Sequence record: PX502252.1
Origin: a phage
Length of the DNA stretch: 44,418 nucleotides
Reading direction: 5' to 3' (one strand)
Part shown: positions 1 through 44,418 of the stretch, piece by piece
How positions within the stretch are numbered: position 1 is the first letter of the stretch
How the letters are laid out: each line of letters begins with the position of its first letter
Translations under genes and position numbers: made by a program
Notes under the pieces: model-generated
The model's input: only the letters and a program-made list of their open reading frames with translations
Told to the model about the DNA's origin: nothing
Database searches by the model: none

Positions 1-88
1 TATCTGACTATTGCTTCGCATAATATTGATAGGCCATTCCTTCGGGAGTGGCCTTTTCTTTTACCTACTACCTGTAACATTTCATTAA
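1..88. repeat. Exact duplicate of window end (1-88 = 44331-44418); circular-permutation or assembly overlap carrying the last 23 nt of the RNAP gene and its terminator
   Basis: Direct comparison of first and last 88 bases of the window: identical. Confidence 0.9.
31..62 (+). terminator. Hairpin terminator downstream of RNA polymerase gene (copy of 44358-44389)
   Basis: AGGCCATTCC-TTCG-GGAGTGGCCT stem (9 bp, one G-U) with tetraloop, followed by TTTTCTTTT. Confidence 0.6.
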
Positions 89-97
89 CATAAACGT

Positions 98-113
98 GTC
101 TCACATGTGAGAC
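98..113. promoter_or_regulatory. 16-bp perfect palindrome GTCTCACATGTGAGAC (site 1 of 7), immediately upstream of a phage promoter
   Basis: Sequence is its own reverse complement; recurs at 281, 2649, 3757, 8492, 24999, 38880 (variants). Confidence 0.7.
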
Positions 114-115
114 TT

Positions 116-138
116 ATTTACCGGACACTATAGGAGAG
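116..138 (+). promoter_or_regulatory. SP6-type phage RNAP promoter (ATTTACCGGACACTATAGGAGAG)
   Basis: Match to SP6-family promoter core GACACTATAG with conserved upstream ATTTAC; position analogous to T7 phi1.1A. Confidence 0.7.
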
Positions 139-280
139 CCGTCGGAGACGGGAAAGAAAGGGAATATAAAGGATATAAAGGAAGTAATAGGTATTAAAGG
201 TTATATAGGATTACCTAGGAATACCTATTACCTTCTTCCTTCCTCTTATTACTAATTAGAGGAAAGGGCAGACTTAGGTT
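139..280. other. AT-rich promoter-flanked element, candidate primary origin of replication
   Basis: Lies between two phage promoters just after the RNAP gene and before a gene-1.1-like ORF (T7 primary-origin architecture); 5' hairpin CCGTCggaGACGG; inverted repeat GTAATAGGTATT / AATACCTATTAC around CCTAGG; shares TATAGGATTACCTAGG with 32218-32345. Confidence 0.45.
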
Positions 281-296
281 GTCTCACATGTGAGAC
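281..296. promoter_or_regulatory. 16-bp perfect palindrome GTCTCACATGTGAGAC (site 2)
   Basis: Exact copy of the palindrome, 5 bp upstream of promoter at 302. Confidence 0.7.
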
Positions 297-301
297 TTCG
301 T

Positions 302-324
302 ATTTACCGGACAGTATAGATAAG
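302..324 (+). promoter_or_regulatory. SP6-type phage promoter, divergent variant (ATTTACCGGACAGTATAGATAAG)
   Basis: Upstream half matches consensus; core CAGTATAGATA differs at 2 positions from CACTATAGAAG. Confidence 0.5.
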
Positions 325-349
325 ACTAACTCACTTTGGAGATTTAACT

Positions 350-478
350 ATGCGTAACTTTGAGAAGATGACCCGTAAAGCTAATCGTTTTGACATGGAA
401 GAAGGGCAGAAGAAAGGCAAGAAGCTGAACAAACCTGTCCGCGACCGTGCATCTAAACGCGCTGCGTGGGAGTTCTAA
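350..478 (+). CDS. Small basic protein (42 aa), resembles T7 gene 1.1 product
   Basis: ATG with GGAG upstream; MRNFEKMTRKANRFDMEEGQKKGKKLNKPVRDRASKRAAWEF; N-terminus and size match my recollection of T7 gp1.1; below ORF-track size cutoff. Confidence 0.6.
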   Translation: MRNFEKMTRKANRFDMEEGQKKGKKLNKPVRDRASKRAAWEF

Positions 479-481
479 GTT

Positions 482-2470
482 ATGGCTATTATTCAGAATG
501 TACCGTGTCCTGCCTGTCAAAAGAATGGACATGATGTTACCGGCAACCATCTCATGATCTTTGATGATGGTGCTGGCTATTGCAACCGTGGTCACTTCCA
601 CGATAACGGAAAGCCATACTACCATAAGCCCGAAGGTGGTATCGAGATAACCGAGTTGCCTATTACTGGCAATATCAAATATACACCTTCTCAGTTCAAA
701 GAGATGGAGAGGGAAGGGAAGATAAGCGACCCTAAGCTACGCGCCATCGCACTAGGTGGTATGCGTATGAAAGACCGTTGGGAGGTTATGAATGAGCAAG
801 AAAGGGCAGACCAAGAAGCAGAGTGGAAACTCGATGTTGAATGGTTCCTCACGCTTAAGCGTAAGAACCTTGTATCCCGACACATTCGCGGTGACATCGC
901 AGCACTATATGATGTGCGAGTGGGCCATGATGAAGATGGAAGAGTCAATCGTCACTATTATCCACGATTCGAGAAGGGTGAGCTAGTAGGCGCTAAGTGC
1001 CGTACATTACCTAAAGATTTTAAGTTTGGTCACTTAGGTAAACTCTTTGGTATGCAAGACCTTTTCGGGATGAATACTTTGTCTCACGTGTTAGACAAGG
1101 GAAGACGAAAGGATTGCTTACTTATCGTAGGCGGTGAACTTGATGCACTAGCAGCACAGCAGATGCTTCTTGATTCTGCCAAGGGTACTAAGTGGGAAGG
1201 CCAGCCTTATCATGTATGGTCTGTCAATAAGGGTGAGTCTTGCCTCGAAGAGATAGTGCAAAACCGTGAGCACATCGCCCAATTCAAGAAGATTATCTGG
1301 GGCTTCGATGGTGATGAGGTAGGGCAGAAGCAGAACCAGCAAGCGGCTCGCCTGTTCCCCGGCAAATCCTATATCCTTGAATACCCTTCTGGTTGCAAAG
1401 ATGCCAACAAGGCATTGATGGCTGGCAAGGCTAAAGAATTTGTGGATGCTTGGTTTAATGCAAAGTCATCTGATGAAGTCTTTGGTAGCCAGATTAAATC
1501 TATCGCATCTCAAAGAGATAAGCTCAAGGCTGCACGTCCAGAACAAGGGCTGTCATGGCCTTGGCCTAAGCTAAACAAGGTAACGCTGGGTATCCGTAAG
1601 AACCAGCTTATCATTATAGGTGCAGGCTCTGGTGTTGGTAAGACAGAGTTTCTCCGTGAAGTAGTTAAGCACCTCATTGAAGAACACGGTGAATCTGTAG
1701 GCATCATTTCTACAGAAGACCCGATGGTCAAGGTGTCCCGTGCTTTTATCGGCAAATGGATTGATAAGCGTATTGAGTTACCGCCGACCAACGACCCGAA
1801 AGAAGATGGATACCGTGAGGTATTCGACTATACAGAGGAAGAGGCTAATGCTGCCATTGATTATGTAGCTGATACAGGGAAGCTATTTGTGGCTGACCTA
1901 GAGGGTGATTATTCAATGGAGAAGGTAGAGCAAACTTGCCTAGAGTTTGAGGCTATGGGTATTTCTAATATCATCATTGATAACTTAACGGGGATTAAAT
2001 TAGATGAGCGTGCTTTTGGTGGGAAGGTTGGTGCACTTGATGAATGCGTCAAGCGGATTGGTACTATCAAAGACCGACACCCAGTTACTATATTCCTTGT
2101 ATCACACCTTACACGTCCTCCGGCAAACCGTACCCAACACGAAGAAGGTGGCGAGGTTATCCTTTCTGACTTCCGAGGCTCAGGAGCTATCGGATTCTGG
2201 GCATCTTACGCCTTGGGGATTGAGCGTAACACAAGAGCTGAAACGCTTGATGAAAGGACTACCACGTACATCTCATGTGTCAAAGATCGTGACCAAGGTA
2301 TCTACACAGGAACCAAAGTCATGCTTAAGGGTGACATTCAAACCGGACGTTTGAGAGAACCACAGGCTAGAACAAGGTCATTTGATACAGGTGAAGCAAG
2401 GCAACAAGAAGTACCGGATTTACCGGACACTATAGAAGAGACAACCTTTGATGATGAACAGGAGTTTTGA
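482..2470 (+). CDS. DNA primase/helicase (T7 gp4-like)
   Basis: N-terminal Cys4 zinc ribbon (CPACQ...CNRGH), helicase Walker A GAGSGVGKTEF, acidic C-terminus ending DDEQEF; 662 aa. Confidence 0.95.
   Translation: MAIIQNVPCPACQKNGHDVTGNHLMIFDDGAGYCNRGHFHDNGKPYYHKPEGGIEITELPITGNIKYTPSQFKEMEREGKISDPKLRAIALGGMRMKDRWEVMNEQERADQEAEWKLDVEWFLTLKRKNLVSRHIRGDIAALYDVRVGHDEDGRVNRHYYPRFEKGELVGAKCRTLPKDFKFGHLGKLFGMQDLFGMNTLSHVLDKGRRKDCLLIVGGELDALAAQQMLLDSAKGTKWEGQPYHVWSVNKGESCLEEIVQNREHIAQFKKIIWGFDGDEVGQKQNQQAARLFPGKSYILEYPSGCKDANKALMAGKAKEFVDAWFNAKSSDEVFGSQIKSIASQRDKLKAARPEQGLSWPWPKLNKVTLGIRKNQLIIIGAGSGVGKTEFLREVVKHLIEEHGESVGIISTEDPMVKVSRAFIGKWIDKRIELPPTNDPKEDGYREVFDYTEEEANAAIDYVADTGKLFVADLEGDYSMEKVEQTCLEFEAMGISNIIIDNLTGIKLDERAFGGKVGALDECVKRIGTIKDRHPVTIFLVSHLTRPPANRTQHEEGGEVILSDFRGSGAIGFWASYALGIERNTRAETLDERTTTYISCVKDRDQGIYTGTKVMLKGDIQTGRLREPQARTRSFDTGEARQQEVPDLPDTIEETTFDDEQEF
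2418..2440 (+). promoter_or_regulatory. SP6-type phage promoter embedded in 3' end of primase/helicase gene (ATTTACCGGACACTATAGAAGAG)
   Basis: Full consensus match; in-frame encodes LPDTIEE. Confidence 0.65.
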
Positions 2471-2631
2471 TGGAAATTATTAAACCAGTATTGAGTATCG
2501 GTATTGACATCCTATTCATGCTTATGATTGCGGACTATGCTGCACGATACGGATTCAAGAAAGCTGTGAAACTTATAGTTGCATCTGGTTTTATTATGTC
2601 AATGTTCTTTATTGTAACACGCCTTATCTAG
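2470..2631 (+). CDS. Small hydrophobic membrane protein (53 aa)
   Basis: ATG overlaps helicase TGA stop (ATGA coupling); MEIIKPVLSIGIDILFMLMIADYAARYGFKKAVKLIVASGFIMSMFFIVTRLI; two hydrophobic segments; below ORF-track cutoff. Confidence 0.45.
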   Translation: MEIIKPVLSIGIDILFMLMIADYAARYGFKKAVKLIVASGFIMSMFFIVTRLI

Positions 2632-2648
2632 TGTATTTATCAGGGCTT

Positions 2649-2664
2649 GTCTCACATGTGAGAC
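2649..2664. promoter_or_regulatory. 16-bp perfect palindrome GTCTCACATGTGAGAC (site 3)
   Basis: Exact copy; intergenic. Confidence 0.7.
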
Positions 2665-2703
2665 AGGCTCTTATTAAGTACATTAAATAACTGGAGGTTG
2701 ACT

Positions 2704-3318
2704 ATGTATAAATTAGTATTGAATGTAGGTGACTCTGTACGCAATATCAAGAAAGGCTCAAGTCGCTACCTTTGCCGTGGTATCGTAACCTTTGTAGGTG
2801 AGAATTTGTACTATGTAGAATATAGTAATGGTGCTAAACAGTATTACCATAAGAAGACAGCACATAACTTTCTTGAGAAGATTGTCGAATCACTCAATGA
2901 CAAAGTATGTAATGCATATATCAGTATTGCTAATAGCGTTACTGGTGGTACACGTACCACACTTAAGAAAGAGCGCCGCAATGTAATCACTGGTAAGACT
3001 CAAAGTGAAATGGTTAAGCAGTGCGGCACTGCATTAGGTGTTACACAGTTTAATACTCGTGCATTGGGTAAATCCACAGGGCAAGCTATGGTAAAGATTG
3101 GCGAAGCCATGATGCATCCAAATGTGCCTGTACGAATCATGGATGTTGACCATGCAATCACAGAACACGGTACGCAACGACGTGTAATTAATAAGCATTT
3201 TGCCGACACTATAGAAGGTATTATTCGTAAGCAAGGGTTGAAGGGTCTTCACATCTTAAATGGTGAAGAATTACTGTACCTGCCTATCGTTACTGAAGAA
3301 ACATACGTGAATATCTAA
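2704..3318 (+). CDS. Hypothetical protein (204 aa)
   Basis: ATG 6 nt after CTGGAGG; ORF-track frame 2698-3318; no motif recognised. Confidence 0.7.
   Translation: MYKLVLNVGDSVRNIKKGSSRYLCRGIVTFVGENLYYVEYSNGAKQYYHKKTAHNFLEKIVESLNDKVCNAYISIANSVTGGTRTTLKKERRNVITGKTQSEMVKQCGTALGVTQFNTRALGKSTGQAMVKIGEAMMHPNVPVRIMDVDHAITEHGTQRRVINKHFADTIEGIIRKQGLKGLHILNGEELLYLPIVTEETYVNI
3197..3219 (+). promoter_or_regulatory. Possible intragenic phage promoter (CATTTTGCCGACACTATAGAAGG)
   Basis: Core GACACTATAGAAGG exact, upstream region partially matching; in-frame encodes ADTIEG. Confidence 0.4.
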
Positions 3319-3328
3319 GGAGTTAATC

Positions 3329-3547
3329 ATGACTAAGGTATTAATTTATATGCGTGGACCTCATAAATGCTATGCAGTTGTAGCACCAAATGGTGTTAAG
3401 CCCTATAGTACTTCAAAAGGATTGGCATTAATAGGCGCTAGTAGTAGTGCAAGTTTCCAAATGGAACTTTTGGGTCGTTGGACTGAATGGCAATTCCGTG
3501 AGCGTTTTAAAGTCATTGGCAGCTTCATGGTGAAACATGCAGAATAA
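3329..3547 (+). CDS. Hypothetical protein (72 aa)
   Basis: ORF with AAGGAG 7 nt upstream of ATG. Confidence 0.55.
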   Translation: MTKVLIYMRGPHKCYAVVAPNGVKPYSTSKGLALIGASSSASFQMELLGRWTEWQFRERFKVIGSFMVKHAE

Positions 3548-3746
3548 ACATAGTCTTAAAATGCTCGATGGTCATGAAGACCTGCAAGCCAAGATTACTA
3601 ACCAAGCCTTCCTGTTCGCACAGTTAACTATGGCTGAGGCCAAGAAGAATAGTCTCACTCGTGAACAGGTTATCAAGGAGGCCACTTGGGAACCACACCA
3701 AGGTAAATACATGGGCCAGAAATTAACTGTAACACGCAGTCGATAA
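3537..3746 (+). CDS. Hypothetical protein (69 aa)
   Basis: ORF overlapping previous stop by 11 nt; weak SD. Confidence 0.45.
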   Translation: MQNKHSLKMLDGHEDLQAKITNQAFLFAQLTMAEAKKNSLTREQVIKEATWEPHQGKYMGQKLTVTRSR

Positions 3747-3755
3747 GTCAAGGGT

Positions 3756-3780
3756 TGTCTCACGCGTGAGACAGCCTTTT
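3756..3780 (+). terminator. Palindrome variant TGTCTCACGCGTGAGACA followed by GCCTTTT (site 4); hairpin plus T-run
   Basis: 18-bp perfect palindrome with centre CGCG instead of ATGT, then T-tract. Confidence 0.5.
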
Positions 3781-3897
3781 ATCATATTGATTGGAGGTGC
3801 ATTATGCCACGTGATTATGATTCTGATTGGGACTACTATGACTCAATGAATCCAAAACCCGAACGTTCAAATGATTACTACGAAACAGAGGCAATGT

Positions 3898-6408
3898 ATG
3901 AAAACTATTGATTGGAAGAAGGAAGCAGAAGGGCGAATCCTAGTGATGGATGCGGAAGCTAAAGGTCTGCTTGATGCTATCCGCTATGGTCATCGTGAAG
4001 ATGTACACATCATTTGCTGCATGGACTTGCTCACCACTGAGGAGTTCCTCTTCTTCGACCCATATGAGATGCGTGACCCTGAAGCAAGGGAACACCTGAA
4101 AGAGTGGGAAGGACATCAAGATGGAACCTTAGTTGACGGTGTTAACTTCCTGAAGCACTGTGAAGCTATTGTGTCGCAGAACTTCCTAGGATATGACGGT
4201 CTTCTCTTTGAGAAAGCATTCCCTGATATCTGGAAAGGCTTTAATTATACCGAGAAGCGCGGCAAGGGCAGACTCCGTGCCGACCTGTGCCCTATCCGTG
4301 TTGTCGACACGCTGGTGATGAGTCGCCTGTTAAACCCCGATAGACGCCTTCCTCCGCAAGCATATGCCAAAGGTATGGGTAACGTCGCCCCTCACTCAAT
4401 TGAGGCGCACGGCATCCGTATAGGTCGCTATAAACCGGAGAACGAGGACTGGTCTAAACTAACTGACCACATGGTTCACCGTGTACGTGAGGACGTGGCG
4501 ATTGGTCGTGACTTGTTCCTCTGGCTCTTTAACGGGGAATGGATGGAGCACAAACGCCGTGGCGTGAACAAACGTACTGGCCTAGGGATTGAGACAGCCT
4601 TCCACATGGAGTCCATTGTGGCGCTGGAGATGAGCCGTCAGGCAGAGCGTGGATTCCGTCTGGATATTGACAAAGCACTAGCGCGATGCGAAGAACTGGA
4701 CGCTAAGATTGATGAGACAGTCGCAGCGTTCCGTCCGCACATGCCTATGCGTATCAAGTCTAAACCTTTTAAACCGGAAGAAAAGAATGAAGTATGCCAA
4801 CGCGCAAATGAGTATGGAGCTAGCAACAATATACCTACTGTCCTGGACCCCTCACACTTTCTTCATGCCGAGAGACGAGGAGATCGCAAGACAGTATGGA
4901 GTGTCACTACTAAGTCTGGTGATTGGTCGGCTAGTGTCAAGAAAGACTTTCCTCACCTTAGAGGAAACCGTAATGACACGCCAAGCATCAAGTGGATTGG
5001 CGCTTACTCGCCTGTTACTTTCGAAGAGATTCCCTTGGGTAACAGGGATGCAGTTAAGCAAGTGCTCTATGATTATGGATGGAAAGGTGTTGAATTTAAC
5101 GATACCGAGCAAGCGCATCTCGATGAGCACGGAGTGTTACCCAAACCTTGGAGTGGTAAGATAAATGAAAAGTCCCTTACTTTATGGCAAGAAAGAGCCG
5201 CACGTGAAGGTAAAACAGTCCCTGATTGGTGCTTGGGTATCGCTGCATGGTACATACTCGTATCCCGTCGTGGTCAGATACTCAACCGGGGTGACGTTGA
5301 AGCCTTCAACGAGAAGGGAACGTGGCCCTCGCAGGCTGGTGTACGAAAGTGTCGCGGCCTTGTACCTGTAGCATTCAACAAGGAGTTAGGAATCAATGCG
5401 CAGCAATACTACGAGAGGTACGGATGCTGGCCTACGTCAGACAAGGATGACGGAGAGTGGCGTGTGCCAGGCAATGCTGTTACTATTGGCACTAATACGT
5501 TCCGTATGCGTCATCGTAACATTGTTAACATTCCTTCCCGTGGGTTGTATCCTTTACGTGATTTATTCATAGCTAGCAAGGGCAAAATGATACTTGGGTG
5601 TGATGGAGCAGGTCTTGAGCTACGCATCTTAGCCCATTTTATGGGTGATCCTGAGTATATTGATATAGTCTTGAATGGTGATATTCACTCGCACAACCAA
5701 GCAAAGGCTGGATTGCCCTTACGTGACACTGCGAAAACATTTATCTACGCTTTTCTCTACGGATCTGGCATACCAAATCTTGCCGCTGTATGTGGCATGA
5801 CTGAAGCACAGATGAAAGAATGTGTTGCTCGCTTTGAAGTAGAGTTACCTCATTTAGCTAAACTTAAGGAAGGGGTGGAATCCGCTGCTTCAACATTTGG
5901 ATATATGCACGCTGTAGATGGACGCTGGGGACGTGTACGCGTTAGTAATGGTGAGATTAAGATTCACACTTGTCTTAACGTACTGCTACAGATGACTGGC
6001 TCCCTCACTATGAAGTACTCAAAAGTGAAGGCTCTCGCTACTATGCGAAAAGAAGGTGTTGCCCTTGATGAGAATGGAAACCCTGCTATGCTTGTAGATT
6101 ATCATGATGAATGGCAGATGGAAGTACCTGAAGATGAAGTCTTAGAGATTCGCTACTCTATTCCTTCTTCCGAATGGAAAGAGGAAGAGAAACGTCAATA
6201 TCGTGATAGCGAAGGGCGCATGTGGTCTGCACCCAAGATTGTGGAAGGCAATCCTAAAGATGACGAAGAGGTAACAGTACGTCGCAGGTATCATCGTGCT
6301 GGTGAAATCTTAGCTGAATCTATTACGTGGGCTGGAGAATATCTCAAGCTACGTATCCGAATGGATGGCGAATATATGCTTGGATATTCATGGGCTGAAA
6401 CACACTGA
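3898..6408 (+). CDS. DNA polymerase, family A (T7 gp5-like)
   Basis: Exo I motif ILVMDAEAKGL; motif A GCDGAGLELRILAHF; motif B RDTAKTFIYAFLYGSG; motif C YHDEWQ. Start placed at ATG 3898 (AGAGG 7 nt upstream); in-frame ATG 3871 lacks SD. Confidence 0.93.
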   Translation: MKTIDWKKEAEGRILVMDAEAKGLLDAIRYGHREDVHIICCMDLLTTEEFLFFDPYEMRDPEAREHLKEWEGHQDGTLVDGVNFLKHCEAIVSQNFLGYDGLLFEKAFPDIWKGFNYTEKRGKGRLRADLCPIRVVDTLVMSRLLNPDRRLPPQAYAKGMGNVAPHSIEAHGIRIGRYKPENEDWSKLTDHMVHRVREDVAIGRDLFLWLFNGEWMEHKRRGVNKRTGLGIETAFHMESIVALEMSRQAERGFRLDIDKALARCEELDAKIDETVAAFRPHMPMRIKSKPFKPEEKNEVCQRANEYGASNNIPTVLDPSHFLHAERRGDRKTVWSVTTKSGDWSASVKKDFPHLRGNRNDTPSIKWIGAYSPVTFEEIPLGNRDAVKQVLYDYGWKGVEFNDTEQAHLDEHGVLPKPWSGKINEKSLTLWQERAAREGKTVPDWCLGIAAWYILVSRRGQILNRGDVEAFNEKGTWPSQAGVRKCRGLVPVAFNKELGINAQQYYERYGCWPTSDKDDGEWRVPGNAVTIGTNTFRMRHRNIVNIPSRGLYPLRDLFIASKGKMILGCDGAGLELRILAHFMGDPEYIDIVLNGDIHSHNQAKAGLPLRDTAKTFIYAFLYGSGIPNLAAVCGMTEAQMKECVARFEVELPHLAKLKEGVESAASTFGYMHAVDGRWGRVRVSNGEIKIHTCLNVLLQMTGSLTMKYSKVKALATMRKEGVALDENGNPAMLVDYHDEWQMEVPEDEVLEIRYSIPSSEWKEEEKRQYRDSEGRMWSAPKIVEGNPKDDEEVTVRRRYHRAGEILAESITWAGEYLKLRIRMDGEYMLGYSWAETH

Positions 6409-6417
6409 GTTATACTA

Positions 6418-6445
6418 AAGGTCACTTACGAGTGGCCTTTATGAA
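6418..6445 (+). terminator. Hairpin downstream of DNA polymerase (AAGGTCACT-TACG-AGTGGCCTT) with weak T-tract
   Basis: 9-bp stem with tetraloop; 3' arm AGTGGCCT resembles RNAP-downstream terminator. Confidence 0.35.
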
Positions 6446-6476
6446 TAACTTACTCCCACCTATTTTGTATAACAGG

Positions 6477-6499
6477 ATTTACTGGACACTATAGAAGGA
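6477..6499 (+). promoter_or_regulatory. SP6-type phage promoter (ATTTACTGGACACTATAGAAGGA)
   Basis: Consensus match, intergenic. Confidence 0.75.
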
Positions 6500-6562
6500 A
6501 AGCCTAGGTAATCTAGTTTATAAGGTAGTATAGGTAATTAAGTAAATATAGGAGGTATAAAT

Positions 6563-6940
6563 ATGTCTATGGTAACTACTCTGGTATTCGTAGCTCAATA
6601 CTTTCGTGGCTTGGCTAACAAGTTCAAGCAGAAAGCCATCAAGCATATTGAGAAACGTATTGCTGCAATTGAAGATGAGCAGGTTCAAGTAGAGGAGCAG
6701 CGTAGCTCTCAGATGGTTGACTTGCACAATCGACTGTATAAAGACCGTGATGAAATGCGTCACCGTCATGCGAAGGAAGTCGAAGACATGCTTAACCGCC
6801 ATGCGGAAGAACAAGCTAAACTGGAAACAACCTTCCATGAGAATAAGCGTAGCATTGCTCTAGTACATCAAGCTGCATCTGACAGTCTGAAGAAAGAGAT
6901 TGTTATGCTGGAAATTGAACTGGACAACCTAACTAAGTAA
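6563..6940 (+). CDS. Hypothetical protein (125 aa), charged helical/coiled-coil-like
   Basis: ATG with GGAGG upstream; K/E/R-rich. Confidence 0.65.
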   Translation: MSMVTTLVFVAQYFRGLANKFKQKAIKHIEKRIAAIEDEQVQVEEQRSSQMVDLHNRLYKDRDEMRHRHAKEVEDMLNRHAEEQAKLETTFHENKRSIALVHQAASDSLKKEIVMLEIELDNLTK

Positions 6941-6946
6941 GGAGCT

Positions 6947-7246
6947 ATGATGGAAGAAGTAATTCAAGCTAAACATGTAGGTATCATCTTTCGTGATTTA
7001 GAGCAGCGTAAAGTTGCAGGTCACACTCGTCTGGCTAAAGAAGAAGACACAGCAATCACTACTGTTGAACAAGCAGATGCCTATCGTGGGCCAGAGTTTA
7101 CTCAAGGTGAAACTTGTCACCAATTGAGCCTGTCGCTTTGTGATACTATTGCTAGTGTGAATGTTCAAGAAGTTGAAGACGGTGAGATTGTTAGTTACGT
7201 CTACCCTCTAGACACTATTGCACGCATTAAAGTAATTCATAAATAA
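6947..7246 (+). CDS. Hypothetical protein (99 aa)
   Basis: TAAGGAG upstream; start 6947 or 6950. Confidence 0.6.
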   Translation: MMEEVIQAKHVGIIFRDLEQRKVAGHTRLAKEEDTAITTVEQADAYRGPEFTQGETCHQLSLSLCDTIASVNVQEVEDGEIVSYVYPLDTIARIKVIHK

Positions 7247-7267
7247 TTACTGGACACTATAGAACAA
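7245..7267 (+). promoter_or_regulatory. SP6-type phage promoter variant (AATTACTGGACACTATAGAACAA) overlapping stop codon of upstream gene
   Basis: Core ACTGGACACTATAGAA conserved; downstream AAGAG replaced by ACAA. Confidence 0.6.
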
Positions 7268-7455
7268 TAGGACGTGGGTTTGTCAGAGACAGTAAATCCA
7301 AGGTGCTCAGTGAGCGTAAAGCCTAAGCACGTCCTATGATTGTAAAGTGTTGAACCTTATTGTGCATCTTGCACAACCCGATATAGTATCGGGCTTTCTA
7401 GTGAGTACATGCTTGTGCTCAGTACAAAGCTAACTGACAATAGGAGACTAAATAA

Positions 7456-8262
7456 ATGGCACGTTCTGAATTTAACTATGGTGCTGATGTAACTAAGACA
7501 GAGGGTAAGGTATTTAAGAACCCTGAAGTAGGTGATCATGAAGCAGTAATCTCTGGCATCATTCATGTTGGTTCCTTCCAAGACATTTTTAAGAAAGGCA
7601 ATACCACTGAAGTCAAGAAGCCAGCAAACTTTGTTCTTGTTAAGATTGTCCTGATGGGCGACGATGATAAGAACGAAGATGACTCTCGCATGGAACAATG
7701 GATGGCTGTGCCTCTGAAGTCTGGTGATAAGGCAACACTAACTAAGTTCCTGAATGCAGTTGACCCTAAAGAGTTGCTGGGTGGCTTCGATGATTTTATC
7801 GGTGAATGTCTGACTGCAACTATGGTTGGCTCTGGCGACAAGAATGATGATGGTACTTTCAAGTATGTTAACTGGAAAGGCTTTGGTGGTATGCCGGATA
7901 AGCTGAAGAAACTTGTCATTGCTCAGGTTGAAGAAGAGGGTCTGTCTATGACAGGTCATATTACCTTCGACAAGCTGACCAAAGAAATCCTTGATGATAT
8001 TCCTGCTAACTTGGTGCGTCAATACTTCCTGAACGAGACGCCTCGTGGCAAGAACCTGTCTGTTGCTGGCTCTCACGTAGAAGCAATCATCAAAGCTGCT
8101 CGTGAAGAAGACCCAGAGTGGAAGAAAGCTAAGAAGAAAGATGAAGAGGATGCCACTCCAGCTAATCGTAGATCTCTGGATACAGACGAGTCTGTTCCAC
8201 AGGAAGTACCTGAAGCGGAGGACAACCCTGCACCTGAAATGGATGAAGACGCGGAATACTAA
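7456..8262 (+). CDS. Hypothetical protein (268 aa) with acidic C-terminal tail ending in Tyr; candidate ssDNA-binding protein
   Basis: TAGGAGA upstream; C-terminus ...EAEDNPAPEMDEDAEY; function inferred only from tail and position among replication genes. Confidence 0.7.
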   Translation: MARSEFNYGADVTKTEGKVFKNPEVGDHEAVISGIIHVGSFQDIFKKGNTTEVKKPANFVLVKIVLMGDDDKNEDDSRMEQWMAVPLKSGDKATLTKFLNAVDPKELLGGFDDFIGECLTATMVGSGDKNDDGTFKYVNWKGFGGMPDKLKKLVIAQVEEEGLSMTGHITFDKLTKEILDDIPANLVRQYFLNETPRGKNLSVAGSHVEAIIKAAREEDPEWKKAKKKDEEDATPANRRSLDTDESVPQEVPEAEDNPAPEMDEDAEY

Positions 8263-8271
8263 GGAGGGCGG

Positions 8272-8490
8272 ATGAAAGTACAAATTGTAACTCTGCATTG
8301 CAAGAAAGGCATCACCACGCTTGGCGGTGGCACTTTCCACTCCTTCTCCGAAGGAGATACATACTCTGACCTGCACTACATCTGGCGCGATGGGCAGCAC
8401 GTGGTGAACTATAGTGACCCGGCTACGGGGAAACGCCACGGCGTATCGCTTCCGGCGCATGACATTGCTCAGGTGAACACAGTTTTATAA
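8272..8490 (+). CDS. Hypothetical protein (72 aa)
   Basis: Strong SD AAGGAGGG 4 nt upstream of ATG. Confidence 0.6.
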   Translation: MKVQIVTLHCKKGITTLGGGTFHSFSEGDTYSDLHYIWRDGQHVVNYSDPATGKRHGVSLPAHDIAQVNTVL

Positions 8491-8491
8491 A

Positions 8492-8507
8492 GTCTCACGT
8501 GTGAGAC
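8492..8507. promoter_or_regulatory. Palindrome variant GTCTCACGTGTGAGAC (site 5), 15 bp upstream of phage promoter
   Basis: Same arms GTCTCAC/GTGAGAC with centre GT. Confidence 0.65.
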
Positions 8508-8522
8508 AAATCGGTGTCCGGT

Positions 8523-8545
8523 ATTTACTGGACACTATAGAAGAG
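8523..8545 (+). promoter_or_regulatory. SP6-type phage promoter (ATTTACTGGACACTATAGAAGAG)
   Basis: Full consensus match. Confidence 0.8.
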
Positions 8546-8595
8546 AAGAATTTTAATCGGCGATAATGCCATAACCAACAAAAGGAGAATTTAAT

Positions 8596-8970
8596 ATGTT
8601 CAAGATTGAAACTATCGTAAACCGTGTTGTCAAAGGTGCTGCTCTGGTATCCGTTGAGTCTTTCATTATCGTCGATGAAGCTGATCAACTGGTAGCTGGT
8701 ACTAAGGCTTACGATACCCGTGAAGAAGCTCAGGCTAAGATTGACAGCATGGGTAACTTCGCTGCTGGTCTGGAGTTCGCTCGTGCTTGCTTCCCTGAGC
8801 AGGCTGACAAAGCTCAGATTGGTAAGGCTAATATCGTAGCTGAATATCTGGATTGGGTTGCTGCTGGTAAACCAGTGAAAGAAGTTAAGGCTGCTGAAGA
8901 AGCTGAAGCTCCAGCAGCAGAAGAAGTAGCTGCACCGGAAACTCCGGTAAGCGAAGAGGAAGAATTTTGA
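8596..8970 (+). CDS. Small acidic protein (124 aa) ending EEEEF; own promoter and terminator, likely abundant
   Basis: AAAGGAGA SD; flanked by promoter 8523 and terminator 9030; codon usage biased to common codons; C-terminal acidic tail with terminal Phe. Confidence 0.8.
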   Translation: MFKIETIVNRVVKGAALVSVESFIIVDEADQLVAGTKAYDTREEAQAKIDSMGNFAAGLEFARACFPEQADKAQIGKANIVAEYLDWVAAGKPVKEVKAAEEAEAPAAEEVAAPETPVSEEEEF

Positions 8971-9029
8971 TAATAGCAGGTGTTGCCTCTGTTAGTCCTG
9001 GTTGACTATCACGCTCACCTCATCTAATG

Positions 9030-9061
9030 CCCTGTCTGCCTTAGTGTAGGCAGGGTCTTTT
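9030..9061 (+). terminator. Stem-loop plus T-run terminator (CCCTGTCTGCC...GGCAGGGTCTTTT)
   Basis: GC-rich inverted repeat followed by TCTTTT; same architecture as terminator at 18121. Confidence 0.65.
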
Positions 9062-9087
9062 GCGTAATAGTTATTGGAGAATGAATT

Positions 9088-9360
9088 ATGCCGACTATTG
9101 AATCTCGAATTGAACTGGACATTAGCTATAATGCAATCACCAGACAATACATTGGGGTGGCCTATGATTACAAAACTGGTGAGAAGCTAGTGGAGGTGAG
9201 ACAATGGGATGACTATTGGTTAAGACAGAACCTCCATGATGCGGTGTCCTCCTTCTTGAAGGAGTGGCCTACATGCGACCAAACTTCGACTTCGGAGCTA
9301 CAGTATCGGAAGACAATAATCTCATCCTGTGGCCAACTGAAGGTAATAGAATCGCTTTAA
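9088..9360 (+). CDS. Hypothetical protein (90 aa); 3' end overlaps exonuclease start in another frame
   Basis: ATG with GGAGA upstream; overlap of about 88 nt with next gene makes extent uncertain. Confidence 0.4.
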   Translation: MPTIESRIELDISYNAITRQYIGVAYDYKTGEKLVEVRQWDDYWLRQNLHDAVSSFLKEWPTCDQTSTSELQYRKTIISSCGQLKVIESL

Positions 9361-10301
9361 TAGATGCTGATATGCTACCTTATATTGTAGGGTACACAAT
9401 CAGTGACATGACTTATGTACGAGCCACAACTCGTGTTAAGTCAGGACAAGTCCCATCAATCAAAGATACACCTGAGTGTAAGCAAGCATGTGACCGTGTG
9501 AACTCCTTGCTTAACTCTTGGGTGTATGCAGCAGAGTGCGATGCAGCTAAGTTATTCATGACGAAATCAGAAGCTAACTTCCGTGTTCGCCTAGCATTCA
9601 CCAAGCCTTACAAAGGTCAACGTAAGACTGAGAAGCCTCCATTCTTCTATGAATTGCGAGAGCATCTCTTAGAGGTTCATGGTGCAATCTTGGCAGATGG
9701 AGAAGAAGCGGATGACCTCATGAGCATCACACAATGGGATAGCCACCGCCGCTTCCAGCAAGATACAGGTAACGAGTTCCCTATCGGTAGTCCAGAGCAT
9801 AAAGCATTCTCTGACACTTGCATCGTTTCCTTGGATAAGGATTTGATGATTGTTCCCGGTTGGCATCTACAGCCGGGAGGTGAGAAGAAATGGGTAGAGC
9901 CTATGGGTTGGCTTGAGCTACGCCGCAAGGCTAATGGTCAAGTGAAAGACCTTAAAGGTGCTGGCCTCATGTTCCATTATGCACAGATGATTATCGGTGA
10001 TGATATTGATAATTACGCTGGCATACCCGGACGTGGTGCTAAATACGCCTATGATCTTCTCAAAGATTGTAAGACAGAGAAAGAGTTGTACATGGCAGTG
10101 CTTGGTGCATATAAGGCTAAGTTCGGACATGGACAAGTTAAGATTAAGAATTACCGAGGTGGTTATCGTATCGGCAAGGCTTTTGATCTCATGCTTGAAT
10201 GTGGTCGCCTAGCTCACATGGCAAGATTCAAAGGTGACATCTGGCGAGCCGATAAGAATGAAATCTTATGGGGAGAAGGTGATGGATGGCTAGTAAACTA
10301 A
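9273..10301 (+). CDS. 5'-3' exonuclease, FEN family (T7 gp6-like)
   Basis: IALIDADMLPYIV (N-terminal Asp cluster), GEEADDLM, SLDKDLM motifs; ATG 9273 with AAGGAG 8 nt upstream (ORF track shows GTG 9264). Confidence 0.85.
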   Translation: MRPNFDFGATVSEDNNLILWPTEGNRIALIDADMLPYIVGYTISDMTYVRATTRVKSGQVPSIKDTPECKQACDRVNSLLNSWVYAAECDAAKLFMTKSEANFRVRLAFTKPYKGQRKTEKPPFFYELREHLLEVHGAILADGEEADDLMSITQWDSHRRFQQDTGNEFPIGSPEHKAFSDTCIVSLDKDLMIVPGWHLQPGGEKKWVEPMGWLELRRKANGQVKDLKGAGLMFHYAQMIIGDDIDNYAGIPGRGAKYAYDLLKDCKTEKELYMAVLGAYKAKFGHGQVKIKNYRGGYRIGKAFDLMLECGRLAHMARFKGDIWRADKNEILWGEGDGWLVN

Positions 10302-10696
10302 AATCTTCAGAGGTGGCAGCTTATAAGAAAGAGCTTATGGAGAAGCAAGGTTGGAAGTGCCCTCTGTGCGGAGGCAGCCTCAAGGCAGTAAGTCCTATCA
10401 ACCGTGTACTTGACCATGATCATGAGACAGGTTTCTGTCGTGCTGTTGTGTGTCGAGGTTGCAACGGTGCAGAAGGAAAGATTAAAGGTGTTATATCTGG
10501 CTACGGAAAGGCAGGTAATAACCGCTACTTCCAACTACAATGGTTAGAACGCCTGTATAACTACTGGAAGCTACATAGTACACCTCAGACAGATAAGTTA
10601 TATCATAATCATAAAACGGAGGCAGAGAAACGAGAGGCTAAGAATCGTAAAGCTCGCCTTGCTTATGCAAGAAAGAAGGAGGTTAAGAGTAGCTAA
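10286..10696 (+). CDS. Endonuclease VII-like Holliday-junction resolvase
   Basis: CPLCG...DHDHETGFCRAVVCRGCN matches T4 endo VII zinc/His motif pattern. Confidence 0.8.
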   Translation: MASKLKSSEVAAYKKELMEKQGWKCPLCGGSLKAVSPINRVLDHDHETGFCRAVVCRGCNGAEGKIKGVISGYGKAGNNRYFQLQWLERLYNYWKLHSTPQTDKLYHNHKTEAEKREAKNRKARLAYARKKEVKSS

Positions 10697-10960
10697 ACTT
10701 CGTAGCCTTTATAAAGACTCCGAGGTGCTTGATGCAATCGAGCAAGCTACCGACGAGAAAGGTAATGTTAACTATAATGAGATGGCGAAGATTCTATCTA
10801 GCCACCCTGTGGGTAAGAAGATCACCGTCAACTTGCTCGCTATTGGCATGGTCAATTCAAGAAGACCAAGAAGAATGGTGATTACTACCAGACTCTTCTG
10901 CAAGAGGATAAGCGTATCAAAGAAGAGCGTAAGCTCAGGACTCCTGACCGCTACGAGGAT

Positions 10961-11695
10961 TTGGCTATTGTACCATTGCCTGACTCGCCTCATCGAAGTG
11001 TACTGGTAATCCCTGATACTCATGCACCTTATGAGCACCCCGATACCTTAGAGTTCCTTGCAGCAGTGGCAGCACGTTATCGACCAGACACAGTGGTACA
11101 TCTTGGAGATGAGGCAGATAAACATGCCCTGTCATTCCATGATTCGGATCCAAATTTGGACAGTGCTGGCATGGAGTTAGAGAAAGCTCGTGTCTTCATG
11201 CACAAGTTGCACAAGATGTTTCCTGTGATGCGCCTGTGTCACTCTAATCACGGCTCTATGCACTTCCGTAAGGCAAGCGCCAAGGGTATTCCAGTGCAAT
11301 ATCTTCGTACCTACCGAGAAGTCTTCTTCCCGCAGGGAGGTGGCGACCAGTGGGATTGGCAGCATACGCATGTACTTGAGTTGCCGAATGGCGAACAGGT
11401 GGCATTCAAGCATCAACCTGCTGGCTCTGTCCTAGCAGATGCAGCGCATGAGCGTATGAATCTTGTGTGTGGTCACTTGCATGGTAAGATGTCTGTGGAG
11501 TACGCACGTAATACACATGAACAGTATTGGGCTGTGCAGGGTGGCTGCTTAATTGATGAGTCATCCCGTGCATTTGCCTATGGGCGTGAGTCTAAATACA
11601 AGCCAGCATTAGGTTGTGTGGTTATTCTGGAAGGTGTGCCTCATATTGTCCCGATGCAAACCAATAGCGACAACCGTTGGATTGGCAAGATTTAG
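10961..11695 (+). CDS. Calcineurin-like metallophosphoesterase; start codon uncertain (TTG at 10961, no in-frame ATG upstream)
   Basis: VLVIPDTHAPYEHPD (DxH), HLGDEAD (GDxxD), NHG, GHLH motifs; frame open from 10817 without ATG/GTG. Confidence 0.7.
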   Translation: MAIVPLPDSPHRSVLVIPDTHAPYEHPDTLEFLAAVAARYRPDTVVHLGDEADKHALSFHDSDPNLDSAGMELEKARVFMHKLHKMFPVMRLCHSNHGSMHFRKASAKGIPVQYLRTYREVFFPQGGGDQWDWQHTHVLELPNGEQVAFKHQPAGSVLADAAHERMNLVCGHLHGKMSVEYARNTHEQYWAVQGGCLIDESSRAFAYGRESKYKPALGCVVILEGVPHIVPMQTNSDNRWIGKI

Positions 11696-11712
11696 TTGAC
11701 ACTATAGAACAA
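11690..11712 (+). promoter_or_regulatory. SP6-type phage promoter variant (ATTTAGTTGACACTATAGAACAA)
   Basis: Core TGACACTATAGAA conserved; upstream ATTTAG as in SP6 itself. Confidence 0.6.
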
Positions 11713-11795
11713 AGGGCTAGGTAAGACTTTATCGGCTGGCGTATCCAAATGATATTGCACTAGCCCTTGATTGTATAGTGAATGGAGGATTCAAT

Positions 11796-12299
11796 ATGTC
11801 ACACTATGAATGTAAGAAGTGTCATAAGCGTTATGATTACTGTACTTGTGGTCAAGAGAAAACATCTTTTAAAGTTGGAGACAAGGTAATTCGTAATGAA
11901 AAAGATTCGATTCCTTGGAATCAATACTGCAAAGAAGCTGGTATTGACCCTGATAGCCCTGTAACCATAGATGATATTGATGGCATTAACTTGTGCTTTC
12001 GTGAGGTGAGGGGTACAGGTTGGGATTCCAAAAAATTCAAACTTGCATCTGATAAGTTAGACAACAATATGGTAACTCAGCCTAAGCACTACGAGTTCTT
12101 TGATGGCGTAGAGGCAATCACTATCATTGCCCGCAGTATGACTGAAAAGCAATTCGCTGGGTACTGCATGGGTAATGCCCTTAAGTATCGCCTGCGTGCA
12201 GGTAAGAAGTTCAATACTGAAGAAGACCTGAAGAAAGCAGACTACTACAAAGAGCTATTCCAGAAGCACCGTCACGAATGTATTGATGAGGATATTTGA
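11796..12299 (+). CDS. DUF3310-like protein with N-terminal Cys-rich zinc ribbon (167 aa)
   Basis: GGAGGA 6 nt upstream of ATG 11796; CKKCHKRYDYCTC; C-terminal HYEFFDGVEAI...GNALKYRLRAGKK...EDLKKADYY resembles DUF3310 signature. Confidence 0.7.
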   Translation: MSHYECKKCHKRYDYCTCGQEKTSFKVGDKVIRNEKDSIPWNQYCKEAGIDPDSPVTIDDIDGINLCFREVRGTGWDSKKFKLASDKLDNNMVTQPKHYEFFDGVEAITIIARSMTEKQFAGYCMGNALKYRLRAGKKFNTEEDLKKADYYKELFQKHRHECIDEDI

Positions 12300-12300
12300 T

Positions 12301-13248
12301 ATGAATATCTTTGAGTTCCTAGGTCTTCCAGAAGACCACCGCAATCACCCATTCATGCTGGTGAAGCATCGCGGTGAAGTTCCTGAGAAGAAATTAACTT
12401 TTCCATGTTATGCACAGGTGAAACGAGATGGTATCTTTTCTGCTGTTGTTGTTCGCACTGATGGTGTCGTTGGCATTTTTGGTCGCACTGGTAAGAAATT
12501 GGCAAACACTGAAGGACTCGAACAAGCCTTTGCTACCTTTCCGGTTGGCATTTATCTTGGTGAGCTTCAGTCTATGGCCATTGATATCTACCTTGAGGCA
12601 ATCTCTGGGGTTGTGAACCCTAATCGTACCGAGCCACTTGATTTCATAGGCCAGCAGATTAAAGACAACCTGTATATCGACTTCTTCGATATGTTAACCA
12701 TTAAGGCATTCCATGATGGATTCACTGATGTTTCTTATCTCAAACGTTACGATGCTTTACATCGTCGCATCGGCACTCATCTTAGCGGGTACAACGCTAT
12801 TCTTCCTATTACTCCTTGCCATAATGAGCGAGAAGTTGAAGCGTTTGCGCAAGAGCAAATAGATGCAGGCCGAGAGGGTGCTGTGTTTAAACTTGACGTG
12901 GAGTATGAAAGTGGGCACAAGGGCTATCGTCAAACGAAGATCGTTCGTATGGTATCTTACGACCTAACCTGTATTGGGTGGGAGGAAGGAAAAGGTAAGT
13001 ATAAAGGTAAAGTAGCTAACCTCATTTTCAAATGGAAAGGAGGCAAGTCTGTTAAGGCTATGCTGGGTCGTGGCTGGTCACATGAGGATGCAGCCCAAAT
13101 GTATCACGATATTAAGCACGGTGGCGAACTGAACGTCATTGGGAAGATCTTCGCTGTCAAGGCGTTGCAGGAATCTAGCAAGGGAGTCCTGAGACTTCCC
13201 AAGGTTTCTGAATTACGCCACGATAAGGAGGTTCCTGATGTTTATTGA
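12301..13248 (+). CDS. ATP-dependent DNA ligase
   Basis: KxDG adenylation motif (AQVKRDGIF); position and size as in T7-like ligases; start ATG 12301 right after upstream stop (alternative 12286). Confidence 0.85.
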   Translation: MNIFEFLGLPEDHRNHPFMLVKHRGEVPEKKLTFPCYAQVKRDGIFSAVVVRTDGVVGIFGRTGKKLANTEGLEQAFATFPVGIYLGELQSMAIDIYLEAISGVVNPNRTEPLDFIGQQIKDNLYIDFFDMLTIKAFHDGFTDVSYLKRYDALHRRIGTHLSGYNAILPITPCHNEREVEAFAQEQIDAGREGAVFKLDVEYESGHKGYRQTKIVRMVSYDLTCIGWEEGKGKYKGKVANLIFKWKGGKSVKAMLGRGWSHEDAAQMYHDIKHGGELNVIGKIFAVKALQESSKGVLRLPKVSELRHDKEVPDVY

Positions 13249-13363
13249 TTTGAACGAAAAACAGCTTGAATTGTTAATAGAAGCCATTGAGCAATACTAT
13301 TACATGTGGGGCTATCAGTCAGAAGAATTAGACTCCTTATATTCACAACTAAAAGGAGGTTAA
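13238..13363 (+). CDS. Small protein (41 aa)
   Basis: Strong SD AAGGAGG 6 nt upstream; MFIDLNEKQLELLIEAIEQYYYMWGYQSEELDSLYSQLKGG; below ORF-track cutoff. Confidence 0.45.
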   Translation: MFIDLNEKQLELLIEAIEQYYYMWGYQSEELDSLYSQLKGG

Positions 13364-13365
13364 TT

Positions 13366-13563
13366 ATGTCTTTTGATTCTATGAAGGCAACTCGTGCTGT
13401 TGAGGTAGCAGAGGCCATCTTCGAAACTCTATCCTGTGGCATGGAAGTGCCATATACTTTACTGGCTGATGCAGAAGAACTTGGTCTTTCTGTAGAAGCT
13501 ATCCAAGAGAAGGTTGAGGAATTATATGGCACAGACGAAGAAGAAACCGACGATTTCATTTGA
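13366..13563 (+). CDS. Small acidic protein (65 aa)
   Basis: AAAGGAGG SD 5 nt upstream of ATG 13366 (ORF track started upstream at 13306). Confidence 0.6.
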   Translation: MSFDSMKATRAVEVAEAIFETLSCGMEVPYTLLADAEELGLSVEAIQEKVEELYGTDEEETDDFI

Positions 13564-13696
13564 AGGGATGGAGATGCTTGAGGTGATCCTCAAGCCTTCC
13601 TCTCCGAAAGTGACTAAGACTCATGAAGAGTTAGTCGTAGATGAAGTGAAGCGTTACATTATGGATTGTGTTAGAGCACAACTGGTGGTTCAATGA
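13526..13696 (+). CDS. Small basic protein (56 aa), overlapping neighbours
   Basis: GAGGAA upstream of ATG 13526; stop overlaps next start (ATGA). Confidence 0.4.
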   Translation: MAQTKKKPTISFEGMEMLEVILKPSSPKVTKTHEELVVDEVKRYIMDCVRAQLVVQ

Positions 13697-14154
13697 TACG
13701 TCCAGCTTCCTTCCTAGATATTCCTGAGATTATTAATCTCGGAGACAAGTATGTAGAAGAAGAAGTCAAGGTAGTGGCACATCATTCTGCGTCGTGGAAT
13801 GCGGAACAAAGTGCAGCTAACCTATGTGCCTCTCTAATCAGAGAGGATTTATTCCTGTGGGTTGCTGTAGATGAAGGGCAGATTGTAGGCTTCCTGTGGG
13901 CTGGTTATCATGACCTAGCACCTTGGACGCCAGTGCGTGTTGCGTCTGATATTCTCTTCTATATTGTACCGGAGAAGCGAGGGACGCTACTTGGTATGCG
14001 ACTAATCAAAGCCTACAAGCAATGGGCTTTTGAGAAAGGGTGTGCTGAGGTACGCATGTCAATAGCCTCTGGTATTAATGAGGAACGTGTTGGACGTATG
14101 TATAGGCGACTAGGCTTTGAGACGTTCGGCACTGTATATAACTTAAAACTTTAA
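13693..14154 (+). CDS. GNAT-family N-acetyltransferase
   Basis: Acetyl-CoA binding-like segment EKRGTLLGMRLIKAY and C-terminal YRRLGFE typical of GNAT fold. Confidence 0.7.
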   Translation: MIRPASFLDIPEIINLGDKYVEEEVKVVAHHSASWNAEQSAANLCASLIREDLFLWVAVDEGQIVGFLWAGYHDLAPWTPVRVASDILFYIVPEKRGTLLGMRLIKAYKQWAFEKGCAEVRMSIASGINEERVGRMYRRLGFETFGTVYNLKL

Positions 14155-14163
14155 GGAGATAAC

Positions 14164-14373
14164 ATGGGTGTCGTGAAGAAGGCATTTAAAGCAATTGGTC
14201 TTGCATCTGATACGCCGAAAATTGAGGCAGCGAAAGTGCCAGCACAACAACTAGAACGTCAGCCTGAGACGGAAGCAGAAGATGTGACGCTGGGTCAGGA
14301 CGAGGACACCACAACCACTTCTCGTGGTAAGCGTGGGTTAGTTCGCCCTGTAGCATCAAGCTTAGGAGTATAA
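14164..14373 (+). CDS. Hypothetical protein (69 aa) upstream of portal
   Basis: AAGGAGA SD; position analogous to small T7 virion genes 6.7/7.3. Confidence 0.6.
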   Translation: MGVVKKAFKAIGLASDTPKIEAAKVPAQQLERQPETEAEDVTLGQDEDTTTTSRGKRGLVRPVASSLGV

Positions 14374-14377
14374 TATA

Positions 14378-15925
14378 ATGCAAGACACCGACCTTGAGTA
14401 CGGTGGTAAGCGGTCGAAGATACCTAAGCTTTGGGAGAAGCTATCTACTAAGCGTAACCCTTTCATGGACAGGGCAAAGCACTATGCGAGGTTGACTTTG
14501 CCTTATCTCATGAATGAGGAGGGAGACAACAATACCTCTCAGAATGGGTGGCAAGGTGTAGGTGCTCAGGCTACTAACCACTTAGCTAACAAGTTAGCGC
14601 AAGTTCTCTTCCCGGCTCAACGCTCTTTCTTCCGAGTAGACTTGACAGCAAAAGGGGAGAAGATATTAAACAACAGAGGTCTTAAGAAGACCAAATTAGC
14701 TACACTGTTTGCTCAAGTAGAGACTGCTGCTATGAAGCAATTAGAGCAACGGCAGTTCCGCCCAGCGGTGGTGGAGTGCTTCAAGCATTTGATTGTTGCT
14801 GGCAACTGTATGTTGTACAAGCCAAGCAAGGGTGCAATCAGTGCTATACCTATGCACCACTATGTAGTTAATAGAGATGCCAATGGTGAACTGCTGGATA
14901 TTATCTTACTGCAAGAGAAGGCTCTCAAGACATTCGACCCTGCAACTCGCATGGCTATTGAAGTAGGCATGAAAGGTAAGAAGTGTAAAGATAGTGATAA
15001 TGTAAAACTTTATACACATGCCAAGTATGAAGGTGAAGGTTTTTGGGAACTAAAGCAATCTGCTGATGATATTCCTGTAGGTAAGGTGAGTAAAATCAAA
15101 TCAGAAAAGCTACCTTTCATTCCACTGACTTGGAAGCGAAGCTATGGTGAGGATTGGGGTCGGCCTCTTGCAGAGGATTATTCTGGAGACTTATTCGTAA
15201 TCCAATTCCTATCCGAAGCAGTTGCCCGTGGCGCTGCTTTGATGGCCGACATTAAATACCTGATTCGTCCAGGTGCTCAGACAGATGTAGACCACTTTGT
15301 TAACTCAGGTACAGGTGAAGTAATTACTGGCGTGGAAGAAGACATCCATATTGTACAGTTAGGTAAGTATGCAGATCTAACACCCATAAGTGCTGTACTA
15401 GAGGTTTATACCCGCCGCATAGGTGTAGTCTTCATGATGGAGACAATGACACGTAGGGATGCAGAACGTGTAACTGCTGTAGAGATACAGAGAGATGCTC
15501 TTGAGATTGAGCAGAACATGGGTGGTGTGTATTCCCTCTTTGCAACTACCATGCAGACGCCCGTGGCTATGTGGGGTTTGCTTGATGCAGGTGACTCTTT
15601 CACTAGTGACCTAGTAGACCCTGTTATCATCACAGGCATTGAAGCGTTAGGTCGCATGGCAGAGTTGGATAAGCTGGCTAACTTTGCTCAGTATATGGCA
15701 TTACCTATGAGTTGGCCTGAGCCGGTACAGGCAGCAGTAAACTGGCCGGATTATATGGATTGGGTTCGGGGTCAGATCTCTGCTGAACTTCCATTCTTAA
15801 AGTCAGAAGAGCAGATGAAGCAAGAACAAGCACAGATGGCACAAGCACAGCAAGAGCAGATGCTTAATGAAGGAGTAGCTAAAGCTGTGCCGGGTGTCAT
15901 TCAACAAGAACTTAAGGAGGCGTAA
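14378..15925 (+). CDS. Portal (head-tail connector) protein, T7 gp8-like
   Basis: 515 aa; position before scaffold and capsid; N-terminal region resembles T7 gp8; acidic/Q-rich C-terminus. Confidence 0.88.
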   Translation: MQDTDLEYGGKRSKIPKLWEKLSTKRNPFMDRAKHYARLTLPYLMNEEGDNNTSQNGWQGVGAQATNHLANKLAQVLFPAQRSFFRVDLTAKGEKILNNRGLKKTKLATLFAQVETAAMKQLEQRQFRPAVVECFKHLIVAGNCMLYKPSKGAISAIPMHHYVVNRDANGELLDIILLQEKALKTFDPATRMAIEVGMKGKKCKDSDNVKLYTHAKYEGEGFWELKQSADDIPVGKVSKIKSEKLPFIPLTWKRSYGEDWGRPLAEDYSGDLFVIQFLSEAVARGAALMADIKYLIRPGAQTDVDHFVNSGTGEVITGVEEDIHIVQLGKYADLTPISAVLEVYTRRIGVVFMMETMTRRDAERVTAVEIQRDALEIEQNMGGVYSLFATTMQTPVAMWGLLDAGDSFTSDLVDPVIITGIEALGRMAELDKLANFAQYMALPMSWPEPVQAAVNWPDYMDWVRGQISAELPFLKSEEQMKQEQAQMAQAQQEQMLNEGVAKAVPGVIQQELKEA

Positions 15926-16824
15926 TGTCTTTTGAAATTATTAATGAACCTGTAAGTCAGTCTGACGTTACTGAATCTAAGGAGGCTGCTGATGTTAATA
16001 CTACCGACAACGATTCTACTGTTGATTCTTCTGGCAGCGATGTACAAGCTGACACAAGCAGTACAGATGTACAAGACACCAGAGGAGAAGATGCTGGAGA
16101 AGATGGAGCGGGAGCAGAGGCTGGTGGACAGGATGATAAATCTGAGCCAAATGACACCACAGATGCGCGGTTCTTCTTCGGTGAACAAGAAGTAGAGATT
16201 GAGATTCCTGATGACGTGTCAACTGCCTTGAAAGAGAAAGGTATTGATGCTATGCAGGTTGCCAAGGAGTTGTATGGCGAAGGTGGTAAATTTGAACTCA
16301 AGGAAGAGACAAAGCAGAAGTTGTATGATGCTTTTGGTAAGTTTGCTGTAGACGCCTACCTGAATGGCCTTAAGGCCTCCAACGAAGCATTCATGCTCAA
16401 AGCTGAGACTCAAGCAAAAGAGGCGGAGGCTGCTGATGCTCAGCGCTTCACTGATATTGCATCTGAGGTTGGAGGGGAAGAAGGTTGGTCACGCCTTGAA
16501 GAGTGGGCGCTTGAAACCCTCTCGGATGAGGAGCTAACCGCGTTTAATGCTGTTATGGCCTCTGGCAACCAGTACCTGCAACAATATGCTGTTCGTGAAC
16601 TGGAAGGTCGCCGTAAGCAAGCGCAAGGGGACGATAAGCCGTCTCTGATTGAGCCATCAGCACCTGCTAAGGCTAATGAGGATAACGGGCCATTAACTCG
16701 CGATCAGTATGTACATGCCATTGCAACTCTGAGCCAGAAGTATGGTAATGACCGTAAGGCTATGGCAGAAGCTCAGGCTAAACTGGATGCCCGTCGCCGT
16801 GCTGGCATGGCTCGCGGTATCTAA
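15925..16824 (+). CDS. Capsid assembly (scaffolding) protein, T7 gp9-like
   Basis: Highly acidic, D/E/A-rich 299 aa protein between portal and major capsid. Confidence 0.85.
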   Translation: MSFEIINEPVSQSDVTESKEAADVNTTDNDSTVDSSGSDVQADTSSTDVQDTRGEDAGEDGAGAEAGGQDDKSEPNDTTDARFFFGEQEVEIEIPDDVSTALKEKGIDAMQVAKELYGEGGKFELKEETKQKLYDAFGKFAVDAYLNGLKASNEAFMLKAETQAKEAEAADAQRFTDIASEVGGEEGWSRLEEWALETLSDEELTAFNAVMASGNQYLQQYAVRELEGRRKQAQGDDKPSLIEPSAPAKANEDNGPLTRDQYVHAIATLSQKYGNDRKAMAEAQAKLDARRRAGMARGI

Positions 16825-16830
16825 TTCAGT

Positions 16831-16853
16831 ATTTACTGGACACTATAGAAGGG
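16831..16853 (+). promoter_or_regulatory. SP6-type phage promoter (ATTTACTGGACACTATAGAAGGG) upstream of major capsid gene
   Basis: Full consensus match. Confidence 0.8.
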
Positions 16854-16903
16854 AGAAAAGTTCTCCCTAGTTATCAATTTGATTTATAAGGAGATTATAA
16901 CAC

Positions 16904-18112
16904 ATGTCTACACCGAATACTCTGACTAACGTTGCTGTATCTGCGTCCGGTGAGGTTGACAGCCTTCTCATTGAGAAGTTTAATGGTAAAGTCAATGAGC
17001 AGTACCTGAAAGGTGAGAACATTCTGTCTTACTTTGATGTACAAACTGTTACTGGCACTAACACAGTGAGCAACAAATATTTGGGCGAGACTGAGTTGCA
17101 GGTGCTGGCACCGGGTCAGTCTCCTAATGCCACCCCTACTCAGGCGGATAAAAACCAGTTGGTAATTGATACCACTGTCATTGCTCGTAACACTGTGGCT
17201 CACATCCACGATGTACAAGGTGACATCGACAGCCTGAAACCTAAACTGGCTATGAACCAAGCCAAGCAACTGAAACGTCTGGAAGACCAGATGGCAATTC
17301 AGCAGATGCTGTTAGGCGGCATTGCTAACACCAAAGCAAAACGTGACAAGCCTCGCGTAAAAGGTCATGGCTTCTCTATCAACGTTAACGTAACTGAAAG
17401 TGAAGCACTGGCTAACCCGCAGTATGTCATGGCTGCGGTAGAATATGCTCTGGAGCAACAGCTTGAGCAGGAAGTGGACATCTCTGATGTAGCTATCATG
17501 ATGCCATGGAAGTTCTTCAATGCTCTGCGTGATGCGGATCGTATTGTAGATAAGACTTACACTATTAGCCAATCTGGTGCAACCATTAACGGTTTCGTTC
17601 TGTCTTCTTACAACTGCCCTGTGATCCCATCTAACCGATTCCCTACCTTTACTCAGGGTCAGGCTCACCACCTGTTGTCTAATGAAGATAATGGCTATCG
17701 TTATGACCCCATCGCAGAGATGAATGGTGCAGTTGCTGTGCTGTTTACTGCCGACGCACTGCTTGTAGGTCGGACTATTGAAGTGACTGGTGACATCTTC
17801 TATGAGAAGAAAGAGAAGACTTACTATATCGATACCTTCATGGCTGAAGGTGCAATCCCTGATCGCTGGGAGGCTGTGTCTGTAGTTACCACTAAACGCA
17901 ACGGAACCTCTGGTGCTGCTCAGGGTGCAGGCGACGACCACGACACTGTACTGGCTCGTGCACAGCGTAAGGCTGTATATGTCAAGACCGCAGGCGCTGC
18001 GGCTGCATTCTCTGCTGCACCCGTAGGTATCCAAGCAGAAGACCTAGTAGCGGCGGTACGTGCTGTAATGGTAAATGACATCAAGCCTACTGCACTGAAA
18101 CCTACTGAGTAA
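16904..18112 (+). CDS. Major capsid protein, T7 gp10-like
   Basis: 402 aa; dedicated promoter and terminator; position after scaffold. Confidence 0.92.
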   Translation: MSTPNTLTNVAVSASGEVDSLLIEKFNGKVNEQYLKGENILSYFDVQTVTGTNTVSNKYLGETELQVLAPGQSPNATPTQADKNQLVIDTTVIARNTVAHIHDVQGDIDSLKPKLAMNQAKQLKRLEDQMAIQQMLLGGIANTKAKRDKPRVKGHGFSINVNVTESEALANPQYVMAAVEYALEQQLEQEVDISDVAIMMPWKFFNALRDADRIVDKTYTISQSGATINGFVLSSYNCPVIPSNRFPTFTQGQAHHLLSNEDNGYRYDPIAEMNGAVAVLFTADALLVGRTIEVTGDIFYEKKEKTYYIDTFMAEGAIPDRWEAVSVVTTKRNGTSGAAQGAGDDHDTVLARAQRKAVYVKTAGAAAAFSAAPVGIQAEDLVAAVRAVMVNDIKPTALKPTE

Positions 18113-18120
18113 TAACCTAT

Positions 18121-18156
18121 GCCCTATCTACCTTGCGTAGGTAGGGTTCTTTTGTT
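18121..18156 (+). terminator. Stem-loop plus T-run terminator after capsid gene (GCCCTATCTACC...GGTAGGGTTCTTTTG)
   Basis: Same architecture as 9030-9061. Confidence 0.7.
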
Positions 18157-18167
18157 TAGGAGGATTC

Positions 18168-18908
18168 ATGCCTTTAATTCAAAATACAAGTGATGTTGGG
18201 CGTATCATGGCTGAGGCTTCCTTCAATATCATTGATAGTAAGCTGGAGGCAGTCAACCTGTGTATGCGAGCTATTGGTCGTGAGGGTGTGGATTCCCTTG
18301 ACTCTGGCGACTTAGATGCTGAAGATGCTAACAAGATTATTGATATTGTCTCACAACGCTTCCAATACAACAAGGGTGGTGGTTGGTGGTTTAACAGAGA
18401 ACCTAATTGGCTACTTAAACCTGACACAAATGGTGAAGTGAACATGCCTAACAATTGTCTTGCTGTTCTCCAATGTTATGCTCTAGGTGAACGTAAAGTA
18501 CCTATGACTATACGCGCAGGCAAGTTGTACTCTGTTTGGAATCACACTTTCGATATGTCAAAGTATGTGAATCAGGATGGGCGTATTAGGTTGACTCTGG
18601 TAACATTACTGCCTTTCGAGCATCTACCTGCAAGTGTAATGCAGGCCATTGCCTATCAGGCTGCCGTAGAGTTTATTGTGTCTAAAGATGCAGATAAGAC
18701 TAAACTACAAGCACACCAGCAGATTGCAGCACAATTGATGATTGATGTTCAGTCAGAGCAGTCTTCTCAGAAGAGACTTAATATGCTTGTACATAACCCC
18801 ACTCAGCGCAACTTTGGCATCATGGCAGGTGGATCTCAGAATGTACCAGCGTTCTCCTATTCACCTTATGACACTTACCCTGTAAGGCCGTGGGAGGTTG
18901 ATAGATAA
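18168..18908 (+). CDS. Tail tubular protein A, T7 gp11-like
   Basis: 246 aa; synteny after capsid. Confidence 0.85.
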   Translation: MPLIQNTSDVGRIMAEASFNIIDSKLEAVNLCMRAIGREGVDSLDSGDLDAEDANKIIDIVSQRFQYNKGGGWWFNREPNWLLKPDTNGEVNMPNNCLAVLQCYALGERKVPMTIRAGKLYSVWNHTFDMSKYVNQDGRIRLTLVTLLPFEHLPASVMQAIAYQAAVEFIVSKDADKTKLQAHQQIAAQLMIDVQSEQSSQKRLNMLVHNPTQRNFGIMAGGSQNVPAFSYSPYDTYPVRPWEVDR

Positions 18909-21313
18909 TGGAAGTACAAGGTTCTTTAGGTCGTCAGATTCAAGGTATTAGCCAACAACCAGCAGCAGTACGGTTAGACGGTCAATGTACTGATATGGTT
19001 AATATGGTTCCAGATGTAGTCAACGGTACACAATCCCGCATGGGTAGCACTCATATTGCAAAGCTAATGGAAGCAGGCAGTGACAATATGGCAACACATC
19101 ACTATAGAAGAGGGGATGGGGTAGAAGAGTATTTCTTTGTCATGAAGAAAGGTAGCGTGCCAGAAATATTTGACAAAGAAGGGCGTAAATGCACTGTGAT
19201 CTCTCAGGATGCACCTATGGCTTATCTTGCTGAGGTTGTGAACCCGAGAGAAGACGTGCAGTTCATGACTATTGCTGATGTAACATTTATGCTTAACAGG
19301 CGTAAAGTAGTGAAAGCTCGTAGTGATAAGTCTCCAAGTGTGGGAAACAAGGCTATTGTGTTTTCTGCCTACGGGCAGTATGGCACTTCGTACACTATCT
19401 CTATTAACGGCGAGCAAGCGGCGACCTTCAAAACTCCAGATGGAAGTGACCCTAGTCATGTAGAACAGATTCGCACTGAGTACCTAGCCACTAAGCTATA
19501 TGAGAGTTTACAGACATGGAGTAAAGCGTCACAGTACACCTTGCAAAGAGAAGGCACTAGTATCTACATTGAAACTAAAGATGGTAGTGATTTCACTATT
19601 ACTACCACAGATGGGGCCAAGGGTAAGGACTTGGTTGCCATAAAGAACCGAGTGTCATCTACAGACTTACTTCCCTCAAGAGCACCAGAAGGGTACAAGG
19701 TACAGGTGTGGCCTACAGGGAGTAAACCAGAATCTAGGTATTGGCTAGAGGCTGTACCTAAAGAAGGAGGTAACTTAGTTGCTTGGCAAGAAACTATTGC
19801 AGCAGATGTGTTACTTGGATTTGATAAAGATACTATGCCCTATATTATAGAGCGTACAGGTATTGTAGGAGGTGTGGCGCAGTTTAAGATAAGGCACGGT
19901 GATTGGGAAGATCGTAAGGTAGGAGATGACCTGACTAACCCTATGCCTTCTTTTATTGATGAAGATGTACCACAGGCGATTGGCGGTATGTTCATGGTGC
20001 AGAACCGTCTTTGTGTTACAGCAGGCGAAGCCGTCATAGCAACTAGGACTTCTCACTTCTTTGACTTCTTTCGTTTCTCCGCAGTATCTGCTGTGGCAAC
20101 AGACCCTTTCGATATTTTCTCAGATGCAAGTGAGGTATACCAGCTTAAACATGCAGTAACCCTAGATGGGGCAACAGTATTATTCGCAGATACATCTCAG
20201 TTCATACTTCCGGGGGATAAAGTATTAGAGAAATCTAATGTCATACTCAAGCCTGCTACAACTTTCGAAGTTGACAACAGGGTGCCACCTGTGGCAACTG
20301 GTGAGTCCGTGATGTTTGCTACAAGTGAGGGTGCTTACTCTGGTGTGCGTGAGTTTTATACCGATTCTTACAGCGACACTAAGAAGGCGCAGGCTGTTAC
20401 TAGTCATGTTAACAAGTTGATAGAAGGTAATATCACTCATATGGTAGCGAGCACTAATATCAACAGATTACTTGTAGTAACAGACAAAGACCCTAATATT
20501 GTCTATTGCTACGACTGGTTGTGGCAAGGGACAGATCGTGTACAGTCTGCATGGCATAAGTGGGTGTGGCCTAAAGATACTTTGATTCGCTCTATGGTCT
20601 ATTCCTCAGAGATGTTATATCTCATTGTAGAACGAGGTAATACTGGTTTGTATCTAGAGGTTATGGATATGGGTGATGCTCTTACTTATGGTTTAGTTGA
20701 CAGAATTAGACTGGATAGGCAAGCAGAGTTGATCTTCACCTATGATGCTAATACAGACCAGTGGGTTTCTAATGAGTTGCCTTGGAAGCCTACTGACCCA
20801 GCCTTACTTGAGTGTGTGATAATTCAAGGGTGGCCTGCTTATATTGGTGGTTCTTTTCATTTTGAATATGATGAAGCCAGTAATAAGCTAATTACAACTT
20901 TTGATTTATCAGAAGAAGGCACTAATGCTATAGCTGTCGTAGGGCAGTTGTATCAGCAGGAGTTTGAGCCAACACAGGTCGTTATTCGAGATAACCAAGA
21001 TAGAGTGTCCTACATAGATGTGCCAGTGGTAGGCCTGGTTCACCTTAACTTGGATAAATACCCTGACTTTGAAGTTCATATCAAGAACTTAAAGAGTGGC
21101 AAATTAAGAAAGGCTTTGGCATCTAACAGGAAAGGCGGGGCACTTAATAATGTTGTTGGTTATGTCAAGCCAGAAGAGGGGTCATTCAAATTTCCACTAA
21201 GATCCCTTAGTACAGATACTGTTTATCGTATCATTGTTAACTCCCCTCATACATTCCAACTCAGGGATATTGAGTGGGAAGGTTCGTATAACCCAACTAA
21301 GAGGAGGGTATAA
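18908..21313 (+). CDS. Tail tubular protein B, T7 gp12-like
   Basis: 801 aa; synteny. Confidence 0.88.
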   Translation: MEVQGSLGRQIQGISQQPAAVRLDGQCTDMVNMVPDVVNGTQSRMGSTHIAKLMEAGSDNMATHHYRRGDGVEEYFFVMKKGSVPEIFDKEGRKCTVISQDAPMAYLAEVVNPREDVQFMTIADVTFMLNRRKVVKARSDKSPSVGNKAIVFSAYGQYGTSYTISINGEQAATFKTPDGSDPSHVEQIRTEYLATKLYESLQTWSKASQYTLQREGTSIYIETKDGSDFTITTTDGAKGKDLVAIKNRVSSTDLLPSRAPEGYKVQVWPTGSKPESRYWLEAVPKEGGNLVAWQETIAADVLLGFDKDTMPYIIERTGIVGGVAQFKIRHGDWEDRKVGDDLTNPMPSFIDEDVPQAIGGMFMVQNRLCVTAGEAVIATRTSHFFDFFRFSAVSAVATDPFDIFSDASEVYQLKHAVTLDGATVLFADTSQFILPGDKVLEKSNVILKPATTFEVDNRVPPVATGESVMFATSEGAYSGVREFYTDSYSDTKKAQAVTSHVNKLIEGNITHMVASTNINRLLVVTDKDPNIVYCYDWLWQGTDRVQSAWHKWVWPKDTLIRSMVYSSEMLYLIVERGNTGLYLEVMDMGDALTYGLVDRIRLDRQAELIFTYDANTDQWVSNELPWKPTDPALLECVIIQGWPAYIGGSFHFEYDEASNKLITTFDLSEEGTNAIAVVGQLYQQEFEPTQVVIRDNQDRVSYIDVPVVGLVHLNLDKYPDFEVHIKNLKSGKLRKALASNRKGGALNNVVGYVKPEEGSFKFPLRSLSTDTVYRIIVNSPHTFQLRDIEWEGSYNPTKRRV

Positions 21314-22038
21314 TGGCAGTAATGGCAACAGTAGGATCAAGCCTAGCCAGTATGTTCTCCAGTAGTGCAGGTGCTGCGGCTGCTAGTAGTGCTGCTGGTA
21401 GTGCCGCCGCTGGGAGTGGGGGTGTGCTTGGCTCTGTCGGAAGTTTCTTAGGTGGAAGCTCTGCTGGCTTTTCTAATGCAGGTTTGTTGTCTGCTGGACT
21501 ACAAGGCTTAAACTTACTAGGCGGCCTATTCGGTGGACGAGATACCGCTAAGGCTATGCAGAAAGCACAAGAAGAAGAGTGGAGACAAAGGCTAGAAGCC
21601 ACACGTGAAGCCTATTCTTCTGTGGCAAATGCAGAACGGTCTGCTGCAAAGCAATATCATTCTGACTTCCTTAATAATCAAATTTCACTGATGCAGCAAC
21701 GAGCGCAAGTTGCAGTAATGGCAGGTGCTACTGGAACAGGTGGTAGCTCCATCACATCCATGCTCAATGATTTGACGGCAGAAGGTGGTCGTAATCAGTC
21801 AACCATTATAGATAATTATGAGAATCAGCAAATCAACTTTGCCAACCAGTTGAAGTCTATTCAACGCAGTGGACAGATGCAGATGCGAACGTTTGACAAA
21901 CCTTCCGCTTTGGGTACTTTGGTGAAAGGTATACCAAGCCTTGCATCTTCCTATGTCACCGGAAGTAAAGCAGGTATGGCGCTTGGCAAGGCTATCACTG
22001 AGTCTCGTACTTATTCATCAGGAACTAGAGGAGTTTAA
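21313..22038 (+). CDS. Internal virion protein (Gly/Ala/Ser-rich N-terminus)
   Basis: 241 aa; low-complexity AAAASSAAGSAAAGSGG region; position of T7 gp13/14. Confidence 0.75.
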   Translation: MAVMATVGSSLASMFSSSAGAAAASSAAGSAAAGSGGVLGSVGSFLGGSSAGFSNAGLLSAGLQGLNLLGGLFGGRDTAKAMQKAQEEEWRQRLEATREAYSSVANAERSAAKQYHSDFLNNQISLMQQRAQVAVMAGATGTGGSSITSMLNDLTAEGGRNQSTIIDNYENQQINFANQLKSIQRSGQMQMRTFDKPSALGTLVKGIPSLASSYVTGSKAGMALGKAITESRTYSSGTRGV

Positions 22039-24981
22039 ATGGCAATTGAACGTCAAGCTGTACAAGGTTTAGAAAGAGTACAGTCAAGGGGCGCGCCAAC
22101 ACCTATGTCTTTCACACCACGACAAGTGAGTATCTCAGGGGGCGCTGATGCCTCCGGTAGTAGATTTTTGGAAGACTTAGTAAACGCCGCAAGTAGTGTG
22201 GCTGATGTCACTACTGCTATCCTTAATCAGCAAGTAGAAGACGATAAGGTTCGCCAGATGGATAGGGCTTTGTCTGGCATGATGCCTTCTGAGGATGCCA
22301 CGGTAGGCGGTGCTCGTGCTCATATGCTGGTTAGTTTACAAAATGATGTAATCGCACAGACAACTGCGCTACAAGCAGAAGCACAGCGATTTCAAGGTAG
22401 TGACGAGGATTGGGAAAACTATGTAGTTCAATCTCGTAATGAGGTACAAAATAGATTATGGCAAAGTTATCCAGAGCTTCGTGGTGACAAAGATTCTATG
22501 AGGCTTGTCACTAACGCGTTCATGGAGCAGCAACCTAGAATTACTGCAACTAGAGCAGAGGCTAAACTTCGTCAAGAAGAAGAAGCACGAATGCAATCTA
22601 TGCAGTCTCGTATTATCATGGCTACAAGGGACGTAGCGCCAGATGCCACTGGTGCAGCTCTTATCCAGCTACAAAAAGAAGCACTGGCGATGGGTCTTAG
22701 TAAACCTGAGTTTGATCAAATGGTTGCTAAGATTGCATCTGAAAGAGCGGCAGTAGGAGATGATAGTCTTATTCAGGGAACCAAGGCATTGGTGGATGAT
22801 AAGGGTGTCTCTTTGTATGACCGTGTTGGTGCTTTGCAAACTGGAGAAATTCAAGCTAACAGAACTTGGGCTGCTCAGAATCAGGTTGCCCTCTTCGAGA
22901 AGAAAGATGCAGCTATAAAGGCATTCGATGCAGGGCAACTTACTCGCGAAGAGTTACTTCAGGTAATGCAGAATCACAATGAATTGACTGGTGGCACTGC
23001 TTGGTCTGATAGCGAGATCAAGGCTATCTTCGATAGGCAAGCTAAGGTTAATGCAGAGAAAGCAAAGCTCGAAGATCTTATTGCACGAGGTGAATCTGGG
23101 TCGCCTTTAGGCTTACAGGACATTAGTAAGGATGACAGAAAGACATATGCTGAAGCCTTAGTTAGTACCTACACTAAGCTGGCAGAAGATGAAATTGCTC
23201 GTACTGGTGCAACGGGAGAACAGGCTGAAGCTATTCGCGGTAGGTATGAGCAGATGCGTTATCTTAAATTGGGTCAACAGCTTATTGAAGACCCGATCAT
23301 TAAGGAAAGGTATTCGTCGCTTATGCAGCTATCCTCTGCCAACCTCAAGGATATGAATGTTGAACCTGAAGCACTGCAAACTATCATGCGAGCACGTGAT
23401 TCTATTCCAGAGGATGCACGTCGTGCTGTTATGGGAGACAAAGAATATGCCTTTGTTGAGAACTATGACTTAGCAACTCGCATGGGATATAACACAGGTC
23501 AAGCTATTGAGTTTGCACAGAATGCCTCTCGCGGCGAGAAATTACAAGGTTCTGTGCTCAAAGAACTTAATGATGATGTAGATGGAGTAGTTAGTGACAT
23601 TGCAGGAGGTAGCTGGCTCACTTTTGGTGATAACATGAGTGAAATGGGACGTGACATTATGATGGAGGAGGCAAGTACAATTGCTAGAGCAATGAAGGTT
23701 GCAGGCCATAATAATGACACTATTAAGCGTCACCTTAAATCCTATCTTACAAGCCAGTATACACAATTGTCAGAAGGTTTCTTTACTCAAGGTGTTCTTG
23801 TAAAAGGAGACATTCGTACATTAGGGGACACTATAGGAGTAAACCAAGGAGACGTCCCAATGGCTCTCCGTCAGTACCTAGATAATAACAAACAAGCTCT
23901 ACTAGATGCATCAGGTGGGTTAGAGGAAGGCGACCTGTATTTTGATGTAGATGCGCAGCGTGGCCTCTTTACTATACGTGCAGGCTCTGGTCGTGTGCCT
24001 GTTACACAGGCAATGCCTTTGTCTGAAATCAAAGGTCAATCCTTGCTTAAGCAACGGTATGATGCAGAGGTTAAAGCACGTGATGAAGGGCGTAAGAATT
24101 TTGAAGCACAACAAATGCGAATGTGGGGTGCAGGTGGATATCAAGCACAGCCACCTGCAAAGACTACAGCCAAAACTGTAGGCTCACGTGGTATTGCTGA
24201 CTTCTTAATGTCTCCCGCCTTTGCATCAGGTGAAAGATTGCCAGCAAACTTTGAGTTTGGCTATAAGAGGAATAATATGGACTTTTATAACTATGTGGCT
24301 AAGACTGAGAATAGCGCCAATGTAGGGTTCGACCGAGTAGCGGGAGTTTATACACCATACAAAGATGCACATGGTCAGTCTGTAGGTTATGGTCACTTCC
24401 TTACTGCTGAAGAGAAGAAGAACGGATACATTATGATTGGTACAGAGAAAGTGCCATTCACTCCGGGGCAATCTCAATTAACACCAGAACGTGCCATGCG
24501 CCTCCTACAGCAAGACTTGAAGAGCCATGTGCCAAGCACTTCAGGGTGGGCTGTTCCCTTCGAAGAGATGCACCCAGGTGTTCAGCGTGGCCTTATGGAT
24601 TTGTCCTATAACTTAGGTAAAGGAGGCATCCAGAATGCTCCTAAGGCATATGCTGCGTTTAAGGCTGGCAAGTTTACTGATGGCTTTATCGAGATGTTAT
24701 CTACTGCATCTACTGAAGGTAAACGTAGCACTGGGTTGTTGGTTCGTAGGGCAGAAGCATATAATCTTGCCCAGAGCGGAGGTGCTGTTCCTAAGATTAG
24801 TGAAGTAGAGACACGAGCAGATGGGTCCATGTATGTGAAGTTTGCAGGTCAGATGTCAGAGGCTTTCGTAAGTAAATCAATCTATAATCAGATTGGTAAG
24901 GATGGGTGGATGCAAGTGTACCCTCCAAAACAAGGTGCGCTTGCACCTAACACTCAGGTTGGTAGAATCAAACTAAGCTAG
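22039..24981 (+). CDS. Internal virion protein with C-terminal T4-lysozyme-like (GH24) muramidase domain
   Basis: 980 aa; segment E...YTPYKDAHGQSVGYGHFLT matches the E/D/T catalytic region pattern of T4 lysozyme (YKDTEGYYTIGIGHLLT). Confidence 0.8.
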   Translation: MAIERQAVQGLERVQSRGAPTPMSFTPRQVSISGGADASGSRFLEDLVNAASSVADVTTAILNQQVEDDKVRQMDRALSGMMPSEDATVGGARAHMLVSLQNDVIAQTTALQAEAQRFQGSDEDWENYVVQSRNEVQNRLWQSYPELRGDKDSMRLVTNAFMEQQPRITATRAEAKLRQEEEARMQSMQSRIIMATRDVAPDATGAALIQLQKEALAMGLSKPEFDQMVAKIASERAAVGDDSLIQGTKALVDDKGVSLYDRVGALQTGEIQANRTWAAQNQVALFEKKDAAIKAFDAGQLTREELLQVMQNHNELTGGTAWSDSEIKAIFDRQAKVNAEKAKLEDLIARGESGSPLGLQDISKDDRKTYAEALVSTYTKLAEDEIARTGATGEQAEAIRGRYEQMRYLKLGQQLIEDPIIKERYSSLMQLSSANLKDMNVEPEALQTIMRARDSIPEDARRAVMGDKEYAFVENYDLATRMGYNTGQAIEFAQNASRGEKLQGSVLKELNDDVDGVVSDIAGGSWLTFGDNMSEMGRDIMMEEASTIARAMKVAGHNNDTIKRHLKSYLTSQYTQLSEGFFTQGVLVKGDIRTLGDTIGVNQGDVPMALRQYLDNNKQALLDASGGLEEGDLYFDVDAQRGLFTIRAGSGRVPVTQAMPLSEIKGQSLLKQRYDAEVKARDEGRKNFEAQQMRMWGAGGYQAQPPAKTTAKTVGSRGIADFLMSPAFASGERLPANFEFGYKRNNMDFYNYVAKTENSANVGFDRVAGVYTPYKDAHGQSVGYGHFLTAEEKKNGYIMIGTEKVPFTPGQSQLTPERAMRLLQQDLKSHVPSTSGWAVPFEEMHPGVQRGLMDLSYNLGKGGIQNAPKAYAAFKAGKFTDGFIEMLSTASTEGKRSTGLLVRRAEAYNLAQSGGAVPKISEVETRADGSMYVKFAGQMSEAFVSKSIYNQIGKDGWMQVYPPKQGALAPNTQVGRIKLS

Positions 24982-24998
24982 TGTTATACTCAAGGTTT

Positions 24999-25014
24999 GT
25001 CTCACATGTGAGAC
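24999..25014. promoter_or_regulatory. 16-bp perfect palindrome GTCTCACATGTGAGAC (site 6), between internal virion protein genes
   Basis: Exact copy, flanked by T/A extending palindrome to 18 bp. Confidence 0.7.
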
Positions 25015-25048
25015 ATGCCTTTATGAATGACACTAACTAGGAGGTAAC

Positions 25049-28000
25049 ATGGTTGATAGTATTAACCAAAACTGGGTGGCGGTGACTCAACGCAAGTTAC
25101 CGCCTACCTTCTCTCAAGTTGCTGAAGCCGAACGTAGGGTAGAAGACCAGAGAGCTAAGGATAAAGTATTTCAAACAGCAATAGAAAGTGAGTGGGCTTT
25201 GTACGGTGGACAACGTGCCTATGAACGCCACACTACAGAGTTTACTGAACAAGAAGGTTATGAAGTACCTGAATCAACTAAGGATGAACTATCCAAGTTG
25301 TATGGGTATGAAATAGCGCAAGACATAGTTAAGAATGTGAAGTCTCCAGAAGAGTTGCAATTCCGTATGTCTAATGCTGCTGCTGATAAAGACAGAGCAG
25401 ACATCTTAGCACGTAATGGTTTCACAGGTTTTAGCGCACAGATTGCTGCTGGCATTCTTGACCCTGTAGGTTGGGCGGCTTCTCTAGTAGCTGCACCTGT
25501 AGCTGGTGCTGTCAAAGTAGGTCGTCTAGGTAGGATTATCAAGACGGCTGCCTTATCTGGTGCTGAAAATGCTGCATTAGAAGCTGTGCTTGCACAAGGT
25601 GATTACCAACGAGGTGTCGATGATGTACTGGCTGCTGCCGGGTTTGGTATGATTATGGGCGGTACTATTGGCGCTGCAACTAGGGAACGCATAGCCAGTG
25701 CTGGTTCTCGTACAGCGGCAGAGAGAGCAGAGGTTGTATTTGATGACTTGGACACCGTAGTAAAAGGTGCTGATGAGTTTGACTCGTCTGCTGCTCGTGC
25801 TGTACGTGAGGCCATGGAGTATGACGCGTATATGGCAGCACGTAATTATGAACCACTTCGTGCAAGAGAGGTGGATGCAGATATGGCAATTCTATCTCAC
25901 ACAGACAACTTGAAAGCCAATGCGTCGGTAAGGATGAGTGCTAGTGAGAAAGGACTACTGAAGAAACAGATACGCCAACTGGAAGCAGAAGCAGCCACAC
26001 TTAAGGGGAAGAAGATAGATGCTGTAGCAGAGGCTGCCGCCGCTAAGGGTGCACCTAAATCTGCTGCGGACAGATTGGATTTAGATGTTCAGAAGAAAGC
26101 ACTGGCACGTAGATTCGATGAACCACTTGCTGATTTACAAGCGCGTCTAGATGAGTTGAATGCCAAGTTATCTCGTGCGAACAATGTAGGTAAGGCTAAG
26201 GAGGAGCTTAAGAGATTCTCATCGCTGTCCCGTGAAGATCAAATAAAGGAACTAGGTTTAGACGCACCAATGCGTAAGGTGGAGATGACCCGTGCTGTAC
26301 GCGATGCAGTAGCTGCAATCCGTGCCGAACGTAAGAAGACACCTACCGAAATACATGCTGGACAAGTTGCAGAAGAGGCAATCAAACAAAAGGCAGATGA
26401 CTCTATTGGTGCTAAACGTGTTGAAGGTTCAGAGATTGCAGGCGAGCAGTTTGACTTATCTAAAAACATGGAAGAGCTTATGGACGACTTGGCACGAGAA
26501 GCATATCAGTCAGATGTGCGGCCTATTAATCTTAAGGGTCTAGGTTCGGTGTCTTCTGTGATTCTTAACTCAGAGAACCCTGTGTTCCGAGGTCTAGGCC
26601 TTCGTCTGCTTGAAAATGCTCAGGGTGGTGCATATCAAGGTAAGACAGCTTCTATCTTATCAGATGTGTATGGCAACCTTATTCGTCATGCAGAACGTAA
26701 CAGGTACAATGATGGTTTCTCTCAATTCATCAAAGATAACAACCTGCGTGCAGTAGATTATCTTAATCCTGCAACGACACGGGATTTCAATAATCAGATT
26801 TATACAGCAATTGTTCGTGGCATACCAGAAGATACACCTCGTGGTGTTAAACTGGCAGCCGAAGGTATTGCTGATAAACTCAAGAAAGCACTTGAGATTC
26901 GTAAGCAAGCAGGAGAGCATGGATTCGAGGATGTACAATCTGCTAAGGATTACATCCCTGTTATCTATGACGGTATCAAAATCACAGAGGCAGTTAACAA
27001 GCTAGGTAGCAGTGAAGCTGTCATACACTTGCTGTCTAAAGGTTATCAGACAGGCAAGTACAAGCTTGGCAAGAAAGCTGCTGATGCACTAGCCAAAGTC
27101 CAGTATATTCGCGCATCTGACTCTACCCTCTCTAGTCGTGTTGCATTCGATAGAGTGGTATCCCAGCAGCAGCAGGTTCAGTTGATTGAGGATCTGAAGA
27201 AAGCAGGAGTACCAGATCGTATCATTGATAATTTCATTGAAGGTACGGAATTAGCAGAAATGGCTGAATCGGTATCCAATCGAGCTAAAGCCAGTATGGG
27301 TATTAATACGCAAGCCGAATACGGTGGTTTGAAGGTGCAGGATTTGCTTAATACCAACGTAGGTGAGCTAACTGAGAACTACGGCAAAGAGGCAGCGGGT
27401 GGTGCTGCATTAGCTGCTATGGGTTTCCCTACTCGCCAATCTGTGCTGAACGCAATAGATGCCGCAGAACGCGCAGGCCGCAATATGGCGGGGTCAAATG
27501 CTAAGGCAATCAAACAGCTTAGGTCTGAGGCAGAAATGCTAAGAGATGCCGTTAAGCTTATTTACGGCAACACTATAGACGCCGACCCTAACTCTGGAAT
27601 TGTCAGGGGCACTAGACGTGTCCGCGAGATTACAGGCTTGTTACGATTAGGCCAAATGGGCTTCGCTCAGATACCCGAACTGGCACGTGCAATCTCTAAG
27701 ATGGGGCTAGGGACTGTGCTGAAGTCTGTACCTGCCACTAAGTTCTTACGTTCGAGAGCGGCTCGTAAAGGTGGCACGGCTCAGGGTGAGCTGCTTGAAC
27801 CTGAACTGCGGGAAATGGAGGAACTCTTAGGCTATATCGGGGAAGATAACTGGCTTACAGGGTGGAACGTCCGTCATGATGAGTTCGGAGAAACTGCTGA
27901 TAACCTAGGTAAGCTGTCCGCTATTATTGATAATGGCTTGGCTATGGGTAGTAGAATCAACACAATTCTCTCTGGTTTTAAAGCAGTACAAGGTGGTTCA

Positions 28001-28852
28001 GAGAAAATTGTAGCTCGCTCTATCAATAAGAGACTAAAGCAACATTTGATGGGTGAGCGACAGCTACCCAAAGCAGACCTTGAAGAAGTTGGCCTAAGTG
28101 AAGATGTCATGAAGAGACTTAAACGTCACTTTGATGATAACCCAATGTACGCTGATTACAACGGTGAAAAAGTTCGTATGATGAACTTTGATGCTATGGA
28201 GCCAGATCTGAGAGAAACAGTAGGTGTTGCTGTGCGAAGAATGTCAGGCCGTCTTATTCAACGTAACTTCATTGGTGATGAAGGTATCTGGATGAACAAA
28301 TGGTGGGGTAAAGCATTAACTCAGTTTAAGTCATTCTCTATCGTCTCTATTGAGAAACAGTTAATCCATGATTTACGAGGTGATAAGATTCAGGCTGCAC
28401 AGATACTTGCATGGTCTACTTTACTAGGTTATGCATCTTATTCACTACAGATGCAGCTGCAAGCGATTGGTAGGGAAGATAGAGACAAGTTCTTGAGGGA
28501 TAAGTTTGACACACAGAACATCGCTATGGGTGTCTTTAATAAACTCCCACAAGTTGCAGGCTTCGGTCTTGCTGGTGATGCTTTGGCAACCTTTGGCCTA
28601 ATGCCAGACTCCATGATGCAAGCACCGGGACGTATGGGCTTCCGTCAGCAAGGATTTGGTGATTTGGTAGCAGGTGCTGGTGTAATCAGTGATACAGTTA
28701 ATTTGTCACAAGCACTGGTTAAGTATGCCAGTGGGGATGATGATGTCTCTACTAGGCAGTTGGTGGACAAGGTGCGTCGCCTTGTTCCTTTGGCAAATAC
28801 TATTGGTGTAGGTCAGATGACTAAAGCCAGTGTAGACTTATTGGAGGATTGA
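25049..28852 (+). CDS. Internal virion (core/ejection) protein, T7 gp16-like
   Basis: 1267 aa; size and position. Confidence 0.85.
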   Translation: MVDSINQNWVAVTQRKLPPTFSQVAEAERRVEDQRAKDKVFQTAIESEWALYGGQRAYERHTTEFTEQEGYEVPESTKDELSKLYGYEIAQDIVKNVKSPEELQFRMSNAAADKDRADILARNGFTGFSAQIAAGILDPVGWAASLVAAPVAGAVKVGRLGRIIKTAALSGAENAALEAVLAQGDYQRGVDDVLAAAGFGMIMGGTIGAATRERIASAGSRTAAERAEVVFDDLDTVVKGADEFDSSAARAVREAMEYDAYMAARNYEPLRAREVDADMAILSHTDNLKANASVRMSASEKGLLKKQIRQLEAEAATLKGKKIDAVAEAAAAKGAPKSAADRLDLDVQKKALARRFDEPLADLQARLDELNAKLSRANNVGKAKEELKRFSSLSREDQIKELGLDAPMRKVEMTRAVRDAVAAIRAERKKTPTEIHAGQVAEEAIKQKADDSIGAKRVEGSEIAGEQFDLSKNMEELMDDLAREAYQSDVRPINLKGLGSVSSVILNSENPVFRGLGLRLLENAQGGAYQGKTASILSDVYGNLIRHAERNRYNDGFSQFIKDNNLRAVDYLNPATTRDFNNQIYTAIVRGIPEDTPRGVKLAAEGIADKLKKALEIRKQAGEHGFEDVQSAKDYIPVIYDGIKITEAVNKLGSSEAVIHLLSKGYQTGKYKLGKKAADALAKVQYIRASDSTLSSRVAFDRVVSQQQQVQLIEDLKKAGVPDRIIDNFIEGTELAEMAESVSNRAKASMGINTQAEYGGLKVQDLLNTNVGELTENYGKEAAGGAALAAMGFPTRQSVLNAIDAAERAGRNMAGSNAKAIKQLRSEAEMLRDAVKLIYGNTIDADPNSGIVRGTRRVREITGLLRLGQMGFAQIPELARAISKMGLGTVLKSVPATKFLRSRAARKGGTAQGELLEPELREMEELLGYIGEDNWLTGWNVRHDEFGETADNLGKLSAIIDNGLAMGSRINTILSGFKAVQGGSEKIVARSINKRLKQHLMGERQLPKADLEEVGLSEDVMKRLKRHFDDNPMYADYNGEKVRMMNFDAMEPDLRETVGVAVRRMSGRLIQRNFIGDEGIWMNKWWGKALTQFKSFSIVSIEKQLIHDLRGDKIQAAQILAWSTLLGYASYSLQMQLQAIGREDRDKFLRDKFDTQNIAMGVFNKLPQVAGFGLAGDALATFGLMPDSMMQAPGRMGFRQQGFGDLVAGAGVISDTVNLSQALVKYASGDDDVSTRQLVDKVRRLVPLANTIGVGQMTKASVDLLED

Positions 28853-29811
28853 TGAGTTACACATTCACTGAACATACAGCGAATGGCACTCAAACTACTT
28901 TCCCCTTCCGGTTCGCTGGGAGGGACAAGGGGTACTTGAGGGCTTCTGATATTTTAGTTGAAGTAAGAAATGATGGTGTATGGAACACGGTAAGCGGTTG
29001 GACACTTACAGGCACTAACCAGATAACCTTTAATGTACCACCAGCGGCAAATACAAAACTTCGCATCAGGCGCGTTGTAGAGAAAGAAGAGCCTTATGCA
29101 GAGTTTGACCGTGGTGTGACCTTAGATATGAAATCTCTCAATAACTCCTTTATACACCTTTTGGAAGTATCTCAGGAGCTACTGGATGGTTTCTATCCAG
29201 ATGGTTACTTTGTAAAGCAAGATACATCTTGGGGTGGACATAAGATTACTGATTTGGCTGATGGCACAAATCCGGGAGATGCAGTAAATAAAGGACAGCT
29301 TGATGCCATCGACAAGAAGCATACAGATTGGAACGCCAAACAGGACATTGAGATTGCTGGCCTTAAAGCAGGTATGACTTCTGGTATTGCGCACAGAACT
29401 GTCCCTTGGTATACGATCGCACAAGGAGGTGAGATTTCCGTAAAGCCTCCTTATGAATTTCAAGATGCACTAGTTTTCCTTAATGGGGTATTACAACACC
29501 AAATCGTAGGCGCATACTCTATAAGCAACAACACTATTACTTTCGCAGAGCCACTTGTGGCTGGCACAGAGGTGTACGTGTTGGTGGGGAGTCGTGTGGC
29601 TACATCTGAACCTAATATTCAGTTAGAGCTGAACTTTGACTTAGTAGAAGGTCAACAAGTAGTAAAGATTGGCTCTGCATTTAAGTATATTGAGGTTTAT
29701 CTTGATGGACTATTACAACCTAAACTTGCTTATCAGGTAGATGGTGACATTGTTACTTTCTCAGAGGGAGTACCAGAATGTCGGATGACTGCTAAGATTA
29801 TCACAGCATAA
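28852..29811 (+). CDS. Tail fibre adaptor protein (T7 gp17 N-terminal domain-like)
   Basis: N-terminus FTEHTANGTQTTFPFRF...TKLRIRR resembles tail-attachment domain of T7 gp17; 320 aa. Confidence 0.7.
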   Translation: MSYTFTEHTANGTQTTFPFRFAGRDKGYLRASDILVEVRNDGVWNTVSGWTLTGTNQITFNVPPAANTKLRIRRVVEKEEPYAEFDRGVTLDMKSLNNSFIHLLEVSQELLDGFYPDGYFVKQDTSWGGHKITDLADGTNPGDAVNKGQLDAIDKKHTDWNAKQDIEIAGLKAGMTSGIAHRTVPWYTIAQGGEISVKPPYEFQDALVFLNGVLQHQIVGAYSISNNTITFAEPLVAGTEVYVLVGSRVATSEPNIQLELNFDLVEGQQVVKIGSAFKYIEVYLDGLLQPKLAYQVDGDIVTFSEGVPECRMTAKIITA

Positions 29812-29820
29812 GGAGGTGGG

Positions 29821-30015
29821 ATGATAAACTCCGAACTGGTAGACAATGGTGTGAAGCTAGCGCCACCTGCATTAGTCTCAGGTGGGTACTTCCTCGGTAT
29901 CAGTTGGGACAATTGGGTACTGATAGCAACATTCATTTATACAGTGTTGCAGATTGGCGATTGGTTCTATACTAAATATACAATATGGAGGAAGAAGCGT
30001 GAGCGTGCACAATAA
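29821..30015 (+). CDS. Holin-like small membrane protein (64 aa)
   Basis: AGGAGG SD; hydrophobic segment WVLIATFIYTVLQIG and basic C-terminus RKKRERAQ; position equals T7 gene 17.5. Confidence 0.6.
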   Translation: MINSELVDNGVKLAPPALVSGGYFLGISWDNWVLIATFIYTVLQIGDWFYTKYTIWRKKRERAQ

Positions 30016-30298
30016 ACATGCAGCCACAGAGGATGAAGTAGGCATCCTGCATGGCGCTATTACGAAGATGTTTAATAAGAAAGCAAAGGCTATACTGGAC
30101 ACTATAGAAGCAGACCCTGATTCTGCTATGCACCTAGTGTCAGGTAAAGATATTGGAGCCATGTGTAAATGGGTTTTAGATAATGGCATTACTGCCACCC
30201 CTGCTGCACAGCAGGAGGAGTCCAAGTTATCTAAGCGCCTCAAGGCTATCCGAGAGGCGTCCAGTGGCAAGATCATTCAGTTCACTAAGGAGGATTGA
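29999..30298 (+). CDS. Terminase small subunit (start uncertain)
   Basis: Immediately upstream of large terminase with stop/start overlap; GTG 29999 has GGAGGA 6 nt upstream; ORF track extends to 29954. Confidence 0.55.
   Translation: MSVHNKHAATEDEVGILHGAITKMFNKKAKAILDTIEADPDSAMHLVSGKDIGAMCKWVLDNGITATPAAQQEESKLSKRLKAIREASSGKIIQFTKED
30091..30113 (+). promoter_or_regulatory. SP6-type phage promoter embedded in small terminase gene (TATACTGGACACTATAGAAGCAG)
   Basis: Core ACTGGACACTATAGAAG exact; in-frame encodes ILDTIEA. Confidence 0.55.
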
Positions 30299-32193
30299 TG
30301 GCTAAGGCAAGAGAATCACAAGCGGAGGCTCTTGCCAGATGGGAGATGCTACACGAGTTACAGCAGACCTTCCCTTATACCGCAGAAGGTTTGCTTCTCT
30401 TTGCTGATACAGTTATTCATAATTTAATTGCAGGTAGCCCTCATCTGATTCGTATGCAGGCAGACATCTTGAAATTCCTATTCTATGGACACAAGTATCG
30501 CCTCATCGAAGCGCCCCGTGGTATCGCTAAAACTACGCTGGCAGCAATCTATACGGTATTCCGTATCATTCATGAACCTCATAAGCGTATCATGGTTGTA
30601 TCACAAAACGCCAAGCGAGCAGAGGAAATCGCAGGTTGGGTTGTCAAAATCTTCCGAGGATTGGACTTCCTAGAGTTTATGCTGCCAGACATTTACGCTG
30701 GCGACCGTGCATCAGTTAAGGCATTCGAGATTCACTATACACTGCGTGGAAGCGACAAGTCTCCTTCTGTATCCTGCTACTCTATTGAAGCAGGTATGCA
30801 GGGTGCTCGTGCAGACATCATTCTAGCAGATGACGTTGAATCTATGCAGAATGCGCGTACCGCAGCAGGTCGTGCATTGCTTGAGGAATTAACCAAGGAG
30901 TTTGAATCTATCAACCAGTTTGGTGATATTATCTACCTTGGTACACCACAGAATGTGAACTCTATTTACAACAACCTTCCTGCACGCGGTTATTCTGTTC
31001 GTATCTGGACTGCTCGTTACCCTTCGGTAGAGCAAGAGCAATGTTATGGTGACTTCCTTGCACCTATGATCGTGCAGGATATGAAGGACAACCCAGCATT
31101 GCGAACAGGTTATGGTTTGGATGGCAACAGTGGCGCTCCTTGTGCACCTGAAATGTATGATGATGATGTCTTGATTGAGAAGGAAATCTCACAAGGTGCT
31201 GCTAAGTTCCAACTTCAGTTCATGCTTAACACTCGCATGATGGATGCTGACAGATACCCATTACGCCTGAACACTCTAATCTTCACCTCGTTTGGTACAG
31301 AGGAAGTCCCTGTGATGCCTACGTGGAGCAATGATTCCATAAACATCATTGGTGATGCACCTAAGTATGGTAACAAGCCTACAGATTTCATGTACAGACC
31401 TGTGGCACGTCCATACGAATGGGGTGCTGTTACACGCAAGATTATGTATATCGACCCAGCTGGTGGCGGTAAGAACGGGGATGAGACTGGCGTAGCCATC
31501 GTATTCCTGCACGGCACATTCATTTATGTATATCAGTGCTTTGGTGTGCCGGGCGGATACCGAGAATCGTCCCTGAATCGCATTGTGCAGGCCGCAAAGC
31601 AGGCGGGTGTTAAAGAGGTATTCATTGAGAAAAACTTTGGTCATGGTGCGTTTGAGGCTGTTATAAAGCCATACTTTGAAAGGGAGTGGCCTGTGACTAT
31701 CGAAGAAGACTACGCCACTGGTCAAAAAGAACTCCGTATCATCGAGACATTAGAGCCGCTGATGACCGCGCATAGACTTATCTTCAATGCTGAGATGGTC
31801 AAGTCGGATTTCGCTTCAGTACAGAATTACCCTCTGGAATTGCGGATGTCTTATAGTTTGTTCCACCAAATGTCGAACATCACTATTGAGAAGAACAGCC
31901 TCCGGCATGATGACCGCTTAGACGCTCTGTATGGCGCTGTGCGTCAATTAACTTCTCAGATAGACTATGACGAGGTTACTCGTATTAATCGCCTCAGAGC
32001 GCAGGAGATGCGCGATTATATACAGGCGATGAACACACCTAAACTTCGTCGGGCTATGCTGTACGGAGACTATGGTGATGAGCGAAGAACAACCAACACA
32101 TCCTTGGCAATGCAGCAGAGAGTTTACGGGCAGAATTGGAGGAACCGCTCAGGCTCTAGAAATACACTTTCCTCAAGGATTTCAAGGATTTAG
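30298..32193 (+). CDS. Terminase large subunit, T7 gp19-like
   Basis: Walker A-like PRGIAKTT, Walker B ADIILADDVE; 632 aa. Confidence 0.92.
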   Translation: MAKARESQAEALARWEMLHELQQTFPYTAEGLLLFADTVIHNLIAGSPHLIRMQADILKFLFYGHKYRLIEAPRGIAKTTLAAIYTVFRIIHEPHKRIMVVSQNAKRAEEIAGWVVKIFRGLDFLEFMLPDIYAGDRASVKAFEIHYTLRGSDKSPSVSCYSIEAGMQGARADIILADDVESMQNARTAAGRALLEELTKEFESINQFGDIIYLGTPQNVNSIYNNLPARGYSVRIWTARYPSVEQEQCYGDFLAPMIVQDMKDNPALRTGYGLDGNSGAPCAPEMYDDDVLIEKEISQGAAKFQLQFMLNTRMMDADRYPLRLNTLIFTSFGTEEVPVMPTWSNDSINIIGDAPKYGNKPTDFMYRPVARPYEWGAVTRKIMYIDPAGGGKNGDETGVAIVFLHGTFIYVYQCFGVPGGYRESSLNRIVQAAKQAGVKEVFIEKNFGHGAFEAVIKPYFEREWPVTIEEDYATGQKELRIIETLEPLMTAHRLIFNAEMVKSDFASVQNYPLELRMSYSLFHQMSNITIEKNSLRHDDRLDALYGAVRQLTSQIDYDEVTRINRLRAQEMRDYIQAMNTPKLRRAMLYGDYGDERRTTNTSLAMQQRVYGQNWRNRSGSRNTLSSRISRI

Positions 32194-32194
32194 T

Positions 32195-32217
32195 ATTTAC
32201 TGGACACTATAGGAGGA
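32195..32217 (+). promoter_or_regulatory. SP6-type phage promoter (ATTTACTGGACACTATAGGAGGA)
   Basis: Consensus match directly after terminase stop. Confidence 0.75.
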
Positions 32218-32345
32218 AGACCAAGAGAATAAAGGAGTATTATAGGATAATATAGGATTACCTAGGTTATATAGGTATGCCTTAGTATGGGTGTACTCCT
32301 GTACACCTATTCCTACTTACTATTTACTTATACATATAAGGAGTG
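32218..32345. other. AT-rich promoter-proximal element sharing TATAGGATTACCTAGG with region 139-280; candidate secondary origin
   Basis: 16-bp identical core and similar AT-rich TAGG-containing flanks. Confidence 0.4.
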
Positions 32346-32349
32346 TTAG

Positions 32350-32631
32350 ATGGCTAATGATTATAGTAATCAGCCTTTAACTGGTCGTTATGACCGTAAA
32401 CAGATTACACCAACTAGTGAAGCATTAATGCTCCCTGTTGTTACAGAGGAGTCTATTAAGAAGAAAGCCAATGTTATCAATGATGCAACCAAATCTGGTA
32501 AACAGAAAGCAGCAATGGTATGTCGTCCTGTAGGTGGCACTCTTGAGATTGCCATTGCTACTGGTAGCAAAGAGGATGCAGACTGGTTGTCTGTTAAAAT
32601 GGATGGCGTTGGCCTTATTACACCAGCTTAA
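32350..32631 (+). CDS. Paralog-family small protein 1 (93 aa)
   Basis: AAGGAG SD; shares IN...SGKQKAAMV...IAIATGS...W core with next two ORFs. Confidence 0.7.
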   Translation: MANDYSNQPLTGRYDRKQITPTSEALMLPVVTEESIKKKANVINDATKSGKQKAAMVCRPVGGTLEIAIATGSKEDADWLSVKMDGVGLITPA

Positions 32632-32648
32632 TAAAAGGAGAAGATAAT

Positions 32649-32936
32649 ATGTCTAAGTATGGCGATGCAGGTACTACTACTGGTCAGGCTTTTCGTGTAA
32701 AAGCAGTACAAACTATTGCAACTGCAATCCCTATGCCTATCGTGGCAGAAGCTGACCTTAAAAAGAAAGATCATCCAATTAATATTGAACACCTATCTGG
32801 TAAGCAGAAAGGTGCTATGGTGGTTGTAGATAAGGGAGATAATAGCCTTTATATTGCTATTGCACGTGGTTCTGCACCAACTGACCAGTGGGATGTAACT
32901 ACTATGGAAGCTGTACCTGTAACACCAGGAGCTTAA
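32649..32936 (+). CDS. Paralog-family small protein 2 (95 aa)
   Basis: AAGGAGAAG SD; INIEHLSGKQKGAMVVV...IAIARGSAPTDQW. Confidence 0.7.
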   Translation: MSKYGDAGTTTGQAFRVKAVQTIATAIPMPIVAEADLKKKDHPINIEHLSGKQKGAMVVVDKGDNSLYIAIARGSAPTDQWDVTTMEAVPVTPGA

Positions 32937-32937
32937 T

Positions 32938-33627
32938 ATGCTGGGAGTAACAGGACAACGCAATAAGAATGTAGCCACCAAAGTAGTGGCTGATTTAGCT
33001 ACTGCTGCTACTGTCGAGGAATTACGAGATCAACATAGCTCTATTAACCGTGCTGACCTTTCTGGTAAACAAGAAGGTTCCGCTGTTATTGTTAAGAAAG
33101 AAGATGGGAATTATTCTATCTTTGTAGCAACAGGAAGCAAGCCGACTGATGTGTGGAAAGAGTTGTCTCCAACAATACCAGAGCAAGAGATGCCTGCTGA
33201 ATATATTGATATGATTGATGTTCAAATTCATCAAGATTCTGCAAGCAACTTACGCATAGACTCTTCTCGCACTAGTTTAATACAAACACCAATGTGGGAT
33301 ACTGAAGGTGAGTTGTTATTCCGTAATACACTAAGTGCAACATGTTCTTGTACTATTCTTGTTGATGGTGCGTCTGGTGTTCGTCAGGATTTTACTTTTA
33401 AGATTAATGGACTTTTAGAGCAGGAAGAGCAGTATTATGATATTGACACACTTATGTGCTCTATTCACTCTGCAACAGCAACTAATGGCCTTACCTTGTG
33501 TATGCCAGATGCTAAAAGTGCAAAGACTAATAAAATGGTAGTTAAGATCGACACTATGCAGTCATTAGCTATGAGCTTTGATCTTAACTTCCTTGTAGAA
33601 TGGACGTCACCAACGAGGTTACTATAA
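32938..33627 (+). CDS. Paralog-family protein 3 (229 aa), conserved N-terminal domain plus C-terminal extension
   Basis: INRADLSGKQEGSAVIV...IFVATGSKPTDVW then about 140 aa unique region. Confidence 0.7.
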   Translation: MLGVTGQRNKNVATKVVADLATAATVEELRDQHSSINRADLSGKQEGSAVIVKKEDGNYSIFVATGSKPTDVWKELSPTIPEQEMPAEYIDMIDVQIHQDSASNLRIDSSRTSLIQTPMWDTEGELLFRNTLSATCSCTILVDGASGVRQDFTFKINGLLEQEEQYYDIDTLMCSIHSATATNGLTLCMPDAKSAKTNKMVVKIDTMQSLAMSFDLNFLVEWTSPTRLL

Positions 33628-33971
33628 TGCTAAATCAATACTTCAAGCGTAAAGAGTTTGCTTGCCGTTGTGGGTGCGGCACATCTACTGTTGATGCTGA
33701 GTTACTACAGGTAATCACAGATGTGCGTGAGCACTTTGGTTCTCCTGTAGTTATCACTTCTGGGCATCGCTGTGCTAAGCACAATGCTAATGTAGGGGGA
33801 GCTAAAAACTCCATGCATCTTACTGGTAAGGCTGCTGACATTAAGGTACGAGGCATCTTACCATCTGAAGTGCATAAGTATCTTACTGATAAGTACCAAG
33901 GCAAATATGGGATTGGTAAGTACAACTCCTTCACCCATATTGATGTACGGGATGGGTGTGCACGATGGTAG
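33627..33971 (+). CDS. Endolysin, zinc peptidase M15 family (L-alanyl-D-glutamate / D-Ala-D-Ala peptidase type)
   Basis: SGHRCAKHNANVGGAKNSMHLTGKAADI and FTHIDVR motifs (His/Asp zinc ligands of M15); start ATG 33627 with GAGG upstream (alternative 33600). Confidence 0.8.
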   Translation: MLNQYFKRKEFACRCGCGTSTVDAELLQVITDVREHFGSPVVITSGHRCAKHNANVGGAKNSMHLTGKAADIKVRGILPSEVHKYLTDKYQGKYGIGKYNSFTHIDVRDGCARW

Positions 33972-34079
33972 GTTGTGTTGCATGGTGTGAACGCATGGTT
34001 GCTAAGGCTTCAGAGGAAGGTAACTATGAAGATTGGCAGAACTACTCAACTTTATTAGCTCAATGGAAAGGGAGATGCA

Positions 34080-34229
34080 ATGAAAAAGCTGTTCAAGTCT
34101 AAGAAGGTTGTAGGTGCACTAGTTGCATTGGCAATTGCTCTTGTTTCTGTAGGTCTTGGCGTAGACCTTGGCTCTGGCACGGAATCCTCTGTGACAGATG
34201 TGGTCTGCCAAGTGATCACCTGTGAATAA
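34080..34229 (+). CDS. Small membrane protein (49 aa), lysis-cassette associated
   Basis: AGGGAG SD; N-terminal basic then hydrophobic VVGALVALAIALVSVGLGV; below ORF-track cutoff. Confidence 0.4.
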   Translation: MKKLFKSKKVVGALVALAIALVSVGLGVDLGSGTESSVTDVVCQVITCE

Positions 34230-34443
34230 GTTTCTAGAAGTGCTGGCAGGTATTATTGGCCTGCTTGTATCTGCTAAGAAGAAACAAGAAGAGAAGGAGG
34301 CACAAAGTGAAGCGAATCATGCTAGCGACAATCCTGCTGATTGGTTCGCTGATAATTTCCGGGTGTCAGCAGGCGCTACAAGAGAAGAAAGGTGTGAAGC
34401 CGCTGAAGCCGACGCTGACGGCAGTTTACGAAATGGACGGTAA
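34222..34443 (+). CDS. Putative i-spanin (Rz-like), GTG start
   Basis: N-terminal TM FLEVLAGIIGLLVSA followed by charged helical region; contains overlapping o-spanin in +1 frame. Confidence 0.45.
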   Translation: MNKFLEVLAGIIGLLVSAKKKQEEKEAQSEANHASDNPADWFADNFRVSAGATREERCEAAEADADGSLRNGR

Positions 34444-34516
34444 GGTCTGCTTCAGTAAGCCTGACGCTACACAATTAGGTTTGTATATTCTTTCACTAGA
34501 GCGTGGATATAATTAA
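34307..34516 (+). CDS. Putative o-spanin (Rz1-like) outer-membrane lipoprotein, overlapping i-spanin
   Basis: Lipoprotein signal peptide KRIMLATILLIGSLIISG|C with lipobox ISGC; AAGGAGG 5 nt upstream of GTG 34307 (ATG 34319 alternative). Confidence 0.6.
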   Translation: MKRIMLATILLIGSLIISGCQQALQEKKGVKPLKPTLTAVYEMDGKVCFSKPDATQLGLYILSLERGYN

Positions 34517-34545
34517 TACATAGCTTTATGTATCAGTGTCTTACG

Positions 34546-34568
34546 ATTTACTGGACACTATAGAAGAG
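34546..34568 (+). promoter_or_regulatory. SP6-type phage promoter (ATTTACTGGACACTATAGAAGAG) upstream of receptor-binding protein genes
   Basis: Full consensus match; ORF track's 34536 start runs through it, so true CDS start is downstream. Confidence 0.8.
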
Positions 34569-34646
34569 ATAAATAGTGCCGTTCATTTGAGCGGCCTATT
34601 ACTAGCCAATCTTCATAGGGAGGGTTGGAAAGTAATAGGAGACAAT

Positions 34647-35714
34647 ATGGCTAAACTTACTAAAGTCTTCCAAGGCAGGGATGGTAAAGGTCAAGAGGAC
34701 TTTTATACCGGAGGTGGATGGAGCGGAGCCGATGGTGAGTCCGGTAGTATTTATAAAACTGTAGGCTCTCCACAAGAGAGTGCATCTAGGTGGAGATTTT
34801 CATTAAAAGAAAATGAACTAGTAGAAGAGCCTACCATCTGGTTAAATAAACGAACCAAAGTGTCTAGAAGTGATGGCATTAAAAGGTGGGATGCTGGCAA
34901 TTTATATTGCGGCCTAGATAAGATAGAAGGAGATGCATATGCTGCATCTTTAACTGGTGCAGCAAGACACCTAGGTGGGGAAGGGGATGTGATAGGTGTG
35001 CACGGAAGAGGTTGTGCCTATCATGGAAAAGCAAAAGTATGGGGTGGGTGGTTTTACGCTGCATCCAGAGTAGATAGCGAAGTTGTTGCAGGAGAAGCAC
35101 CTATTGATATGATAGGTGTTGAAATAAACTTAAACCATAAAAGAGAGGACATCTCTTGGACACCAGCAGAGGGTAAAGGCTTATACCGAGGCCTTGTAGT
35201 CACTACGGCAGATGGTGGAAAAAGATGCCATATAGGTATAGATGTTGGAGCACAAACCAGTAATAAATCAGAACCTTGGTATGTAGGGCTACGCATAAGA
35301 AAGGACAGCATAGTTCCTTTCAATGATGAAAGAGAAGGTAATGCGGCATCTGCAATATTAATAGAAGGCTCTACTCTACAATCCAAGGCGTATGGTGGTT
35401 TATCATTTAAGAATGGAACCCTAGCATATGGTATAGATTTTACAGGTATAGCTTTGATTGACAACCAAGCTGCATTGGTAATGAAAGATGACCATAGGAT
35501 CCGTTGGGGTTCAAGGGTGTCATCTAGATACATCTCAGGCAACAGTGTAACTGGTCAAGTAAATTTCAATAACTATGCAATTGCAGTAAATGGCAATAAA
35601 GTTATTGGAGAGCAACAACAAGCCATAAGTAATGCATCACAAGGTACAGAGGTTGATACTATAAATAATATCTTAGAAGCCCTAAGATCTCACGGACTAA
35701 TTAAGAGAGGTTAA
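34647..35714 (+). CDS. Putative tail fibre / receptor-binding protein 1 (355 aa), function unassigned
   Basis: TAGGAGA SD before ATG 34647; Gly-rich; located in the tailspike module; no confident domain call. Confidence 0.55.
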   Translation: MAKLTKVFQGRDGKGQEDFYTGGGWSGADGESGSIYKTVGSPQESASRWRFSLKENELVEEPTIWLNKRTKVSRSDGIKRWDAGNLYCGLDKIEGDAYAASLTGAARHLGGEGDVIGVHGRGCAYHGKAKVWGGWFYAASRVDSEVVAGEAPIDMIGVEINLNHKREDISWTPAEGKGLYRGLVVTTADGGKRCHIGIDVGAQTSNKSEPWYVGLRIRKDSIVPFNDEREGNAASAILIEGSTLQSKAYGGLSFKNGTLAYGIDFTGIALIDNQAALVMKDDHRIRWGSRVSSRYISGNSVTGQVNFNNYAIAVNGNKVIGEQQQAISNASQGTEVDTINNILEALRSHGLIKRG

Positions 35715-35718
35715 TATT

Positions 35719-35862
35719 ATGAAGGAAGAAGTTATTAAAAATATCTTAAAGTTTATGAGTCGAGTTGAATTACATGGGTATGAAGTTCCTGCTTTTGTTA
35801 TTTGTATGGACTCGCTTGAAGCTATGCTTCTATCAAGCAATGAAGACAAAGCGGATGTTTAA
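35719..35862 (+). CDS. Small protein (47 aa) between the two receptor-binding genes
   Basis: ATG 4 nt after upstream stop, GAGAGG upstream; followed by hairpin terminator; below ORF-track cutoff. Confidence 0.35.
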   Translation: MKEEVIKNILKFMSRVELHGYEVPAFVICMDSLEAMLLSSNEDKADV

Positions 35863-35868
35863 ACAGTG

Positions 35869-35890
35869 GCAGTGCGTAAGCACTGCTTTT
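35869..35890 (+). terminator. Hairpin GCAGTGC-GTAA-GCACTGC followed by TTTT
   Basis: Perfect 7-bp stem, GNRA-like tetraloop, T-tract. Confidence 0.55.
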
Positions 35891-35946
35891 CACGCAACTT
35901 TTCTTAAAGGTTATCATGGTGGTAGCCTTTCAGAAAAGGAGGGTAC

Positions 35947-37605
35947 ATGCTGCAACGATTAAGTGCTTCCTTAGTGAAGTACAAGAGCAAGCTCATAGGA
36001 GCTACCTATAGGTTGCTTGGTGATAAACTTTTAGAGCTAAATAGTGTATCAGATTTTGGTGCAATACCTAATCTTGAAACAGATAGTACTAACTCCATTC
36101 AAGCTGCAATTGATGCGACCCCGTCTGGTGGTACTCTAGGCTTCTATGGTGGGCCTTATAGATTTGGTACTGTTACAGTGGATAAACCAATTACACTAGT
36201 TGGAGATGCAGATTTGCAGTTTGAGTGCATTCGTATCAAGACAAGTAAGTTTCGTAGTTTCTTGACAGGAACACTAACTGCTGCAAGATACGACAGTGCA
36301 TGTCGTGCATTTCAAATCTTAGCCTATGAAGATGGGGAAGATTATGAGGACATCAAGGTACATGGTGCACGTTTCGAGGGTTTCTTCTATAACACAGACT
36401 TCCGAGGCCGTTCTTACGATGCGTCAGAAAGTGATCCCGCTAACAGAGTGGTTCGGGATACCTCCATTATGGGTTGTACTTCAGTTCAACCTAAAGATGG
36501 TAAAGACAGAGGGCACTTTCAACACGTAGGTGTTACCAATGCCAAGTGCATAGGTAACTCAACGTATGGTGGTAAGAATGCTACTTCTTATAACTTCATT
36601 AATGGTAATGGCTCTTTGGTGGTTATTGGTAATTATGACCATGACAATGAATACGGCTCCTTAGAGATTGAGAATAACAAGATAAGCTATGGTGTGGTTA
36701 CTGGTAATATCTTCCATAAACAACTATGGATAGATGATACTAGCAATATTAATGTAATAGGTAACACCTGTACAGATAGGATTTACATTACTGCACAATC
36801 TAACAACTCTGAGAACGTATCAGTAGTGGGGAATAATGTACCACGCATCTACGTCAGTAAGTTTGGTCAAAGCCCAACAGGGCGTCACCGTAACTTGACT
36901 ATACGTGGTAATCATATCACTGGCAAGGATGTTCCTAACTGTATCTTCTTAGATGATTCTGTTGATTCCGCTTCTATTGAAGGTAATGATTGTTATGGTG
37001 TGTCTGGTGTTAAAGGCATAGCCATTACTCGTCATGCAGATGCTAACCATACAGTGCGTCATAATAACTTACATGGCACTAACTTACTCTTTAGTGGTTC
37101 GGGCGGAAAAGTTTATAGTTATGACAACTTTGATGTTGGAGTTGATGAATCCCCTGTGGCAGACAGAACTGACGCAGTGCACATTGACAACCTTCTTCGT
37201 GTAAATGATGAGTACCTTGATTTGCCAGGAAAGTACCTATACAAATCTAAGTATACAAGAGACATTACACAAGGTGGCTCAACCACTATTGAGTTACCTG
37301 TAACCACAAGTGGTTCTTTGGCTTTTCGTGGTATTAGTTTATGGGTTCTTATCCGTAACACTTCTACGGGGAACTTGTCTTCTTATCGTGTAGATGGAAG
37401 ACATGCAGTAAGTGGTTCTTCTGTGACTGTTAGCTTTGGAGAGAAGTATGGGGTATTAGGAGTGAATACTGGTGATGTTACTGTTAGTAATGATGCCTCT
37501 ACGACTACTCTTATTCGTATCAAGGTAAGCAATGAGCATGTAAGTCAGACAATGCAGGTTACAGTTGTACCAGAGGTAACAAGCAGATTAGGGACTGAAG
37601 AGTAA
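35947..37605 (+). CDS. Tailspike with pectate-lyase-like right-handed beta-helix (polysaccharide depolymerase)
   Basis: AAAGGAGGG SD; N-terminal VSDFGAIPN...TDSTNSIQAAIDATPSGGTL...TLVGD typical of beta-helix depolymerase start; repeated GN-containing rungs (VIGNYD, VIGNTC, VVGNNV, IRGNHI, IEGNDC). Confidence 0.8.
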   Translation: MLQRLSASLVKYKSKLIGATYRLLGDKLLELNSVSDFGAIPNLETDSTNSIQAAIDATPSGGTLGFYGGPYRFGTVTVDKPITLVGDADLQFECIRIKTSKFRSFLTGTLTAARYDSACRAFQILAYEDGEDYEDIKVHGARFEGFFYNTDFRGRSYDASESDPANRVVRDTSIMGCTSVQPKDGKDRGHFQHVGVTNAKCIGNSTYGGKNATSYNFINGNGSLVVIGNYDHDNEYGSLEIENNKISYGVVTGNIFHKQLWIDDTSNINVIGNTCTDRIYITAQSNNSENVSVVGNNVPRIYVSKFGQSPTGRHRNLTIRGNHITGKDVPNCIFLDDSVDSASIEGNDCYGVSGVKGIAITRHADANHTVRHNNLHGTNLLFSGSGGKVYSYDNFDVGVDESPVADRTDAVHIDNLLRVNDEYLDLPGKYLYKSKYTRDITQGGSTTIELPVTTSGSLAFRGISLWVLIRNTSTGNLSSYRVDGRHAVSGSSVTVSFGEKYGVLGVNTGDVTVSNDASTTTLIRIKVSNEHVSQTMQVTVVPEVTSRLGTEE

Positions 37606-37754
37606 TGCCATTAATCAAATCAGTTAAGCAAAGTGCTGTACGCCAGAACACAGAAGAACTTATTCAATCAGGACGTGACCCTAAGCAGGCTTATGCCATT
37701 GCCAAGGATGTACAACGTCGTGCAATGAAGAAACCTTCTGCATCTTCTGCGTAA
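37605..37754 (+). CDS. Small basic protein (49 aa), translationally coupled to tailspike
   Basis: ATG overlaps tailspike TAA (TAATG); MPLIKSVKQSAVRQNTEELIQSGRDPKQAYAIAKDVQRRAMKKPSASSA. Confidence 0.4.
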   Translation: MPLIKSVKQSAVRQNTEELIQSGRDPKQAYAIAKDVQRRAMKKPSASSA

Positions 37755-37893
37755 GCAGGTTAATATCTTAGTTTACACAAGGACAGACCTATGATAGCTC
37801 ACAGCACACCCCTGAGTGCCGCTCTGGATTCTATGAATTGTTCCCTGACTATCTAGGTTTGCTCTTAGTGTATTCCAAAGGAGGTCACATGTA

Positions 37894-38154
37894 ATGTTGG
37901 TTGTATCTAGTAAGAAGAAGCAGAGTGAAATGGATAAGATAGTTCAGACTGGCCTTGCTGCTAAGTCTGGTCAACCTCTTAATACTGGAACTGGTTCAAT
38001 TGACAAGATTGTTGAAACAGGCAAACAGGCCATGTCTGTTGGGTTGGACAAGAGTGAAAGGAAGCAGGCTGAGTTCAATAAGATCATTGAGTTCGGTAAG
38101 GAAGCTAAGAGGAAGTTCTTAAGGCCGTCTGCGGTAGAACCAGTAAGACACTAG
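37894..38154 (+). CDS. Small protein (86 aa) with three internal [DN]KI[VI][QE]xG repeats
   Basis: AAGGAGG SD; repeats DKIVQTG, DKIVETG, NKIIEFG; last gene before repeat-dense terminal region. Confidence 0.5.
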   Translation: MLVVSSKKKQSEMDKIVQTGLAAKSGQPLNTGTGSIDKIVETGKQAMSVGLDKSERKQAEFNKIIEFGKEAKRKFLRPSAVEPVRH

Positions 38155-38159
38155 GAAAC

Positions 38160-38900
38160 ATCTTAGTGTTGTACAAGGAATAACCAAAGTCAAAATTTTG
38201 ATGTAGGCGTGTGTGAGGTGTCTCGCCCTCGCCCTCGCCGGGATGTCCCCATAGGGTGGCCTGAGGGAATCCGTCTCCGACGGGCAGGGCTGATGCACTC
38301 CTTGTACTAGCTTAGTAGTACACAAGGGATGACCGTACTAGTTAGCTGGTACAGCCTAGTCTTTGCTCATGTACTAGCAAGGTGGAACGCCGGAGAACGC
38401 CTAGGACGGCCTAGGGATGGCTTAGTGGTGGACAAGGTGATTGCCTTAGTGAAGCCTCTTAGTGCATTCCTGAGGCTATTCAGGGCCATTCCTGAGCGTT
38501 TGACAGGGTGGGCGTGGGTGGGCTATCTGTTCGTTTCGTCGCTGGCGCTCCTCACTTCGTTTCGCCTAGCGCTCCACTCACAAGCCTGACGTGTACCTTA
38601 GTCACTACCTTAGGTTGTTCCTTGATGGATAGCTTAGGTTAACCTTAGTGGATTGCCTTAGTTAAAGCCTTAGTGCTTCACTTAGTATCAGCTTAGTAGT
38701 GTACCTTAGTCAGTCTTAGTGTTAGACCTTAGTGACTACATAGCTACGCTATAAGATGCAAATAGGTCGCGGTCGGTAGACCGCTAATAAGAAGTAATAG
38801 TAATAAGATGCAGTAGGAGGAACACCAGAAACCTAGTCAGCCTAGCCTATCCTAGCTCTGTATCTATTGCGTTTCCTTAGTCTCACATGTTAGACAACCT
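38160..38900. repeat. Non-coding, repeat-dense genome-terminus region (GC-rich block then array of about 11 CTTAGT/CCTTAGT units); probable site of terminal repeat/concatemer junction
   Basis: CTCGCC x3, TACTAG x3, ATTCCTGAG x2, TTCGTTTCG x2, then CTTAGT repeats every 10-14 bp (38590-38750); no SD-led ORFs; analogous to T7 terminal-repeat heptamer arrays. Confidence 0.6.
38880..38895. promoter_or_regulatory. Palindrome variant GTCTCACATGTTAGAC (site 7, one mismatch)
   Basis: 15/16 match to the recurrent palindrome. Confidence 0.5.
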
Positions 38901-38962
38901 AGGTTTATCATAGTAGTTGTGACATGTATCACATAAATAATCTATCTTAGTGAAACTTAGTG

Positions 38963-38991
38963 TTGACACAGGCAATCAACAGGTATACATT
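38963..38991 (+). promoter_or_regulatory. Candidate host sigma70 early promoter (TTGACA - 17 bp - TACATT)
   Basis: Perfect -35 hexamer, 17-bp spacer, -10 with 3/6 match; positioned at start of early region. Confidence 0.4.
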
Positions 38992-39212
38992 AGCAATCAC
39001 TGAGGCGGACCTAGCAAGCTGCCTCAGGTTATAAGCAGGAGAATTGATGCGTAAGCCGTAGCTAGCGGATGTAGTCGCATGAAGGCTTGAGTAAGGGGCC
39101 GTTTAATACCTTCTTCTTCTGGAGACAAAGCTTATAATACCGCTCTTTAACAATTTGCTTAGTGTAACCTATGTATGCCGTGGTTAATTACTTATTGAAT
39201 GAGGTATTAACT

Positions 39213-39290
39213 ATGGGTAAGTTCCTTGCTGGTTTCATCCTTGCCACTGCTATCTTTGATAATGCAGCATTGGCTCTGGGTTTGTATTAA
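39213..39290 (+). CDS. Tiny hydrophobic peptide (25 aa)
   Basis: GAGG 8 nt upstream; MGKFLAGFILATAIFDNAALALGLY. Confidence 0.3.
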   Translation: MGKFLAGFILATAIFDNAALALGLY

Positions 39291-39311
39291 TAGACACAAG
39301 AGGGATTAACT

Positions 39312-39422
39312 ATGAGTTTAGCGACAACGAGTTACGAAGAATTATATGAAACCTACTACAACGCATTGGATGAAGGAGAAGAAGCATTATCCTTTGCTGA
39401 GTTTATGGAGGCTTTATCATGA
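39312..39422 (+). CDS. Small acidic early protein (36 aa)
   Basis: AGAGGGA SD; stop overlaps next start (ATGA). Confidence 0.4.
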   Translation: MSLATTSYEELYETYYNALDEGEEALSFAEFMEALS

Positions 39423-39601
39423 TTCTGAATAACCGTGAACTATCCGTTCTCTTCACCTTGTTATGCTATCTGATATATAGAAATGAGTCACTCAGTGATG
39501 ATGAGTTGTCTTTGTATCACCGCTTTCTTAACGATGGTTGGGTGGATACATTAAACCAGAAACGTGACTTGATGAAGGAGCTAACCAATGTATCAGCATG
39601 A
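39419..39601 (+). CDS. Early hypothetical protein (60 aa)
   Basis: ATGA-coupled to upstream ORF. Confidence 0.5.
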   Translation: MILNNRELSVLFTLLCYLIYRNESLSDDELSLYHRFLNDGWVDTLNQKRDLMKELTNVSA

Positions 39602-39812
39602 AGTTTTCTTTGAATCAGCCAGCGAAGCTATTCGCTTCTTTGAGGACATGCTGCGAAATGGTGTAGGTGTGCATGTACATAGCTTTCTACTAGATTATGA
39701 CACTGAATATCACCGCGTTACCTTGGTGTCTGAGTACGACCATCAAACGATTACCGAGTATCTAGGTAGCGAAGATTATGATTACGACCAAGTAATCACA
39801 ACAAACCTATAA
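39588..39812 (+). CDS. Early acidic hypothetical protein (74 aa)
   Basis: GAAGGAG 7 nt upstream of ATG. Confidence 0.6.
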   Translation: MYQHEVFFESASEAIRFFEDMLRNGVGVHVHSFLLDYDTEYHRVTLVSEYDHQTITEYLGSEDYDYDQVITTNL

Positions 39813-39991
39813 ATTAACTATTGACAGCCACGGCATACAAGGTTACATTAAGCATCAAGACGGCGACGTCTTTAAACATCCCGCTCTTTAACAATTTGGA
39901 TAGTCGCTTCTTAGTCTGGATAGGTTAAACCTAGGAGATTCTCTTGAGTCTCCTATAATGTAACCTAACTAACTAAATGAGGATTAATAAC

Positions 39992-40345
39992 ATGGCTATG
40001 TCTAATATGACTTACTCTCAGGTTTACAACACCGCTCACGCTGCATTAGTTGAACGTATCTGGGATGATGCTATTGATTGTATTGATAACGCACATGATG
40101 CAATCCATGAGGCGGCGGATAGGGCTGTACCAATCTATTATGCTGACATCTTCTCGGTGATGGCGAGTGAAGGCATTGATCATTTCTTCGAAGACTCCGG
40201 CCTGATGCCAGACGCTAAGGATGTAACGGTAGTATTGCAAGCCCGTATCTATGAGCAACTCACAATTGATCTGTGGGAACGTGTTCAGGATATGATTGAT
40301 GCATACATCGACTCCGCCGAAGATTTAGAAGAAGAGGAAGAATAA
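39992..40345 (+). CDS. ocr: Ocr-like DNA-mimic anti-restriction protein (T7 gene 0.3 homologue)
   Basis: 117 aa starting MAMSNMTY; shares HDAIH...[33 protein letters not shown]...[15 protein letters not shown] and acidic C-terminus with T7 Ocr as I recall it. Confidence 0.75.
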
Positions 40346-40346
40346 G

Positions 40347-40460
40347 ATGGAAAAACAATACAATTTCATCTTTTCAGACGGTGTGACCTTAAAATGTTCC
40401 TTGCGATTCGCACAGATTCGCGAGGAAGTGCTAGGAACTACATACAAACTATTTAGCTGA
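40347..40460 (+). CDS. Small early protein (37 aa)
   Basis: ATG 2 nt after ocr stop, GAGGAAG upstream; 3' end overlaps phage promoter. Confidence 0.35.
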   Translation: MEKQYNFIFSDGVTLKCSLRFAQIREEVLGTTYKLFS

Positions 40461-40473
40461 CACTATAAGAGAG
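40451..40473 (+). promoter_or_regulatory. SP6-type phage promoter variant (ATTTAGCTGACACTATAAGAGAG)
   Basis: Core TGACACTATA conserved; +1 region AAGAGAG shifted by one. Confidence 0.55.
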
Positions 40474-40533
40474 GGTTTAACAGGGTGCTCTTGCGAGAGT
40501 GCCCGATTAAATCAACTTAACGAGGTGTTAAAT

Positions 40534-40710
40534 ATGAAATACATACTGATTGCTATGTTTTCTGGCTTCATTGGCTATGCTGGTGCTTCTTATGACAACT
40601 ACAGAAGTAAGCAATTGGCTGCTGAAAAGTGGGATAAAACCTACTTTGCTTGTATGAAACAAGGTAATTTGATGCAAGATTGCATACTTAAAGCGCACAG
40701 CGAAGAGTGA
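40534..40710 (+). CDS. Small early protein with N-terminal hydrophobic signal/TM segment (58 aa)
   Basis: GAGG 8 nt upstream; MKYILIAMFSGFIGYAGA...; three Cys. Confidence 0.55.
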   Translation: MKYILIAMFSGFIGYAGASYDNYRSKQLAAEKWDKTYFACMKQGNLMQDCILKAHSEE

Positions 40711-40774
40711 TGAGCCTATAGCCTACTTAAGTGGGCTATGTGAACATCATTCATTAACTCAAAAGGTGACTATT

Positions 40775-41659
40775 ATGACTACTGAAAACACCCTCCTGTC
40801 TGTTCGTGAAGCTGCAACCGCTGAGATCAAGCAACACTTAGACAATATCGGCACTTCTTACATCAAAGTTGGCGCTTGTCTTAATGAGTTACGCGGTGAC
40901 TTTGAAGGTCAAAAAGACTTTTTGGCTTATGTAGAAGCAGAAATTGGAATCAAGAAAGCACAATGTTACAAGCTGATGAGTGTAGCCCGTGTCTTTGAAG
41001 GCGATGATCGCTTTAAAGGCGTGGCGATGCGTGTAATGCTGGCACTTATTCCTTTCGCTGATGAAAATATCATCATGGAGAAAGCCGCAGAACTTGCCGC
41101 AGCGGGCAAGCTGGACACTAACGCCGTGAACGCCCTGATTGAGCCTAAGAAAGAGCCAAAGTCTGAGACGGTACAACCCAAGGCTGAGCCTGTAAAACCG
41201 CAGGAGAACGCGACTGCGTCCGCAGAATCACAGGAAACGCAAGCGCCGCAGGAAGTGCCGCCAGCAAGTGAGTCTGATGACGACGAATCAGCACCGTGGG
41301 AAGAGGAAAGCAAGCCGGAAGCGCCTAAGGCCGCGCCACTGGATAACACGGCTAACACTGAGAACGCCGCCATGTCTGGCCTGCTGGCACAAATTAAGTC
41401 ACTGACTGAGCAATTACAGGCAGCTAACGACCGCATCGCCGCCCTAACCAGTGCACGCGAAAGCAAGAAAGCCGCCGCTCCTATGCTCCCGCAATTCAAA
41501 TCTTCTTGCTTTTACGCTCGCTTAGGATTGAGCGCTGAGGAGGCAACGAAGAAAACAGCGGTGAACAAGGCACGCCGCGAACTGGTTAAGCTGGGATATG
41601 GTGAAGGCCATGAGGCATGGGCTTTAATCTCTGAGGCAGTAGAAGAATTAACTAAGTAA
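40775..41659 (+). CDS. Early protein (294 aa), two domains joined by acidic P/E/A/K-rich low-complexity linker; function unknown
   Basis: Position of T7 gene 0.7 but no kinase motifs recognised; ATG 40775 preferred over GTG 40766. Confidence 0.7.
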   Translation: MTTENTLLSVREAATAEIKQHLDNIGTSYIKVGACLNELRGDFEGQKDFLAYVEAEIGIKKAQCYKLMSVARVFEGDDRFKGVAMRVMLALIPFADENIIMEKAAELAAAGKLDTNAVNALIEPKKEPKSETVQPKAEPVKPQENATASAESQETQAPQEVPPASESDDDESAPWEEESKPEAPKAAPLDNTANTENAAMSGLLAQIKSLTEQLQAANDRIAALTSARESKKAAAPMLPQFKSSCFYARLGLSAEEATKKTAVNKARRELVKLGYGEGHEAWALISEAVEELTK

Positions 41660-41722
41660 CCTTATCGGTGGCATCTTCTTAGGTGTCACCTATTAAGGTT
41701 TCTTTCACTAGGAGTAAACAAG

Positions 41723-44350
41723 ATGCAAGATTTACACGCTATCCAGCTTCAGCTTGAAGAGGAAATGTTTAACGGCGGTATTCGTCGCTTTGAAGCAGAC
41801 CAACAACGCCAGATTGCATCAGGTAATGAATCCGATACGGCATGGAATCGTCGCCTATTGTCGGAACTTATCGCACCTATGGCTGAAGGTATTCAGGCTT
41901 ATAAGGAAACCTACGAAGGCAAGAAAGGACGCGCACCGCGTGCACTGGCTTTCATTAACTGCGTAGAGAACGAAGTGGCAGCATATATCACGATGAAGAT
42001 CGTAATGGATATGCTTAACACTGATGTAACCTTGCAAGCCATAGCAATGAATGTAGCTGATCGCATCGAAGACCAAGTACGCTTCAGCAAGCTGGAAGGT
42101 CACGCCGCCAAATACTTTGAGAAAGTAAAGAAGTCGCTTAAGGCAAGTAAGACTAAATCATATCGCCATGCGCACAACGTAGCGGTGGTGGCTGAGAAGT
42201 CAGTAGCTGACCGTGACTCTGATTTCTCTCGCTGGGAAGCATGGCCTAAAGATACCTTGCTACAAATCGGTATGACCTTGCTAGAAATACTGGAGAATAG
42301 TGTATTCTTCAATGGTCATCCTGTTTTCCTCCGCACCTTGCGCACTAATGGTGGTAAGCATGGTGTTTACTACTTACAGACCAGTGAACATGTAGGGAAA
42401 TGGATTACAGCATTCAAAGAACATGTAGCGCAACTAAGCCCAGCGTATGCACCTTGCGTTATACCTCCACGTCCGTGGGTTTCTCCTTTTAATGGTGGAT
42501 TTCACACTGAGAAGGTGGCAAGCCGCATCCGTCTAGTTAAAGGAAACCGCGAGCACGTCCGCAAGTTAACCAAAAAGCAGATGCCAGCGGTTTACAAGGC
42601 TGTTAACGCTTTGCAGGAGACTAAATGGCAGGTTAATAAAGAAGTCTTGCAGGTAGTAGAAGACGTTATCCGTCTCGACCTTGGCTATGGTGTACCTTCA
42701 TTTAAACCACTCATCGACCGCGAGAATAAGCCAGCTAACCCAGTGCCGTTAGAATTCCAGCACTTGCGAGGCCGTGAGTTGAAAGAAATGTTAACGCCGG
42801 AACAATGGCAAGCCTTCATTAACTGGAAAGGTGAATGTACCAAGCTGTATACCGCAGAGACTAAGCGCGGCAGCAAGTCGGCGGCAACCGTTCGCATGGT
42901 AGGGCAGGCCCGTAAATACAGCCAGTTTGACGCTATTTATTTTGTATATGCACTGGATAGCCGTTCACGCGTTTATGCGCAATCTAGCACGCTCTCACCG
43001 CAATCAAACGACTTAGGCAAGGCGCTCCTACGGTTTACCGAAGGGCAGACTATAAACAGCGCTGAGGCGCTTAAGTGGTTTTTGGTGAACGGGGCGAATA
43101 ACTGGGGTTGGGATAAGAAAACCTTTGACGTGCGCACCGCTAACGTGTTGGATGGTGAATTCCAAGACATGTGCCGCGATATTGCAGCCGACCCGCTGAC
43201 CTTTACTCAATGGGTAAATGCTGATTCTCCTTACGGTTTCCTTGCATGGTGCTTTGAATACGCGCGTTATCTAGATGCGCTGGATGAAGGCACGCAAGAC
43301 CAATTCATGACGCACCTACCAGTACACCAAGATGGTAGCTGTTCCGGCATCCAGCACTACAGCGCTATGCTACGCGACGAAGTCGGTGCTAAGGCGGTAA
43401 ACCTTAAACCATCCAACGAGCCGCAAGACATTTATGGCGCGGTTGCTCAGGTTGTTATCCAGAAGAATTACGCCTACATGAATGCAGATGATGCGGAAAC
43501 TTTCACATCTGGAAGTGTAACCCTTACAGGTGCAGAACTGCGCAGCATGGCTAACGCGTGGGATATGATTGGGATCACTCGCGGCCTGACCAAGAAACCC
43601 GTTATGACCCTGCCATACGGCTCCACACGCTTAACCTGCCGTGAATCGGTGATTGATTATATCGTTGATTTGGAAGAAAAAGAGGCACAACGAGCTATCG
43701 CCGAAGGGCGGACGGCGAATCCTGTGCACCCTTTTGATAATGACCGTAAAGACTACCTGACACCGGGCGCGGCATATAACTATATGACTGCTCTCATCTG
43801 GCCTTCCATCTCTGAGGTTGTGAAAGCTCCGATAGTTGCCATGAAAATGATTCGCCAGCTTGCACGTTTCGCAGCTAAGAGGAACGAAGGATTAGAATAC
43901 CCCTTACCGACTGGCTTCATCTTGCAACAAAAGATAATGGCAACCGATATGCTTCGCGTATCCACTTGCTTGATGGGTGAAATCAAGATGAGTCTCCAGA
44001 TTGAAACAGATGTAGTTGATGAAACGGCAATGATGGGTGCGGCTGCTCCTAACTTCGTGCACGGTCATGATGCTAGCCACCTGATTCTGACTGTATGTGA
44101 CCTAGTGGATAAAGGTATTACATCCATTGCAGTCATCCATGATTCTTTCGGCACTCATGCAGGACGTACCGCAGACCTGCGGGATAGCTTAAGGGCAGAA
44201 ATGGTTAAGATGTATCAAGACCATAATGCCTTGCAAAACCTGCTGGATGTGCACGAAGAACGTTGGTTAGTAGATACCGGAATCCAAGTACCAGAGCAAG
44301 GAGAGTTTGACCTTAACGAAATCTTAGTATCTGACTATTGCTTCGCATAA
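41723..44350 (+). CDS. Single-subunit DNA-directed RNA polymerase, SP6-type
   Basis: 875 aa; N-terminus [32 protein letters not shown] and long stretches match SP6 RNAP as I recall it; motifs [14 protein letters not shown] and VHDSFGTH; cognate promoters throughout genome. Confidence 0.97.
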
Positions 44351-44357
44351 TATTGAT

Positions 44358-44389
44358 AGGCCATTCCTTCGGGAGTGGCCTTTTCTTTT
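44358..44389 (+). terminator. Hairpin terminator immediately downstream of RNAP stop
   Basis: AGGCCATTCC-TTCG-GGAGTGGCCT followed by TTTTCTTTT; same as 31-62. Confidence 0.65.
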
Positions 44390-44418
44390 ACCTACTACCT
44401 GTAACATTTCATTAACAT

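What the first reader, a model, noticed from the sequence alone, without database searches (positions are those of the whole stretch)
98..25014. A 16-bp perfect palindrome GTCTCACATGTGAGAC recurs at seven intergenic sites
Exact or near-exact copies lie at 98-113, 281-296, 2649-2664, 3756-3773 (centre CGCG), 8492-8507 (centre GT), 24999-25014 and 38880-38895 (one mismatch). Three of them sit 2-15 bp upstream of a phage promoter. A 7-bp stem with a 2-nt loop is too short for a classic RNase III site or a Tphi-type terminator, and strict conservation of a dyad-symmetric sequence is more typical of an operator for a dimeric DNA-binding protein, or of a selfish mini-element. I do not know this motif from T7 or SP6 literature.
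Basis: seen in the sequence. Interest (0 to 1): 0.8.

Follow-up and report, generated by a model that had tools for sequence, protein, structure and literature searches.

The report
Dispersed hairpin module in phage transcripts
The repeated 16-base palindrome is a small hairpin-forming module that K1E/SP6-like phages place along their transcribed strand: in three places it caps a T7-type RNase III processing hairpin, elsewhere it stands alone just upstream of phage promoters, and all copies in a genome change together for a reason not yet known.

Summary
The window holds eight copies of GTCTCACATGTGAGAC with at most 2 mismatches, against 0.19 expected by chance. The window is a circularly permuted Vectrevirus (K1E/K1-5-like) genome.

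At 2649, 3757 and 24999 the palindrome is only the tip of a 57-nt composite hairpin: lower stem, asymmetric internal loop, 13-bp upper stem. A covariance model built only from T7 RNase III sites finds all three. Covariation is strong, and G·U pairs outnumber A·C pairs 68 to 5, which points to RNA of the + strand.

The other five copies are bare 6-7-bp hairpins. Three sit 2, 5 and 15 bp upstream of phage promoters.

The motif occupies the same roughly eight positions in six of the seven Molineuxvirinae genera checked; the seventh, only partly held, keeps fewer. Its variable pairs change in a compensatory way.

A dsDNA operator is disfavoured but not excluded. Copies in one genome share arm type and loop length, and coding copies follow the same type at the cost of N→H changes. 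This is unexplained and is the novel part. The function of the bare copies is inferred, not shown.

The parts
98..113 (+). Core copy b, a bare hairpin. It lies about 45 nt after the early terminator hairpin and 2 bp before the phage promoter at 116.
   Evidence: MFE is -6.9 kcal/mol.
281..296 (+). Core copy c, a bare hairpin 5 bp before the variant promoter at 302. Its position matches that of T7 R1.1 between phi1.1A and phi1.1B.
1081..1096 (+). Core copy d, inside the primase/helicase ORF, encoding S-H-V-L-D. The 3' arm is GTTAGAC, because completing the palindrome would turn TTA into the stop codon TGA. In this lineage the stem is extended at its base.
2629..2685 (+). Composite RNase III-type hairpin e, with the core at 2649-2664. 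It has an 11-bp lower stem, an internal loop and a 13-bp upper stem. The cut is predicted, by analogy with T7, after 2674.
   Evidence: 23 bits; -29.5 kcal/mol, z -8.7.
3737..3793 (+). Composite RNase III-type hairpin f, with the core at 3757-3772, just upstream of the DNA polymerase gene. The cut is predicted after 3782.
   Evidence: 25.3 bits; -26.6 kcal/mol, z -5.6.
8492..8507 (+). Core copy g. It starts 1 nt after the stop codon of the 72-aa ORF 8272-8490 and is followed by the spacer AAATC and a second hairpin.
8513..8536 (+). Second hairpin of site g. An upstream complement (GGTGTCCGG) pairs with the specificity region of the promoter that starts at 8523.
   Evidence: The complement changes with each genus's promoter sequence.
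24979..25035 (+). Composite RNase III-type hairpin h, with the core at 24999-25014, between the two large internal-virion-protein genes. The flanks ACTCAAGG...CCTTTATGAATGAC match those of T7 R sites. The cut is predicted after 25024.
   Evidence: (40.4 bits, E 8e-8).
38880..38895 (+). Core copy a, near the genome's left end and about 70 bp upstream of the first sigma-70-like promoter. Its stem carries a mismatch and is not significantly stable.
   Evidence: (-2.7 kcal/mol, z 0.1).
116..138 (+). Phage promoter downstream of copy b.
   Evidence: 0 mismatches to the consensus.
302..324 (+). Variant promoter-like site downstream of copy c (CAGTATAGAT).
   Evidence: 3 mismatches.
8523..8545 (+). 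Phage promoter downstream of copy g.
   Evidence: 1 mismatch.
6403..6460 (+). T7-type RNase III-like hairpin without the palindrome (upper stem GGUCAC/GUGGCC), just upstream of the promoter at 6477. It shows that the core is not required for this class.
   Evidence: (49.1 bits, E 4e-10).

Best explanation
The palindrome encodes a small hairpin that acts in + strand transcripts, not as a duplex-DNA site.

Shown:
- At 2649, 3757 and 24999 it is the top 6-7 bp of a 13-bp upper stem. That stem sits on an asymmetric internal loop and a 9-11-bp lower stem.
- This is the architecture of T7 RNase III processing signals, with the same flanking consensus (ACUCAAGG...CCUUUAUGA).

Inferred:
- Host RNase III cuts once on the 3' side of the internal loop. 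This leaves the long upper stem as a 3' hairpin that protects the upstream mRNA.
- The five bare copies are the same module used alone. They lie at the ends of transcription units, directly before phage promoters, and once inside the helicase ORF.
- They probably act as small processing, stability or insulating hairpins for read-through transcripts. In T7 the equivalent places (R1.1 before phi1.1B, R4.7 before phi4.7) are held by RNase III sites.

Open: the copies in one genome are kept alike in arm sequence and loop length. This means either that something reads the sequence, or that copies are homogenised by gene conversion or template switching. Which of these applies is not resolved.
For: Identity of the three composite sites:
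- Covariance model R1 was built only from seven T7 RNase III sites. It hits the window only on the + strand down to E 0.38, at 24977-25042 (40.4 bits), 3735-3800 (25.3) and 2627-2692 (23.0).
- The same model recovers T7 R6.5, which was not in its training set.
- It also finds site h in K1E, K1-5, SP6, HY, Proteus and phD2B.

Structure:
- On 24 composite sites from 11 phages, 94.7% of cells pair, against 76% in shuffles (0 of 500 reached the observed value).
- 14 of 25 pairs show compensatory change.
- There are 68 G·U cells against 5 A·C cells.
- For e and f the + strand folds at -29.5 and -26.6 kcal/mol, and the - strand at -15.9 and -14.1.

Core:
- The variable pairs are C-G/A-U, U·G/A-U or U-A/C-G.
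- They are always pairable at sites b, c, e, g and h, and at 15 of 16 f contexts, in every distinct sequence context seen.
- The centre varies in sequence (AT, GT, GC, AC) and in length.

Helicase copy: synonymous positions 4 and 13 are T-A, T·G or C-G and never C·A. In Vectrevirus the stem is extended at its base, where the top is broken.

Outgroup: an Edwardsiella phage lacks the motif but has its own recurring 16-nt palindrome at analogous places, including a site-g-like arrangement.

Published rules: at least 11 bp are needed between the cut and the loop, extra base pairs above are tolerated, and an internal loop gives a single cut that leaves a protective 3' hairpin (PMC1540722).
Against: No cleavage or transcript-end data exist for any site.

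Five of the eight copies have only 6-7 bp, far below the minimum for RNase III, so their function is inferred from position alone.

Copy a lies upstream of the first promoters and is mismatched in this phage. Copies a and d are conserved despite a C·U mismatch.

The N→H changes break pairing within the hairpin. They occur in the helicase of Vectrevirus and in the RNAP of Pantoea phage Nifs112. Stem stability alone therefore cannot explain the conservation.

Stem sequence is conserved across genera (GUC..AC/GU..GAC) much more than a generic stabiliser hairpin would need.

The T7 RNase III site coordinates used to build R1 came from my memory of Dunn and Studier 1983. They are checked only by their internal consistency and by the recovery of R6.5.
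Confidence: 0.6

Rival explanations
1. The 16-mer is an operator on duplex DNA for a dimeric phage-encoded (or host) protein that controls the adjacent middle-gene promoters. The three copies inside RNase III hairpins would then be secondary or coincidental.
For: - It is a 16-bp dyad with strongly conserved outer (GTC/GAC) and inner (AC/GT) positions in all genera.
- Four of the eight site classes lie directly upstream of a promoter. In the Proteus phage this includes the left-end copy.
- Mismatched copies a and d are conserved.
- Coding copies track the genome's half-site type.
- The bare promoter-proximal sites were never seen with the 'foreign' allele, whereas RNase III-type sites were.
- Two small ORFs of unknown function, 3537-3746 and 8272-8490, co-occur with the motif in all nine genomes and end right at sites f and g.
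Against: - Half-site spacing is 3 nt at five sites and 2 nt at one site within one genome.
- The gap from core to promoter is 2, 5 and 15 bp in the window, and 2 to about 13 bp at orthologous site b.
- In SP6 the asymmetric arms keep one orientation relative to transcription at 6 of 7 asymmetric sites, giving U·G on the + strand.
- Three copies continue an RNA helix through wobble-containing linkers.
- Pfam, PHROG and PDB searches and the fold models found no DNA-binding domain.
- No protein column co-varies clearly with the allele.
Confidence: 0.17
2. The copies are a self-propagating or passively homogenised palindromic repeat. Ectopic gene conversion together with quasi-palindrome template switching would keep them alike. 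Most would have little function of their own, and some would have been co-opted into RNase III hairpins.
For: - Arm allele and centre length are uniform within a genome.
- Both alleles segregate at the same site on near-identical flanks, a four-base coordinated swap (L047/L050 against L023; K1-5 site f).
- The window's site h has SP6-like flanks but the resident Vectrevirus core.
- Coding copies are converted only in the arm where no stop codon results.
Against: - The positions are orthologous and retained across seven genera whose replication proteins (RNA polymerase, helicase, DNA polymerase) are down to about 59-67% identical. This does not fit neutral or parasitic DNA in a compact 44-kb lytic genome.
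- No presence/absence polymorphism or target-site duplication was seen.
- An outgroup phage keeps a different palindrome family at the same kinds of places, which argues for a selected role.
Confidence: 0.12
3. The hairpins are pause or termination signals for the phage or host RNA polymerase. They would end upstream transcripts before the next promoter.
For: - Copies b and c are followed by U-rich sequence supplied by the promoter's ATTTA (GAGAC-UUAUUUA).
- All copies lie at the ends of cistrons or just before promoters.
Against: - The bare hairpins are weak, at -6.9 to -9.3 kcal/mol.
- Copy g is followed by AAAUCGG, and SP6/HY copy b by ACGAUGCGG, with no U run.
- The consensus terminator scan was run only on 38000-44418. 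There it picked the post-RNAP hairpin (44358-44381, the overlap duplicate of the one near base 31) but not copy a.
- Published annotation of a close relative places terminators elsewhere.
- Copy d lies inside an essential ORF.
Confidence: 0.06

Closest known systems
T7 RNase III processing signals (R0.3, R0.5, R1, R1.1, R1.3, R4.7, R18.5, R6.5)
   Same: - Sites e, f and h share the lower stem, asymmetric internal loop and upper stem plan.
- They share the flanking consensus ACUCAAGG...CCUUUAUGA.
- They lie on the transcribed strand, in intergenic positions.
- They sit close to phage promoters.
- A model built from the T7 sites alone detects them.
   Different: - The upper stem is 13-14 bp instead of about 10.
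- Its top 7 bp are a near-invariant palindrome shared by all such sites in a genome.
- That palindrome also occurs alone at five other places.
- The window also has T7-like sites without it (6403-6460 and three in the early region).
- Cleavage has not been tested.
Dispersed, mutually similar hairpin palindromes of the T7-like vibriophage VIB04 that trigger DdmABC (Lamassu) (PMC11707656)
   Same: That paper reports several highly similar palindromes dispersed over an Autographiviridae genome. Some resemble the T7 RNase III site and others do not.
   Different: The phage group and the sequence are different. That work studied recognition of the DNA hairpins by a host defence, not their role for the phage. 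No positional or evolutionary analysis was reported in the passages I read.
T7 R13, R6.5 and R3.8, RNase III sites that enclose a promoter
   Same: At site g an upstream complement pairs with the promoter sequence. This resembles T7, where CTCCCTGTGGTG pairs with CACTATAGGGAG at R13.
   Different: Here the paired part is the specificity region (-12 to -4) rather than -7 to +5. The hairpin is only 10 bp, and a separate core hairpin precedes it.
REP/BIME-type intergenic palindromes of enterobacteria (from my own knowledge)
   Same: They are short, dispersed, sequence-conserved palindromes in transcribed intergenic regions. They can stabilise upstream mRNA as 3' hairpins, and they evolve as a family.
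   Different: REPs are chromosomal, far more numerous, polymorphic in presence, and linked to RAYT transposases. The phage module sits at fixed orthologous sites, and no transposase is present.

Membership tests
T7-type RNase III processing signal | Irregular hairpin of about 55-60 nt: lower stem, asymmetric internal loop, and an upper stem of at least about 10-11 bp between the cut and the loop. | tested here: met
   Met for 2629-2685, 3737-3793 and 24979-25035. The upper stem is 13 bp; the published minimum is 11 bp (PMC1540722). Not met for 98, 281, 1081, 8492 and 38880, which have 6-8 bp only.
T7-type RNase III processing signal | Sequence and structure similarity to experimentally defined T7 sites. 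| tested here: met
   CM R1, built from 7 T7 sites, scores 40.4, 25.3 and 23.0 bits at h, f and e. Every hit down to E 0.38 is on the + strand, and the model recovers the untrained T7 R6.5. The five bare copies do not score.
T7-type RNase III processing signal | The structure is conserved by compensatory change on the transcribed strand. | tested here: met
   94.7% of cells pair, 14 of 25 pairs show compensatory change, and no shuffle reached the observed value (0 of 500). G·U cells outnumber A·C cells 68 to 5.
T7-type RNase III processing signal | Site-specific cleavage by host RNase III. | not testable with these tools
   This needs an in vitro cleavage assay or end mapping in rnc+ and rnc- hosts.
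Operator for a dimeric dsDNA-binding protein | Fixed spacing between half-sites. | tested here: not met
   In the Proteus phage the centre is 3 nt at five sites and 2 nt at the left-end site.
Operator for a dimeric dsDNA-binding protein | Defined geometry relative to the regulated promoter. | tested here: not met
   The gaps are 2, 5 and 15 bp in the window. At orthologous site b the gap ranges from 2 to about 13 bp across genera.
Operator for a dimeric dsDNA-binding protein | A cognate DNA-binding protein encoded by the phage or host. | tested here: inconclusive
   Ten small ORFs gave no Pfam or PHROG function. Two ORFs that co-occur with the motif gave low-confidence models (pLDDT 69 and 63). 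One has weak Sm/SH3-like hits with E of at least 0.1.
Intrinsic / class I terminator | A stable G+C-rich hairpin directly followed by a U run. | tested here: not met
   The bare hairpins fold at -6.9 to -9.3 kcal/mol. There is no U run after 8492, or after SP6/HY site b.
Mobile miniature palindromic element (REP/MITE-like) | Presence/absence polymorphism at insertion sites among relatives. | tested here: not met
   The same roughly eight positions are occupied in six of seven genera; Nifs112, held only in part, keeps about four. Only the allele varies, not occupancy.

The most novel reading that the evidence does not exclude
The core is a recognition element read by its sequence, not merely a stable stem. 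One possibility is that an unidentified phage factor binds the hairpin, as RNA or as single-stranded DNA. The candidates by phyletic pattern and position are the 69-aa and 72-aa ORFs that end at sites f and g. The other possibility is that the self-complementary copies pair with each other to form 16-bp duplexes. Either would couple transcript processing to promoter insulation. Either would also force all copies, including those inside the helicase and RNA polymerase genes, to switch between two discrete types (GTCCAAC and GTCTCAC) together.
Probability: 0.2. Interest if true: 0.75.

Novelty: new variant of a known kind. Interest (0 to 1): 0.5.

Why it matters
RNase III processing is a textbook feature of T7, but I found no description of it for the SP6/K1E group in the literature I could search. 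This analysis places at least seven T7-type sites in the window. Three of them carry a subfamily-wide hairpin cap.

The same cap, used alone in front of promoters and inside essential genes, changes in concert within each genome. That marks a regulatory layer in a phage group used for in vitro transcription (SP6, K1E RNA polymerases) and for therapy (K1- and K5-specific phages).

There are practical consequences:
- Perfect palindromes of this kind are known triggers of Lamassu/DdmABC defence in a T7-like vibriophage (PMC11707656).
- They matter when designing synthetic phage genomes and expression cassettes.

If a sequence-reading factor exists, it would be a new type of control in Autographiviridae.

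Tried and rejected
- **Rfam.** A scan of the whole window at E up to 1 gave no family.
- **Literature.** No held paper contains any variant of the 16-mer. None links RNase III with the SP6-group taxon names. Two SP6-like genome papers mention only terminators. The primary SP6 paper (Dobbins 2004, PMC374404) is not held, so prior description there cannot be excluded.
- **Database annotation.** The K1E, K1-5, SP6, KAW1A4500 and T7 records do not mark these sites.
- **Class II (ATCTGTT-type) signals.** None is associated with the copies, except ATCTATT 12 nt before copy a.
- **Primase-site idea (GTC at the stem base).** Dropped, because it makes no consistent prediction.
- **Similarity of the core to the promoter specificity region.** It is partial in some genera and absent in others, so dropped.
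- **Search for a protein that co-varies with the allele.** Vectrevirus-specific residues shared with Nifs112 make up 0-24% in every family and none stands out.
- **The 69-aa and 72-aa ORFs.** Pfam, PHROG, PDB sequence search, AlphaFold and Foldseek gave nothing significant.
- **Longer pairing around the bare copies.** Only 0-2 extra pairs were found, and they are not conserved.

Full report
**What the window is.** Megablast places it in Vectrevirus (K1E/K1-5-like; Autographiviridae, Molineuxvirinae) at about 91-92% identity. It is circularly permuted. The RNA polymerase gene is at 41723-44350. The first 91 bases repeat the last 91, which is an assembly overlap.

**The observation.** GTCTCACATGTGAGAC occurs eight times with at most 2 mismatches, against 0.19 expected.
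- An eighth, 1081-1096, lies inside the primase/helicase ORF.
- Phage promoter matches start at 116, 302 and 8523, which is 2, 5 and 15 bp after three copies.

**Positional conservation.** I label the sites as follows: a is the left end; b and c lie after the RNA polymerase gene; d is inside the helicase gene; e is after the helicase gene; f is before the DNA polymerase gene; g is after the 72-aa ORF; h is between two internal-virion-protein genes.
- The same places carry the motif in K1E, K1-5, KAW1A4500, SP6, Klebsiella phage HY, Proteus BigMira, Lelliottia phD2B and Pectobacterium POP72. It is partly present in Pantoea Nifs112.
- Only two stem pairs and the centre vary. The arms are GTCTCAC/GTGAGAC in Vectrevirus and Nifs112, GTCTAAC/GTTGGAC in SP6, and GTCCAAC/GTTGGAC elsewhere.
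- T7 has no copy.

**What three copies really are.** Folding the orthologous intergenic regions shows that at e, f and h the 16-mer is only the tip of a 57-nt hairpin.
- The hairpin has a 9-11-bp lower stem, an asymmetric internal loop and a 13-bp upper stem.
- The flanks read ACTCAAGG...CCTTTATGAATGAC.
- I extracted T7 sequence at the RNase III site coordinates I remember from Dunn and Studier 1983. Those sites show the same plan and the same flanks.
- As a test independent of the window, I aligned seven T7 sites, built a covariance model and searched the window with filters off.
- All matches down to E 0.38 are on the + strand. They include h (40.4 bits, E 8e-8), f (25.3 bits) and e (23.0 bits).
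- Four hairpins without the palindrome also score: 6403-6460 (49.1 bits), 40703-40759, 39917-39976 and 41653-41711.
- The model recovers T7 R6.5, which was not used to build it. It also finds site h in six relatives.

**Support for the structure.**
- On 24 composite sites from 11 phages, 94.7% of cells pair against 76% in shuffles. Fourteen of 25 pairs carry compensatory changes.
- G·U cells outnumber A·C cells 68 to 5.
- For e and f the + strand folds about twice as stably as the - strand.
- Published work on E. coli RNase III states three rules (PMC1540722). At least 11 bp are needed between the cut and the loop. Extra pairs above the distal box are tolerated. An internal loop restricts cutting to one strand, leaving a protective 3' hairpin.
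- I therefore file e, f and h as T7-type RNase III signals with an extended cap. Cleavage itself is untested.

**The five bare copies.** They have 6-7 bp only and do not score with the model (-6.9 to -9.3 kcal/mol; copy a is not significant).
- Their positions are regular. Copy b follows the post-RNAP terminator hairpin and precedes a promoter in every genus checked.
- Copy c sits between two promoter-like sites, where T7 has R1.1.
- Copy g starts 1-5 nt after a stop codon in the six phages where the upstream gene is annotated (window, SP6, HY, Proteus, phD2B and K1E). A short spacer follows (AAATC in Vectrevirus, SP6 and HY), then a second hairpin. In that hairpin an upstream complement pairs with the promoter's specificity region. 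The complement changes with each genus's promoter.
- The window's palindrome-free RNase III-like site at 6403-6460 likewise sits just before promoter 6477.
- The bare hairpins therefore occupy places that RNase III sites occupy elsewhere. This is the basis for inferring a processing, stability or insulating role. It is an inference.

**RNA or DNA.**

For an RNA hairpin (or a + strand single-stranded one):
- The variable pairs are always pairable at b, c, e, g and h, and at 15 of 16 f contexts, in every distinct context seen.
- In SP6, six sites carry U·G on the + strand and only site a carries the reverse.
- The centre varies in sequence, and in the Proteus phage also in length within one genome.
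- The distance from core to promoter is not fixed.
- In the helicase copy, synonymous positions 4 and 13 are T-A, T·G or C-G, never C·A. In Vectrevirus the broken top is offset by a 4-bp extension at the base, created by ATG→TTG and ACC→ACT. The valine codon within it is GTG in all five lineages, whereas only 3 of 24 conserved valine columns in the gene keep one codon.

For something that reads sequence:
- GTC..AC/GT..GAC is invariant across genera.
- Copies a and d are conserved despite a mismatch.
- The coding copies follow the genome's allele. The helicase has S-H-V-L-D in Vectrevirus where other genera have S-N-V-L-D. The RNA polymerase of Nifs112 has S-H-V-L-D where phD2B and POP72 have S-N-V-L-D. 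In both cases the 3' arm stays GTTAGAC, because GTGAGAC would create TGA.

**Concerted behaviour.**
- Arm allele and centre length are uniform within a genome.
- By protein identity, Nifs112 is the most distant motif-bearing phage, yet it shares the Vectrevirus allele.
- IMG/VR contigs show both alleles at the same site on near-identical flanks.
- The window's site h has SP6-like flanks, and the neighbouring gene is 81% identical to SP6 against 43% to K1E, but the core is the resident one.
- Foreign alleles were seen only at the RNase III-type sites f and h, never at b, c or g.
- An outgroup Edwardsiella phage lacks the motif. It has its own family, GTATAGTATACTATAC, at four analogous places, one with the same hairpin, spacer, hairpin, promoter layout as site g.
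- Taken together, the job is conserved, the sequence is lineage-specific, and the copies are kept alike. I cannot tell whether a trans-acting factor, copy-to-copy RNA pairing or gene conversion does this.

**Search for a factor.**
- Only two small ORFs are present in all nine motif-bearing genomes and undetected in T7 and in the held Edwardsiella region: 3537-3746 (69 aa) and 8272-8490 (72 aa). They end at sites f and g.
- They have no Pfam, PHROG or PDB relatives.
- Their models are of low confidence (pLDDT 69 and 63).
- The 72-aa model is a small beta-barrel whose best fold matches are Sm/SH3-like, all with E of at least 0.1. This is a lead only.

**Prior knowledge.**
- No held paper contains the motif or links RNase III with this phage group.
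- The original SP6 paper is not held, so I cannot rule out that RNase III-like sites or this repeat were noted there.
- The nearest published parallel I could read is the set of mutually similar, dispersed palindromes in a T7-like vibriophage, some of them RNase III-like, that trigger DdmABC (PMC11707656).

**Verdict.** The operator reading is disfavoured but not excluded. The composite sites are a new variant of a known kind. The concerted evolution of the module, including its coding copies, is the part worth experimental follow-up.

Noticed in passing
window 1-91 and 44328-44418: The first 91 bases are identical to the last 91, which is a circularisation overlap of the assembly. The true unit is 44,327 bp. 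The post-RNAP terminator hairpin therefore appears twice (about 31-54 and 44358-44381).
   Followed up: yes
window 6403-6460, 39917-39976, 40703-40759, 41653-41711: Four T7-type RNase III-like hairpins without the palindrome score 49, 23, 27 and 19 bits with the T7-only model. The last lies just before the RNA polymerase gene, as T7 R1 does. The first lies just before promoter 6477.
   Followed up: partly
window 8513-8536; also upstream of promoter 34546: An upstream complement pairs with the promoter's own specificity region (GGTGTCCGG with CTGGACACT). It changes with the promoter sequence in SP6, HY, Proteus, phD2B and POP72. A similar complement (CAGTGTC) precedes promoter 34546.
   Followed up: partly
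window 1081-1096; L131 (Nifs112) 5471; L007 4901; L130 4801: Coding copies of the motif encode S-N/H-V-L-D in the helicase, and in some genera in the RNA polymerase. N is replaced by H exactly in the genomes whose intergenic copies are GTCTCAC.
   Followed up: partly
L132 (Edwardsiella phage WAG25P1) 5990, 6290, 9240, 14909: This phage lacks the motif but has its own recurring 16-nt palindrome, GTATAGTATACTATAC, at analogous places. One of them has the same hairpin, spacer, hairpin, promoter layout as site g.
   Followed up: partly
window 22039-24981 and site h: This gene is 81% identical to SP6 but only 43% to K1E and K1-5, so the region is mosaic. Site h beside it has SP6-like flanks but the Vectrevirus core, with a T·T mismatch in the linker.
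   Followed up: partly
window 66-97: A block of about 25 nt, ACCTGTAACATTTCATTAACA, between the early terminator and copy b is conserved in Vectrevirus, SP6 and HY. It has no evident structure.
   Followed up: no
window 133-280: A purine- and AT-rich leader with short repeats (GGAAAG, ATAAAGGA) and a CCTTCCTCT/AGAGGAAAGG hairpin lies between the two post-RNAP promoters. T7 has its primary replication origin at the corresponding place (from my own knowledge).
   Followed up: no
window 38525-38531 and 38862-38868: ATCTGTT and ATCTATT lie on the + strand near the left end. Only 4 of the 14 ATCTRTT matches in the window are on the transcribed strand. 38525 may be a concatemer-junction-type class II pause signal.
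   Followed up: no
window 3537-3746 and 8272-8490: These two small ORFs of unknown function are the only ones present in all nine motif-bearing genomes and undetected in T7 and in the held Edwardsiella region. Each ends at a motif site (f and g).
   Followed up: partly
window 302-324; L004 about 6287; L005 about 13724: The 'promoter' after copy c departs from the consensus at the initiation region (CAGTATAGAT here, CACTATTGAAC in SP6 and HY). The departure is conserved as such.
   Followed up: no

What the first reader, a model, noticed from the sequence alone, without database searches (positions are those of the whole stretch)
98..478. T7-like primary-origin architecture after the RNAP gene: two promoters flanking an AT-rich inverted-repeat element, then a gene 1.1 homologue
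In T7 the primary origin lies just after gene 1 and comprises promoters phi1.1A/B plus an AT-rich region, followed by gene 1.1. Here the RNAP terminator is followed by palindrome, promoter (116-138), AT-rich segment with an inverted repeat around CCTAGG, palindrome, second promoter (302-324) and a 42-aa basic ORF beginning MRNFEKMT. A second copy of the core TATAGGATTACCTAGG sits directly downstream of the promoter at 32195, analogous to a secondary origin.
Basis: partly seen in the sequence, partly recalled or inferred. Interest (0 to 1): 0.65.

Follow-up and report, generated by a model that had tools for sequence, protein, structure and literature searches.

The report
Promoter-hairpin control region after phage RNAP gene
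This is the conserved non-coding control region between the RNA polymerase gene and the gene 1.1 homologue of a K1E/SP6-like phage; it is laid out like the corresponding T7 region, so it is the obvious candidate for the replication origin, but nothing here proves that.

Summary
The window is a circularly permuted Vectrevirus (K1E-like) genome. After the RNAP stop come these features:
- a strong terminator (31-54)
- a 16-bp dyad (98-113)
- promoter P1 (115-133)
- a covariation-supported 5' hairpin (139-151)
- a 9-10-nt phased AGG array in AT-rich DNA (159-219)
- an inverted repeat (178-195/220-237)
- a second dyad (281-296)
- a sub-consensus promoter P2 (301-319)
- a true gp1.1 homologue (350-478; Pfam PF08200)

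This layout is conserved in K1E, SP6, Klebsiella phages and two more distant contigs.

The origin reading is only partly supported:
- Position and gene order match T7.
- P1 fires into the most purine-rich stretch of the genome and one of its most AT-rich, as T7 origin promoters do.
- In T7 the two promoters flank the R1.1 RNA hairpin and the AT-rich origin segment lies after both. Here the inverted repeat occupies the R1.1 position.
- The dyads are not origin-specific. There are 8 copies genome-wide, and three cap T7-type RNase III-like hairpins.

No test available here can show that replication starts at this site. This is an expected member of a known kind, with modest interest.

The parts
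31..62 (+). Intrinsic terminator ending the early (host-RNAP) transcription unit after the phage RNAP gene.
   Evidence: 10-pair stem (6 G-C), 4-nt loop, then TTTCTTTT. Present in all relatives, with compensating stem sequences. Annotated as a terminator in phage R4596.
98..113 (+). 16-bp dyad GTCTCAC-AT-GTGAGAC, copy 1, at -35 to -20 relative to the P1 start.
   Evidence: The orthologous copy in SP6 and the Klebsiella phages reads GTCCAAC-GT-GTTGGAC, so both arms changed together.
115..138 (+). Phage-RNAP promoter P1 (TATTTACCGGACACTATAG, predicted +1 = G133).
   Evidence: 10 genome matches against 0.01 expected. Conserved in all relatives, each with its own lineage-specific -8 to -12 bases.
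139..151 (+). 5' stem-loop CCGUC-GGA-GACGG at +7 to +19 of the P1 transcript.
   Evidence: 100% of cells paired in 12 distinct sequences. The third pair occurs as GC:7, AU:4 and CG:1; 1 of 500 shuffles reaches this.
159..219 (+). Phased AGG array: AGG at 159, 170, 179, 189, 198, 207 and 217 (unit about ATATAAAGG) in AT-rich, purine-rich DNA.
   Evidence: TRF finds period 9, 5.2 copies. All 35 spacings in 7 lineages are 8-11 nt, and the first AGG falls 26-29 nt downstream of the predicted P1 start in every lineage. There are 7 motif hits in 70 nt against a genome mean of 0.32.
178..237 (+). AT-rich inverted repeat, a long imperfect hairpin (arms 178-195 and 220-237; the fold extends over 177-243).
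   Evidence: DNA fold z = -3.15, 0 of 200 shuffles. Every lineage folds into a long hairpin here, z -3.4 to -5.8 against mononucleotide shuffles. The right arm is 99.2% identical among 11 Vectrevirus genomes.
240..264 (+). Second short hairpin (arms 240-251 and 253-264). Its sequence is present only in Vectrevirus.
   Evidence: The segment is absent from the SP6 and Klebsiella-phage rows of the alignment.
281..296 (+). 16-bp dyad, copy 2, at -38 to -23 relative to the P2 start.
   Evidence: 100% identical in 11 Vectrevirus genomes. Absent before P2 in contigs L023 and L024.
301..324 (+). Promoter P2 (TATTTACCGGACAGTATAG, predicted +1 = G319), sub-consensus at -5.
   Evidence: In every lineage P2 carries a non-consensus base between -5 and -1 (Vectrevirus and L023 CAGTATAG, SP6 group CACTATTG, L024 CTATGG).
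338..341 (+). Shine-Dalgarno sequence GGAG of gene 1.1.
   Evidence: Read directly from the sequence. TGGAGA is invariant in all seven aligned phages.
350..478 (+). gp1.1 homologue, 42 aa, basic.
   Evidence: Pfam PF08200, 58.6 bits, E = 8e-16. 56% identity to T7 gp1.1. SP6 and R4596 records already annotate it as gp1.1 / Phage_1_1.
32194..32275 (+). Post-terminase promoter (32194-32212) with a TAGG-rich leader containing the second exact copy of TATAGGATTACCTAGG (32251-32266).
   Evidence: The leader has no significant structure. K1E and SP6 carry related motifs at the same place.
6476..6555 (+). Post-DNA-polymerase promoter (6476-6494) with a third TAGG-rich, 70% A+T leader.
   Evidence: Unstructured. 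Conserved in K1E and SP6.

Best explanation
The region is the conserved early-to-middle switch and control region of SP6/K1E-like phages.

What the sequence predicts (no transcript was mapped):
- Host-polymerase transcription of the early genes ends at the terminator (31-62).
- The phage RNA polymerase then starts at P1 (+1 = G133) and at the weaker P2 (+1 = G319) to express gp1.1 and the primase-helicase.
- The P1 transcript begins with a protective 5' stem-loop.
- It then runs through a 9-10-nt phased AGG array and a long AT-rich hairpin. That hairpin sits where T7 has its R1.1 processing hairpin.
- The 16-bp dyads are copies of a genome-wide hairpin module that elsewhere caps RNase III-type processing sites.

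What is inferred: P1 also drives a T7-style transcription-primed replication origin. Its first 80 nt are the most purine-rich stretch of the genome and are followed by one of the most AT-rich. This should favour a persistent RNA-DNA hybrid whose 3' end the phage DNA polymerase can extend.

Shown here: the anatomy, its conservation, the gp1.1 homology and the 5' hairpin. Not shown: any replication start.
For: Identity and gene order:
- The window is a Vectrevirus genome.
- The order RNAP, terminator, two promoters, gp1.1, primase-helicase mirrors T7 gene 1, phi1.1A, phi1.1B, gene 1.1.
- T7 replication starts at phi1.1A/phi1.1B, and every T7 origin needs a T7 promoter (PMC8373140).

Conservation:
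- The layout is kept in K1E, R4596, SP6, BP12B, two Klebsiella phages and IMG/VR contigs whose RNAP C-terminal segment (282 aa) is as little as 74% identical.
- The non-coding region is 96.2% identical among 11 Vectrevirus genomes, against 73-77% at third codon positions of the flanking genes.

Composition:
- The first 80 nt downstream of the P1 start are 75% purine, in the top 0.01% of windows. Positions 163-242 are 71% A+T, in the top 0.17%.
- In the T7 control, the stretches after phi1.1B and phiOL are in the top 0.4% and 0.15% for A+T.

Structure:
- The 5' hairpin shows compensatory changes.
- A long hairpin is predicted between P1 and P2 in all 10 lineages.
- The + strand folds better than the - strand in 8 of the 9 lineages scored, with 30 G-U pairs against 10.
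Against: - No experiment or computation here shows where replication starts.
- The arrangement differs from T7. The AT-rich segment lies between the promoters, not after both, and P2 is only 31 nt from the start codon.
- There is no DNA similarity to the T7 origin.
- The SP6 primase site 5'-GCA-3' (PMC5737085) occurs once or not at all between P1 and gp1.1, against about 4.7 expected.
- Other intergenic regions are equally conserved against K1E, so conservation is not origin-specific.
- Promoters plus leader hairpins are fully explained by gene expression alone.
- Alignment-based covariation for the long hairpin is weak: 3 of 16 pairs, consensus energy -8.5 kcal/mol.
Confidence: 0.5

Rival explanations
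1. The region controls expression only. It is the first middle-class transcription start, with a structured mRNA leader. The long hairpin is an RNA processing or stability element, the functional counterpart of T7 R1.1. The dyads are RNA hairpins that protect the 3' ends of upstream transcripts. Replication starts elsewhere, or at many promoters without preference.
For: - The T7 inter-promoter segment folds into the R1.1 hairpin, so promoter-hairpin-promoter-gene 1.1 is the shared pattern.
- The + strand folds better than the - strand, with G-U pairs in excess.
- The 5' stem-loop has compensatory changes, and 5' stem-loops can also be read just after the starts of the promoters at 16830 and 34545.
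- The dyad forms the apex of hairpins at 2630-2680, 3738-3790 and 24980-25035. Their flanks, CUCAAGG...GCCUUUAUGA, match the motif found at T7 883, 1461, 5880, 13885 and 18556. From memory of Dunn & Studier 1983, those are the R0.3, R0.5, R1.1, R4.7 and R6.5 sites.
Against: - The AT-rich hairpin lacks the CUCAAGG...GCCUUUAUGA consensus that marks the clear RNase III-like sites of this genome.
- This reading does not explain the strict 9-10-nt AGG phasing, the extreme purine bias, or why two tandem promoters are kept in every lineage although P2 is always degenerate.
- In T7 the same locus serves both expression and origin functions, so this rival is not exclusive of the origin reading.
Confidence: 0.35
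2. The region acts at the DNA level through protein binding. The 16-bp dyads and/or the phased AGG units are recognition sites for a sequence-specific protein, probably phage-encoded. That protein would regulate P1 and P2, or load replication proteins as at iteron-type origins.
For: - All copies in a genome share the lineage-specific arms: GTCTCAC/GTGAGAC in Vectrevirus and GTC(C/T)AAC/GTTGGAC in the SP6 group, at orthologous sites.
- Copies persist inside coding sequence, in the primase gene (window 1081) and, in relatives, the RNAP gene.
- AGG units repeat on one helical face and recur after three promoters.
Against: - Distance from dyad to promoter start varies: the dyad's 3' end lies 20, 23 and 33 nt upstream of +1.
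- The dyad spacer varies in sequence, and in L023 in length (3 nt), which suits a hairpin loop better than a dimer site.
- The common SP6 form GTCTAAC..GTTGGAC is a T-G mismatch as DNA but a G-U pair as + strand RNA.
- Dyad 2 is missing in L023 and L024.
- No candidate binding protein was identified.
- T7-type replication needs no initiator protein (established knowledge).
Confidence: 0.12
3. The similarities are chance or assembly artefact and have no function.
For: The window does carry a 91-bp assembly overlap at its ends.
Against: - All motif counts far exceed shuffled expectation.
- The region is conserved in more than 100 phage records.
- It evolves like first and second codon positions.
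Confidence: 0.01

Closest known systems
T7 primary replication origin (promoters phi1.1A and phi1.1B plus the AT-rich segment, between gene 1 and gene 1.1)
   Same: - Same genomic position: directly after the RNAP gene and directly before a gene 1.1 homologue.
- Two tandem rightward phage promoters.
- An unusually AT-rich stretch downstream of a promoter.
   Different: - In T7 the AT-rich segment follows both promoters (5930-6006). Here it lies between them, and P2 is 31 nt from the ATG.
- There is no DNA sequence similarity.
- The promoter starts are 186 nt apart, against 75 in T7.
- A terminator, two dyads and a phased AGG array are present here and not in the T7 stretch read.
- Origin activity is proven for T7 and untested here.
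T7 RNase III processing site R1.1 (hairpin between phi1.1A and phi1.1B)
   Same: A stable hairpin fills the interval between the two promoters upstream of gene 1.1. The + strand bias of G-U pairs suggests an RNA-level structure.
   Different: - The window hairpin is longer and AT-rich.
- It lacks the CUCAAGG...GCCUUUAUGA consensus that T7 R-sites and four other hairpins of this genome share.
- Cleavage is untested.
T7 secondary origins (phiOL, phiOR, phi6.5: promoter plus AT-rich DNA)
   Same: The promoter at 32194 lies just after the terminase large-subunit gene, as phiOR does in T7. It is followed by a TAGG-rich leader sharing a 16-nt core with the P1 leader. The promoter at 6476 has a 70% A+T leader.
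   Different: The 32212 leader is only in the top 7% for A+T. These leaders are also ordinary 5' UTRs of the next genes. There are no functional data.
R-loop-primed origins (ColE1 RNA II type): works like, not a member
   Same: A promoter fires into a purine- and G-rich transcript region expected to form a stable RNA-DNA hybrid (GC skew +0.65, 75% purine).
   Different: There is no homology. ColE1 depends on host RNAP, RNase H and Pol I. The comparison here is inference from composition only.

Membership tests
T7-type transcription-primed primary origin | Lies between the phage RNAP gene and gene 1.1. | tested here: met
   The RNAP ORF ends at 44350 (= window position 23). gp1.1 (PF08200) lies at 350-478. 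T7 layout.
T7-type transcription-primed primary origin | One or two phage-RNAP promoters pointing rightward. | tested here: met
   P1 and P2 match the genome's promoter consensus (10 sites against 0.01 expected). P2 is sub-consensus. No transcription data.
T7-type transcription-primed primary origin | AT-rich segment immediately downstream of the promoter(s), where the RNA-to-DNA switch occurs. | tested here: inconclusive
   Met for P1: 163-242 is 71% A+T, top 0.17%. Not met for P2, which is 31 nt from the ATG. In T7 the segment follows both promoters.
T7-type transcription-primed primary origin | Primase recognition site(s) on the displaced strand. | tested here: inconclusive
   The SP6 primase site is 5'-GCA-3' (PMC5737085). 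There is one GCA at +136 in Vectrevirus (+116 in SP6) and none in BP12B or L020-L024 between P1 and gp1.1.
T7-type transcription-primed primary origin | DNA synthesis initiates there in vivo or in vitro. | not testable with these tools
   Needs marker-frequency, nascent-strand or reconstituted assays. GC skew is uninformative even for T7.
T7-type transcription-primed primary origin | Sequence homology to the T7 origin DNA. | tested here: not met
   A distant blastn of 24-349 finds only Molineuxvirinae, plus one short match (52 bases, covering the terminator region) to a 2,759-bp record filed under Lederbergvirus Sf6. No Studiervirinae.
T7-type RNase III processing site | Intergenic hairpin of about 20 bp interrupted by an internal loop. 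| tested here: met
   The fold of 133-318 gives 5+12 pairs, an internal loop and 4 pairs. All lineages form a long hairpin.
T7-type RNase III processing site | Conserved flanks CUCAAGG ... GCCUUUAUGA around the upper stem. | tested here: not met
   Absent from 177-243. Present at 6408-6450 and 24980-25035, and in degenerate form at 2630-2680 and 3738-3790.
T7-type RNase III processing site | Cleavage by host RNase III. | not testable with these tools
   Needs an in vitro cleavage assay or a comparison of rnc+ and rnc- transcriptomes.
Phage_1_1 (gp1.1) protein family | Match to Pfam PF08200 above the gathering score. | tested here: met
   58.6 bits against 21, covering 1-41 of 42 aa. 56% identity to T7 gp1.1.

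The most novel reading that the evidence does not exclude
The phased AGG arrays that follow three phage promoters (P1, 6476, 32194) would be dedicated initiation or loading elements defining a fixed set of transcription-primed origins in SP6-like phages. The genome-wide 16-bp dyad, whose arms change together in every copy between lineages and which persists even inside the primase and RNAP coding sequences, would be the target of an as yet unidentified phage-specific nucleic-acid-binding factor. That factor would couple transcript processing, promoter use and origin firing.
Probability: 0.1. Interest if true: 0.6.

Novelty: new member of a known kind. Interest (0 to 1): 0.3.

Why it matters
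If P1 and its AT-rich leader are the origin, T7's promoter-driven initiation scheme would extend to the SP6/K1E subfamily. That subfamily is widely used for phage therapy and supplies the SP6 polymerase. It would also give a compact, orthogonal origin module for SP6-type replication systems, comparable to the T7 ori plasmids of PMC8373140.

The side findings give concrete handles for studying RNA processing and possible new regulators in these phages. These are a lineage-covarying dyad family that caps RNase III-like sites, and strictly phased AGG arrays after three promoters.

As it stands the locus is what a T7 specialist would expect to find at this position.

Tried and rejected
- **Cumulative GC skew:** it rises monotonically in T7, SP6 and K1E and does not mark even the proven T7 origin. 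Rejected as evidence.
- **Non-coding conservation as an origin signature:** the region is 96% identical among Vectrevirus genomes, against 73-77% at third codon positions. Other intergenic regions are just as conserved against K1E, and this one is among the least conserved against SP6. It is therefore not specific.
- **Rfam:** only sub-threshold microRNA-hairpin noise.
- **Sigma-70 promoters in 1-600:** none.
- **ORFs in 96-330:** no ORF of 25 aa or more lies within it on either strand, so the short 'hypothetical proteins' annotated here in some records are unlikely to be genes.
- **Primase sites:** GCA is depleted and not conserved.
- **Alignment-based covariation of the long hairpin:** weak, because the pairing register shifts between lineages. 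Only per-lineage folding supports it.
- **Structure in the other two TAGG leaders:** none.
- **Literature:** six searches of the held library found nothing on an SP6-group origin or on the dyad sequence. The 2004 SP6 genome paper (Dobbins et al.) was looked up by DOI and by a PMC number recalled from memory and is not held. The SP6/K1-5 comparison paper (Scholl et al.) was not looked up. Prior mention there cannot be excluded.

Full report
**What the window is**

A megablast of the first 3 kb finds 107 phage records, nearly all Vectrevirus (K1E-like, Autographiviridae, Molineuxvirinae), at 92-93% identity. The last 91 bases of the window repeat the first 91. The window is therefore a circularly permuted complete genome, and the 'gene end' at 1-23 is the end of the 875-aa RNAP ORF at 41723-44350. 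K1E position 1 maps to about window 38221.

**Checking the observation**

| Element | Coordinates | Evidence |
|---|---|---|
| Intrinsic terminator | stem 31-54, then TTTCTTTT | |
| Perfect 16-bp dyad GTCTCACATGTGAGAC | 98-113 and 281-296 | |
| Promoter P1 TATTTACCGGACACTATAG | 115-133 | |
| Promoter P2 TATTTACCGGACAGTATAG | 301-319 | |
| AT-rich inverted repeat | arms 178-195 / 220-237, 16 of 18 complementary | |
| 42-aa basic ORF | 350-478 | |

- P1 and P2 are two of ten matches to the promoter pattern, against 0.01 expected.
- Between them, positions 163-242 are 71% A+T, in the top 0.17% of 80-nt windows.
- The ORF matches Pfam PF08200 (Phage_1_1) at 58.6 bits against a cutoff of 21. It is 56% identical to T7 gp1.1.
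- The SP6 and R4596 GenBank records already name this ORF gp1.1 / Phage_1_1.
- TATAGGATTACCTAGG recurs exactly once, at 32251-32266. That is 40-55 nt downstream of the start of the promoter at 32194-32212.
- No ORF of 25 aa or more lies within 96-330 on either strand, and no sigma-70-like promoter was found.

**Finer anatomy**

- The P1 transcript would start at G133, by analogy with SP6 promoters (my knowledge of SP6 promoters; no start site was mapped here).
- At +7 to +19 lies CCGUC-GGA-GACGG. In 12 distinct sequences all cells pair, and the third pair occurs as G-C (7), A-U (4) and C-G (1). Only 1 of 500 shuffles reaches this, and every slid register fails. This is a real stem-loop. 5' stem-loops can also be read just after the starts of the promoters at 16830 and 34545.
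- An array of AGG triplets follows at 159, 170, 179, 189, 198, 207 and 217.
  - TRF reports period 9 and 5.2 copies.
  - In seven lineages all 35 spacings are 8-11 nt, and the first AGG falls 26-29 nt downstream of the predicted P1 start.
- The first 80 nt downstream of the P1 start are 75% purine, the most purine-rich stretch of the genome (top 0.01%). GC skew over the first 90 nt is +0.65.
- The array's 3' half pairs with a pyrimidine-rich right arm to give a long hairpin.
  - RNA fold.
  - DNA fold z = -3.15, with 0 of 200 shuffles as stable.

**Conservation**

The layout is terminator, dyad, P1, 5' hairpin, AGG array and hairpin, (dyad), P2, RBS, gp1.1.

- It is present in K1E, R4596, SP6, BP12B and two Klebsiella phages. 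It is also present in IMG/VR contigs whose RNAP C-terminal segment (282 aa) is 82-83% identical (L020-L022), and, without the second dyad, in L023 (76%) and L024 (74%).
- Each lineage uses its own promoter specificity bases.
- P2 carries a non-consensus base between -5 and -1 in every lineage.
- Every lineage folds into a long hairpin between P1 and P2 (z -3.4 to -5.8), although the paired sequences differ.
- An alignment-based test is weak because the pairing register shifts: 3 of 16 pairs are compensatory, with consensus energy -8.5 kcal/mol.
- The + strand folds better than the - strand in 8 of the 9 lineages scored, with 30 G-U pairs against 10. This leans towards a structure in the + sense RNA, or in the displaced + DNA strand.
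- Among 11 Vectrevirus genomes the non-coding region is 96.2% identical, while third codon positions of the flanking RNAP and primase genes are 73-77% identical.
- That level of conservation is typical of intergenic regions in these genomes, so it shows function but not which function.

**The dyads are not origin-specific**

- The 16-mer occurs 8 times, against 0.19 expected: at 98, 281, 1081, 2649, 3757, 8492, 24999 and 38880.
- K1E has the same eight sites.
- SP6 has copies at the orthologous sites, but with arms GTC(C/T)AAC / GTTGGAC. Both arms changed together, in all copies.
- The copies at 2649, 3757 and 24999 form the apex of longer hairpins with a lower stem and an internal loop.
  - The site at 24999 carries the full flanks CUCAAGG...GCCUUUAUGA.
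  - The sites at 2649 and 3757 carry degenerate versions.
  - A dyad-less hairpin with the 3' motif lies at 6408-6450.
- The same motif hits T7 at 883, 1461, 5880, 13885 and 18556. From my memory of Dunn & Studier 1983, these are the RNase III sites R0.3, R0.5, R1.1, R4.7 and R6.5. I did not check those positions against a source.
- The dyad is therefore a hairpin module of RNase III-type processing signals.
- The copies just upstream of P1, P2 and the 8522 promoter lack the lower stem, and they lie at variable distance from the start site.
- Several features favour a hairpin over a dimer-binding DNA site:
  - The spacer between the arms varies in sequence.
  - In L023 the spacer is 3 nt long.
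  - The common SP6 form has a T-G mismatch, which is a G-U pair in + strand RNA.
- The concerted change of all copies remains unexplained. So do the copies inside the primase gene and, in some lineages, the RNAP gene.

**Comparison with T7**

- In T7, gene 1 ends at 5822, phi1.1A starts at 5848, phi1.1B at 5923 and gene 1.1 at 6007.
- The 75 nt between the two T7 promoter starts fold into the R1.1 hairpin.
- The AT-rich origin segment lies after phi1.1B.
- T7 replication starts at phi1.1A/phi1.1B, secondary origins such as phiOR and phi6.5 exist, and every T7 origin needs a T7 promoter (PMC8373140).
- In the window, by contrast, the inverted repeat sits at the R1.1 position and P2 is 31 nt from the ATG.
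- As a control, I asked whether composition marks the known T7 origins. The 80 nt after phi1.1B and phiOL are in the top 0.4% and 0.15% for A+T, and phiOR is in the top 2%.
- By the same measure, P1 (+30 to +110) is in the top 0.17%, the 6476 promoter in the top 0.4% and the 32194 promoter in the top 7%.
- The composition argument thus favours P1 and, unexpectedly, the promoter after the DNA polymerase gene.
- The 32194 promoter lies just after the terminase large-subunit gene, as phiOR does in T7.
- All three leaders carry TAGG-rich repeats. The two outside the finding are unstructured.

**What speaks against or fails to support an origin**

- There is no DNA similarity to T7.
- GC skew is uninformative even in T7.
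- The SP6 primase recognition site 5'-GCA-3' (PMC5737085) occurs once (Vectrevirus, SP6) or not at all (BP12B, L020-L024) between P1 and gp1.1, against about 4.7 expected.
- Every element can be explained by transcription and RNA processing alone.
- No paper in the held library addresses an SP6-group origin or the dyad. The 2004 SP6 genome paper was not held under the identifiers I tried.

**Verdict**

- The locus is the conserved early/middle boundary control region of SP6-like phages and the positional homologue of the T7 gene 1 - gene 1.1 interval.
- I judge it about 50% likely that P1 with its purine-rich, AT-rich leader also serves as the main transcription-primed origin.
- I give about 35% to an expression and RNA-processing role only.
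- I give about 12% to a role for DNA-binding factors at the dyads or AGG units.
- It is a new member of a known kind, and interest is modest.
- The dyad family and the phased AGG arrays are the parts most worth an experiment.

Noticed in passing
window 1-91 and 44328-44418: The two ends of the window are identical (a 91-bp overlap). The window is a circularly permuted assembly of a genome of about 44.3 kb. The physical left end, by comparison with K1E, is near 38221.
   Followed up: partly
window 98, 281, 1081, 2649, 3757, 8492, 24999, 38880; SP6 (L028) 493, 6093, 6264, 7071, 8547, 9383, 14255, 17752, 30569: A genome-wide family of a 16-bp dyad at orthologous sites in Vectrevirus and SP6. All copies of a genome share lineage-specific arms (GTCTCAC/GTGAGAC against GTCYAAC/GTTGGAC). 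What keeps the copies uniform is unexplained. No paper in the held library contains the sequence.
   Followed up: partly
window 1081-1096 (primase-helicase codons about 200-205); L018 and L024 position 1137 (RNAP gene): Dyad copies lie inside coding sequence, encoding S-(H/N)-V-L-D. They are perfect 16/16 in the Klebsiella-phage lineages (L020, L021). The nucleotide motif appears to be kept within two unrelated genes.
   Followed up: no
window 2630-2680, 3738-3790, 6408-6450, 24980-25035: Intergenic hairpins with a lower stem, internal loop and upper stem, immediately upstream of ribosome-binding sites. Two (6408-6450 and 24980-25035) carry the GCCUUUAUGA motif shared with T7 RNase III sites, and the other two carry degenerate versions. 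All four are likely RNase III processing sites.
   Followed up: partly
window 6476-6555 and 32194-32275: Two further promoters are followed by TAGG-rich, AT-rich leaders resembling the P1 array. The related motifs are conserved in K1E and SP6. Their function is unknown.
   Followed up: partly
window 38590-38740: A dense array of CCTTAG / CTTAGT short repeats next to the inferred genome left end, followed by a dyad copy (38880) and a TTGACA-type host promoter near 38963. It is reminiscent of the short repeats beside the T7 terminal repeats (from memory).
   Followed up: no
window 115, 301, 2417 versus 6476, 7244, 8522, 16830, 32194, 34545: The first three promoters downstream of the RNAP gene (P1, P2 and the one at 2417) read ACCGG where most others read ACTGG, suggesting two promoter classes. 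In K1E the post-terminase promoter also has ACCGG.
   Followed up: no
window 350-478: Third codon positions of gp1.1 are 92% identical among 11 Vectrevirus genomes, against 73-77% in the neighbouring genes. This hints at nucleotide-level constraint extending into the ORF.
   Followed up: no
window 478-482; K1E (L001) 1978-2196; UAB_Phi78 (L019) about 2660: Gene content after P2 varies. K1E has an extra gene 8.5 between gp1.1 and the primase gene, which the window lacks. In UAB_Phi78 a different ORF follows P2 and no gp1.1 was found within the fetched 1.5 kb.
   Followed up: no
window 40450-40468: A promoter-like site with 3 mismatches (TATTTAGCTGACACTATAA) lies in the early region upstream of the RNAP gene. 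It may be a weak promoter or a chance match.
   Followed up: no

What the first reader, a model, noticed from the sequence alone, without database searches (positions are those of the whole stretch)
116..40473. Promoter set is SP6-family with CTGG/CCGG at -12 to -9
About 12 sites share ATTTAC(T/C)GGACACTATAGAAG, differing from the canonical SP6 promoter ATTTAGGTGACACTATAGAAG mainly at three upstream positions, which fits a K1E/K1-5-type specificity. Several variants (302, 7245, 11690, 40451) deviate in the core or +1 region and may be weaker or differently timed.
Basis: partly seen in the sequence, partly recalled or inferred. Interest (0 to 1): 0.4.

Follow-up and report, generated by a model that had tools for sequence, protein, structure and literature searches.

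The report
K1-5/K1E-type phage RNA polymerase promoters

Summary
Thirteen sites, all on the + strand, match ATTTAC(T/C)GGACACTATAGAAG or a close variant; shuffled sequence gives none. The window is a circularly permuted genome of a Vectrevirus (K1-5/K1E group), 89-93% identical in DNA to deposited relatives. It carries its own single-subunit RNA polymerase at 41723-44350. That enzyme is 97.3% identical to the K1-5 polymerase, 97.6% to K1E and 85.6% to SP6, and its specificity loop is identical to K1-5/K1E. Every site has a counterpart at the same map position in K1-5 and K1E, and the odd variants are the same odd variants there. Across 9-19 relatives, positions -17 to +4 are 98.2% conserved against 87-93% in the flanks. 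A polymerase 98% identical to this one has been shown in vitro to start at TATTTACTGGACACTATAGGAGGA, which equals window 32194-32217. That enzyme also uses the SP6 promoter, so the -12 to -10 difference looks like a preference and not strict orthogonality. Two additions: a 14th candidate, of SP6 type, lies inside gene 35 at 23819, and the variant sites are conserved site by site across SP6-like lineages, which suggests tuned strength. Weaker or later firing remains untested. Verdict: known kind, low interest.

The parts
40451..40471 (+). Leftmost phage promoter on the true genome map, ATTTAGCTGACACTATAAGAG, with A at +1 (40468). It overlaps the end of gp4 and lies upstream of gp5, gp6 and the RNA polymerase gene.
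   Evidence: The same sequence occurs in K1-5 (2014) and K1E (2779), and 16 of 19 relatives carry the identical 21-mer. The TATAAGA start region also occurs at the same map position in SP6 (2104), L012, L013 and L014.
116..136 (+). Promoter ATTTACCGGACACTATAGGAG, the first one after the RNA polymerase gene and its terminator.
   Evidence: Counterparts at K1-5 6020, K1E 6824 and SP6 6118.
302..322 (+). Variant promoter ATTTACCGGACAGTATAGATA (G at -5), 31 nt upstream of gp8.
   Evidence: Identical in K1-5 (6204) and K1E (7008). The G at -5 is kept in all 17 relatives. The SP6 site at the same map position also has a deviant core (CACTATTG).
2418..2438 (+). Promoter ATTTACCGGACACTATAGAAG inside the 3' end of the primase/helicase gene, upstream of gp9.5.
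3197..3217 (+). Variant promoter ATTTTGCCGACACTATAGAAG inside the 3' end of gp10, upstream of gp10.5.
   Evidence: Identical in K1-5 (9010) and conserved in 15 relatives.
6477..6497 (+). Consensus promoter ATTTACTGGACACTATAGAAG after the DNA polymerase gene, upstream of gp15.
7245..7265 (+). Variant promoter AATTACTGGACACTATAGAAC, overlapping the gp15.5 stop codon and upstream of gp16.
   Evidence: A at -16 and C at +4 are kept in relatives. Sites with the same AATT...GAACA form occur in SP6 (13005, same flanking sequence) and in L012, L013 and L014.
8523..8543 (+). Consensus promoter upstream of gp18.
11690..11710 (+). Variant promoter ATTTAGTTGACACTATAGAAC, overlapping the gp22 stop codon and upstream of gp23.
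   Evidence: Identical in all 9 relatives that align there. The SP6 counterpart at 17428 also has C at +4.
16831..16851 (+). Consensus promoter 56 nt upstream of the major capsid gene. The transcript starts with a stable hairpin.
   Evidence: The 21-mer is identical to K1E 24431, which lies upstream of the K1E capsid gene. The K1E capsid-gene promoter drives expression with K1E polymerase in PMC6412113.
23819..23839 (+). Candidate 14th promoter of SP6 type (GGGG at -12 to -9), CATTAGGGGACACTATAGGAG, inside gene 35.
   Evidence: It scores 21.7 bits against a shuffle maximum of 16.6. Sites at the same position occur in R4596, CrRp3 and SP6. Synonymous codon positions in the motif are the most conserved of 170 three-codon windows across 15 homologues.
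30090..30110 (+). Variant promoter CTATACTGGACACTATAGAAG inside the small terminase gene, upstream of the large terminase gene.
   Evidence: K1-5 and K1E have CAATACTGG... at the same position.
32195..32215 (+). Promoter ATTTACTGGACACTATAGGAG after the large terminase gene, upstream of gp41.
   Evidence: Window 32194-32217 is identical to the experimentally best promoter (2049-6) of a 98%-identical polymerase (PMC13029058).
34546..34566 (+). Consensus promoter upstream of the first tail-fibre/tailspike gene, whose likely ATG is at 34648.
41723..44350 (+). Cognate single-subunit RNA polymerase gene (875 aa).
   Evidence: Pfam RNA_pol E=2.6e-88 and RPOL_N E=2.4e-31. 97.3% identical to K1-5, 97.6% to K1E and 85.6% to SP6, with a specificity loop identical to K1-5/K1E. 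98% identical to RNAP No. 2049.
44358..44381 (+). Hairpin terminator after the polymerase gene. It appears again at 31-54 because window 1-91 repeats 44328-44418.
18121..18147 (+). Hairpin terminator after the major capsid gene.
   Evidence: A terminator is annotated at the same place in R4596.

Best explanation
These sites are the promoters for the phage's own single-subunit (T7/SP6-type) RNA polymerase, in a K1-5/K1E-like Vectrevirus genome. Host polymerase would first transcribe the early region, including the polymerase gene at 41723-44350. The phage enzyme would then bind each roughly 21-bp site, with -17 to -13 read as an AT-rich patch, -12 to -8 read by the specificity loop and -4 to -1 melted, and start at the G of TATAG. 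This would drive rightward transcription of the replication, structural, packaging and tail genes. The shift from SP6's GGT to C(T/C)G at -12 to -10 goes with one change among the three residues that align with the T7 specificity residues 748, 756 and 758: Ser here and in K1-5/K1E, Arg in SP6, at the position aligned with T7 N748. Shown here: the sites, their strand, their non-random number, their one-to-one correspondence with K1-5/K1E/SP6 sites, their conservation, and the cognate polymerase. Shown by others on near-identical parts: initiation at this sequence. Inferred: the order of events, the Ser/Arg read-out, and that the conserved site-specific variants set different strengths or timing.
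For: There are 12 matches against 0 in shuffles, all on the coding strand, plus the 13th site. The genome is a Vectrevirus. K1-5 and K1E have the same consensus at the same map positions, and identical variants at 302, 11690 and 40451; the variant at 3197 is identical in K1-5. Positions -17 to +4 are 98.2% conserved and -8 to +1 are 99.9% conserved, against 87-93% in the flanks, across 9-19 relatives. The polymerase is confirmed by Pfam and has the K1-5/K1E loop [16 protein letters not shown], where SP6 has LRVRTCLMGDIKMSLQ. Four SP6-like lineages with different loops have different bases at -12 to -7. Most sites lie between genes or in the last bases of a gene, 31-217 nt upstream of the next start codon. 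From the literature: RNAP No. 2049, 98% identical to this enzyme, initiates on TATTTACTGGACACTATAGGAGGA, which equals window 32194-32217 (PMC13029058). K1E polymerase drives expression from the K1E capsid-gene promoter (PMC6412113), whose 21-mer in the K1E genome is identical to window 16831. A 2025 survey places K1E-type and SP6-type polymerase/promoter pairs in separate clusters (PMC11880802).
Against: No transcription data exist for this genome. The assignment of -12 to -10 to the Ser/Arg residue rests on an alignment to T7 at 35% identity. PMC11880802 reports that K1E and SP6 do not follow the T7-derived recognition rules. SP6 versus K1-5/K1E is effectively a single evolutionary contrast. 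RNAP No. 2049 was about as active on the SP6 promoter as on its own consensus (3.5% against 2% of T7 signal), so the three-base difference may matter little for discrimination.
Confidence: 0.95

Rival explanations
1. The sites are canonical SP6 (Zindervirus) promoters, and the upstream differences are noise.
For: The core from -9 to +4 is identical to SP6, and 8 sites lie within 3 mismatches of the SP6 promoter. A closely related polymerase uses the SP6 promoter in vitro (PMC13029058).
Against: C at -12 occurs in 10 of 13 sites and G at -10 in 10 of 13. None of the 13 sites has SP6's GGT at -12 to -10. The same bases are fixed in K1-5, K1E and 9-19 other relatives. The polymerase is 85.6% identical to SP6 but 97-98% to K1-5/K1E, with the K1-5/K1E loop.
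Confidence: 0.03
2. The repeats serve mainly in DNA-level processes such as replication origins, recombination or packaging, and not as promoters.
For: In T7 (my own knowledge) the promoters just after the polymerase gene also serve the primary replication origin. The tandem pair at 116 and 302 sits at the equivalent place. I ran no test that bears on this.
Against: All sites point the same way as the genes and sit just upstream of genes or gene blocks. Identical sequences drive transcription with K1E-type polymerases (PMC6412113, PMC13029058). An origin role for one or two sites would add to promoter function and would not replace it.
Confidence: 0.02
3. The variant sites (302, 3197, 7245, 11690, 30090, 40451) are decaying or neutral copies and not deliberately tuned promoters.
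For: Several overlap coding sequence (2418, 3197, 30090, and the stop codons at 7245 and 11690), so coding constraint could explain part of their conservation.
Against: The variant bases are conserved site by site in 9-19 relatives. Some are kept across lineages whose specificity bases differ: TATAAGA before the polymerase gene in five lineages, and sites of the form AATT...GAACA in four lineages besides the window. Sites 302 and 40451 are intergenic or nearly so.
Confidence: 0.25

Closest known systems
Promoters of coliphages K1-5 and K1E (Vectrevirus, Molineuxvirinae)
   Same: Same consensus ATTTAC(T/C)GGACACTATAGAAG, same number and map positions, and identical variant sequences at 302, 11690 and 40451 (3197 identical in K1-5). 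The polymerase is 97.3-97.6% identical with an identical specificity loop.
   Different: Small differences only. Site 116 ends GGAG where K1-5/K1E have GGAT. Site 32195 is ATTT...GGAG where K1-5 has AATT...GAAG. K1-5 has an extra weak site before gene 6 (2323) that the window lacks. The window has an SP6-type site inside gene 35 that K1-5/K1E lack, because its gene 35/36 module is only 43% and 37% identical to K1E.
Bacteriophage SP6 promoters (Zindervirus)
   Same: Identical from -17 to -13 and from -9 to +4. Promoters lie at the same map positions. Both have a deviant site before the polymerase gene with A at +1, and both have an AATT...GAAC site with the same flanking sequence (SP6 13005, window 7245).
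   Different: GGT against C(T/C)G at -12 to -10. The polymerase is 85.6% identical, with Arg in place of Ser at the position aligned with T7 N748.
RNAP No. 2049 and its promoter 2049-6 (PMC13029058, 2026)
   Same: The polymerase is 98% identical (853/874). Promoter 2049-6 is identical to window 32194-32217.
   Different: No. 2049 has Gly where the window, K1-5, K1E and SP6 have Ser at the position aligned with T7 Q758. It comes from a different genome, reported as 91.76% identical to phage NTNC80A.
T7 class II and class III promoters
   Same: One phage polymerase reads a graded set of about a dozen 23-bp promoters. Consensus copies sit before highly expressed late genes and deviant copies before replication genes. 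This comparison rests on my own knowledge of T7.
   Different: The polymerases are only about 35% identical, the recognition bases differ, and PMC11880802 reports that K1E and SP6 do not follow the T7 recognition rules.

Membership tests
K1-5/K1E-type (Vectrevirus) phage-polymerase promoters | Conserved 21-bp site with the core ACACTATAG at -8 to +1 | tested here: met
   Eleven of 13 sites have the exact core. Site 302 has G at -5 and site 40451 has A at +1.
K1-5/K1E-type (Vectrevirus) phage-polymerase promoters | C(T/C)G at -12 to -10, as in the K1-5 and K1E genomes, instead of SP6's GGT | tested here: met
   Nine of 13 sites have it. The same bases occur at the same map positions in K1-5 (L001) and K1E (L003).
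K1-5/K1E-type (Vectrevirus) phage-polymerase promoters | A cognate single-subunit polymerase with the K1-5/K1E specificity loop is encoded in the same genome | tested here: met
   Gene at 41723-44350, with Pfam RNA_pol and RPOL_N. The loop is identical to K1-5/K1E.
K1-5/K1E-type (Vectrevirus) phage-polymerase promoters | Sites on the coding strand, at the same map positions as in relatives, and conserved more than their flanks | tested here: met
   All sites are on the + strand. They correspond one to one with relatives. Conservation is 98.2% against 87-93%.
K1-5/K1E-type (Vectrevirus) phage-polymerase promoters | The cognate polymerase initiates at +1 | not testable with these tools
   Only indirect evidence exists: identical promoter sequences work with a 98%-identical polymerase (PMC13029058) and with K1E polymerase (PMC6412113).
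Canonical SP6 (Zindervirus) promoters | GGT (or GGG) at -12 to -10, with a polymerase carrying Arg at the position aligned with T7 N748 | tested here: not met
   None of the 13 sites has GGT. Only the gene-35 candidate at 23819 has GGG. The polymerase has Ser at that position.

The most novel reading that the evidence does not exclude
The promoter set may be a conserved hierarchy, not one consensus plus noise. Each map position keeps its own deviations across SP6-like lineages whose specificity bases have changed. The promoter before the polymerase gene always starts TATA-A-GA, and sites of the form AATT...GAACA recur in every lineage examined. In addition, a 14th site of SP6 type inside gene 35 appears to travel with the SP6-like internal-virion-protein module. 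It would stay usable because the K1-5-type polymerase tolerates SP6-type bases at -12 to -10. If so, relaxed promoter discrimination allows module exchange between Zindervirus and Vectrevirus.
Probability: 0.3. Interest if true: 0.3.

Novelty: already known. Interest (0 to 1): 0.12.

Why it matters
The result is mainly useful for annotation. It fixes the transcription map of this genome and identifies the genome as a K1-5/K1E-like phage with a polymerase/promoter pair that is already in biotechnological use. The site-by-site conservation of the non-consensus promoters and the gene-35 internal site give modest, testable leads on how these phages grade gene expression. They also bear on how strictly K1E-type and SP6-type polymerases tell their promoters apart.

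Tried and rejected
I looked for annotated promoter features in the K1-5, SP6, K1E, R4596 and CrRp3 records. None are annotated, only CDS and some terminators.

I looked for the published K1-5/K1E promoter tables. The Scholl 2002 paper and the SP6 promoter saturation-mutagenesis paper are not held. No held paper states the K1-5 consensus. Supplements of PMC6412113 and PMC11880802 are not held. I therefore compared the genomes directly.

I tested whether the gene-35 variant GACGCTATAG, seen in a more distant clade, is that clade's general promoter core. An IMG/VR scan found one match per related contig, so I found no evidence that it is. That thread was dropped.

Sigma-70-like matches are no more frequent than in shuffles, so they say nothing about these sites. 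Two TTGACA-N17-TACATT matches at 38963 and 39821 fit early host promoters. I did not pursue them.
Full report
**Observation.** Searching the window for ATTTACYGGACACTATAGAAG with up to three mismatches gives 12 matches, all on the + strand. They lie at 116, 302, 2418, 3197, 6477, 7245, 8523, 11690, 16831, 30090, 32195 and 34546. One hundred dinucleotide-preserving shuffles gave none. The site at 40451 (ATTTAGCTGACACTATAAGAG) is found when the SP6 promoter is used as the pattern.

If +1 is the G of TATAG, a count matrix of the 13 sites shows invariant bases at -14, -9 to -6 and -4 to -1. Position -12 is C in 10 sites and G in 3. Position -11 is T in 8 and C in 5. Position -10 is G in 10.

It scores 21.7 bits, and the best score in 50 shuffles was 16.6.

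**What the window is.** The window matches Vectrevirus genomes (Autographiviridae, Molineuxvirinae; the K1-5/K1E group) over most of its length at 88-93% identity. The best matches are CrRp3, LL11, CC1, NTNC80A and K1-5.

It is circularly permuted relative to K1-5. Bases 1-91 repeat 44328-44418, which is an assembly overlap. Gene order follows K1E from gp1 to gp48.

The ORF at 41723-44350 is a single-subunit RNA polymerase (Pfam RNA_pol E=2.6e-88, RPOL_N E=2.4e-31). It is 97.3% identical to the K1-5 enzyme, 97.6% to K1E, 85.6% to SP6 and about 35% to T7.

**Comparison with known promoter sets.** The same matrix was applied to K1-5, K1E and SP6, and each has a site at every corresponding map position.

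| Window site | Sequence | Status in relatives |
|---|---|---|
| 302 | ATTTACCGGACAGTATAGATA | identical in K1-5 and K1E |
| 3197 | ATTTTGCCGACACTATAGAAG | identical in K1-5 (K1E has ATTTCGCCG...) |
| 11690 | ATTTAGTTGACACTATAGAAC | identical in K1-5 and K1E |
| 40451 | ATTTAGCTGACACTATAAGAG | identical in K1-5 and K1E |

None of the five deposited records I inspected annotates promoters.

I aligned each site and its flanks against 9 complete and 10 partial Vectrevirus genomes.

| Positions | Conservation |
|---|---|
| -17 to +4 | 98.2% |
| -8 to +1 | 99.9% |
| 60 bases upstream of the site | 89-93% |
| 60 bases downstream of the site | 87-90% |

The flanks are restricted to what aligns, so the contrast is if anything understated.

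**Placement.** Most sites lie between genes or in the last bases of a gene. They sit 31-217 nt upstream of the next start codon. The genes they precede are gp8, gp9.5, gp10.5, gp15, gp16, gp18, gp23, the major capsid gene, the large terminase gene, gp41 and the first tail gene, whose likely ATG is at 34648.

Site 40451 precedes gp5, gp6 and the polymerase gene itself. Hairpin terminators follow the polymerase gene (44358-44381, repeated at 31-54), gp18 (9029-9056) and the capsid gene (18121-18147). C at -11 marks the three promoters just after the polymerase gene (116, 302, 2418). T at -11 marks most of the later ones. This split is kept in relatives.

**Mechanism.** The sites are promoters for the phage's own polymerase. 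Direct experimental support exists for near-identical parts.
- PMC13029058 purified a metagenomic polymerase, 'No. 2049', that is 98% identical to the window's enzyme (853/874). It initiates on ATTTACTGGACACTATAG-type promoters.
- Its best promoter, TATTTACTGGACACTATAGGAGGA, is identical to window 32194-32217.
- PMC6412113 obtained expression with K1E polymerase from the K1E capsid-gene promoter. The 21-mer upstream of the K1E capsid gene is identical to window 16831.

**Specificity.** In the alignment with T7, the loop is [16 protein letters not shown] in the window, K1-5 and K1E, and LRVRTCLMGDIKMSLQ in SP6. The residue aligned with T7 N748 is Ser in the former and Arg in SP6. PMC11880802 names T7 R746, N748, R756 and Q758 as the base-reading residues. 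It places K1E-type and SP6-type pairs in separate clusters defined by positions 748, 756 and 758.

Two further SP6-like lineages from IMG/VR fit the pattern of loop and promoter changing together. L013 has the loop ...GDVFMSLQ and promoters TGTGTTGCACTATAGAAG. L014 has the loop RVRTVLSGDIKMALRLQ and promoters AGGGGCTACTATAGAA.

The Ser/Arg read-out of -12 to -10 remains an inference for three reasons:
- The T7 alignment is at 35% identity.
- PMC11880802 found that K1E and SP6 do not obey the T7-derived rules.
- No. 2049 was about as active on the SP6 promoter as on its own consensus (3.5% against 2% of the T7 signal).

Natural sites in this genome also carry G at -12 (3197, 11690, 40451) and T or C at -10. 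One IMG/VR Vectrevirus contig (L008) has a canonical SP6 promoter at the tail-gene position. The difference from SP6 is therefore best described as a preference.

**The variants.** Whether they are weaker or fire at a different time cannot be tested here. They are not random decay, however.
- Their deviant bases are conserved site by site in relatives.
- The promoter before the polymerase gene reads TATAAGA, with A at +1, in the window, SP6, L012, L013 and L014.
- Sites of the form AATT...GAACA, like the window's gp16 promoter, occur in SP6, L012, L013 and L014. Flanking sequence confirms the same map position for the SP6 site.
- The SP6 site matching 302 also has a deviant core.
- In PMC13029058, changes at +2 and +5 altered output about five-fold, so the start region does matter.

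Coding constraint could explain part of the conservation at 2418, 3197 and 30090.

**The extra site at 23819.** It lies inside gene 35 and has SP6-type bases at -12 to -9. Genes 35 and 36 of the window are only 43% and 37% identical to K1E, and in length gene 36 resembles SP6.

The site is present as CATTAGGTGACACTATAGGAG in R4596 and CrRp3, and as CGCTAGGTGACACTATAGGTG in SP6. Across 15 homologues at 64-97% DNA identity, the codons GAC-ACT-ATA inside the motif have the lowest third-position entropy of 170 three-codon windows: 0.12 bits against a mean of 1.10. That suggests selection on the DNA or RNA itself, which would fit an internal promoter. It is not proof.

**Verdict.** The feature is the known K1-5/K1E promoter set in a new genome of a known genus. 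Interest is low.

Noticed in passing
window 98-113, 281-296, 1081-1096, 2649-2664, 3757-3772, 8492-8507, 24999-25014, 38880-38895 (+ strand): A 16-bp inverted repeat, GTCTCAC-NN-GTGAGAC, occurs 8 times where 0.19 are expected. Most copies lie just after stop codons, and three lie directly upstream of promoters 116, 302 and 8523. K1-5, K1E, R4596 and CrRp3 each have 8 copies at similar map positions. SP6 (9 copies), L012, L013 and L014 instead have GTC(C/T)AAC-NN-GTTGGAC, with changes in both arms that keep the pairing and frequent T-G (wobble) positions. That pattern hints at an RNA hairpin used for processing or stability. Its function is unknown.
   Followed up: partly
window 1-91 and 44328-44418: The two ends of the window are identical over 91 bases. 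This is a circular-assembly overlap, so the unique sequence is 44327 bp. The physical left end of the phage genome probably lies near 38300-38750, where short CCTTAGT-like repeats cluster.
   Followed up: partly
window 22039-28852 (genes 35 and 36): The internal virion protein genes are only 43% and 37% identical to K1E. In length, gene 36 resembles SP6's. Neighbouring genes are 78-98% identical to K1E. This suggests a mosaic module shared with R4596, CrRp3 and LL11.
   Followed up: partly
L008 2569-2763 (IMG/VR contig 3300029310_000051): A Vectrevirus contig carries a canonical SP6 promoter, ATTTAGGTGACACTATAGAAG, at the position of the tail-gene promoter. This would fit promoter and tail module having been acquired together from an SP6-like phage.
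   Followed up: no
L078 (same contig as L013), gene 35 site: In the lineage whose promoters read ...GTTGCACTATAG, the gene-35 internal site reads GGTAGCACTATAGG. It has G at -8 like that lineage's own promoters, at the cost of an Asp-to-Ser change in the protein. This is one data point suggesting that the internal site tracks polymerase specificity.
   Followed up: partly
window 38963-38991 and 39821-39849: Two identical sigma-70-like matches (TTGACA, 17 nt, TACATT) lie in the early region upstream of gp1 and of the ocr-like gp3. They are candidate host-polymerase early promoters.
   Followed up: no
window 40468-40512, 16848-16870, 34572-34600: Predicted transcripts from promoters 40451, 16831 and 34546 carry stable hairpins near the 5' end: -17.0, -11.2 and -15.9 kcal/mol over the first 45 nt. 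By analogy with T7 late mRNA leaders (my own knowledge), these might stabilise the mRNA.
   Followed up: no

What the first reader, a model, noticed from the sequence alone, without database searches (positions are those of the whole stretch)
2418..30113. Promoters embedded in coding sequence are all in the same reading frame, encoding Asp-Thr-Ile
Promoter-like sequences inside genes at 2418 (helicase, LPDTIEE), 3197 (204-aa ORF, ADTIEG), 23826 (internal virion protein, GDTIGV, partial promoter match) and 30091 (small terminase, ILDTIEA) all place GAC-ACT-ATA in frame. Only the weak partial match at 19095 is in a different frame. This suggests dual coding/regulatory constraint or a preferred way such promoters arise.
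Basis: seen in the sequence. Interest (0 to 1): 0.55.

Follow-up and report, generated by a model that had tools for sequence, protein, structure and literature searches.

The report
Phage promoters inside genes, same frame
Four phage-polymerase promoter sequences inside genes of this K1-5/SP6-like phage all read Asp-Thr-Ile, which is the expected outcome because one other reading frame of the promoter has a stop codon and the third needs rare codons, so the pattern is real but ordinary.

Summary
The window is a complete, circularly permuted Vectrevirus genome (K1-5/K1E/SP6 group). GACACTATA, the core of its polymerase promoter, occurs 13 times, all on the + strand. Four copies lie fully inside genes: primase-helicase gp9, gp10, internal virion protein gp35 and small terminase gp39. 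All four read GAC-ACT-ATA.

The shared frame needs no special explanation.
- One alternative frame always contains CTA-TAG.
- The other reads CAC-TAT-AGA with rare codons, and is closed by TGA in SP6-type promoters.
- Chance near-matches in this phage's genes fall 68-80% in the Asp-Thr-Ile frame, so four of four has P of about 0.2-0.4.

The sites themselves are not chance (about 0.07 expected). They are inherited at the same places in relatives.
- The gp9 site is a full-consensus promoter. In 8 lineages with different promoter cores the tail peptide changes with the core (LPDTIE, LGDTIE, LETTIE, LGRTIE, IGATIE, IVAGIE, MCCTIE, LPPSIE).
- The gp39 site arose in Vectrevirus by five synonymous changes and one replacement, all toward the consensus.
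- The gp10 and gp35 sites are weak partial matches of uncertain activity.

Embedded phage-polymerase promoters are a known kind (T7 phi4c). Interest is modest.

The parts
2418..2440 (+). Full-consensus phage-polymerase promoter (-17 to +6, ATTTACCGGACACTATAGAAGAG) inside the C-terminal tail of primase-helicase gp9. It reads D-L-P-D-T-I-E-E; GAC is 14 codons before the stop.
   Evidence: Weight-matrix score 37.1, within the range of intergenic promoters. It is in frame 0. It sits at the same place in 8 lineages, each time matching that lineage's own promoter consensus at 18-19 of 20 positions. It lies beyond the DnaB_C domain, which ends at aa 604.
3197..3219 (+). Partial promoter match (ATTTTGCCGACACTATAGAAGGT) in gp10, reading H-F-A-D-T-I-E-G. 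GAC is 37 codons before the gp10 stop; +1 lies 115 nt upstream of the gp10.5 start.
   Evidence: Score 20.1. It is present in the Vectrevirus loci examined. SP6-like phages carry a DTI site 4-6 residues away at a non-homologous position, and other lineages have none. Synonymous conservation of the core is at the 5th-9th percentile.
23819..23841 (+). Partial, SP6-type promoter match (CATTAGGGGACACTATAGGAGTA) in the middle of internal virion protein gp35, reading T-L-G-D-T-I-G-V.
   Evidence: Score 18.1. It is orthologous to SP6 29401 in gene 36. The motif LGD(T/A)IG with TTAGGTGACACTATAGG is conserved in SP6-type gp35 proteins and absent from K1-5-type gp35. Synonymous diversity of the core is at the 0.7th percentile of 3-codon windows.
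30090..30112 (+). Near-consensus promoter (CTATACTGGACACTATAGAAGCA, matching from -14 to +4) in small terminase gp39, reading A-I-L-D-T-I-E-A. GAC is 200 nt upstream of the large terminase start.
   Evidence: Score 23.4. It is present in most Vectrevirus loci and in no SP6-like locus. Relatives with the peptide AILDAIE use ATC CTC GAT GCT ATC GAG, whereas Vectrevirus uses ATA CTG GAC ACT ATA GAA.
19097..19112 (+). Weak partial match (CAT CAC TAT AGA AGA G) in gp33, in the other open frame.
   Evidence: It lacks GA at -9/-8 and has two mismatches to the 13-mer core. It is probably not a promoter.
482..2470 (+). gp9, the primase-helicase that hosts the 2426 promoter.
   Evidence: 98% identical to K1-5 gp9. 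Pfam finds DnaB_C and Toprim_2.
2704..3318 (+). gp10, of unknown function, which hosts the 3205 site.
   Evidence: 77% identical to K1-5 gp10. No significant Pfam family.
22039..24981 (+). gp35, an internal virion protein of the SP6 type, which hosts the 23827 site.
   Evidence: 43% identical to K1-5 gp35 and 81-98% identical to the SP6, CrRp3 and LL11 type.
29999..30298 (+). gp39, the small terminase subunit, which hosts the 30098 site.
   Evidence: 95% identical to K1-5 gp39. Pfam finds DNA_Packaging_2.
16831..16853 (+). Reference intergenic promoter upstream of the major capsid gene (ATTTACTGGACACTATAGAAGGG). Eight more lie at 116, 6477, 7245, 8523, 11690, 32195, 34546 and 40451.
   Evidence: According to PMC6412113, the putative promoter upstream of the major capsid gene was the promoter tested with each phage polymerase, including K1E's.
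41723..44350 (+). Single-subunit RNA polymerase gene (gp7), the enzyme that would read these promoters.
   Evidence: 97% identical to K1-5 RNA polymerase. The specificity loop differs between the lineages that have different promoter cores.
18121..18147 (+). Strong terminator-like hairpin after the capsid gene. Downstream of it, up to 32203, the only promoter-like sites are the two intragenic ones at 23827 and 30098.

Best explanation
The four sites are copies or remnants of the phage's own promoter for its single-subunit RNA polymerase. They lie in the 3' parts of genes because the genome is tightly packed.

The polymerase is expected to bind -17 to -5, melt the TATA and start at the G of GAA. 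This is inferred from what is known of SP6 and T7 polymerases.

All four sites read Asp-Thr-Ile(-Glu) because that is the only comfortable frame of the promoter.
- The frame with G at codon position 3 always contains CTA-TAG.
- The frame with G at position 2 reads CAC-TAT-AGA-AGN, which needs rare His, Tyr and AGR-Arg codons.
- That second frame is closed by TGA whenever -10 is T, as in SP6-type promoters.
- GAC-ACT-ATA-GAA has ordinary coding periodicity.

Three of the four places (gp9, gp10 region, gp35) are shared with SP6-like phages, so the four frames are not independent draws.

The sequence, not the peptide, is what is kept.
- In the flexible acidic tail of the helicase, the promoter dictates the amino acids.
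- In gp39, an older A-I-L-D-A-I-E helix was retuned into a promoter, mostly through synonymous changes.

Likely activity: 2426 is a working promoter for gp10 onward, and 30098 is probably a working promoter for the large terminase. 3205 and 23827 are weak promoters or relics.
For: Frame logic:
- It follows directly from the consensus ATTTACTGGACACTATAGAAG.
- The codon-usage product favours frame 0 by 3.5-fold for the 9-mer and about 50-fold for the 13-mer.
- Real near-misses in this phage's coding sequences split 9:0:1 between frames 0, 1 and 2 at 3 mismatches, 35:2:11 at 4 mismatches and 164:29:47 at 5 mismatches.
- Codon-shuffled genes give 6.2:0.40:1.13. P(4 of 4) is therefore 0.22-0.41.

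Inheritance: across 57 related loci, 61 of 63 flagged intragenic GACACTATA copies are in frame 0. Nearly all fall at the same few orthologous places.

Promoter identity of 2426:
- It is a full consensus match.
- The peptide tracks the promoter core in 8 lineages.
- Each lineage's site matches its own consensus at 18-19 of 20 positions, against 9-17 for other lineages' consensus.
- A ninth lineage has one mismatch.
- The polymerase specificity loops differ accordingly.
- L015 lacks both the promoter and the peptide. K1-5 keeps the peptide with a synonymous C-to-T change at -7.

gp39: six directional substitutions toward the consensus.

Nucleotide-level constraint:
- The core codons are at low synonymous-diversity percentiles, 0.043, 0.046, 0.045 and 0.20, with Fisher P = 0.005.
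- Four of the 8 DTI tripeptides use GAC ACT ATA, P = 1.9e-5.

Functional rationale: after the capsid terminator at 18121-18147, the only promoter-like sites before 32203 are 23827 and 30098.

Precedent: T7 phi4c sits inside gene 4.
Against: - No transcription data exist for this phage or were found for close relatives, so the activity of any of the four sites is inferred.
- 3205 and 23827 score well below the intergenic promoters.
- L025 has changed its promoter core to TTGCACTATAG and changed its helicase site to match, yet it keeps an SP6-type GACACTATA in gp10. This argues that the gp10 site is not maintained as a promoter there.
- The gp35 site in the window keeps an SP6-type upstream half rather than the Vectrevirus one.
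- The synonymous-site tests rest on only 11-17 distinct, related sequences, and each alone is marginal.
- The 7-codon window test for gp10 is at the 18th percentile.
Confidence: 0.85

Rival explanations
1. D-T-I(-E) is a peptide motif selected for protein function, for example a shared interaction or cleavage signal. On this reading the resemblance to the promoter is secondary.
For: L-G-D-(T/A)-I-G is conserved at the protein level in SP6-type gp35. A-I-L-x-x-I/V-E-x-D-P is conserved in gp39 across all lineages. K1-5 keeps D-T-I in gp9 while the promoter core is mutated.
Against: - In gp9 the residues change to TTI, RTI, ATI, AGI, CTI and PSI exactly as each lineage's promoter core changes, and L015 lacks them.
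- The gp10 motifs in Vectrevirus and in SP6-like phages are at non-homologous positions.
- gp39 relatives have DAIE, AAVE, KEIE, NEIE or EVIE instead.
- The four other DTI tripeptides in the proteome use other codons.
- The four host proteins are unrelated to each other.
Confidence: 0.05
2. The sites are chance occurrences of a 9-mer in coding sequence, and the common frame is luck.
For: Two of the four are only partial promoter matches. With only four sites the frame statistic is weak.
Against: About 0.07 copies are expected in all coding sequence against 4 observed, Poisson P about 1e-6. All 13 copies are on the + strand. The sites are conserved at orthologous positions in relatives.
Confidence: 0.02
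3. The frame is selected beyond stop avoidance and composition. For example, the rare ATA codon or the acidic D-T-I-E peptide could be needed to couple translation of the upstream gene to initiation at the embedded promoter.
For: About seven separate embedded places across the family (gp9 tail, gp10 in Vectrevirus, gp10 in SP6-likes, gp35, gp39, gp36 in L046/L050, and L043:314) are in this frame. No convincing fully embedded site was found in the other open frame.
Against: Seven of seven has P = 0.07-0.21 under the composition nulls. In SP6-type lineages this frame is the only open one. T7 phi4c sits in the 'stop' frame, with TAA changed to CAA and TAG to AAG, so embedding is possible in other frames. 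No mechanism is known.
Confidence: 0.05
4. The weaker sites (3205 and 23827) are non-functional relics. They would have been carried in with recombined gene modules from phages whose polymerase had a slightly different specificity.
For: The window's gp35 is of the SP6 type, only 43% identical to K1-5 gp35, and its site has the SP6-type upstream TTAGGG/TTAGGT. L025 keeps the SP6-type gp10 site although its own promoter core has changed. L032 and L036 carry GAC-to-GAT changes and L040 a D-to-G change.
Against: The core codons of the gp35 site are among the least variable at synonymous positions in the gene, at the 0.7th percentile. A second, non-homologous site in the same part of gp10 in SP6-like phages suggests that a promoter is wanted there.
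Confidence: 0.4

Closest known systems
SP6, K1-5 and K1E promoters for single-subunit phage RNA polymerases (SP6 consensus ATTTAGGTGACACTATAGAAG)
   Same: They share the core GACACTATAG and the start at GAA. They occur in many copies on one strand and the cognate polymerase is encoded in the genome. SP6 itself has sites at the orthologous places in its helicase (8419), gene 11 (9120) and gene 36 (29401). Its 12 promoter-like copies equal the count of 12 SP6 promoters quoted in PMC11880802. GAA at +1 to +3 gives the highest SP6 activity (PMC7429497).
   Different: The window's consensus has CTG or CCG at -12 to -10 where SP6 has GGT. With G rather than T at -10, the second frame is no longer closed by TGA.
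T7 promoter phi4c inside gene 4 (primase-helicase)
   Same: It is a phage-polymerase promoter fully embedded in a coding sequence, again in the primase-helicase gene, with coding and promoter constraints on the same bases.
   Different: phi4c lies in the frame where the consensus has two stops. It deviates from the consensus exactly there (CAA for TAA, CTA AAG for CTA TAG). It lies 594 nt before the gene's end, not in the C-terminal tail.
T7 promoters whose TAA at -17 to -15 is the stop codon of the upstream gene (phi1.3, 1.5, 1.6, 2.5, 4.3, 9, 17)
   Same: The promoter and the gene end overlap, with a promoter base triplet serving as the stop codon. In each case +1 lies 15 nt after the gene's end. 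The window does the same at 40459 (TGA of gp4) and at 11698 (TAG of gp22).
   Different: The overlap there covers only the stop codon. The four sites in the finding are translated through.

Membership tests
SP6/K1-5-type phage RNA polymerase promoter | Match to the genome's own 23-bp promoter consensus (-17 to +6) | tested here: met
   This applies to 2426, which scores 37.1 against 29.7-38.5 for the nine intergenic promoters.
SP6/K1-5-type phage RNA polymerase promoter | Match to the consensus, for the three other sites | tested here: inconclusive
   30098 scores 23.4 and matches from -14 to +4. 3205 scores 20.1 and 23827 scores 18.1. The core from -9 to +1 is perfect in all three, but the upstream half deviates.
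SP6/K1-5-type phage RNA polymerase promoter | Cognate single-subunit RNA polymerase encoded in the same genome, with the promoter on the transcribed strand | tested here: met
   The polymerase gene is at 41723-44350, 97% identical to K1-5's. All 13 core copies are on the + strand.
SP6/K1-5-type phage RNA polymerase promoter | The site co-varies with the lineage's promoter specificity | tested here: met
   This holds for the gp9 site only. In 8 lineages the site matches its own lineage's consensus best. It does not hold for the gp10 site in L025.
SP6/K1-5-type phage RNA polymerase promoter | Nucleotide-level conservation beyond what the protein requires | tested here: inconclusive
   The core codons are at the 0.7th to 22nd percentile of synonymous diversity. 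The Fisher combination gives P = 0.005, from few and related sequences. The gp39 codon retuning is clear.
SP6/K1-5-type phage RNA polymerase promoter | Transcription initiates at +1 with the cognate polymerase | not testable with these tools
   No transcript data were found. The Dobbins 2004 paper on SP6 could not be fetched, and the Scholl 2004 paper on SP6 and K1-5 was not looked up.

The most novel reading that the evidence does not exclude
The helicase tail is a running record of promoter specificity. Each time the polymerase's specificity changed in this subfamily, an essential replication protein had to accept new residues (Asp-Thr, Thr-Thr, Arg-Thr, Ala-Thr, Ala-Gly, Cys-Thr, Pro-Ser) in its C-terminal linker. 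If so, the need to keep that tail readable and tolerable limits which promoter sequences the polymerase can evolve toward. The constraint between a regulatory code and a protein code would then run in both directions.
Probability: 0.25. Interest if true: 0.5.

Novelty: new member of a known kind. Interest (0 to 1): 0.3.

Why it matters
The frame coincidence itself teaches little. A stop codon closes one of the promoter's other frames, and the remaining one needs rare codons.

Two by-products are useful as examples of overlapping codes.
- In the gp9 tail a regulatory element dictates protein sequence across at least eight lineages.
- In gp39 a promoter was built from an existing helix, mostly by synonymous changes.

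There are also practical consequences. Promoter finders that mask coding sequence will miss real promoters in this phage group. Recoding or refactoring such phages, or expressing their helicase or terminase genes alongside SP6- or K1E-type polymerases, can create or destroy internal transcription starts.

Tried and rejected
- I looked for published promoter tables. The Dobbins 2004 SP6 paper and the Shin 2000 SP6 promoter mutagenesis paper are not held. The GenBank records of K1-5, SP6 and K1E carry no promoter features. Text searches found no description of the frame pattern or of the helicase-tail covariation.
- A first census flagged frame-1 embedded promoters in other lineages. On checking, L022:21692 lies in a spurious ORF that overlaps gp22 out of frame. 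L024:9481 lies in a 96-codon ORF that I judged doubtful, without checking it. L022:15848 and L024:15839 are poor one-mismatch matches. I withdrew them as counter-examples.
- I considered an internal translation start after 23827 (AAGGAG, 6 nt, in-frame ATG). The Met is not conserved in relatives, so I dropped it.
- The 7-codon synonymous-diversity windows are only marginal: 3rd to 18th percentile within the clades that carry each site, and the 59th for gp39 once SP6-like phages, which lack that site, are added. The first gp10 run failed because of a truncated sequence and was repeated without it.
- I considered sigma-70 promoters as an alternative identity. Their count is at or below the shuffle expectation.


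Full report
**What the window is.** The 44,418-bp window is a complete genome of a Vectrevirus (K1-5/K1E group; Autographiviridae, Molineuxvirinae), circularly permuted relative to K1-5. The first 20 kb match CrRp3, LL11, K1-5 and K1E at 87-93% identity over more than 89% of their length. K1-5 proteins map colinearly onto it, with the single-subunit RNA polymerase at 41723-44350.

**The promoter.** GACACTATA occurs 13 times, all on the + strand, against 0.46 expected. The nine intergenic copies give the consensus ATTTACTGGACACTATAGAAG. This is the K1-5/K1E variant of the SP6 promoter. According to PMC6412113, the putative promoter upstream of the major capsid gene, the counterpart of the window's 16839 site, was the promoter tested with each phage polymerase, K1E's included.

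Four copies lie fully inside genes, with G at codon position 1.
- 2426 is in the primase-helicase gp9 and reads DLPDTIEE.
- 3205 is in gp10 and reads HFADTIEG.
- 23827 is in internal virion protein gp35 and reads TLGDTIGV.
- 30098 is in small terminase gp39 and reads AILDTIEA.

Pfam confirms DnaB_C and Toprim in gp9 and DNA_Packaging_2 in gp39. The partial match near 19095 reads CAT CAC TAT AGA AGA in gp33. It is in the other frame and lacks the GA at -9/-8.

The sites differ in quality. A weight matrix from the intergenic promoters scores 2426 at 37.1, which is a full promoter. It scores 30098 at 23.4, 3205 at 20.1 and 23827 at 18.1. Intergenic promoters score 29.7-38.5.

**Is the shared frame surprising? 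No.**
- Read with G at codon position 3, the promoter contains CTA-TAG, so that frame is closed in every lineage.
- Read with G at position 2, it gives (N)GA-CAC-TAT-AGA-AGN, which needs rare His, Tyr and AGR-Arg codons.
- In SP6-type promoters (GGTGACAC) that second frame is also closed, by TGA.
- From this phage's codon usage, frame 0 is favoured 3.5-fold for the 9-mer and about 50-fold for GACACTATAGRAG.
- Real near-misses to GACACTATAGAAG in the window's genes split 9:0:1 between frames 0, 1 and 2 at three mismatches, 35:2:11 at four and 164:29:47 at five. Codon-shuffled genes give 6.2:0.40:1.13.
- With a frame-0 share of 0.68-0.80, four of four has P = 0.22-0.41.

**Are the sites themselves chance? 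No.**
- About 0.07 copies are expected in all coding sequence and four are seen.
- Of the eight DTI tripeptides in the proteome, four use GAC ACT ATA. That codon triple is expected 2.3% of the time, giving P = 1.9e-5.
- It is the DNA, not the peptide, that is special.

**Relatives.** I collected 57 loci from IMG/VR, plus K1-5, SP6 and K1E. In lineages that use GACACTATA, 61 of 63 flagged intragenic copies are in frame 0. They fall at the same few places. The two exceptions end at the promoter's own TGA or TAG. The four frames in the window are therefore not independent events.

SP6 has 13 GACACTATA copies. Twelve are promoter-like, equal to the count of 12 quoted in PMC11880802. That count of 12 can only be reached by including the sites inside SP6's helicase, gene 11 and gene 36. 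This is an inference from the numbers.

**The gp9 site.** It sits 14 codons before the stop, in the acidic tail beyond the DnaB_C domain (aa 604 of 662). The tail ends in ...QEF. From published work on T7 gene 4, which I recall rather than tested, this resembles the acidic, Phe-terminated tail of T7 gp4 that contacts the DNA polymerase.

Eight lineages with different promoter cores all carry their own promoter at this same place and in this same frame, and the peptide follows the core:

| Lineage | Sequence at the site | Peptide |
|---|---|---|
| Vectrevirus | TTA CCG GAC ACT ATA GAA | LPDTIE |
| SP6 | TTA GGT GAC ACT ATA GAA | LGDTIE |
| L018 | GACCACTATAG | LETTIE |
| L019 | GCGGACTATAG | LGRTIE |
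| L020 | GGCTACTATAG | IGATIE |
| L022-24 | GGCGGGTATAG | IVAGIE |
| L025 | TTGCACTATAG | MCCTIE |
| L027 | CACCCAGCATAG | LPPSIE |

- Each site matches its own lineage's consensus at 18-19 of 20 positions, against 9-17 for the other lineages.
- The polymerase specificity loops differ accordingly.
- A ninth lineage, at 56% helicase identity, has its own core there with one mismatch. Another has the promoter 42 nt after the stop codon.
- L015 has lost both the promoter and the peptide.
- K1-5 keeps the peptide but has a synonymous C-to-T change at -7.

This is strong comparative evidence that 2426 is a real promoter and that it dictates the amino acids.

**The gp39 site.** The peptide A-I-L-x-x-I/V-E-x-D-P is ancestral. 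SP6-like relatives with AILDAIE encode it as GCA ATC CTC GAT GCT ATC GAG. Vectrevirus has GCA ATA CTG GAC ACT ATA GAA. That is five synonymous changes and one replacement (Ala to Thr), all toward the Vectrevirus promoter consensus. This looks like the birth of a promoter on a peptide that already nearly fitted, 200 nt upstream of the large terminase gene.

**The gp10 and gp35 sites.**
- In gp10, the Vectrevirus motif (HFADTIEG) and the SP6-like motif (VLRDTIGG) are 4-6 residues out of register, and other lineages have none.
- L025 retuned its helicase site to its new core but keeps an SP6-type GACACTATA in gp10.
- The window's gp35 is of the SP6 type, only 43% identical to K1-5 gp35. Its site keeps the SP6-type upstream half.
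- Against mere relic status, the core codons of the gp35 site are at the 0.7th percentile of synonymous diversity.
- After the strong terminator behind the capsid gene (18121-18147), 23827 and 30098 are the only promoter-like sites before 32203.
- Over all four sites, the core windows sit at percentiles 0.043, 0.046, 0.045 and 0.20, with Fisher P = 0.005. This is based on 11-17 related sequences, so it is only indicative.

**Comparison with T7.** Only phi4c is fully inside a gene, again the primase-helicase. It lies in the 'stop' frame, with TAA changed to CAA and TAG to AAG. Seven other T7 promoters supply the TAA stop of the upstream gene. The window does the equivalent at 40459 (gp4 ends TTT AGC TGA) and at 11698 (gp22 ends ATT TAG).

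**Verdict.**
There is a dual constraint, and this frame is the easy route for a promoter to arise.
- The common frame is explained by stop codons, codon composition and shared descent.
- These are embedded phage-polymerase promoters of a known kind.
- The covariation of the helicase tail with promoter specificity, and the retuning of gp39, are tidy examples and worth a short note. I found no description of them in the searchable library.
- No transcription data were available, so the activity of each site remains inferred.

Noticed in passing
window 98-138 and 281-324: Just after the polymerase gene terminator (31-54) there is a repeated unit. It consists of the palindrome GTCTCACATGTGAGAC followed by a promoter. 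The first promoter is consensus (124). The second is degenerate (310, ATTTACCGGACAGTATAGATAAG, score 21.7). A pair made of a consensus promoter and a slightly off-consensus one, 130-170 nt apart, is present at this place in the other lineages examined. It recalls the tandem phi1.1A/1.1B promoters at the T7 primary replication origin.
   Followed up: partly
window 10689-11695: The gp22 homologue (SP6 gene 23, annotated as a metalloprotease) is split by a 1-nt deletion near 10826-10845. It is intact in the related loci that cover it completely. This is either a sequencing error or a real frameshift.
   Followed up: partly
window 22039-28852: The internal virion proteins gp35 and gp36 are of the SP6, CrRp3 and LL11 type. 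They are only 38-43% identical to K1-5's, while the flanking genes are 79-97% identical to K1-5's. This is a mosaic module.
   Followed up: partly
window 34546-35714 and 40451-40710: The promoters at 34554 and 40459 are in the stop-free frame relative to the downstream ORF, so the ORF appears to extend upstream through the promoter. The same occurs upstream of tailspike genes in several relatives. ORF callers may place start codons too early here.
   Followed up: no
window 23836-23862: The 23827 site is followed by AAGGAG, 6 nt and an in-frame ATG. A transcript started there could encode a C-terminal fragment of gp35. The Met is not conserved in relatives, where the residue is Ile, Thr or Leu.
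   Followed up: partly
L040, L049, L051-L053, L056, L057 and K1E (L059 37390-40034): The large terminase gene carries an insert of about 750 bp in several relatives. In K1E it is annotated as 40A, a homing endonuclease 40.5 and 40B. L036 and L037 have an HNH-like ORF immediately upstream of the large terminase gene. The window has neither.
   Followed up: no
L058 (SP6) 19953-19970: The thirteenth GACACTATA copy in SP6 is the start of the portal gene (ATG CAA GAC ACT ATA CTT, MQDTIL). It lacks G at +1 and an upstream match, and it is again in frame 0.
   Followed up: no
window 34536-37605: The two tailspike genes have no similarity to the K1-5 K5 lyase or endosialidase beyond a 55-residue N-terminal adaptor. 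The host capsule specificity therefore probably differs from K1 and K5.
   Followed up: no

What the first reader, a model, noticed from the sequence alone, without database searches (positions are those of the whole stretch)
2442..8970. Three replication-region proteins end in an acidic tail with a terminal aromatic residue
Primase/helicase ends ...TFDDEQEF, the 268-aa protein ends ...EMDEDAEY and the 124-aa protein ends ...PVSEEEEF. In T7 the acidic C-terminal Phe tails of gp4 and gp2.5 dock onto the DNA polymerase. The 268-aa and 124-aa proteins are therefore candidate replisome partners (one likely the SSB), though neither has a recognisable OB-fold signature by eye.
Basis: inference. Interest (0 to 1): 0.6.

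Follow-up and report, generated by a model that had tools for sequence, protein, structure and literature searches.

The report
Three replisome proteins share one tail
In this K1-5/SP6-like phage, the primase-helicase, an unannotated protein predicted to be the phage's missing single-stranded-DNA-binding protein, and a small protein of unknown fold all end in the same short acidic tail with a final aromatic residue, which suggests they take turns on one docking site, as the helicase and ssDNA-binding protein do on the polymerase in phage T7.

Summary
The window is a complete Vectrevirus genome (K1-5/SP6-like). Exactly three real genes end in an acidic tail with a terminal aromatic residue:
- primase/helicase, ending ...TFDDEQEF
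- the 268-aa protein, ending ...EMDEDAEY
- the 124-aa protein, ending ...PVSEEEEF

Chance expectation is about 0.03 genes per genome. The trio recurs, in the same gene order, in about 50 related loci from ten or more genera.

The tails share more than acidity. Each has a hydrophobic residue at -6, D or S at -5, E at -1 and F or Y at the end. T7 tails end D-F instead.

The 268-aa protein has no Pfam or PDB sequence match and no profile similarity to T7 gp2.5. Its AlphaFold model is a confident OB fold; the best structural matches are PrgE, RPA and bacterial SSBs. No other SSB is annotated in the genome, so it is very probably the phage SSB. More than 200 GenBank records call it "hypothetical".

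The 124-aa protein is not an OB fold. It is a beta-hairpin plus three helices with no convincing structural match, it has no T7 counterpart, and its role is open.

Docking of the tails onto the polymerase is inferred by analogy and was not tested. The basic patch that T7 uses for this is absent from this polymerase.

The parts
482..2470 (+). Primase/helicase (662 aa), a T7 gp4 homologue
   Evidence: Pfam DnaB_C 9.5e-15 plus Toprim_2; PHROG 239 at 2.7e-187. BLASTP to T7 gp4A: 25% identity, 4e-29.
2444..2467 (+). Helicase C-terminal tail TFDDEQEF. The motif is F(-6) D(-5) ... E(-1) F(0).
   Evidence: 40 of 42 distinct homologous helicases end in F or Y, and 33 have E at -1.
2421..2438 (+). Phage RNA-polymerase promoter embedded in the helicase ORF. 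It encodes L-P-D-T-I-E-E of the tail.
   Evidence: One mismatch to the window's promoter consensus; 11 sites found against 0.07 expected. Reading frame checked.
3871..6408 (+). Family A DNA polymerase (845 aa), a T7 gp5 homologue. It is the inferred receptor of the tails.
   Evidence: Pfam DNA_pol_A 3.3e-21. BLASTP to T7 gp5: 33% identity, 6e-29.
4732..4983 (+). Polymerase thumb insertion (residues ~288-371) at the position of the T7 thioredoxin-binding domain. It carries conserved basic residues and is a candidate docking surface (inference).
   Evidence: MAFFT alignment of 8 SP6-like polymerases with T7 gp5.
5923..5961 (+). Polymerase segment RWGRVRVSNGEIK (residues 685-697). It is a basic cluster next to where the T7 front basic patch would lie, and that patch itself is deleted. 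A second candidate docking surface (inference).
   Evidence: T7 patch residues taken from PMC12339929.
7248..7265 (+). Phage promoter upstream of the 268-aa gene
   Evidence: One mismatch to the consensus.
7456..8262 (+). 268-aa protein (K1-5 gp16, SP6 gp18; PHROG 862). Predicted OB-fold ssDNA-binding protein.
   Evidence: AGGAGA Shine-Dalgarno upstream. N-terminus conserved in 42 homologues.
7456..7512 (+). Residues 1-19: conserved (M1 A2 R3 F6 G9 A10 G17 V19) but predicted disordered. A candidate protomer-protomer contact segment, by analogy with the PrgE N-terminal tail (inference).
7513..7890 (+). Residues 20-145: OB-fold core (beta strands 26-66 and 80-86, helix 94-102, strands 118-144)
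7897..8130 (+). Residues 148-225: helical subdomain of unknown role
   Evidence: pLDDT about 90.
8140..8259 (+). Residues 229-268: disordered acidic linker ending in A-P-E-M-D-E-D-A-E-Y
   Evidence: pLDDT below 50. Tail profile in 41 homologues: P(-8) 38, M/L(-6) 41, D(-5) 36, E(-1) 40, Y/F(0) 41.
8526..8543 (+). Phage promoter (perfect consensus) 53 nt upstream of the 124-aa gene
8596..8970 (+). 124-aa protein (K1-5 gp18, SP6 gp20; PHROG 4429). Third tail-bearing protein, function unknown.
8596..8892 (+). Residues 1-99: globular domain with a beta-hairpin (3-26) and three helices (42-89). Conserved K-A-N-x-V-A-x-Y-L-x-W helix.
8893..8967 (+). Residues 100-124: disordered Ala/Glu/Pro-rich linker ending in P-V-S-E-E-E-E-F
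   Evidence: pLDDT below 50. In 91 close homologues: V/L/M(-6) 91, S(-5) 90, E(-1) 91, F(0) 91. 17 of 26 representatives at 50% identity end in F.

Best explanation
The replication module of this K1-5/SP6-like phage encodes three proteins that each carry a disordered acidic C-terminal extension. Each extension ends in the same short linear motif: hydrophobic(-6), D/S(-5), x-x-x, E(-1), F/Y-COOH.

(1) The primase-helicase is a gp4 homologue, and its tail is the counterpart of the gp4 tail.

(2) The 268-aa protein is the phage's own ssDNA-binding protein. It has a conserved N-terminal segment, an OB-fold core, a helical subdomain, a linker of about 40 disordered acidic residues and the terminal motif. 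In function it is the analogue of T7 gp2.5. By sequence it is not a detectable member of the gp2.5 family. It does belong to a family remotely related to the Neisseria prophage NGO0469 proteins.

(3) The 124-aa protein is a small, non-OB alpha/beta protein that presents the same motif on a linker of about 25 residues.

Most likely mechanism (inferred, not shown): the three tails compete for, or take turns on, the same basic, carboxylate-and-aromatic-reading pocket. That pocket is most probably on the phage DNA polymerase, either in the conserved basic thumb insertion or in the RWGRVR cluster. It could also be the DNA-binding cleft of the OB-fold protein. Under this model the helicase couples to the polymerase, the SSB is handed over or displaced at the fork, and the 124-aa protein acts as a third client that modulates or competes with these contacts.
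For: Shown:
- The tails are present, and the composition-based chance expectation is about 0.03 per genome.
- The tail trio is conserved in about 50 related loci from at least 10 genera: K1-5, SP6, Proteus, Pectobacterium, Klebsiella, Erwinia, Vibrio, Pseudomonas, Marinomonas and ECBP5-like phages. In the eight annotated genomes examined the gene order is also conserved: polymerase, OB-fold gene, small gene, ~120-aa gene, exonuclease.
- The motif is shared beyond acidity and differs from T7. The gp2.5 family has D at -1 in 118 of 118 sequences and G at -2. The SP6-like SSB family has E at -1 in 40 of 41 and M/L at -6 in 41 of 41.
- The 268-aa protein is predicted to be an OB fold with SSB-like structural neighbours.
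- No other SSB is annotated in the closest genome or in K1-5 or SP6.
- Both genes have their own phage promoter and a strong Shine-Dalgarno sequence, consistent with abundant expression.
- The 268-aa and 124-aa families have almost identical distributions in the phage database, 216 and 213 records from the same genera.

From the literature: in T7 the acidic tails of gp2.5 and gp4 bind basic patches of the polymerase, and the terminal Phe of gp2.5 is essential (PMC12339929 and the Ghosh 2009 and Marintcheva 2009 papers cited there).

Inferred: the polymerase has a conserved basic-rich insertion at the position of the T7 thioredoxin-binding domain.
Against: - No binding or docking was tested. 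The tools offered no complex prediction.
- The T7 front basic patch (K587-R591) is deleted in this polymerase group, so the T7 analogy cannot be transferred residue for residue.
- Part of the helicase tail (TIEE) is also constrained by an embedded promoter.
- Some family members lack a strictly terminal aromatic residue: SP6 helicase ends ...QEFNG, the Nerthus proteins end ...EFGE and ...TFE, and the 124-like protein of metagenomic locus L013 ends ...DAEEA.
- The globular domain of the 124-aa protein gives no functional clue.
Confidence: 0.55

Rival explanations
1. The 124-aa protein is not a replisome component. It is a decoy or mimic whose SSB-like acidic-aromatic tail targets host proteins that read SSB C-termini (such as nucleases, helicases or PriA), or targets a host defence system. 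The resemblance to the helicase and SSB tails is then mimicry of a generic 'SSB tip'.
For: - It has no T7 counterpart.
- It is not an OB fold and has no recognisable replication fold.
- Its core is mildly acidic.
- It sits just upstream of the exonuclease gene, roughly where T7 places small host-interference genes (5.5-5.9) before gene 6.
- One distant relative (L013) has lost the terminal aromatic residue, as expected for an accessory rather than a core function.
Against: - Its tail matches the phage's own motif (V/L at -6, S at -5, E at -1). It does not match the E. coli SSB tip ...DDDIPF (the latter from my own knowledge).
- It is conserved and syntenic across hosts as different as Escherichia, Vibrio, Pseudomonas and Marinomonas. 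That fits a phage-internal partner better than a host-specific target.
- In the one clade where it ends in Y (L039-L041), the helicase and the SSB-like protein also end in Y.
Confidence: 0.2
2. The tails act mainly in cis. They serve as electrostatic shields or autoinhibitory pseudo-substrates for each protein's own DNA-binding surface, or as solubility tags. There is no shared docking partner.
For: In T7 gp2.5 the tail regulates the protein's own ssDNA binding (the delta-21C mutant binds ssDNA more tightly; PMC12339929) and is reported to compete with ssDNA for the binding cleft (Marintcheva 2008, from my own knowledge). The tails here are predicted to be disordered.
Against: - The 124-aa protein has no predicted DNA-binding fold to shield.
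- An invariant terminal aromatic residue, E at -1 and a hydrophobic residue at -6 are features of a specific peptide-pocket interaction, not of a charge cloud.
- The same motif on three unrelated folds argues for one reader.
Confidence: 0.12
3. The 268-aa protein is a replication initiator or primase-like protein, as the name of its nearest curated family suggests (NCBIfam NF046043, 'phage replication initiation protein, NGO0469 family'). It would not be the SSB.
For: 32 of 42 family members match NF046043. The best E-values are 6.5e-12 among those 42 and 2.3e-13 for the ECBP5 protein, scanned separately.
Against: - All scores are below the curated cut-off: 18.9 bits for the window protein and 50.1 at best, against 75 required.
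- The family name traces to 2007 BLAST hits of 26-32% identity over 87-109 residues, with no experiment behind it (PMC1931599).
- The fold is an OB fold with SSB, RPA and PrgE neighbours.
- The phage already has a primase-helicase.
- T7-like phages initiate replication from RNAP transcripts (established knowledge).
Confidence: 0.08
4. The three similar tails are a coincidence of composition.
For: Acidic disordered C-termini are common in phage proteins. Two other ORFs in the window have acidic ends without a terminal aromatic residue (13306-13563 ends ...TDDFI and 39977-40345 ends ...EEEEE).
Against: P is about 6e-6 under a composition null. None of 447 control segments shows the pattern. The tails are conserved down to about 30% identity in three families.
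Confidence: 0.01

Closest known systems
T7 gp2.5 (ssDNA-binding and annealing protein; Pfam PF21265)
   Same: - Phage-encoded protein of similar size (232 vs 268 aa) in the replication module of an Autographiviridae phage.
- OB-fold core followed by a disordered acidic tail that ends in an aromatic residue.
- The gene has its own phage promoter upstream (phi2.5 in T7; 7248-7265 here).
   Different: - No sequence or profile similarity: hhalign probability 0.2% and no PF21265 hit.
- gp2.5 is not among the top structural hits.
- The protein has an extra C-terminal helical subdomain and a conserved N-terminal segment.
- The tail motif differs...[ML]-D-x-x-x-E-[YF] here against ...D-D-D-G-D-F in T7.
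T7 gp4 primase-helicase C-terminal tail
   Same: The protein is homologous. Both tails are acidic and end in Phe: T7 ...SNDTDF, here ...DDEQEF. T7 gp4 also has an aromatic residue (W) at -6, matching F at -6 here.
   Different: The penultimate residue is E, not D. Part of the tail-coding sequence doubles as a phage promoter. The T7 front basic patch that receives the tail is absent from this polymerase.
PrgE of plasmid pCF10 (PDB 8S4S, 8S4T) and viral-type monomeric OB-fold SSBs
   Different: Only 12-16% identity and moderate scores. PrgE is 144 aa, has no long acidic aromatic-ended tail, and binds dsDNA as well as ssDNA.
NCBIfam NF046043 (NGO0469 family, named 'phage replication initiation protein')
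   Same: Statistically significant remote homology over the OB region and part of the helical domain.
   Different: All scores are below the curated cut-off. The family consists of prophage proteins of about 171-228 aa whose name is not backed by experiment. I could not retrieve their C-termini.
E. coli SSB C-terminal tip (...DDDIPF) and the T4 gp32 acidic C-terminal domain
   Same: Same principle: a disordered acidic tail acts as a hub that recruits several replication and repair proteins. In E. coli SSB the terminal Phe and its carboxylate sit in a basic-rimmed hydrophobic pocket (my own knowledge).
   Different: In those systems one SSB tail serves many partners. Here three different proteins carry one motif, implying one reader with several clients. 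The sequence details also differ (E-F/Y against I-P-F).

Membership tests
T7 gp2.5-like SSB (Pfam PF21265) | Sequence match to the family model or profile | tested here: not met
   No Pfam hit for the window protein or for any of 42 homologues at E<=1. hhalign of the 42-sequence profile against gp2.5 and against a 27-sequence gp2.5 alignment gave probability 0.1-0.2%.
T7 gp2.5-like SSB (Pfam PF21265) | OB-fold core | tested here: met
T7 gp2.5-like SSB (Pfam PF21265) | Acidic C-terminal tail ending in an aromatic residue | tested here: met
   ...EMDEDAEY in the window; 41 of 41 full-length homologues end [EV]-[YF]. The motif differs from D-G-D-F.
T7 gp2.5-like SSB (Pfam PF21265) | ssDNA binding or annealing, and tail-dependent binding to the polymerase and helicase | not testable with these tools
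   Needs biochemistry or complex prediction.
Bacterial-type SSB (Pfam SSB, PF00436) | Sequence match to the family model | tested here: not met
   No hit. PDB sequence and profile searches were empty. Bacterial SSBs appear only as weak Foldseek hits (E 0.2-0.5).
NCBIfam NF046043 (NGO0469 family) | Score at or above the curated cut-off (75 bits) | tested here: not met
   18.9 bits for the window protein; 50.1 bits for the best relative (ECBP5).
NCBIfam NF046043 (NGO0469 family) | Significant homology to the model | tested here: met
   32 of 42 members match, best 6.5e-12; the ECBP5 protein reaches 2.3e-13 across profile positions 5-171.
PHROG 862 (unknown function) | Match of the 268-aa protein to the profile | tested here: met
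   E 9.1e-61 over residues 10-257; 42 of 42 homologues match.
PHROG 4429 (unknown function) | Match of the 124-aa protein to the profile | tested here: met
   E 1.7e-57, full length.
OB-fold SSB (for the 124-aa protein) | OB-fold core | tested here: not met
T7 gp4-like primase-helicase | Toprim primase and DnaB-type helicase domains, homology to gp4, and an acidic Phe-terminated tail | tested here: met
   Pfam DnaB_C and Toprim_2; PHROG 239; BLASTP 4e-29 to gp4A; tail ...DDEQEF.
T7-type tail docking on the DNA polymerase | Front basic patch K587/K589/R590/R591 in the polymerase | tested here: not met
   The patch falls in a 9-residue gap in the BLASTP alignment and in a MAFFT alignment of 8 SP6-like polymerases. 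A different basic cluster (RWGR[IV]R...) lies next to it.
T7-type tail docking on the DNA polymerase | Basic-residue-bearing insertion in the thumb (the thioredoxin-binding domain in T7) | tested here: inconclusive
   A longer, conserved, basic-rich insertion occupies the same position. Its structure, any thioredoxin dependence and any tail binding are unknown.

The most novel reading that the evidence does not exclude
SP6-like, Colwellvirinae and Gajwadongvirus phages run a three-client version of the T7 tail-docking system. The helicase and SSB are joined by a dedicated small protein (the 124-aa family) that carries the same C-terminal motif and competes for the same pocket on the replisome. 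It might act as a polymerase-exchange or recycling factor, as a timer that releases SSB or helicase contacts, or as a phage-encoded substitute for a host processivity factor. The SSB itself is a lineage unrelated in sequence to gp2.5 that arrived at the same tail solution independently.
Probability: 0.2. Interest if true: 0.7.

Novelty: new variant of a known kind. Interest (0 to 1): 0.45.

Why it matters
- It fills an annotation gap. The family is labelled 'hypothetical' or 'unknown function' in every phage-database row inspected (105 of 216-224 matching records; one further row reads 'HNH homing endonuclease') and in PHROG 862. It can now be proposed as the SSB of K1-5/SP6-like phages, several of which are used in therapy and capsule-typing work.
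- The nearest curated bacterial family (NF046043) carries a doubtful 'replication initiation' name. These results suggest it may need revisiting.
- The acidic-aromatic tail logic of the T7 replisome extends to a distant branch of Autographiviridae with a different motif, a different SSB family and a polymerase that lacks the T7 docking patch. That makes this group a natural comparison system for studying how replisome contacts evolve.
- It points to one small conserved protein as a candidate third partner, testable with simple peptide-competition and terminal-residue deletion experiments.

Tried and rejected
- **Sequence searches for the 268-aa and 124-aa proteins.** Pfam, NCBIfam and PDB sequence and profile searches returned nothing apart from the sub-threshold NF046043 match.
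- **Comparison with T7 proteins.** hhalign of both family profiles against T7 gp2.5, against a gp2.5 family alignment and against 35 T7 proteins (genes 0.3-7.7) gave no probability above 2.2%.
- **Reaching the Neisseria NGO0469 relatives.** Two scans of bacterial genomes found nothing confirmable by tblastn, so their tails and gene neighbourhoods stayed out of reach. Scans of viral contigs and of the phage database returned only ~42-47 kb podovirus genomes of the same general type.
- **Literature.** Searches for an SSB assignment in SP6/K1-5-like phages found nothing in the held library. The original SP6 genome paper is not held, so an earlier remark there cannot be excluded.
- **Co-variation of F versus Y among the three tails.** The only suggestive case is one Klebsiella-phage-like clade with Y/Y/Y (L039-L041). 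That is too few independent events to count.

Full report
**What the window is.** The 44,418-bp window is a complete genome of a K1-5/K1E-like phage (Vectrevirus, Molineuxvirinae, Autographiviridae). It is about 94% identical to Escherichia phage vB_EcoP_KAW1A4500 and about 91% to K1-5 and K1E over the region of interest. All genes lie on the + strand. The finding spans the replication module:
- primase/helicase, 482-2470
- DNA polymerase, 3871-6408
- a 268-aa ORF, 7456-8262 (K1-5 gp16, SP6 gp18)
- a 124-aa ORF, 8596-8970 (K1-5 gp18, SP6 gp20)
- the 5'-3' exonuclease that follows

**Checking the observation.** The three C-termini read exactly as reported...TFDDEQEF...EMDEDAEY and ...PVSEEEEF.
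- Among all + strand ORFs of at least 40 aa, only these three real genes and one spurious overlapping 50-aa ORF combine at least 4 acidic residues in the last 8 with a terminal aromatic residue.
- None of 447 open segments on the gene-free minus strand does.
- A composition-based null gives about 6e-4 per protein, 0.03 expected per genome and P(>=3) of about 6e-6. That null is generous to the finding, because disordered acidic ends are commoner than i.i.d. composition suggests.

Conservation is therefore the more persuasive test.
- In the large protein database, all 41 full-length relatives of the 268-aa protein (down to 33% identity) end [E/V]-[Y/F]. All 120 listed relatives of the 124-aa protein end EEEF.
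- Among cluster representatives at 50% identity, 17 of 26 relatives of the 124-aa protein still end in F, and several more have F within the last three residues.
- I collected about 55 related loci. They came from GenBank phages (K1-5, SP6, Erwinia phiEa100, Vibrio BD5 and AS51, Pseudomonas Nerthus, Marinomonas CPP1m, Escherichia ECBP5), from one metagenomic contig and from IMG/VR.
- In these loci a terminal aromatic residue is present in 40 of 42 distinct helicases, 46 of 49 OB-fold homologues (49 of 49 within the last three residues) and 36 of 42 homologues of the 124-aa protein (40 of 42 within the last three).
- In the eight annotated genomes examined, the gene order polymerase, ~260-aa gene, small gene, ~120-aa gene, exonuclease is conserved throughout.
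- T7 has only two such tails, on gp2.5 and gp4.

**The tails share a motif, not just charge.** In this window they align as follows:

| Protein | -6 | -5 | -4 | -3 | -2 | -1 | 0 |
|---|---|---|---|---|---|---|---|
| primase/helicase | F | D | D | E | Q | E | F |
| 268-aa protein | M | D | E | D | A | E | Y |
| 124-aa protein | V | S | E | E | E | E | F |

The common pattern is hydrophobic at -6, D or S at -5, E at -1 and an aromatic residue at the C-terminus.
- 268-aa family: -6 is M or L in 41 of 41, -5 is D in 36 of 41, -1 is E in 40 of 41, and P at -8 in 38 of 41.
- Close relatives of the 124-aa protein: -6 is V, L or M in 91 of 91, and -5 is S in 90 of 91.
- T7 gp2.5 family: D at -1 in 118 of 118, usually G at -2, and no hydrophobic preference at -6.

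So each lineage has its own flavour of tail (E-F/Y here, D-F in T7), shared among its tail-bearing proteins. That is what one expects if the tails are read by a common, lineage-specific pocket.

One caveat applies to the helicase. Its residues L-P-D-T-I-E-E are encoded by a phage promoter (TACCGGACACTATAGAAG, 2421-2438) embedded in the ORF. Conservation of 'TIEE' therefore reflects a dual constraint. The terminal F-D-D-E-Q-E-F lies downstream of the promoter core.

**The 268-aa protein.**
- Sequence methods are silent. There is no Pfam family for it or for any of 42 homologues. PHROG 862 is 'unknown function'. There is no PDB sequence or profile hit. There is no profile-profile similarity to T7 gp2.5 or to a 27-member gp2.5 alignment (probability 0.1-0.2%).
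- An AlphaFold2 model built from the 42-sequence alignment is confident in the core: pLDDT 81-93 for residues ~20-225 and pTM 0.70. It is disordered at residues 1-19 and 229-268.
- The core topology is strands 26-66 and 80-86, helix 94-102, then strands 118-129 and 135-144, followed by a helical subdomain (148-225).
- Foldseek against the PDB ranks PrgE of pCF10 first (E 3.5e-4). Yeast and human RPA subunits follow, and then B. subtilis SsbA, PriB and other bacterial SSBs.
- PrgE is an OB-fold DNA-binding protein with extra helices. [quoted passage not shown]
- The 268-aa protein has a strongly conserved yet predicted-disordered N-terminus (M1 A2 R3 F6 G9 A10 G17 V19 F20). That segment could play the same protomer-contact role; this is inference.
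- No other SSB is annotated in the closest relative, in K1-5 or in SP6.
- The gene has a phage promoter upstream (7248-7265) and an AGGAGA ribosome-binding site. T7 gene 2.5 likewise has its own promoter.
- Of the 216-224 matching phage records, all but one of the 105 rows inspected are labelled 'hypothetical', 'unknown function' or unannotated; the exception reads 'HNH homing endonuclease'.

I conclude, with about 75% confidence, that this is the phage's SSB. It is a functional analogue of gp2.5, but it is not demonstrably a member of the gp2.5 family.

**An unexpected relative.**
- 32 of the 42 homologues, and several more distant syntenic proteins, match NCBIfam NF046043, 'phage replication initiation protein, NGO0469 family'. 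E-values reach 6.5e-12 and 2.3e-13, and the ECBP5 protein covers the whole 171-position profile.
- All scores fall below the curated cut-off of 75 bits. The window protein scores 18.9 bits.
- The homology is real but remote.
- The family name goes back to 2007 BLAST hits of 26-32% identity to a nanovirus Rep and a phage primase, with no experiment behind it (PMC1931599). I therefore treat 'replication initiator' as a weak rival reading.
- It is possible that the NGO0469 proteins are themselves prophage SSBs. I could not retrieve them to look at their C-termini.

**The 124-aa protein.**
- It has no Pfam, NCBIfam or PDB hits. PHROG 4429 is 'unknown function'.
- The family is small: 26 clusters at 50% identity among 1.8 billion representatives.
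- In the phage database it has essentially the same distribution as the 268-aa family, 213 against 216 records with the same genus counts.
- The AF2 model has core pLDDT 85-92. It shows a beta-hairpin (3-26) and three helices (42-89), with a conserved K-A-N-x-V-A-x-Y-L-x-W helix, followed by a disordered Ala/Glu/Pro-rich linker of about 25 residues and the terminal motif.
- It is not an OB fold and therefore not a second SSB.
- It has its own perfect-consensus promoter (8526-8543) and a strong ribosome-binding site.
- No T7 protein of genes 0.3-7.7 resembles it.
- One distant metagenomic relative has lost the aromatic end (...DAEEA). A few others carry one or two residues after the F.

**Where might the tails dock?**
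- In T7 the tails of gp4 and gp2.5 bind basic patches on the polymerase, including the front basic patch K587/K589/R590/R591. The terminal Phe of gp2.5 is essential (PMC12339929 and references there).
- The polymerase here is a gp5 homologue (33% identity in palm and fingers). The front patch falls in a gap that is conserved across eight SP6-like polymerases. Next to the gap lies a different basic cluster, D-G-R-W-G-R-[IV]-R-(R/K)..., with a six-residue insertion.
- At the position of the T7 thioredoxin-binding domain these polymerases carry a longer, well conserved insertion with several conserved Arg and Lys residues: RPHMPMRIKSKPFKP..., AERRGDRKTVW..., SVKKDFPHLRGN.

These are candidate receptors only, and nothing here tests them. 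The DNA-binding cleft of the OB-fold protein is another possible reader, by analogy with gp2.5, whose own tail modulates its ssDNA binding.

**Most likely mechanism.**
- *Shown:* three proteins of the replication module carry a conserved, lineage-specific C-terminal acidic-aromatic motif on disordered linkers. One of them is a gp4 homologue, one is a predicted OB-fold protein, and one has an unclassified small fold.
- *Inferred:* the OB-fold protein coats lagging-strand ssDNA. Its tail and the helicase tail dock on the polymerase and so couple unwinding, synthesis and SSB displacement, as in T7. The 124-aa protein uses the same motif to occupy the same site as a third client, either as a modulator or as a competitor.

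Rival readings are given separately: the 124-aa protein as a host-directed SSB-tail mimic, tails acting only in cis, and the 268-aa protein as an initiator.

**Novelty and score.**
- The principle, an acidic aromatic-ended tail used as a replisome docking peptide, is textbook T7 biology. The helicase tail is simply homologous.
- New here are three things: the assignment of an unannotated, gp2.5-unrelated OB-fold family as the SSB of a large and practically important phage group; the distinct shared motif; and a conserved third tail-bearing protein with no T7 counterpart.
- I could not find an earlier statement of this in the searchable literature.
- I rate it a new variant of a known kind, of moderate interest (0.45).

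Noticed in passing
window 2421-2438 (inside the primase/helicase ORF 482-2470): A phage RNA-polymerase promoter (TACCGGACACTATAGAAG, one mismatch to the consensus) lies inside the helicase coding sequence and encodes L-P-D-T-I-E-E of the acidic tail. The 'TIEE' or 'IEQ' segment is conserved in Vectrevirus and Zindervirus helicase tails but is absent from Colwellvirinae tails. This looks like a dual coding and promoter constraint.
   Followed up: partly
window 119-136, 2421-2438, 6480-6497, 7248-7265, 8526-8543, 11693-11710, 16834-16851, 23822-23839, 30093-30110, 32198-32215, 34549-34566: Eleven + strand matches to the SP6/K1-5-type promoter core, against 0.07 expected by chance. They give a promoter map of the genome. 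Two of them sit directly upstream of the 268-aa and 124-aa genes.
   Followed up: partly
window 6947-7246 (99 aa) and 8272-8490 (72 aa): Two small ORFs flank the OB-fold gene. They share PHROG 8057 similarity and a C-terminal Y-x-Y-P-x-D-x-[IL]-A-[RQ]-[IV] motif. A homologous small gene follows the SSB-like gene in Pseudomonas phage Nerthus, Vibrio phage BD5 and metagenomic locus L013. Function unknown; possibly part of the same module.
   Followed up: no
window 13306-13563 (85 aa) and 39977-40345 (122 aa): Two further proteins have strongly acidic C-termini without a strictly terminal aromatic residue: ...EEETDDFI (aromatic residue penultimate) and ...[11 protein letters not shown].
   Followed up: no
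L004 (SP6, AY288927.2) 2257-4242, compared with L025 and L026: The SP6 reference primase/helicase ends ...NTQEFNG, whereas other SP6-like contigs end ...NTQEF. The two extra residues may be a strain difference or a sequencing or annotation issue at the stop codon.
   Followed up: no
window 6563-6940 (125 aa): RefSeq and PHROG 7450 call the homologue a 'polysaccharide chain length determinant protein'. The sequence looks like a short coiled coil with only sub-threshold Pfam hits, so the name seems doubtful.
   Followed up: no
window 7456-8262 and relatives (for example L009 10001-10765): The 268-aa family is remotely homologous to NCBIfam NF046043 ('phage replication initiation protein, NGO0469 family'). 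That name rests on weak 2007 BLAST similarities. The Neisseria prophage family may in fact consist of OB-fold ssDNA-binding proteins.
   Followed up: partly
L039-L041 and L058-L060 (IMG/VR contigs, Klebsiella-phage-like clade): In this clade all three tails end in Y (...EESEY, ...GAEY, ...EAEEY). Elsewhere the 124-aa family ends in F. This is a possible co-variation of the terminal residue, but it represents a single evolutionary event.
   Followed up: partly
L005 (Erwinia phage phiEa100) 5703-8699: The DNA polymerase gene is split into two parts, with an intervening small ORF and an HNH endonuclease gene just downstream. This looks like an intron- or intein-like or homing-endonuclease-associated interruption in a relative.
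   Followed up: no
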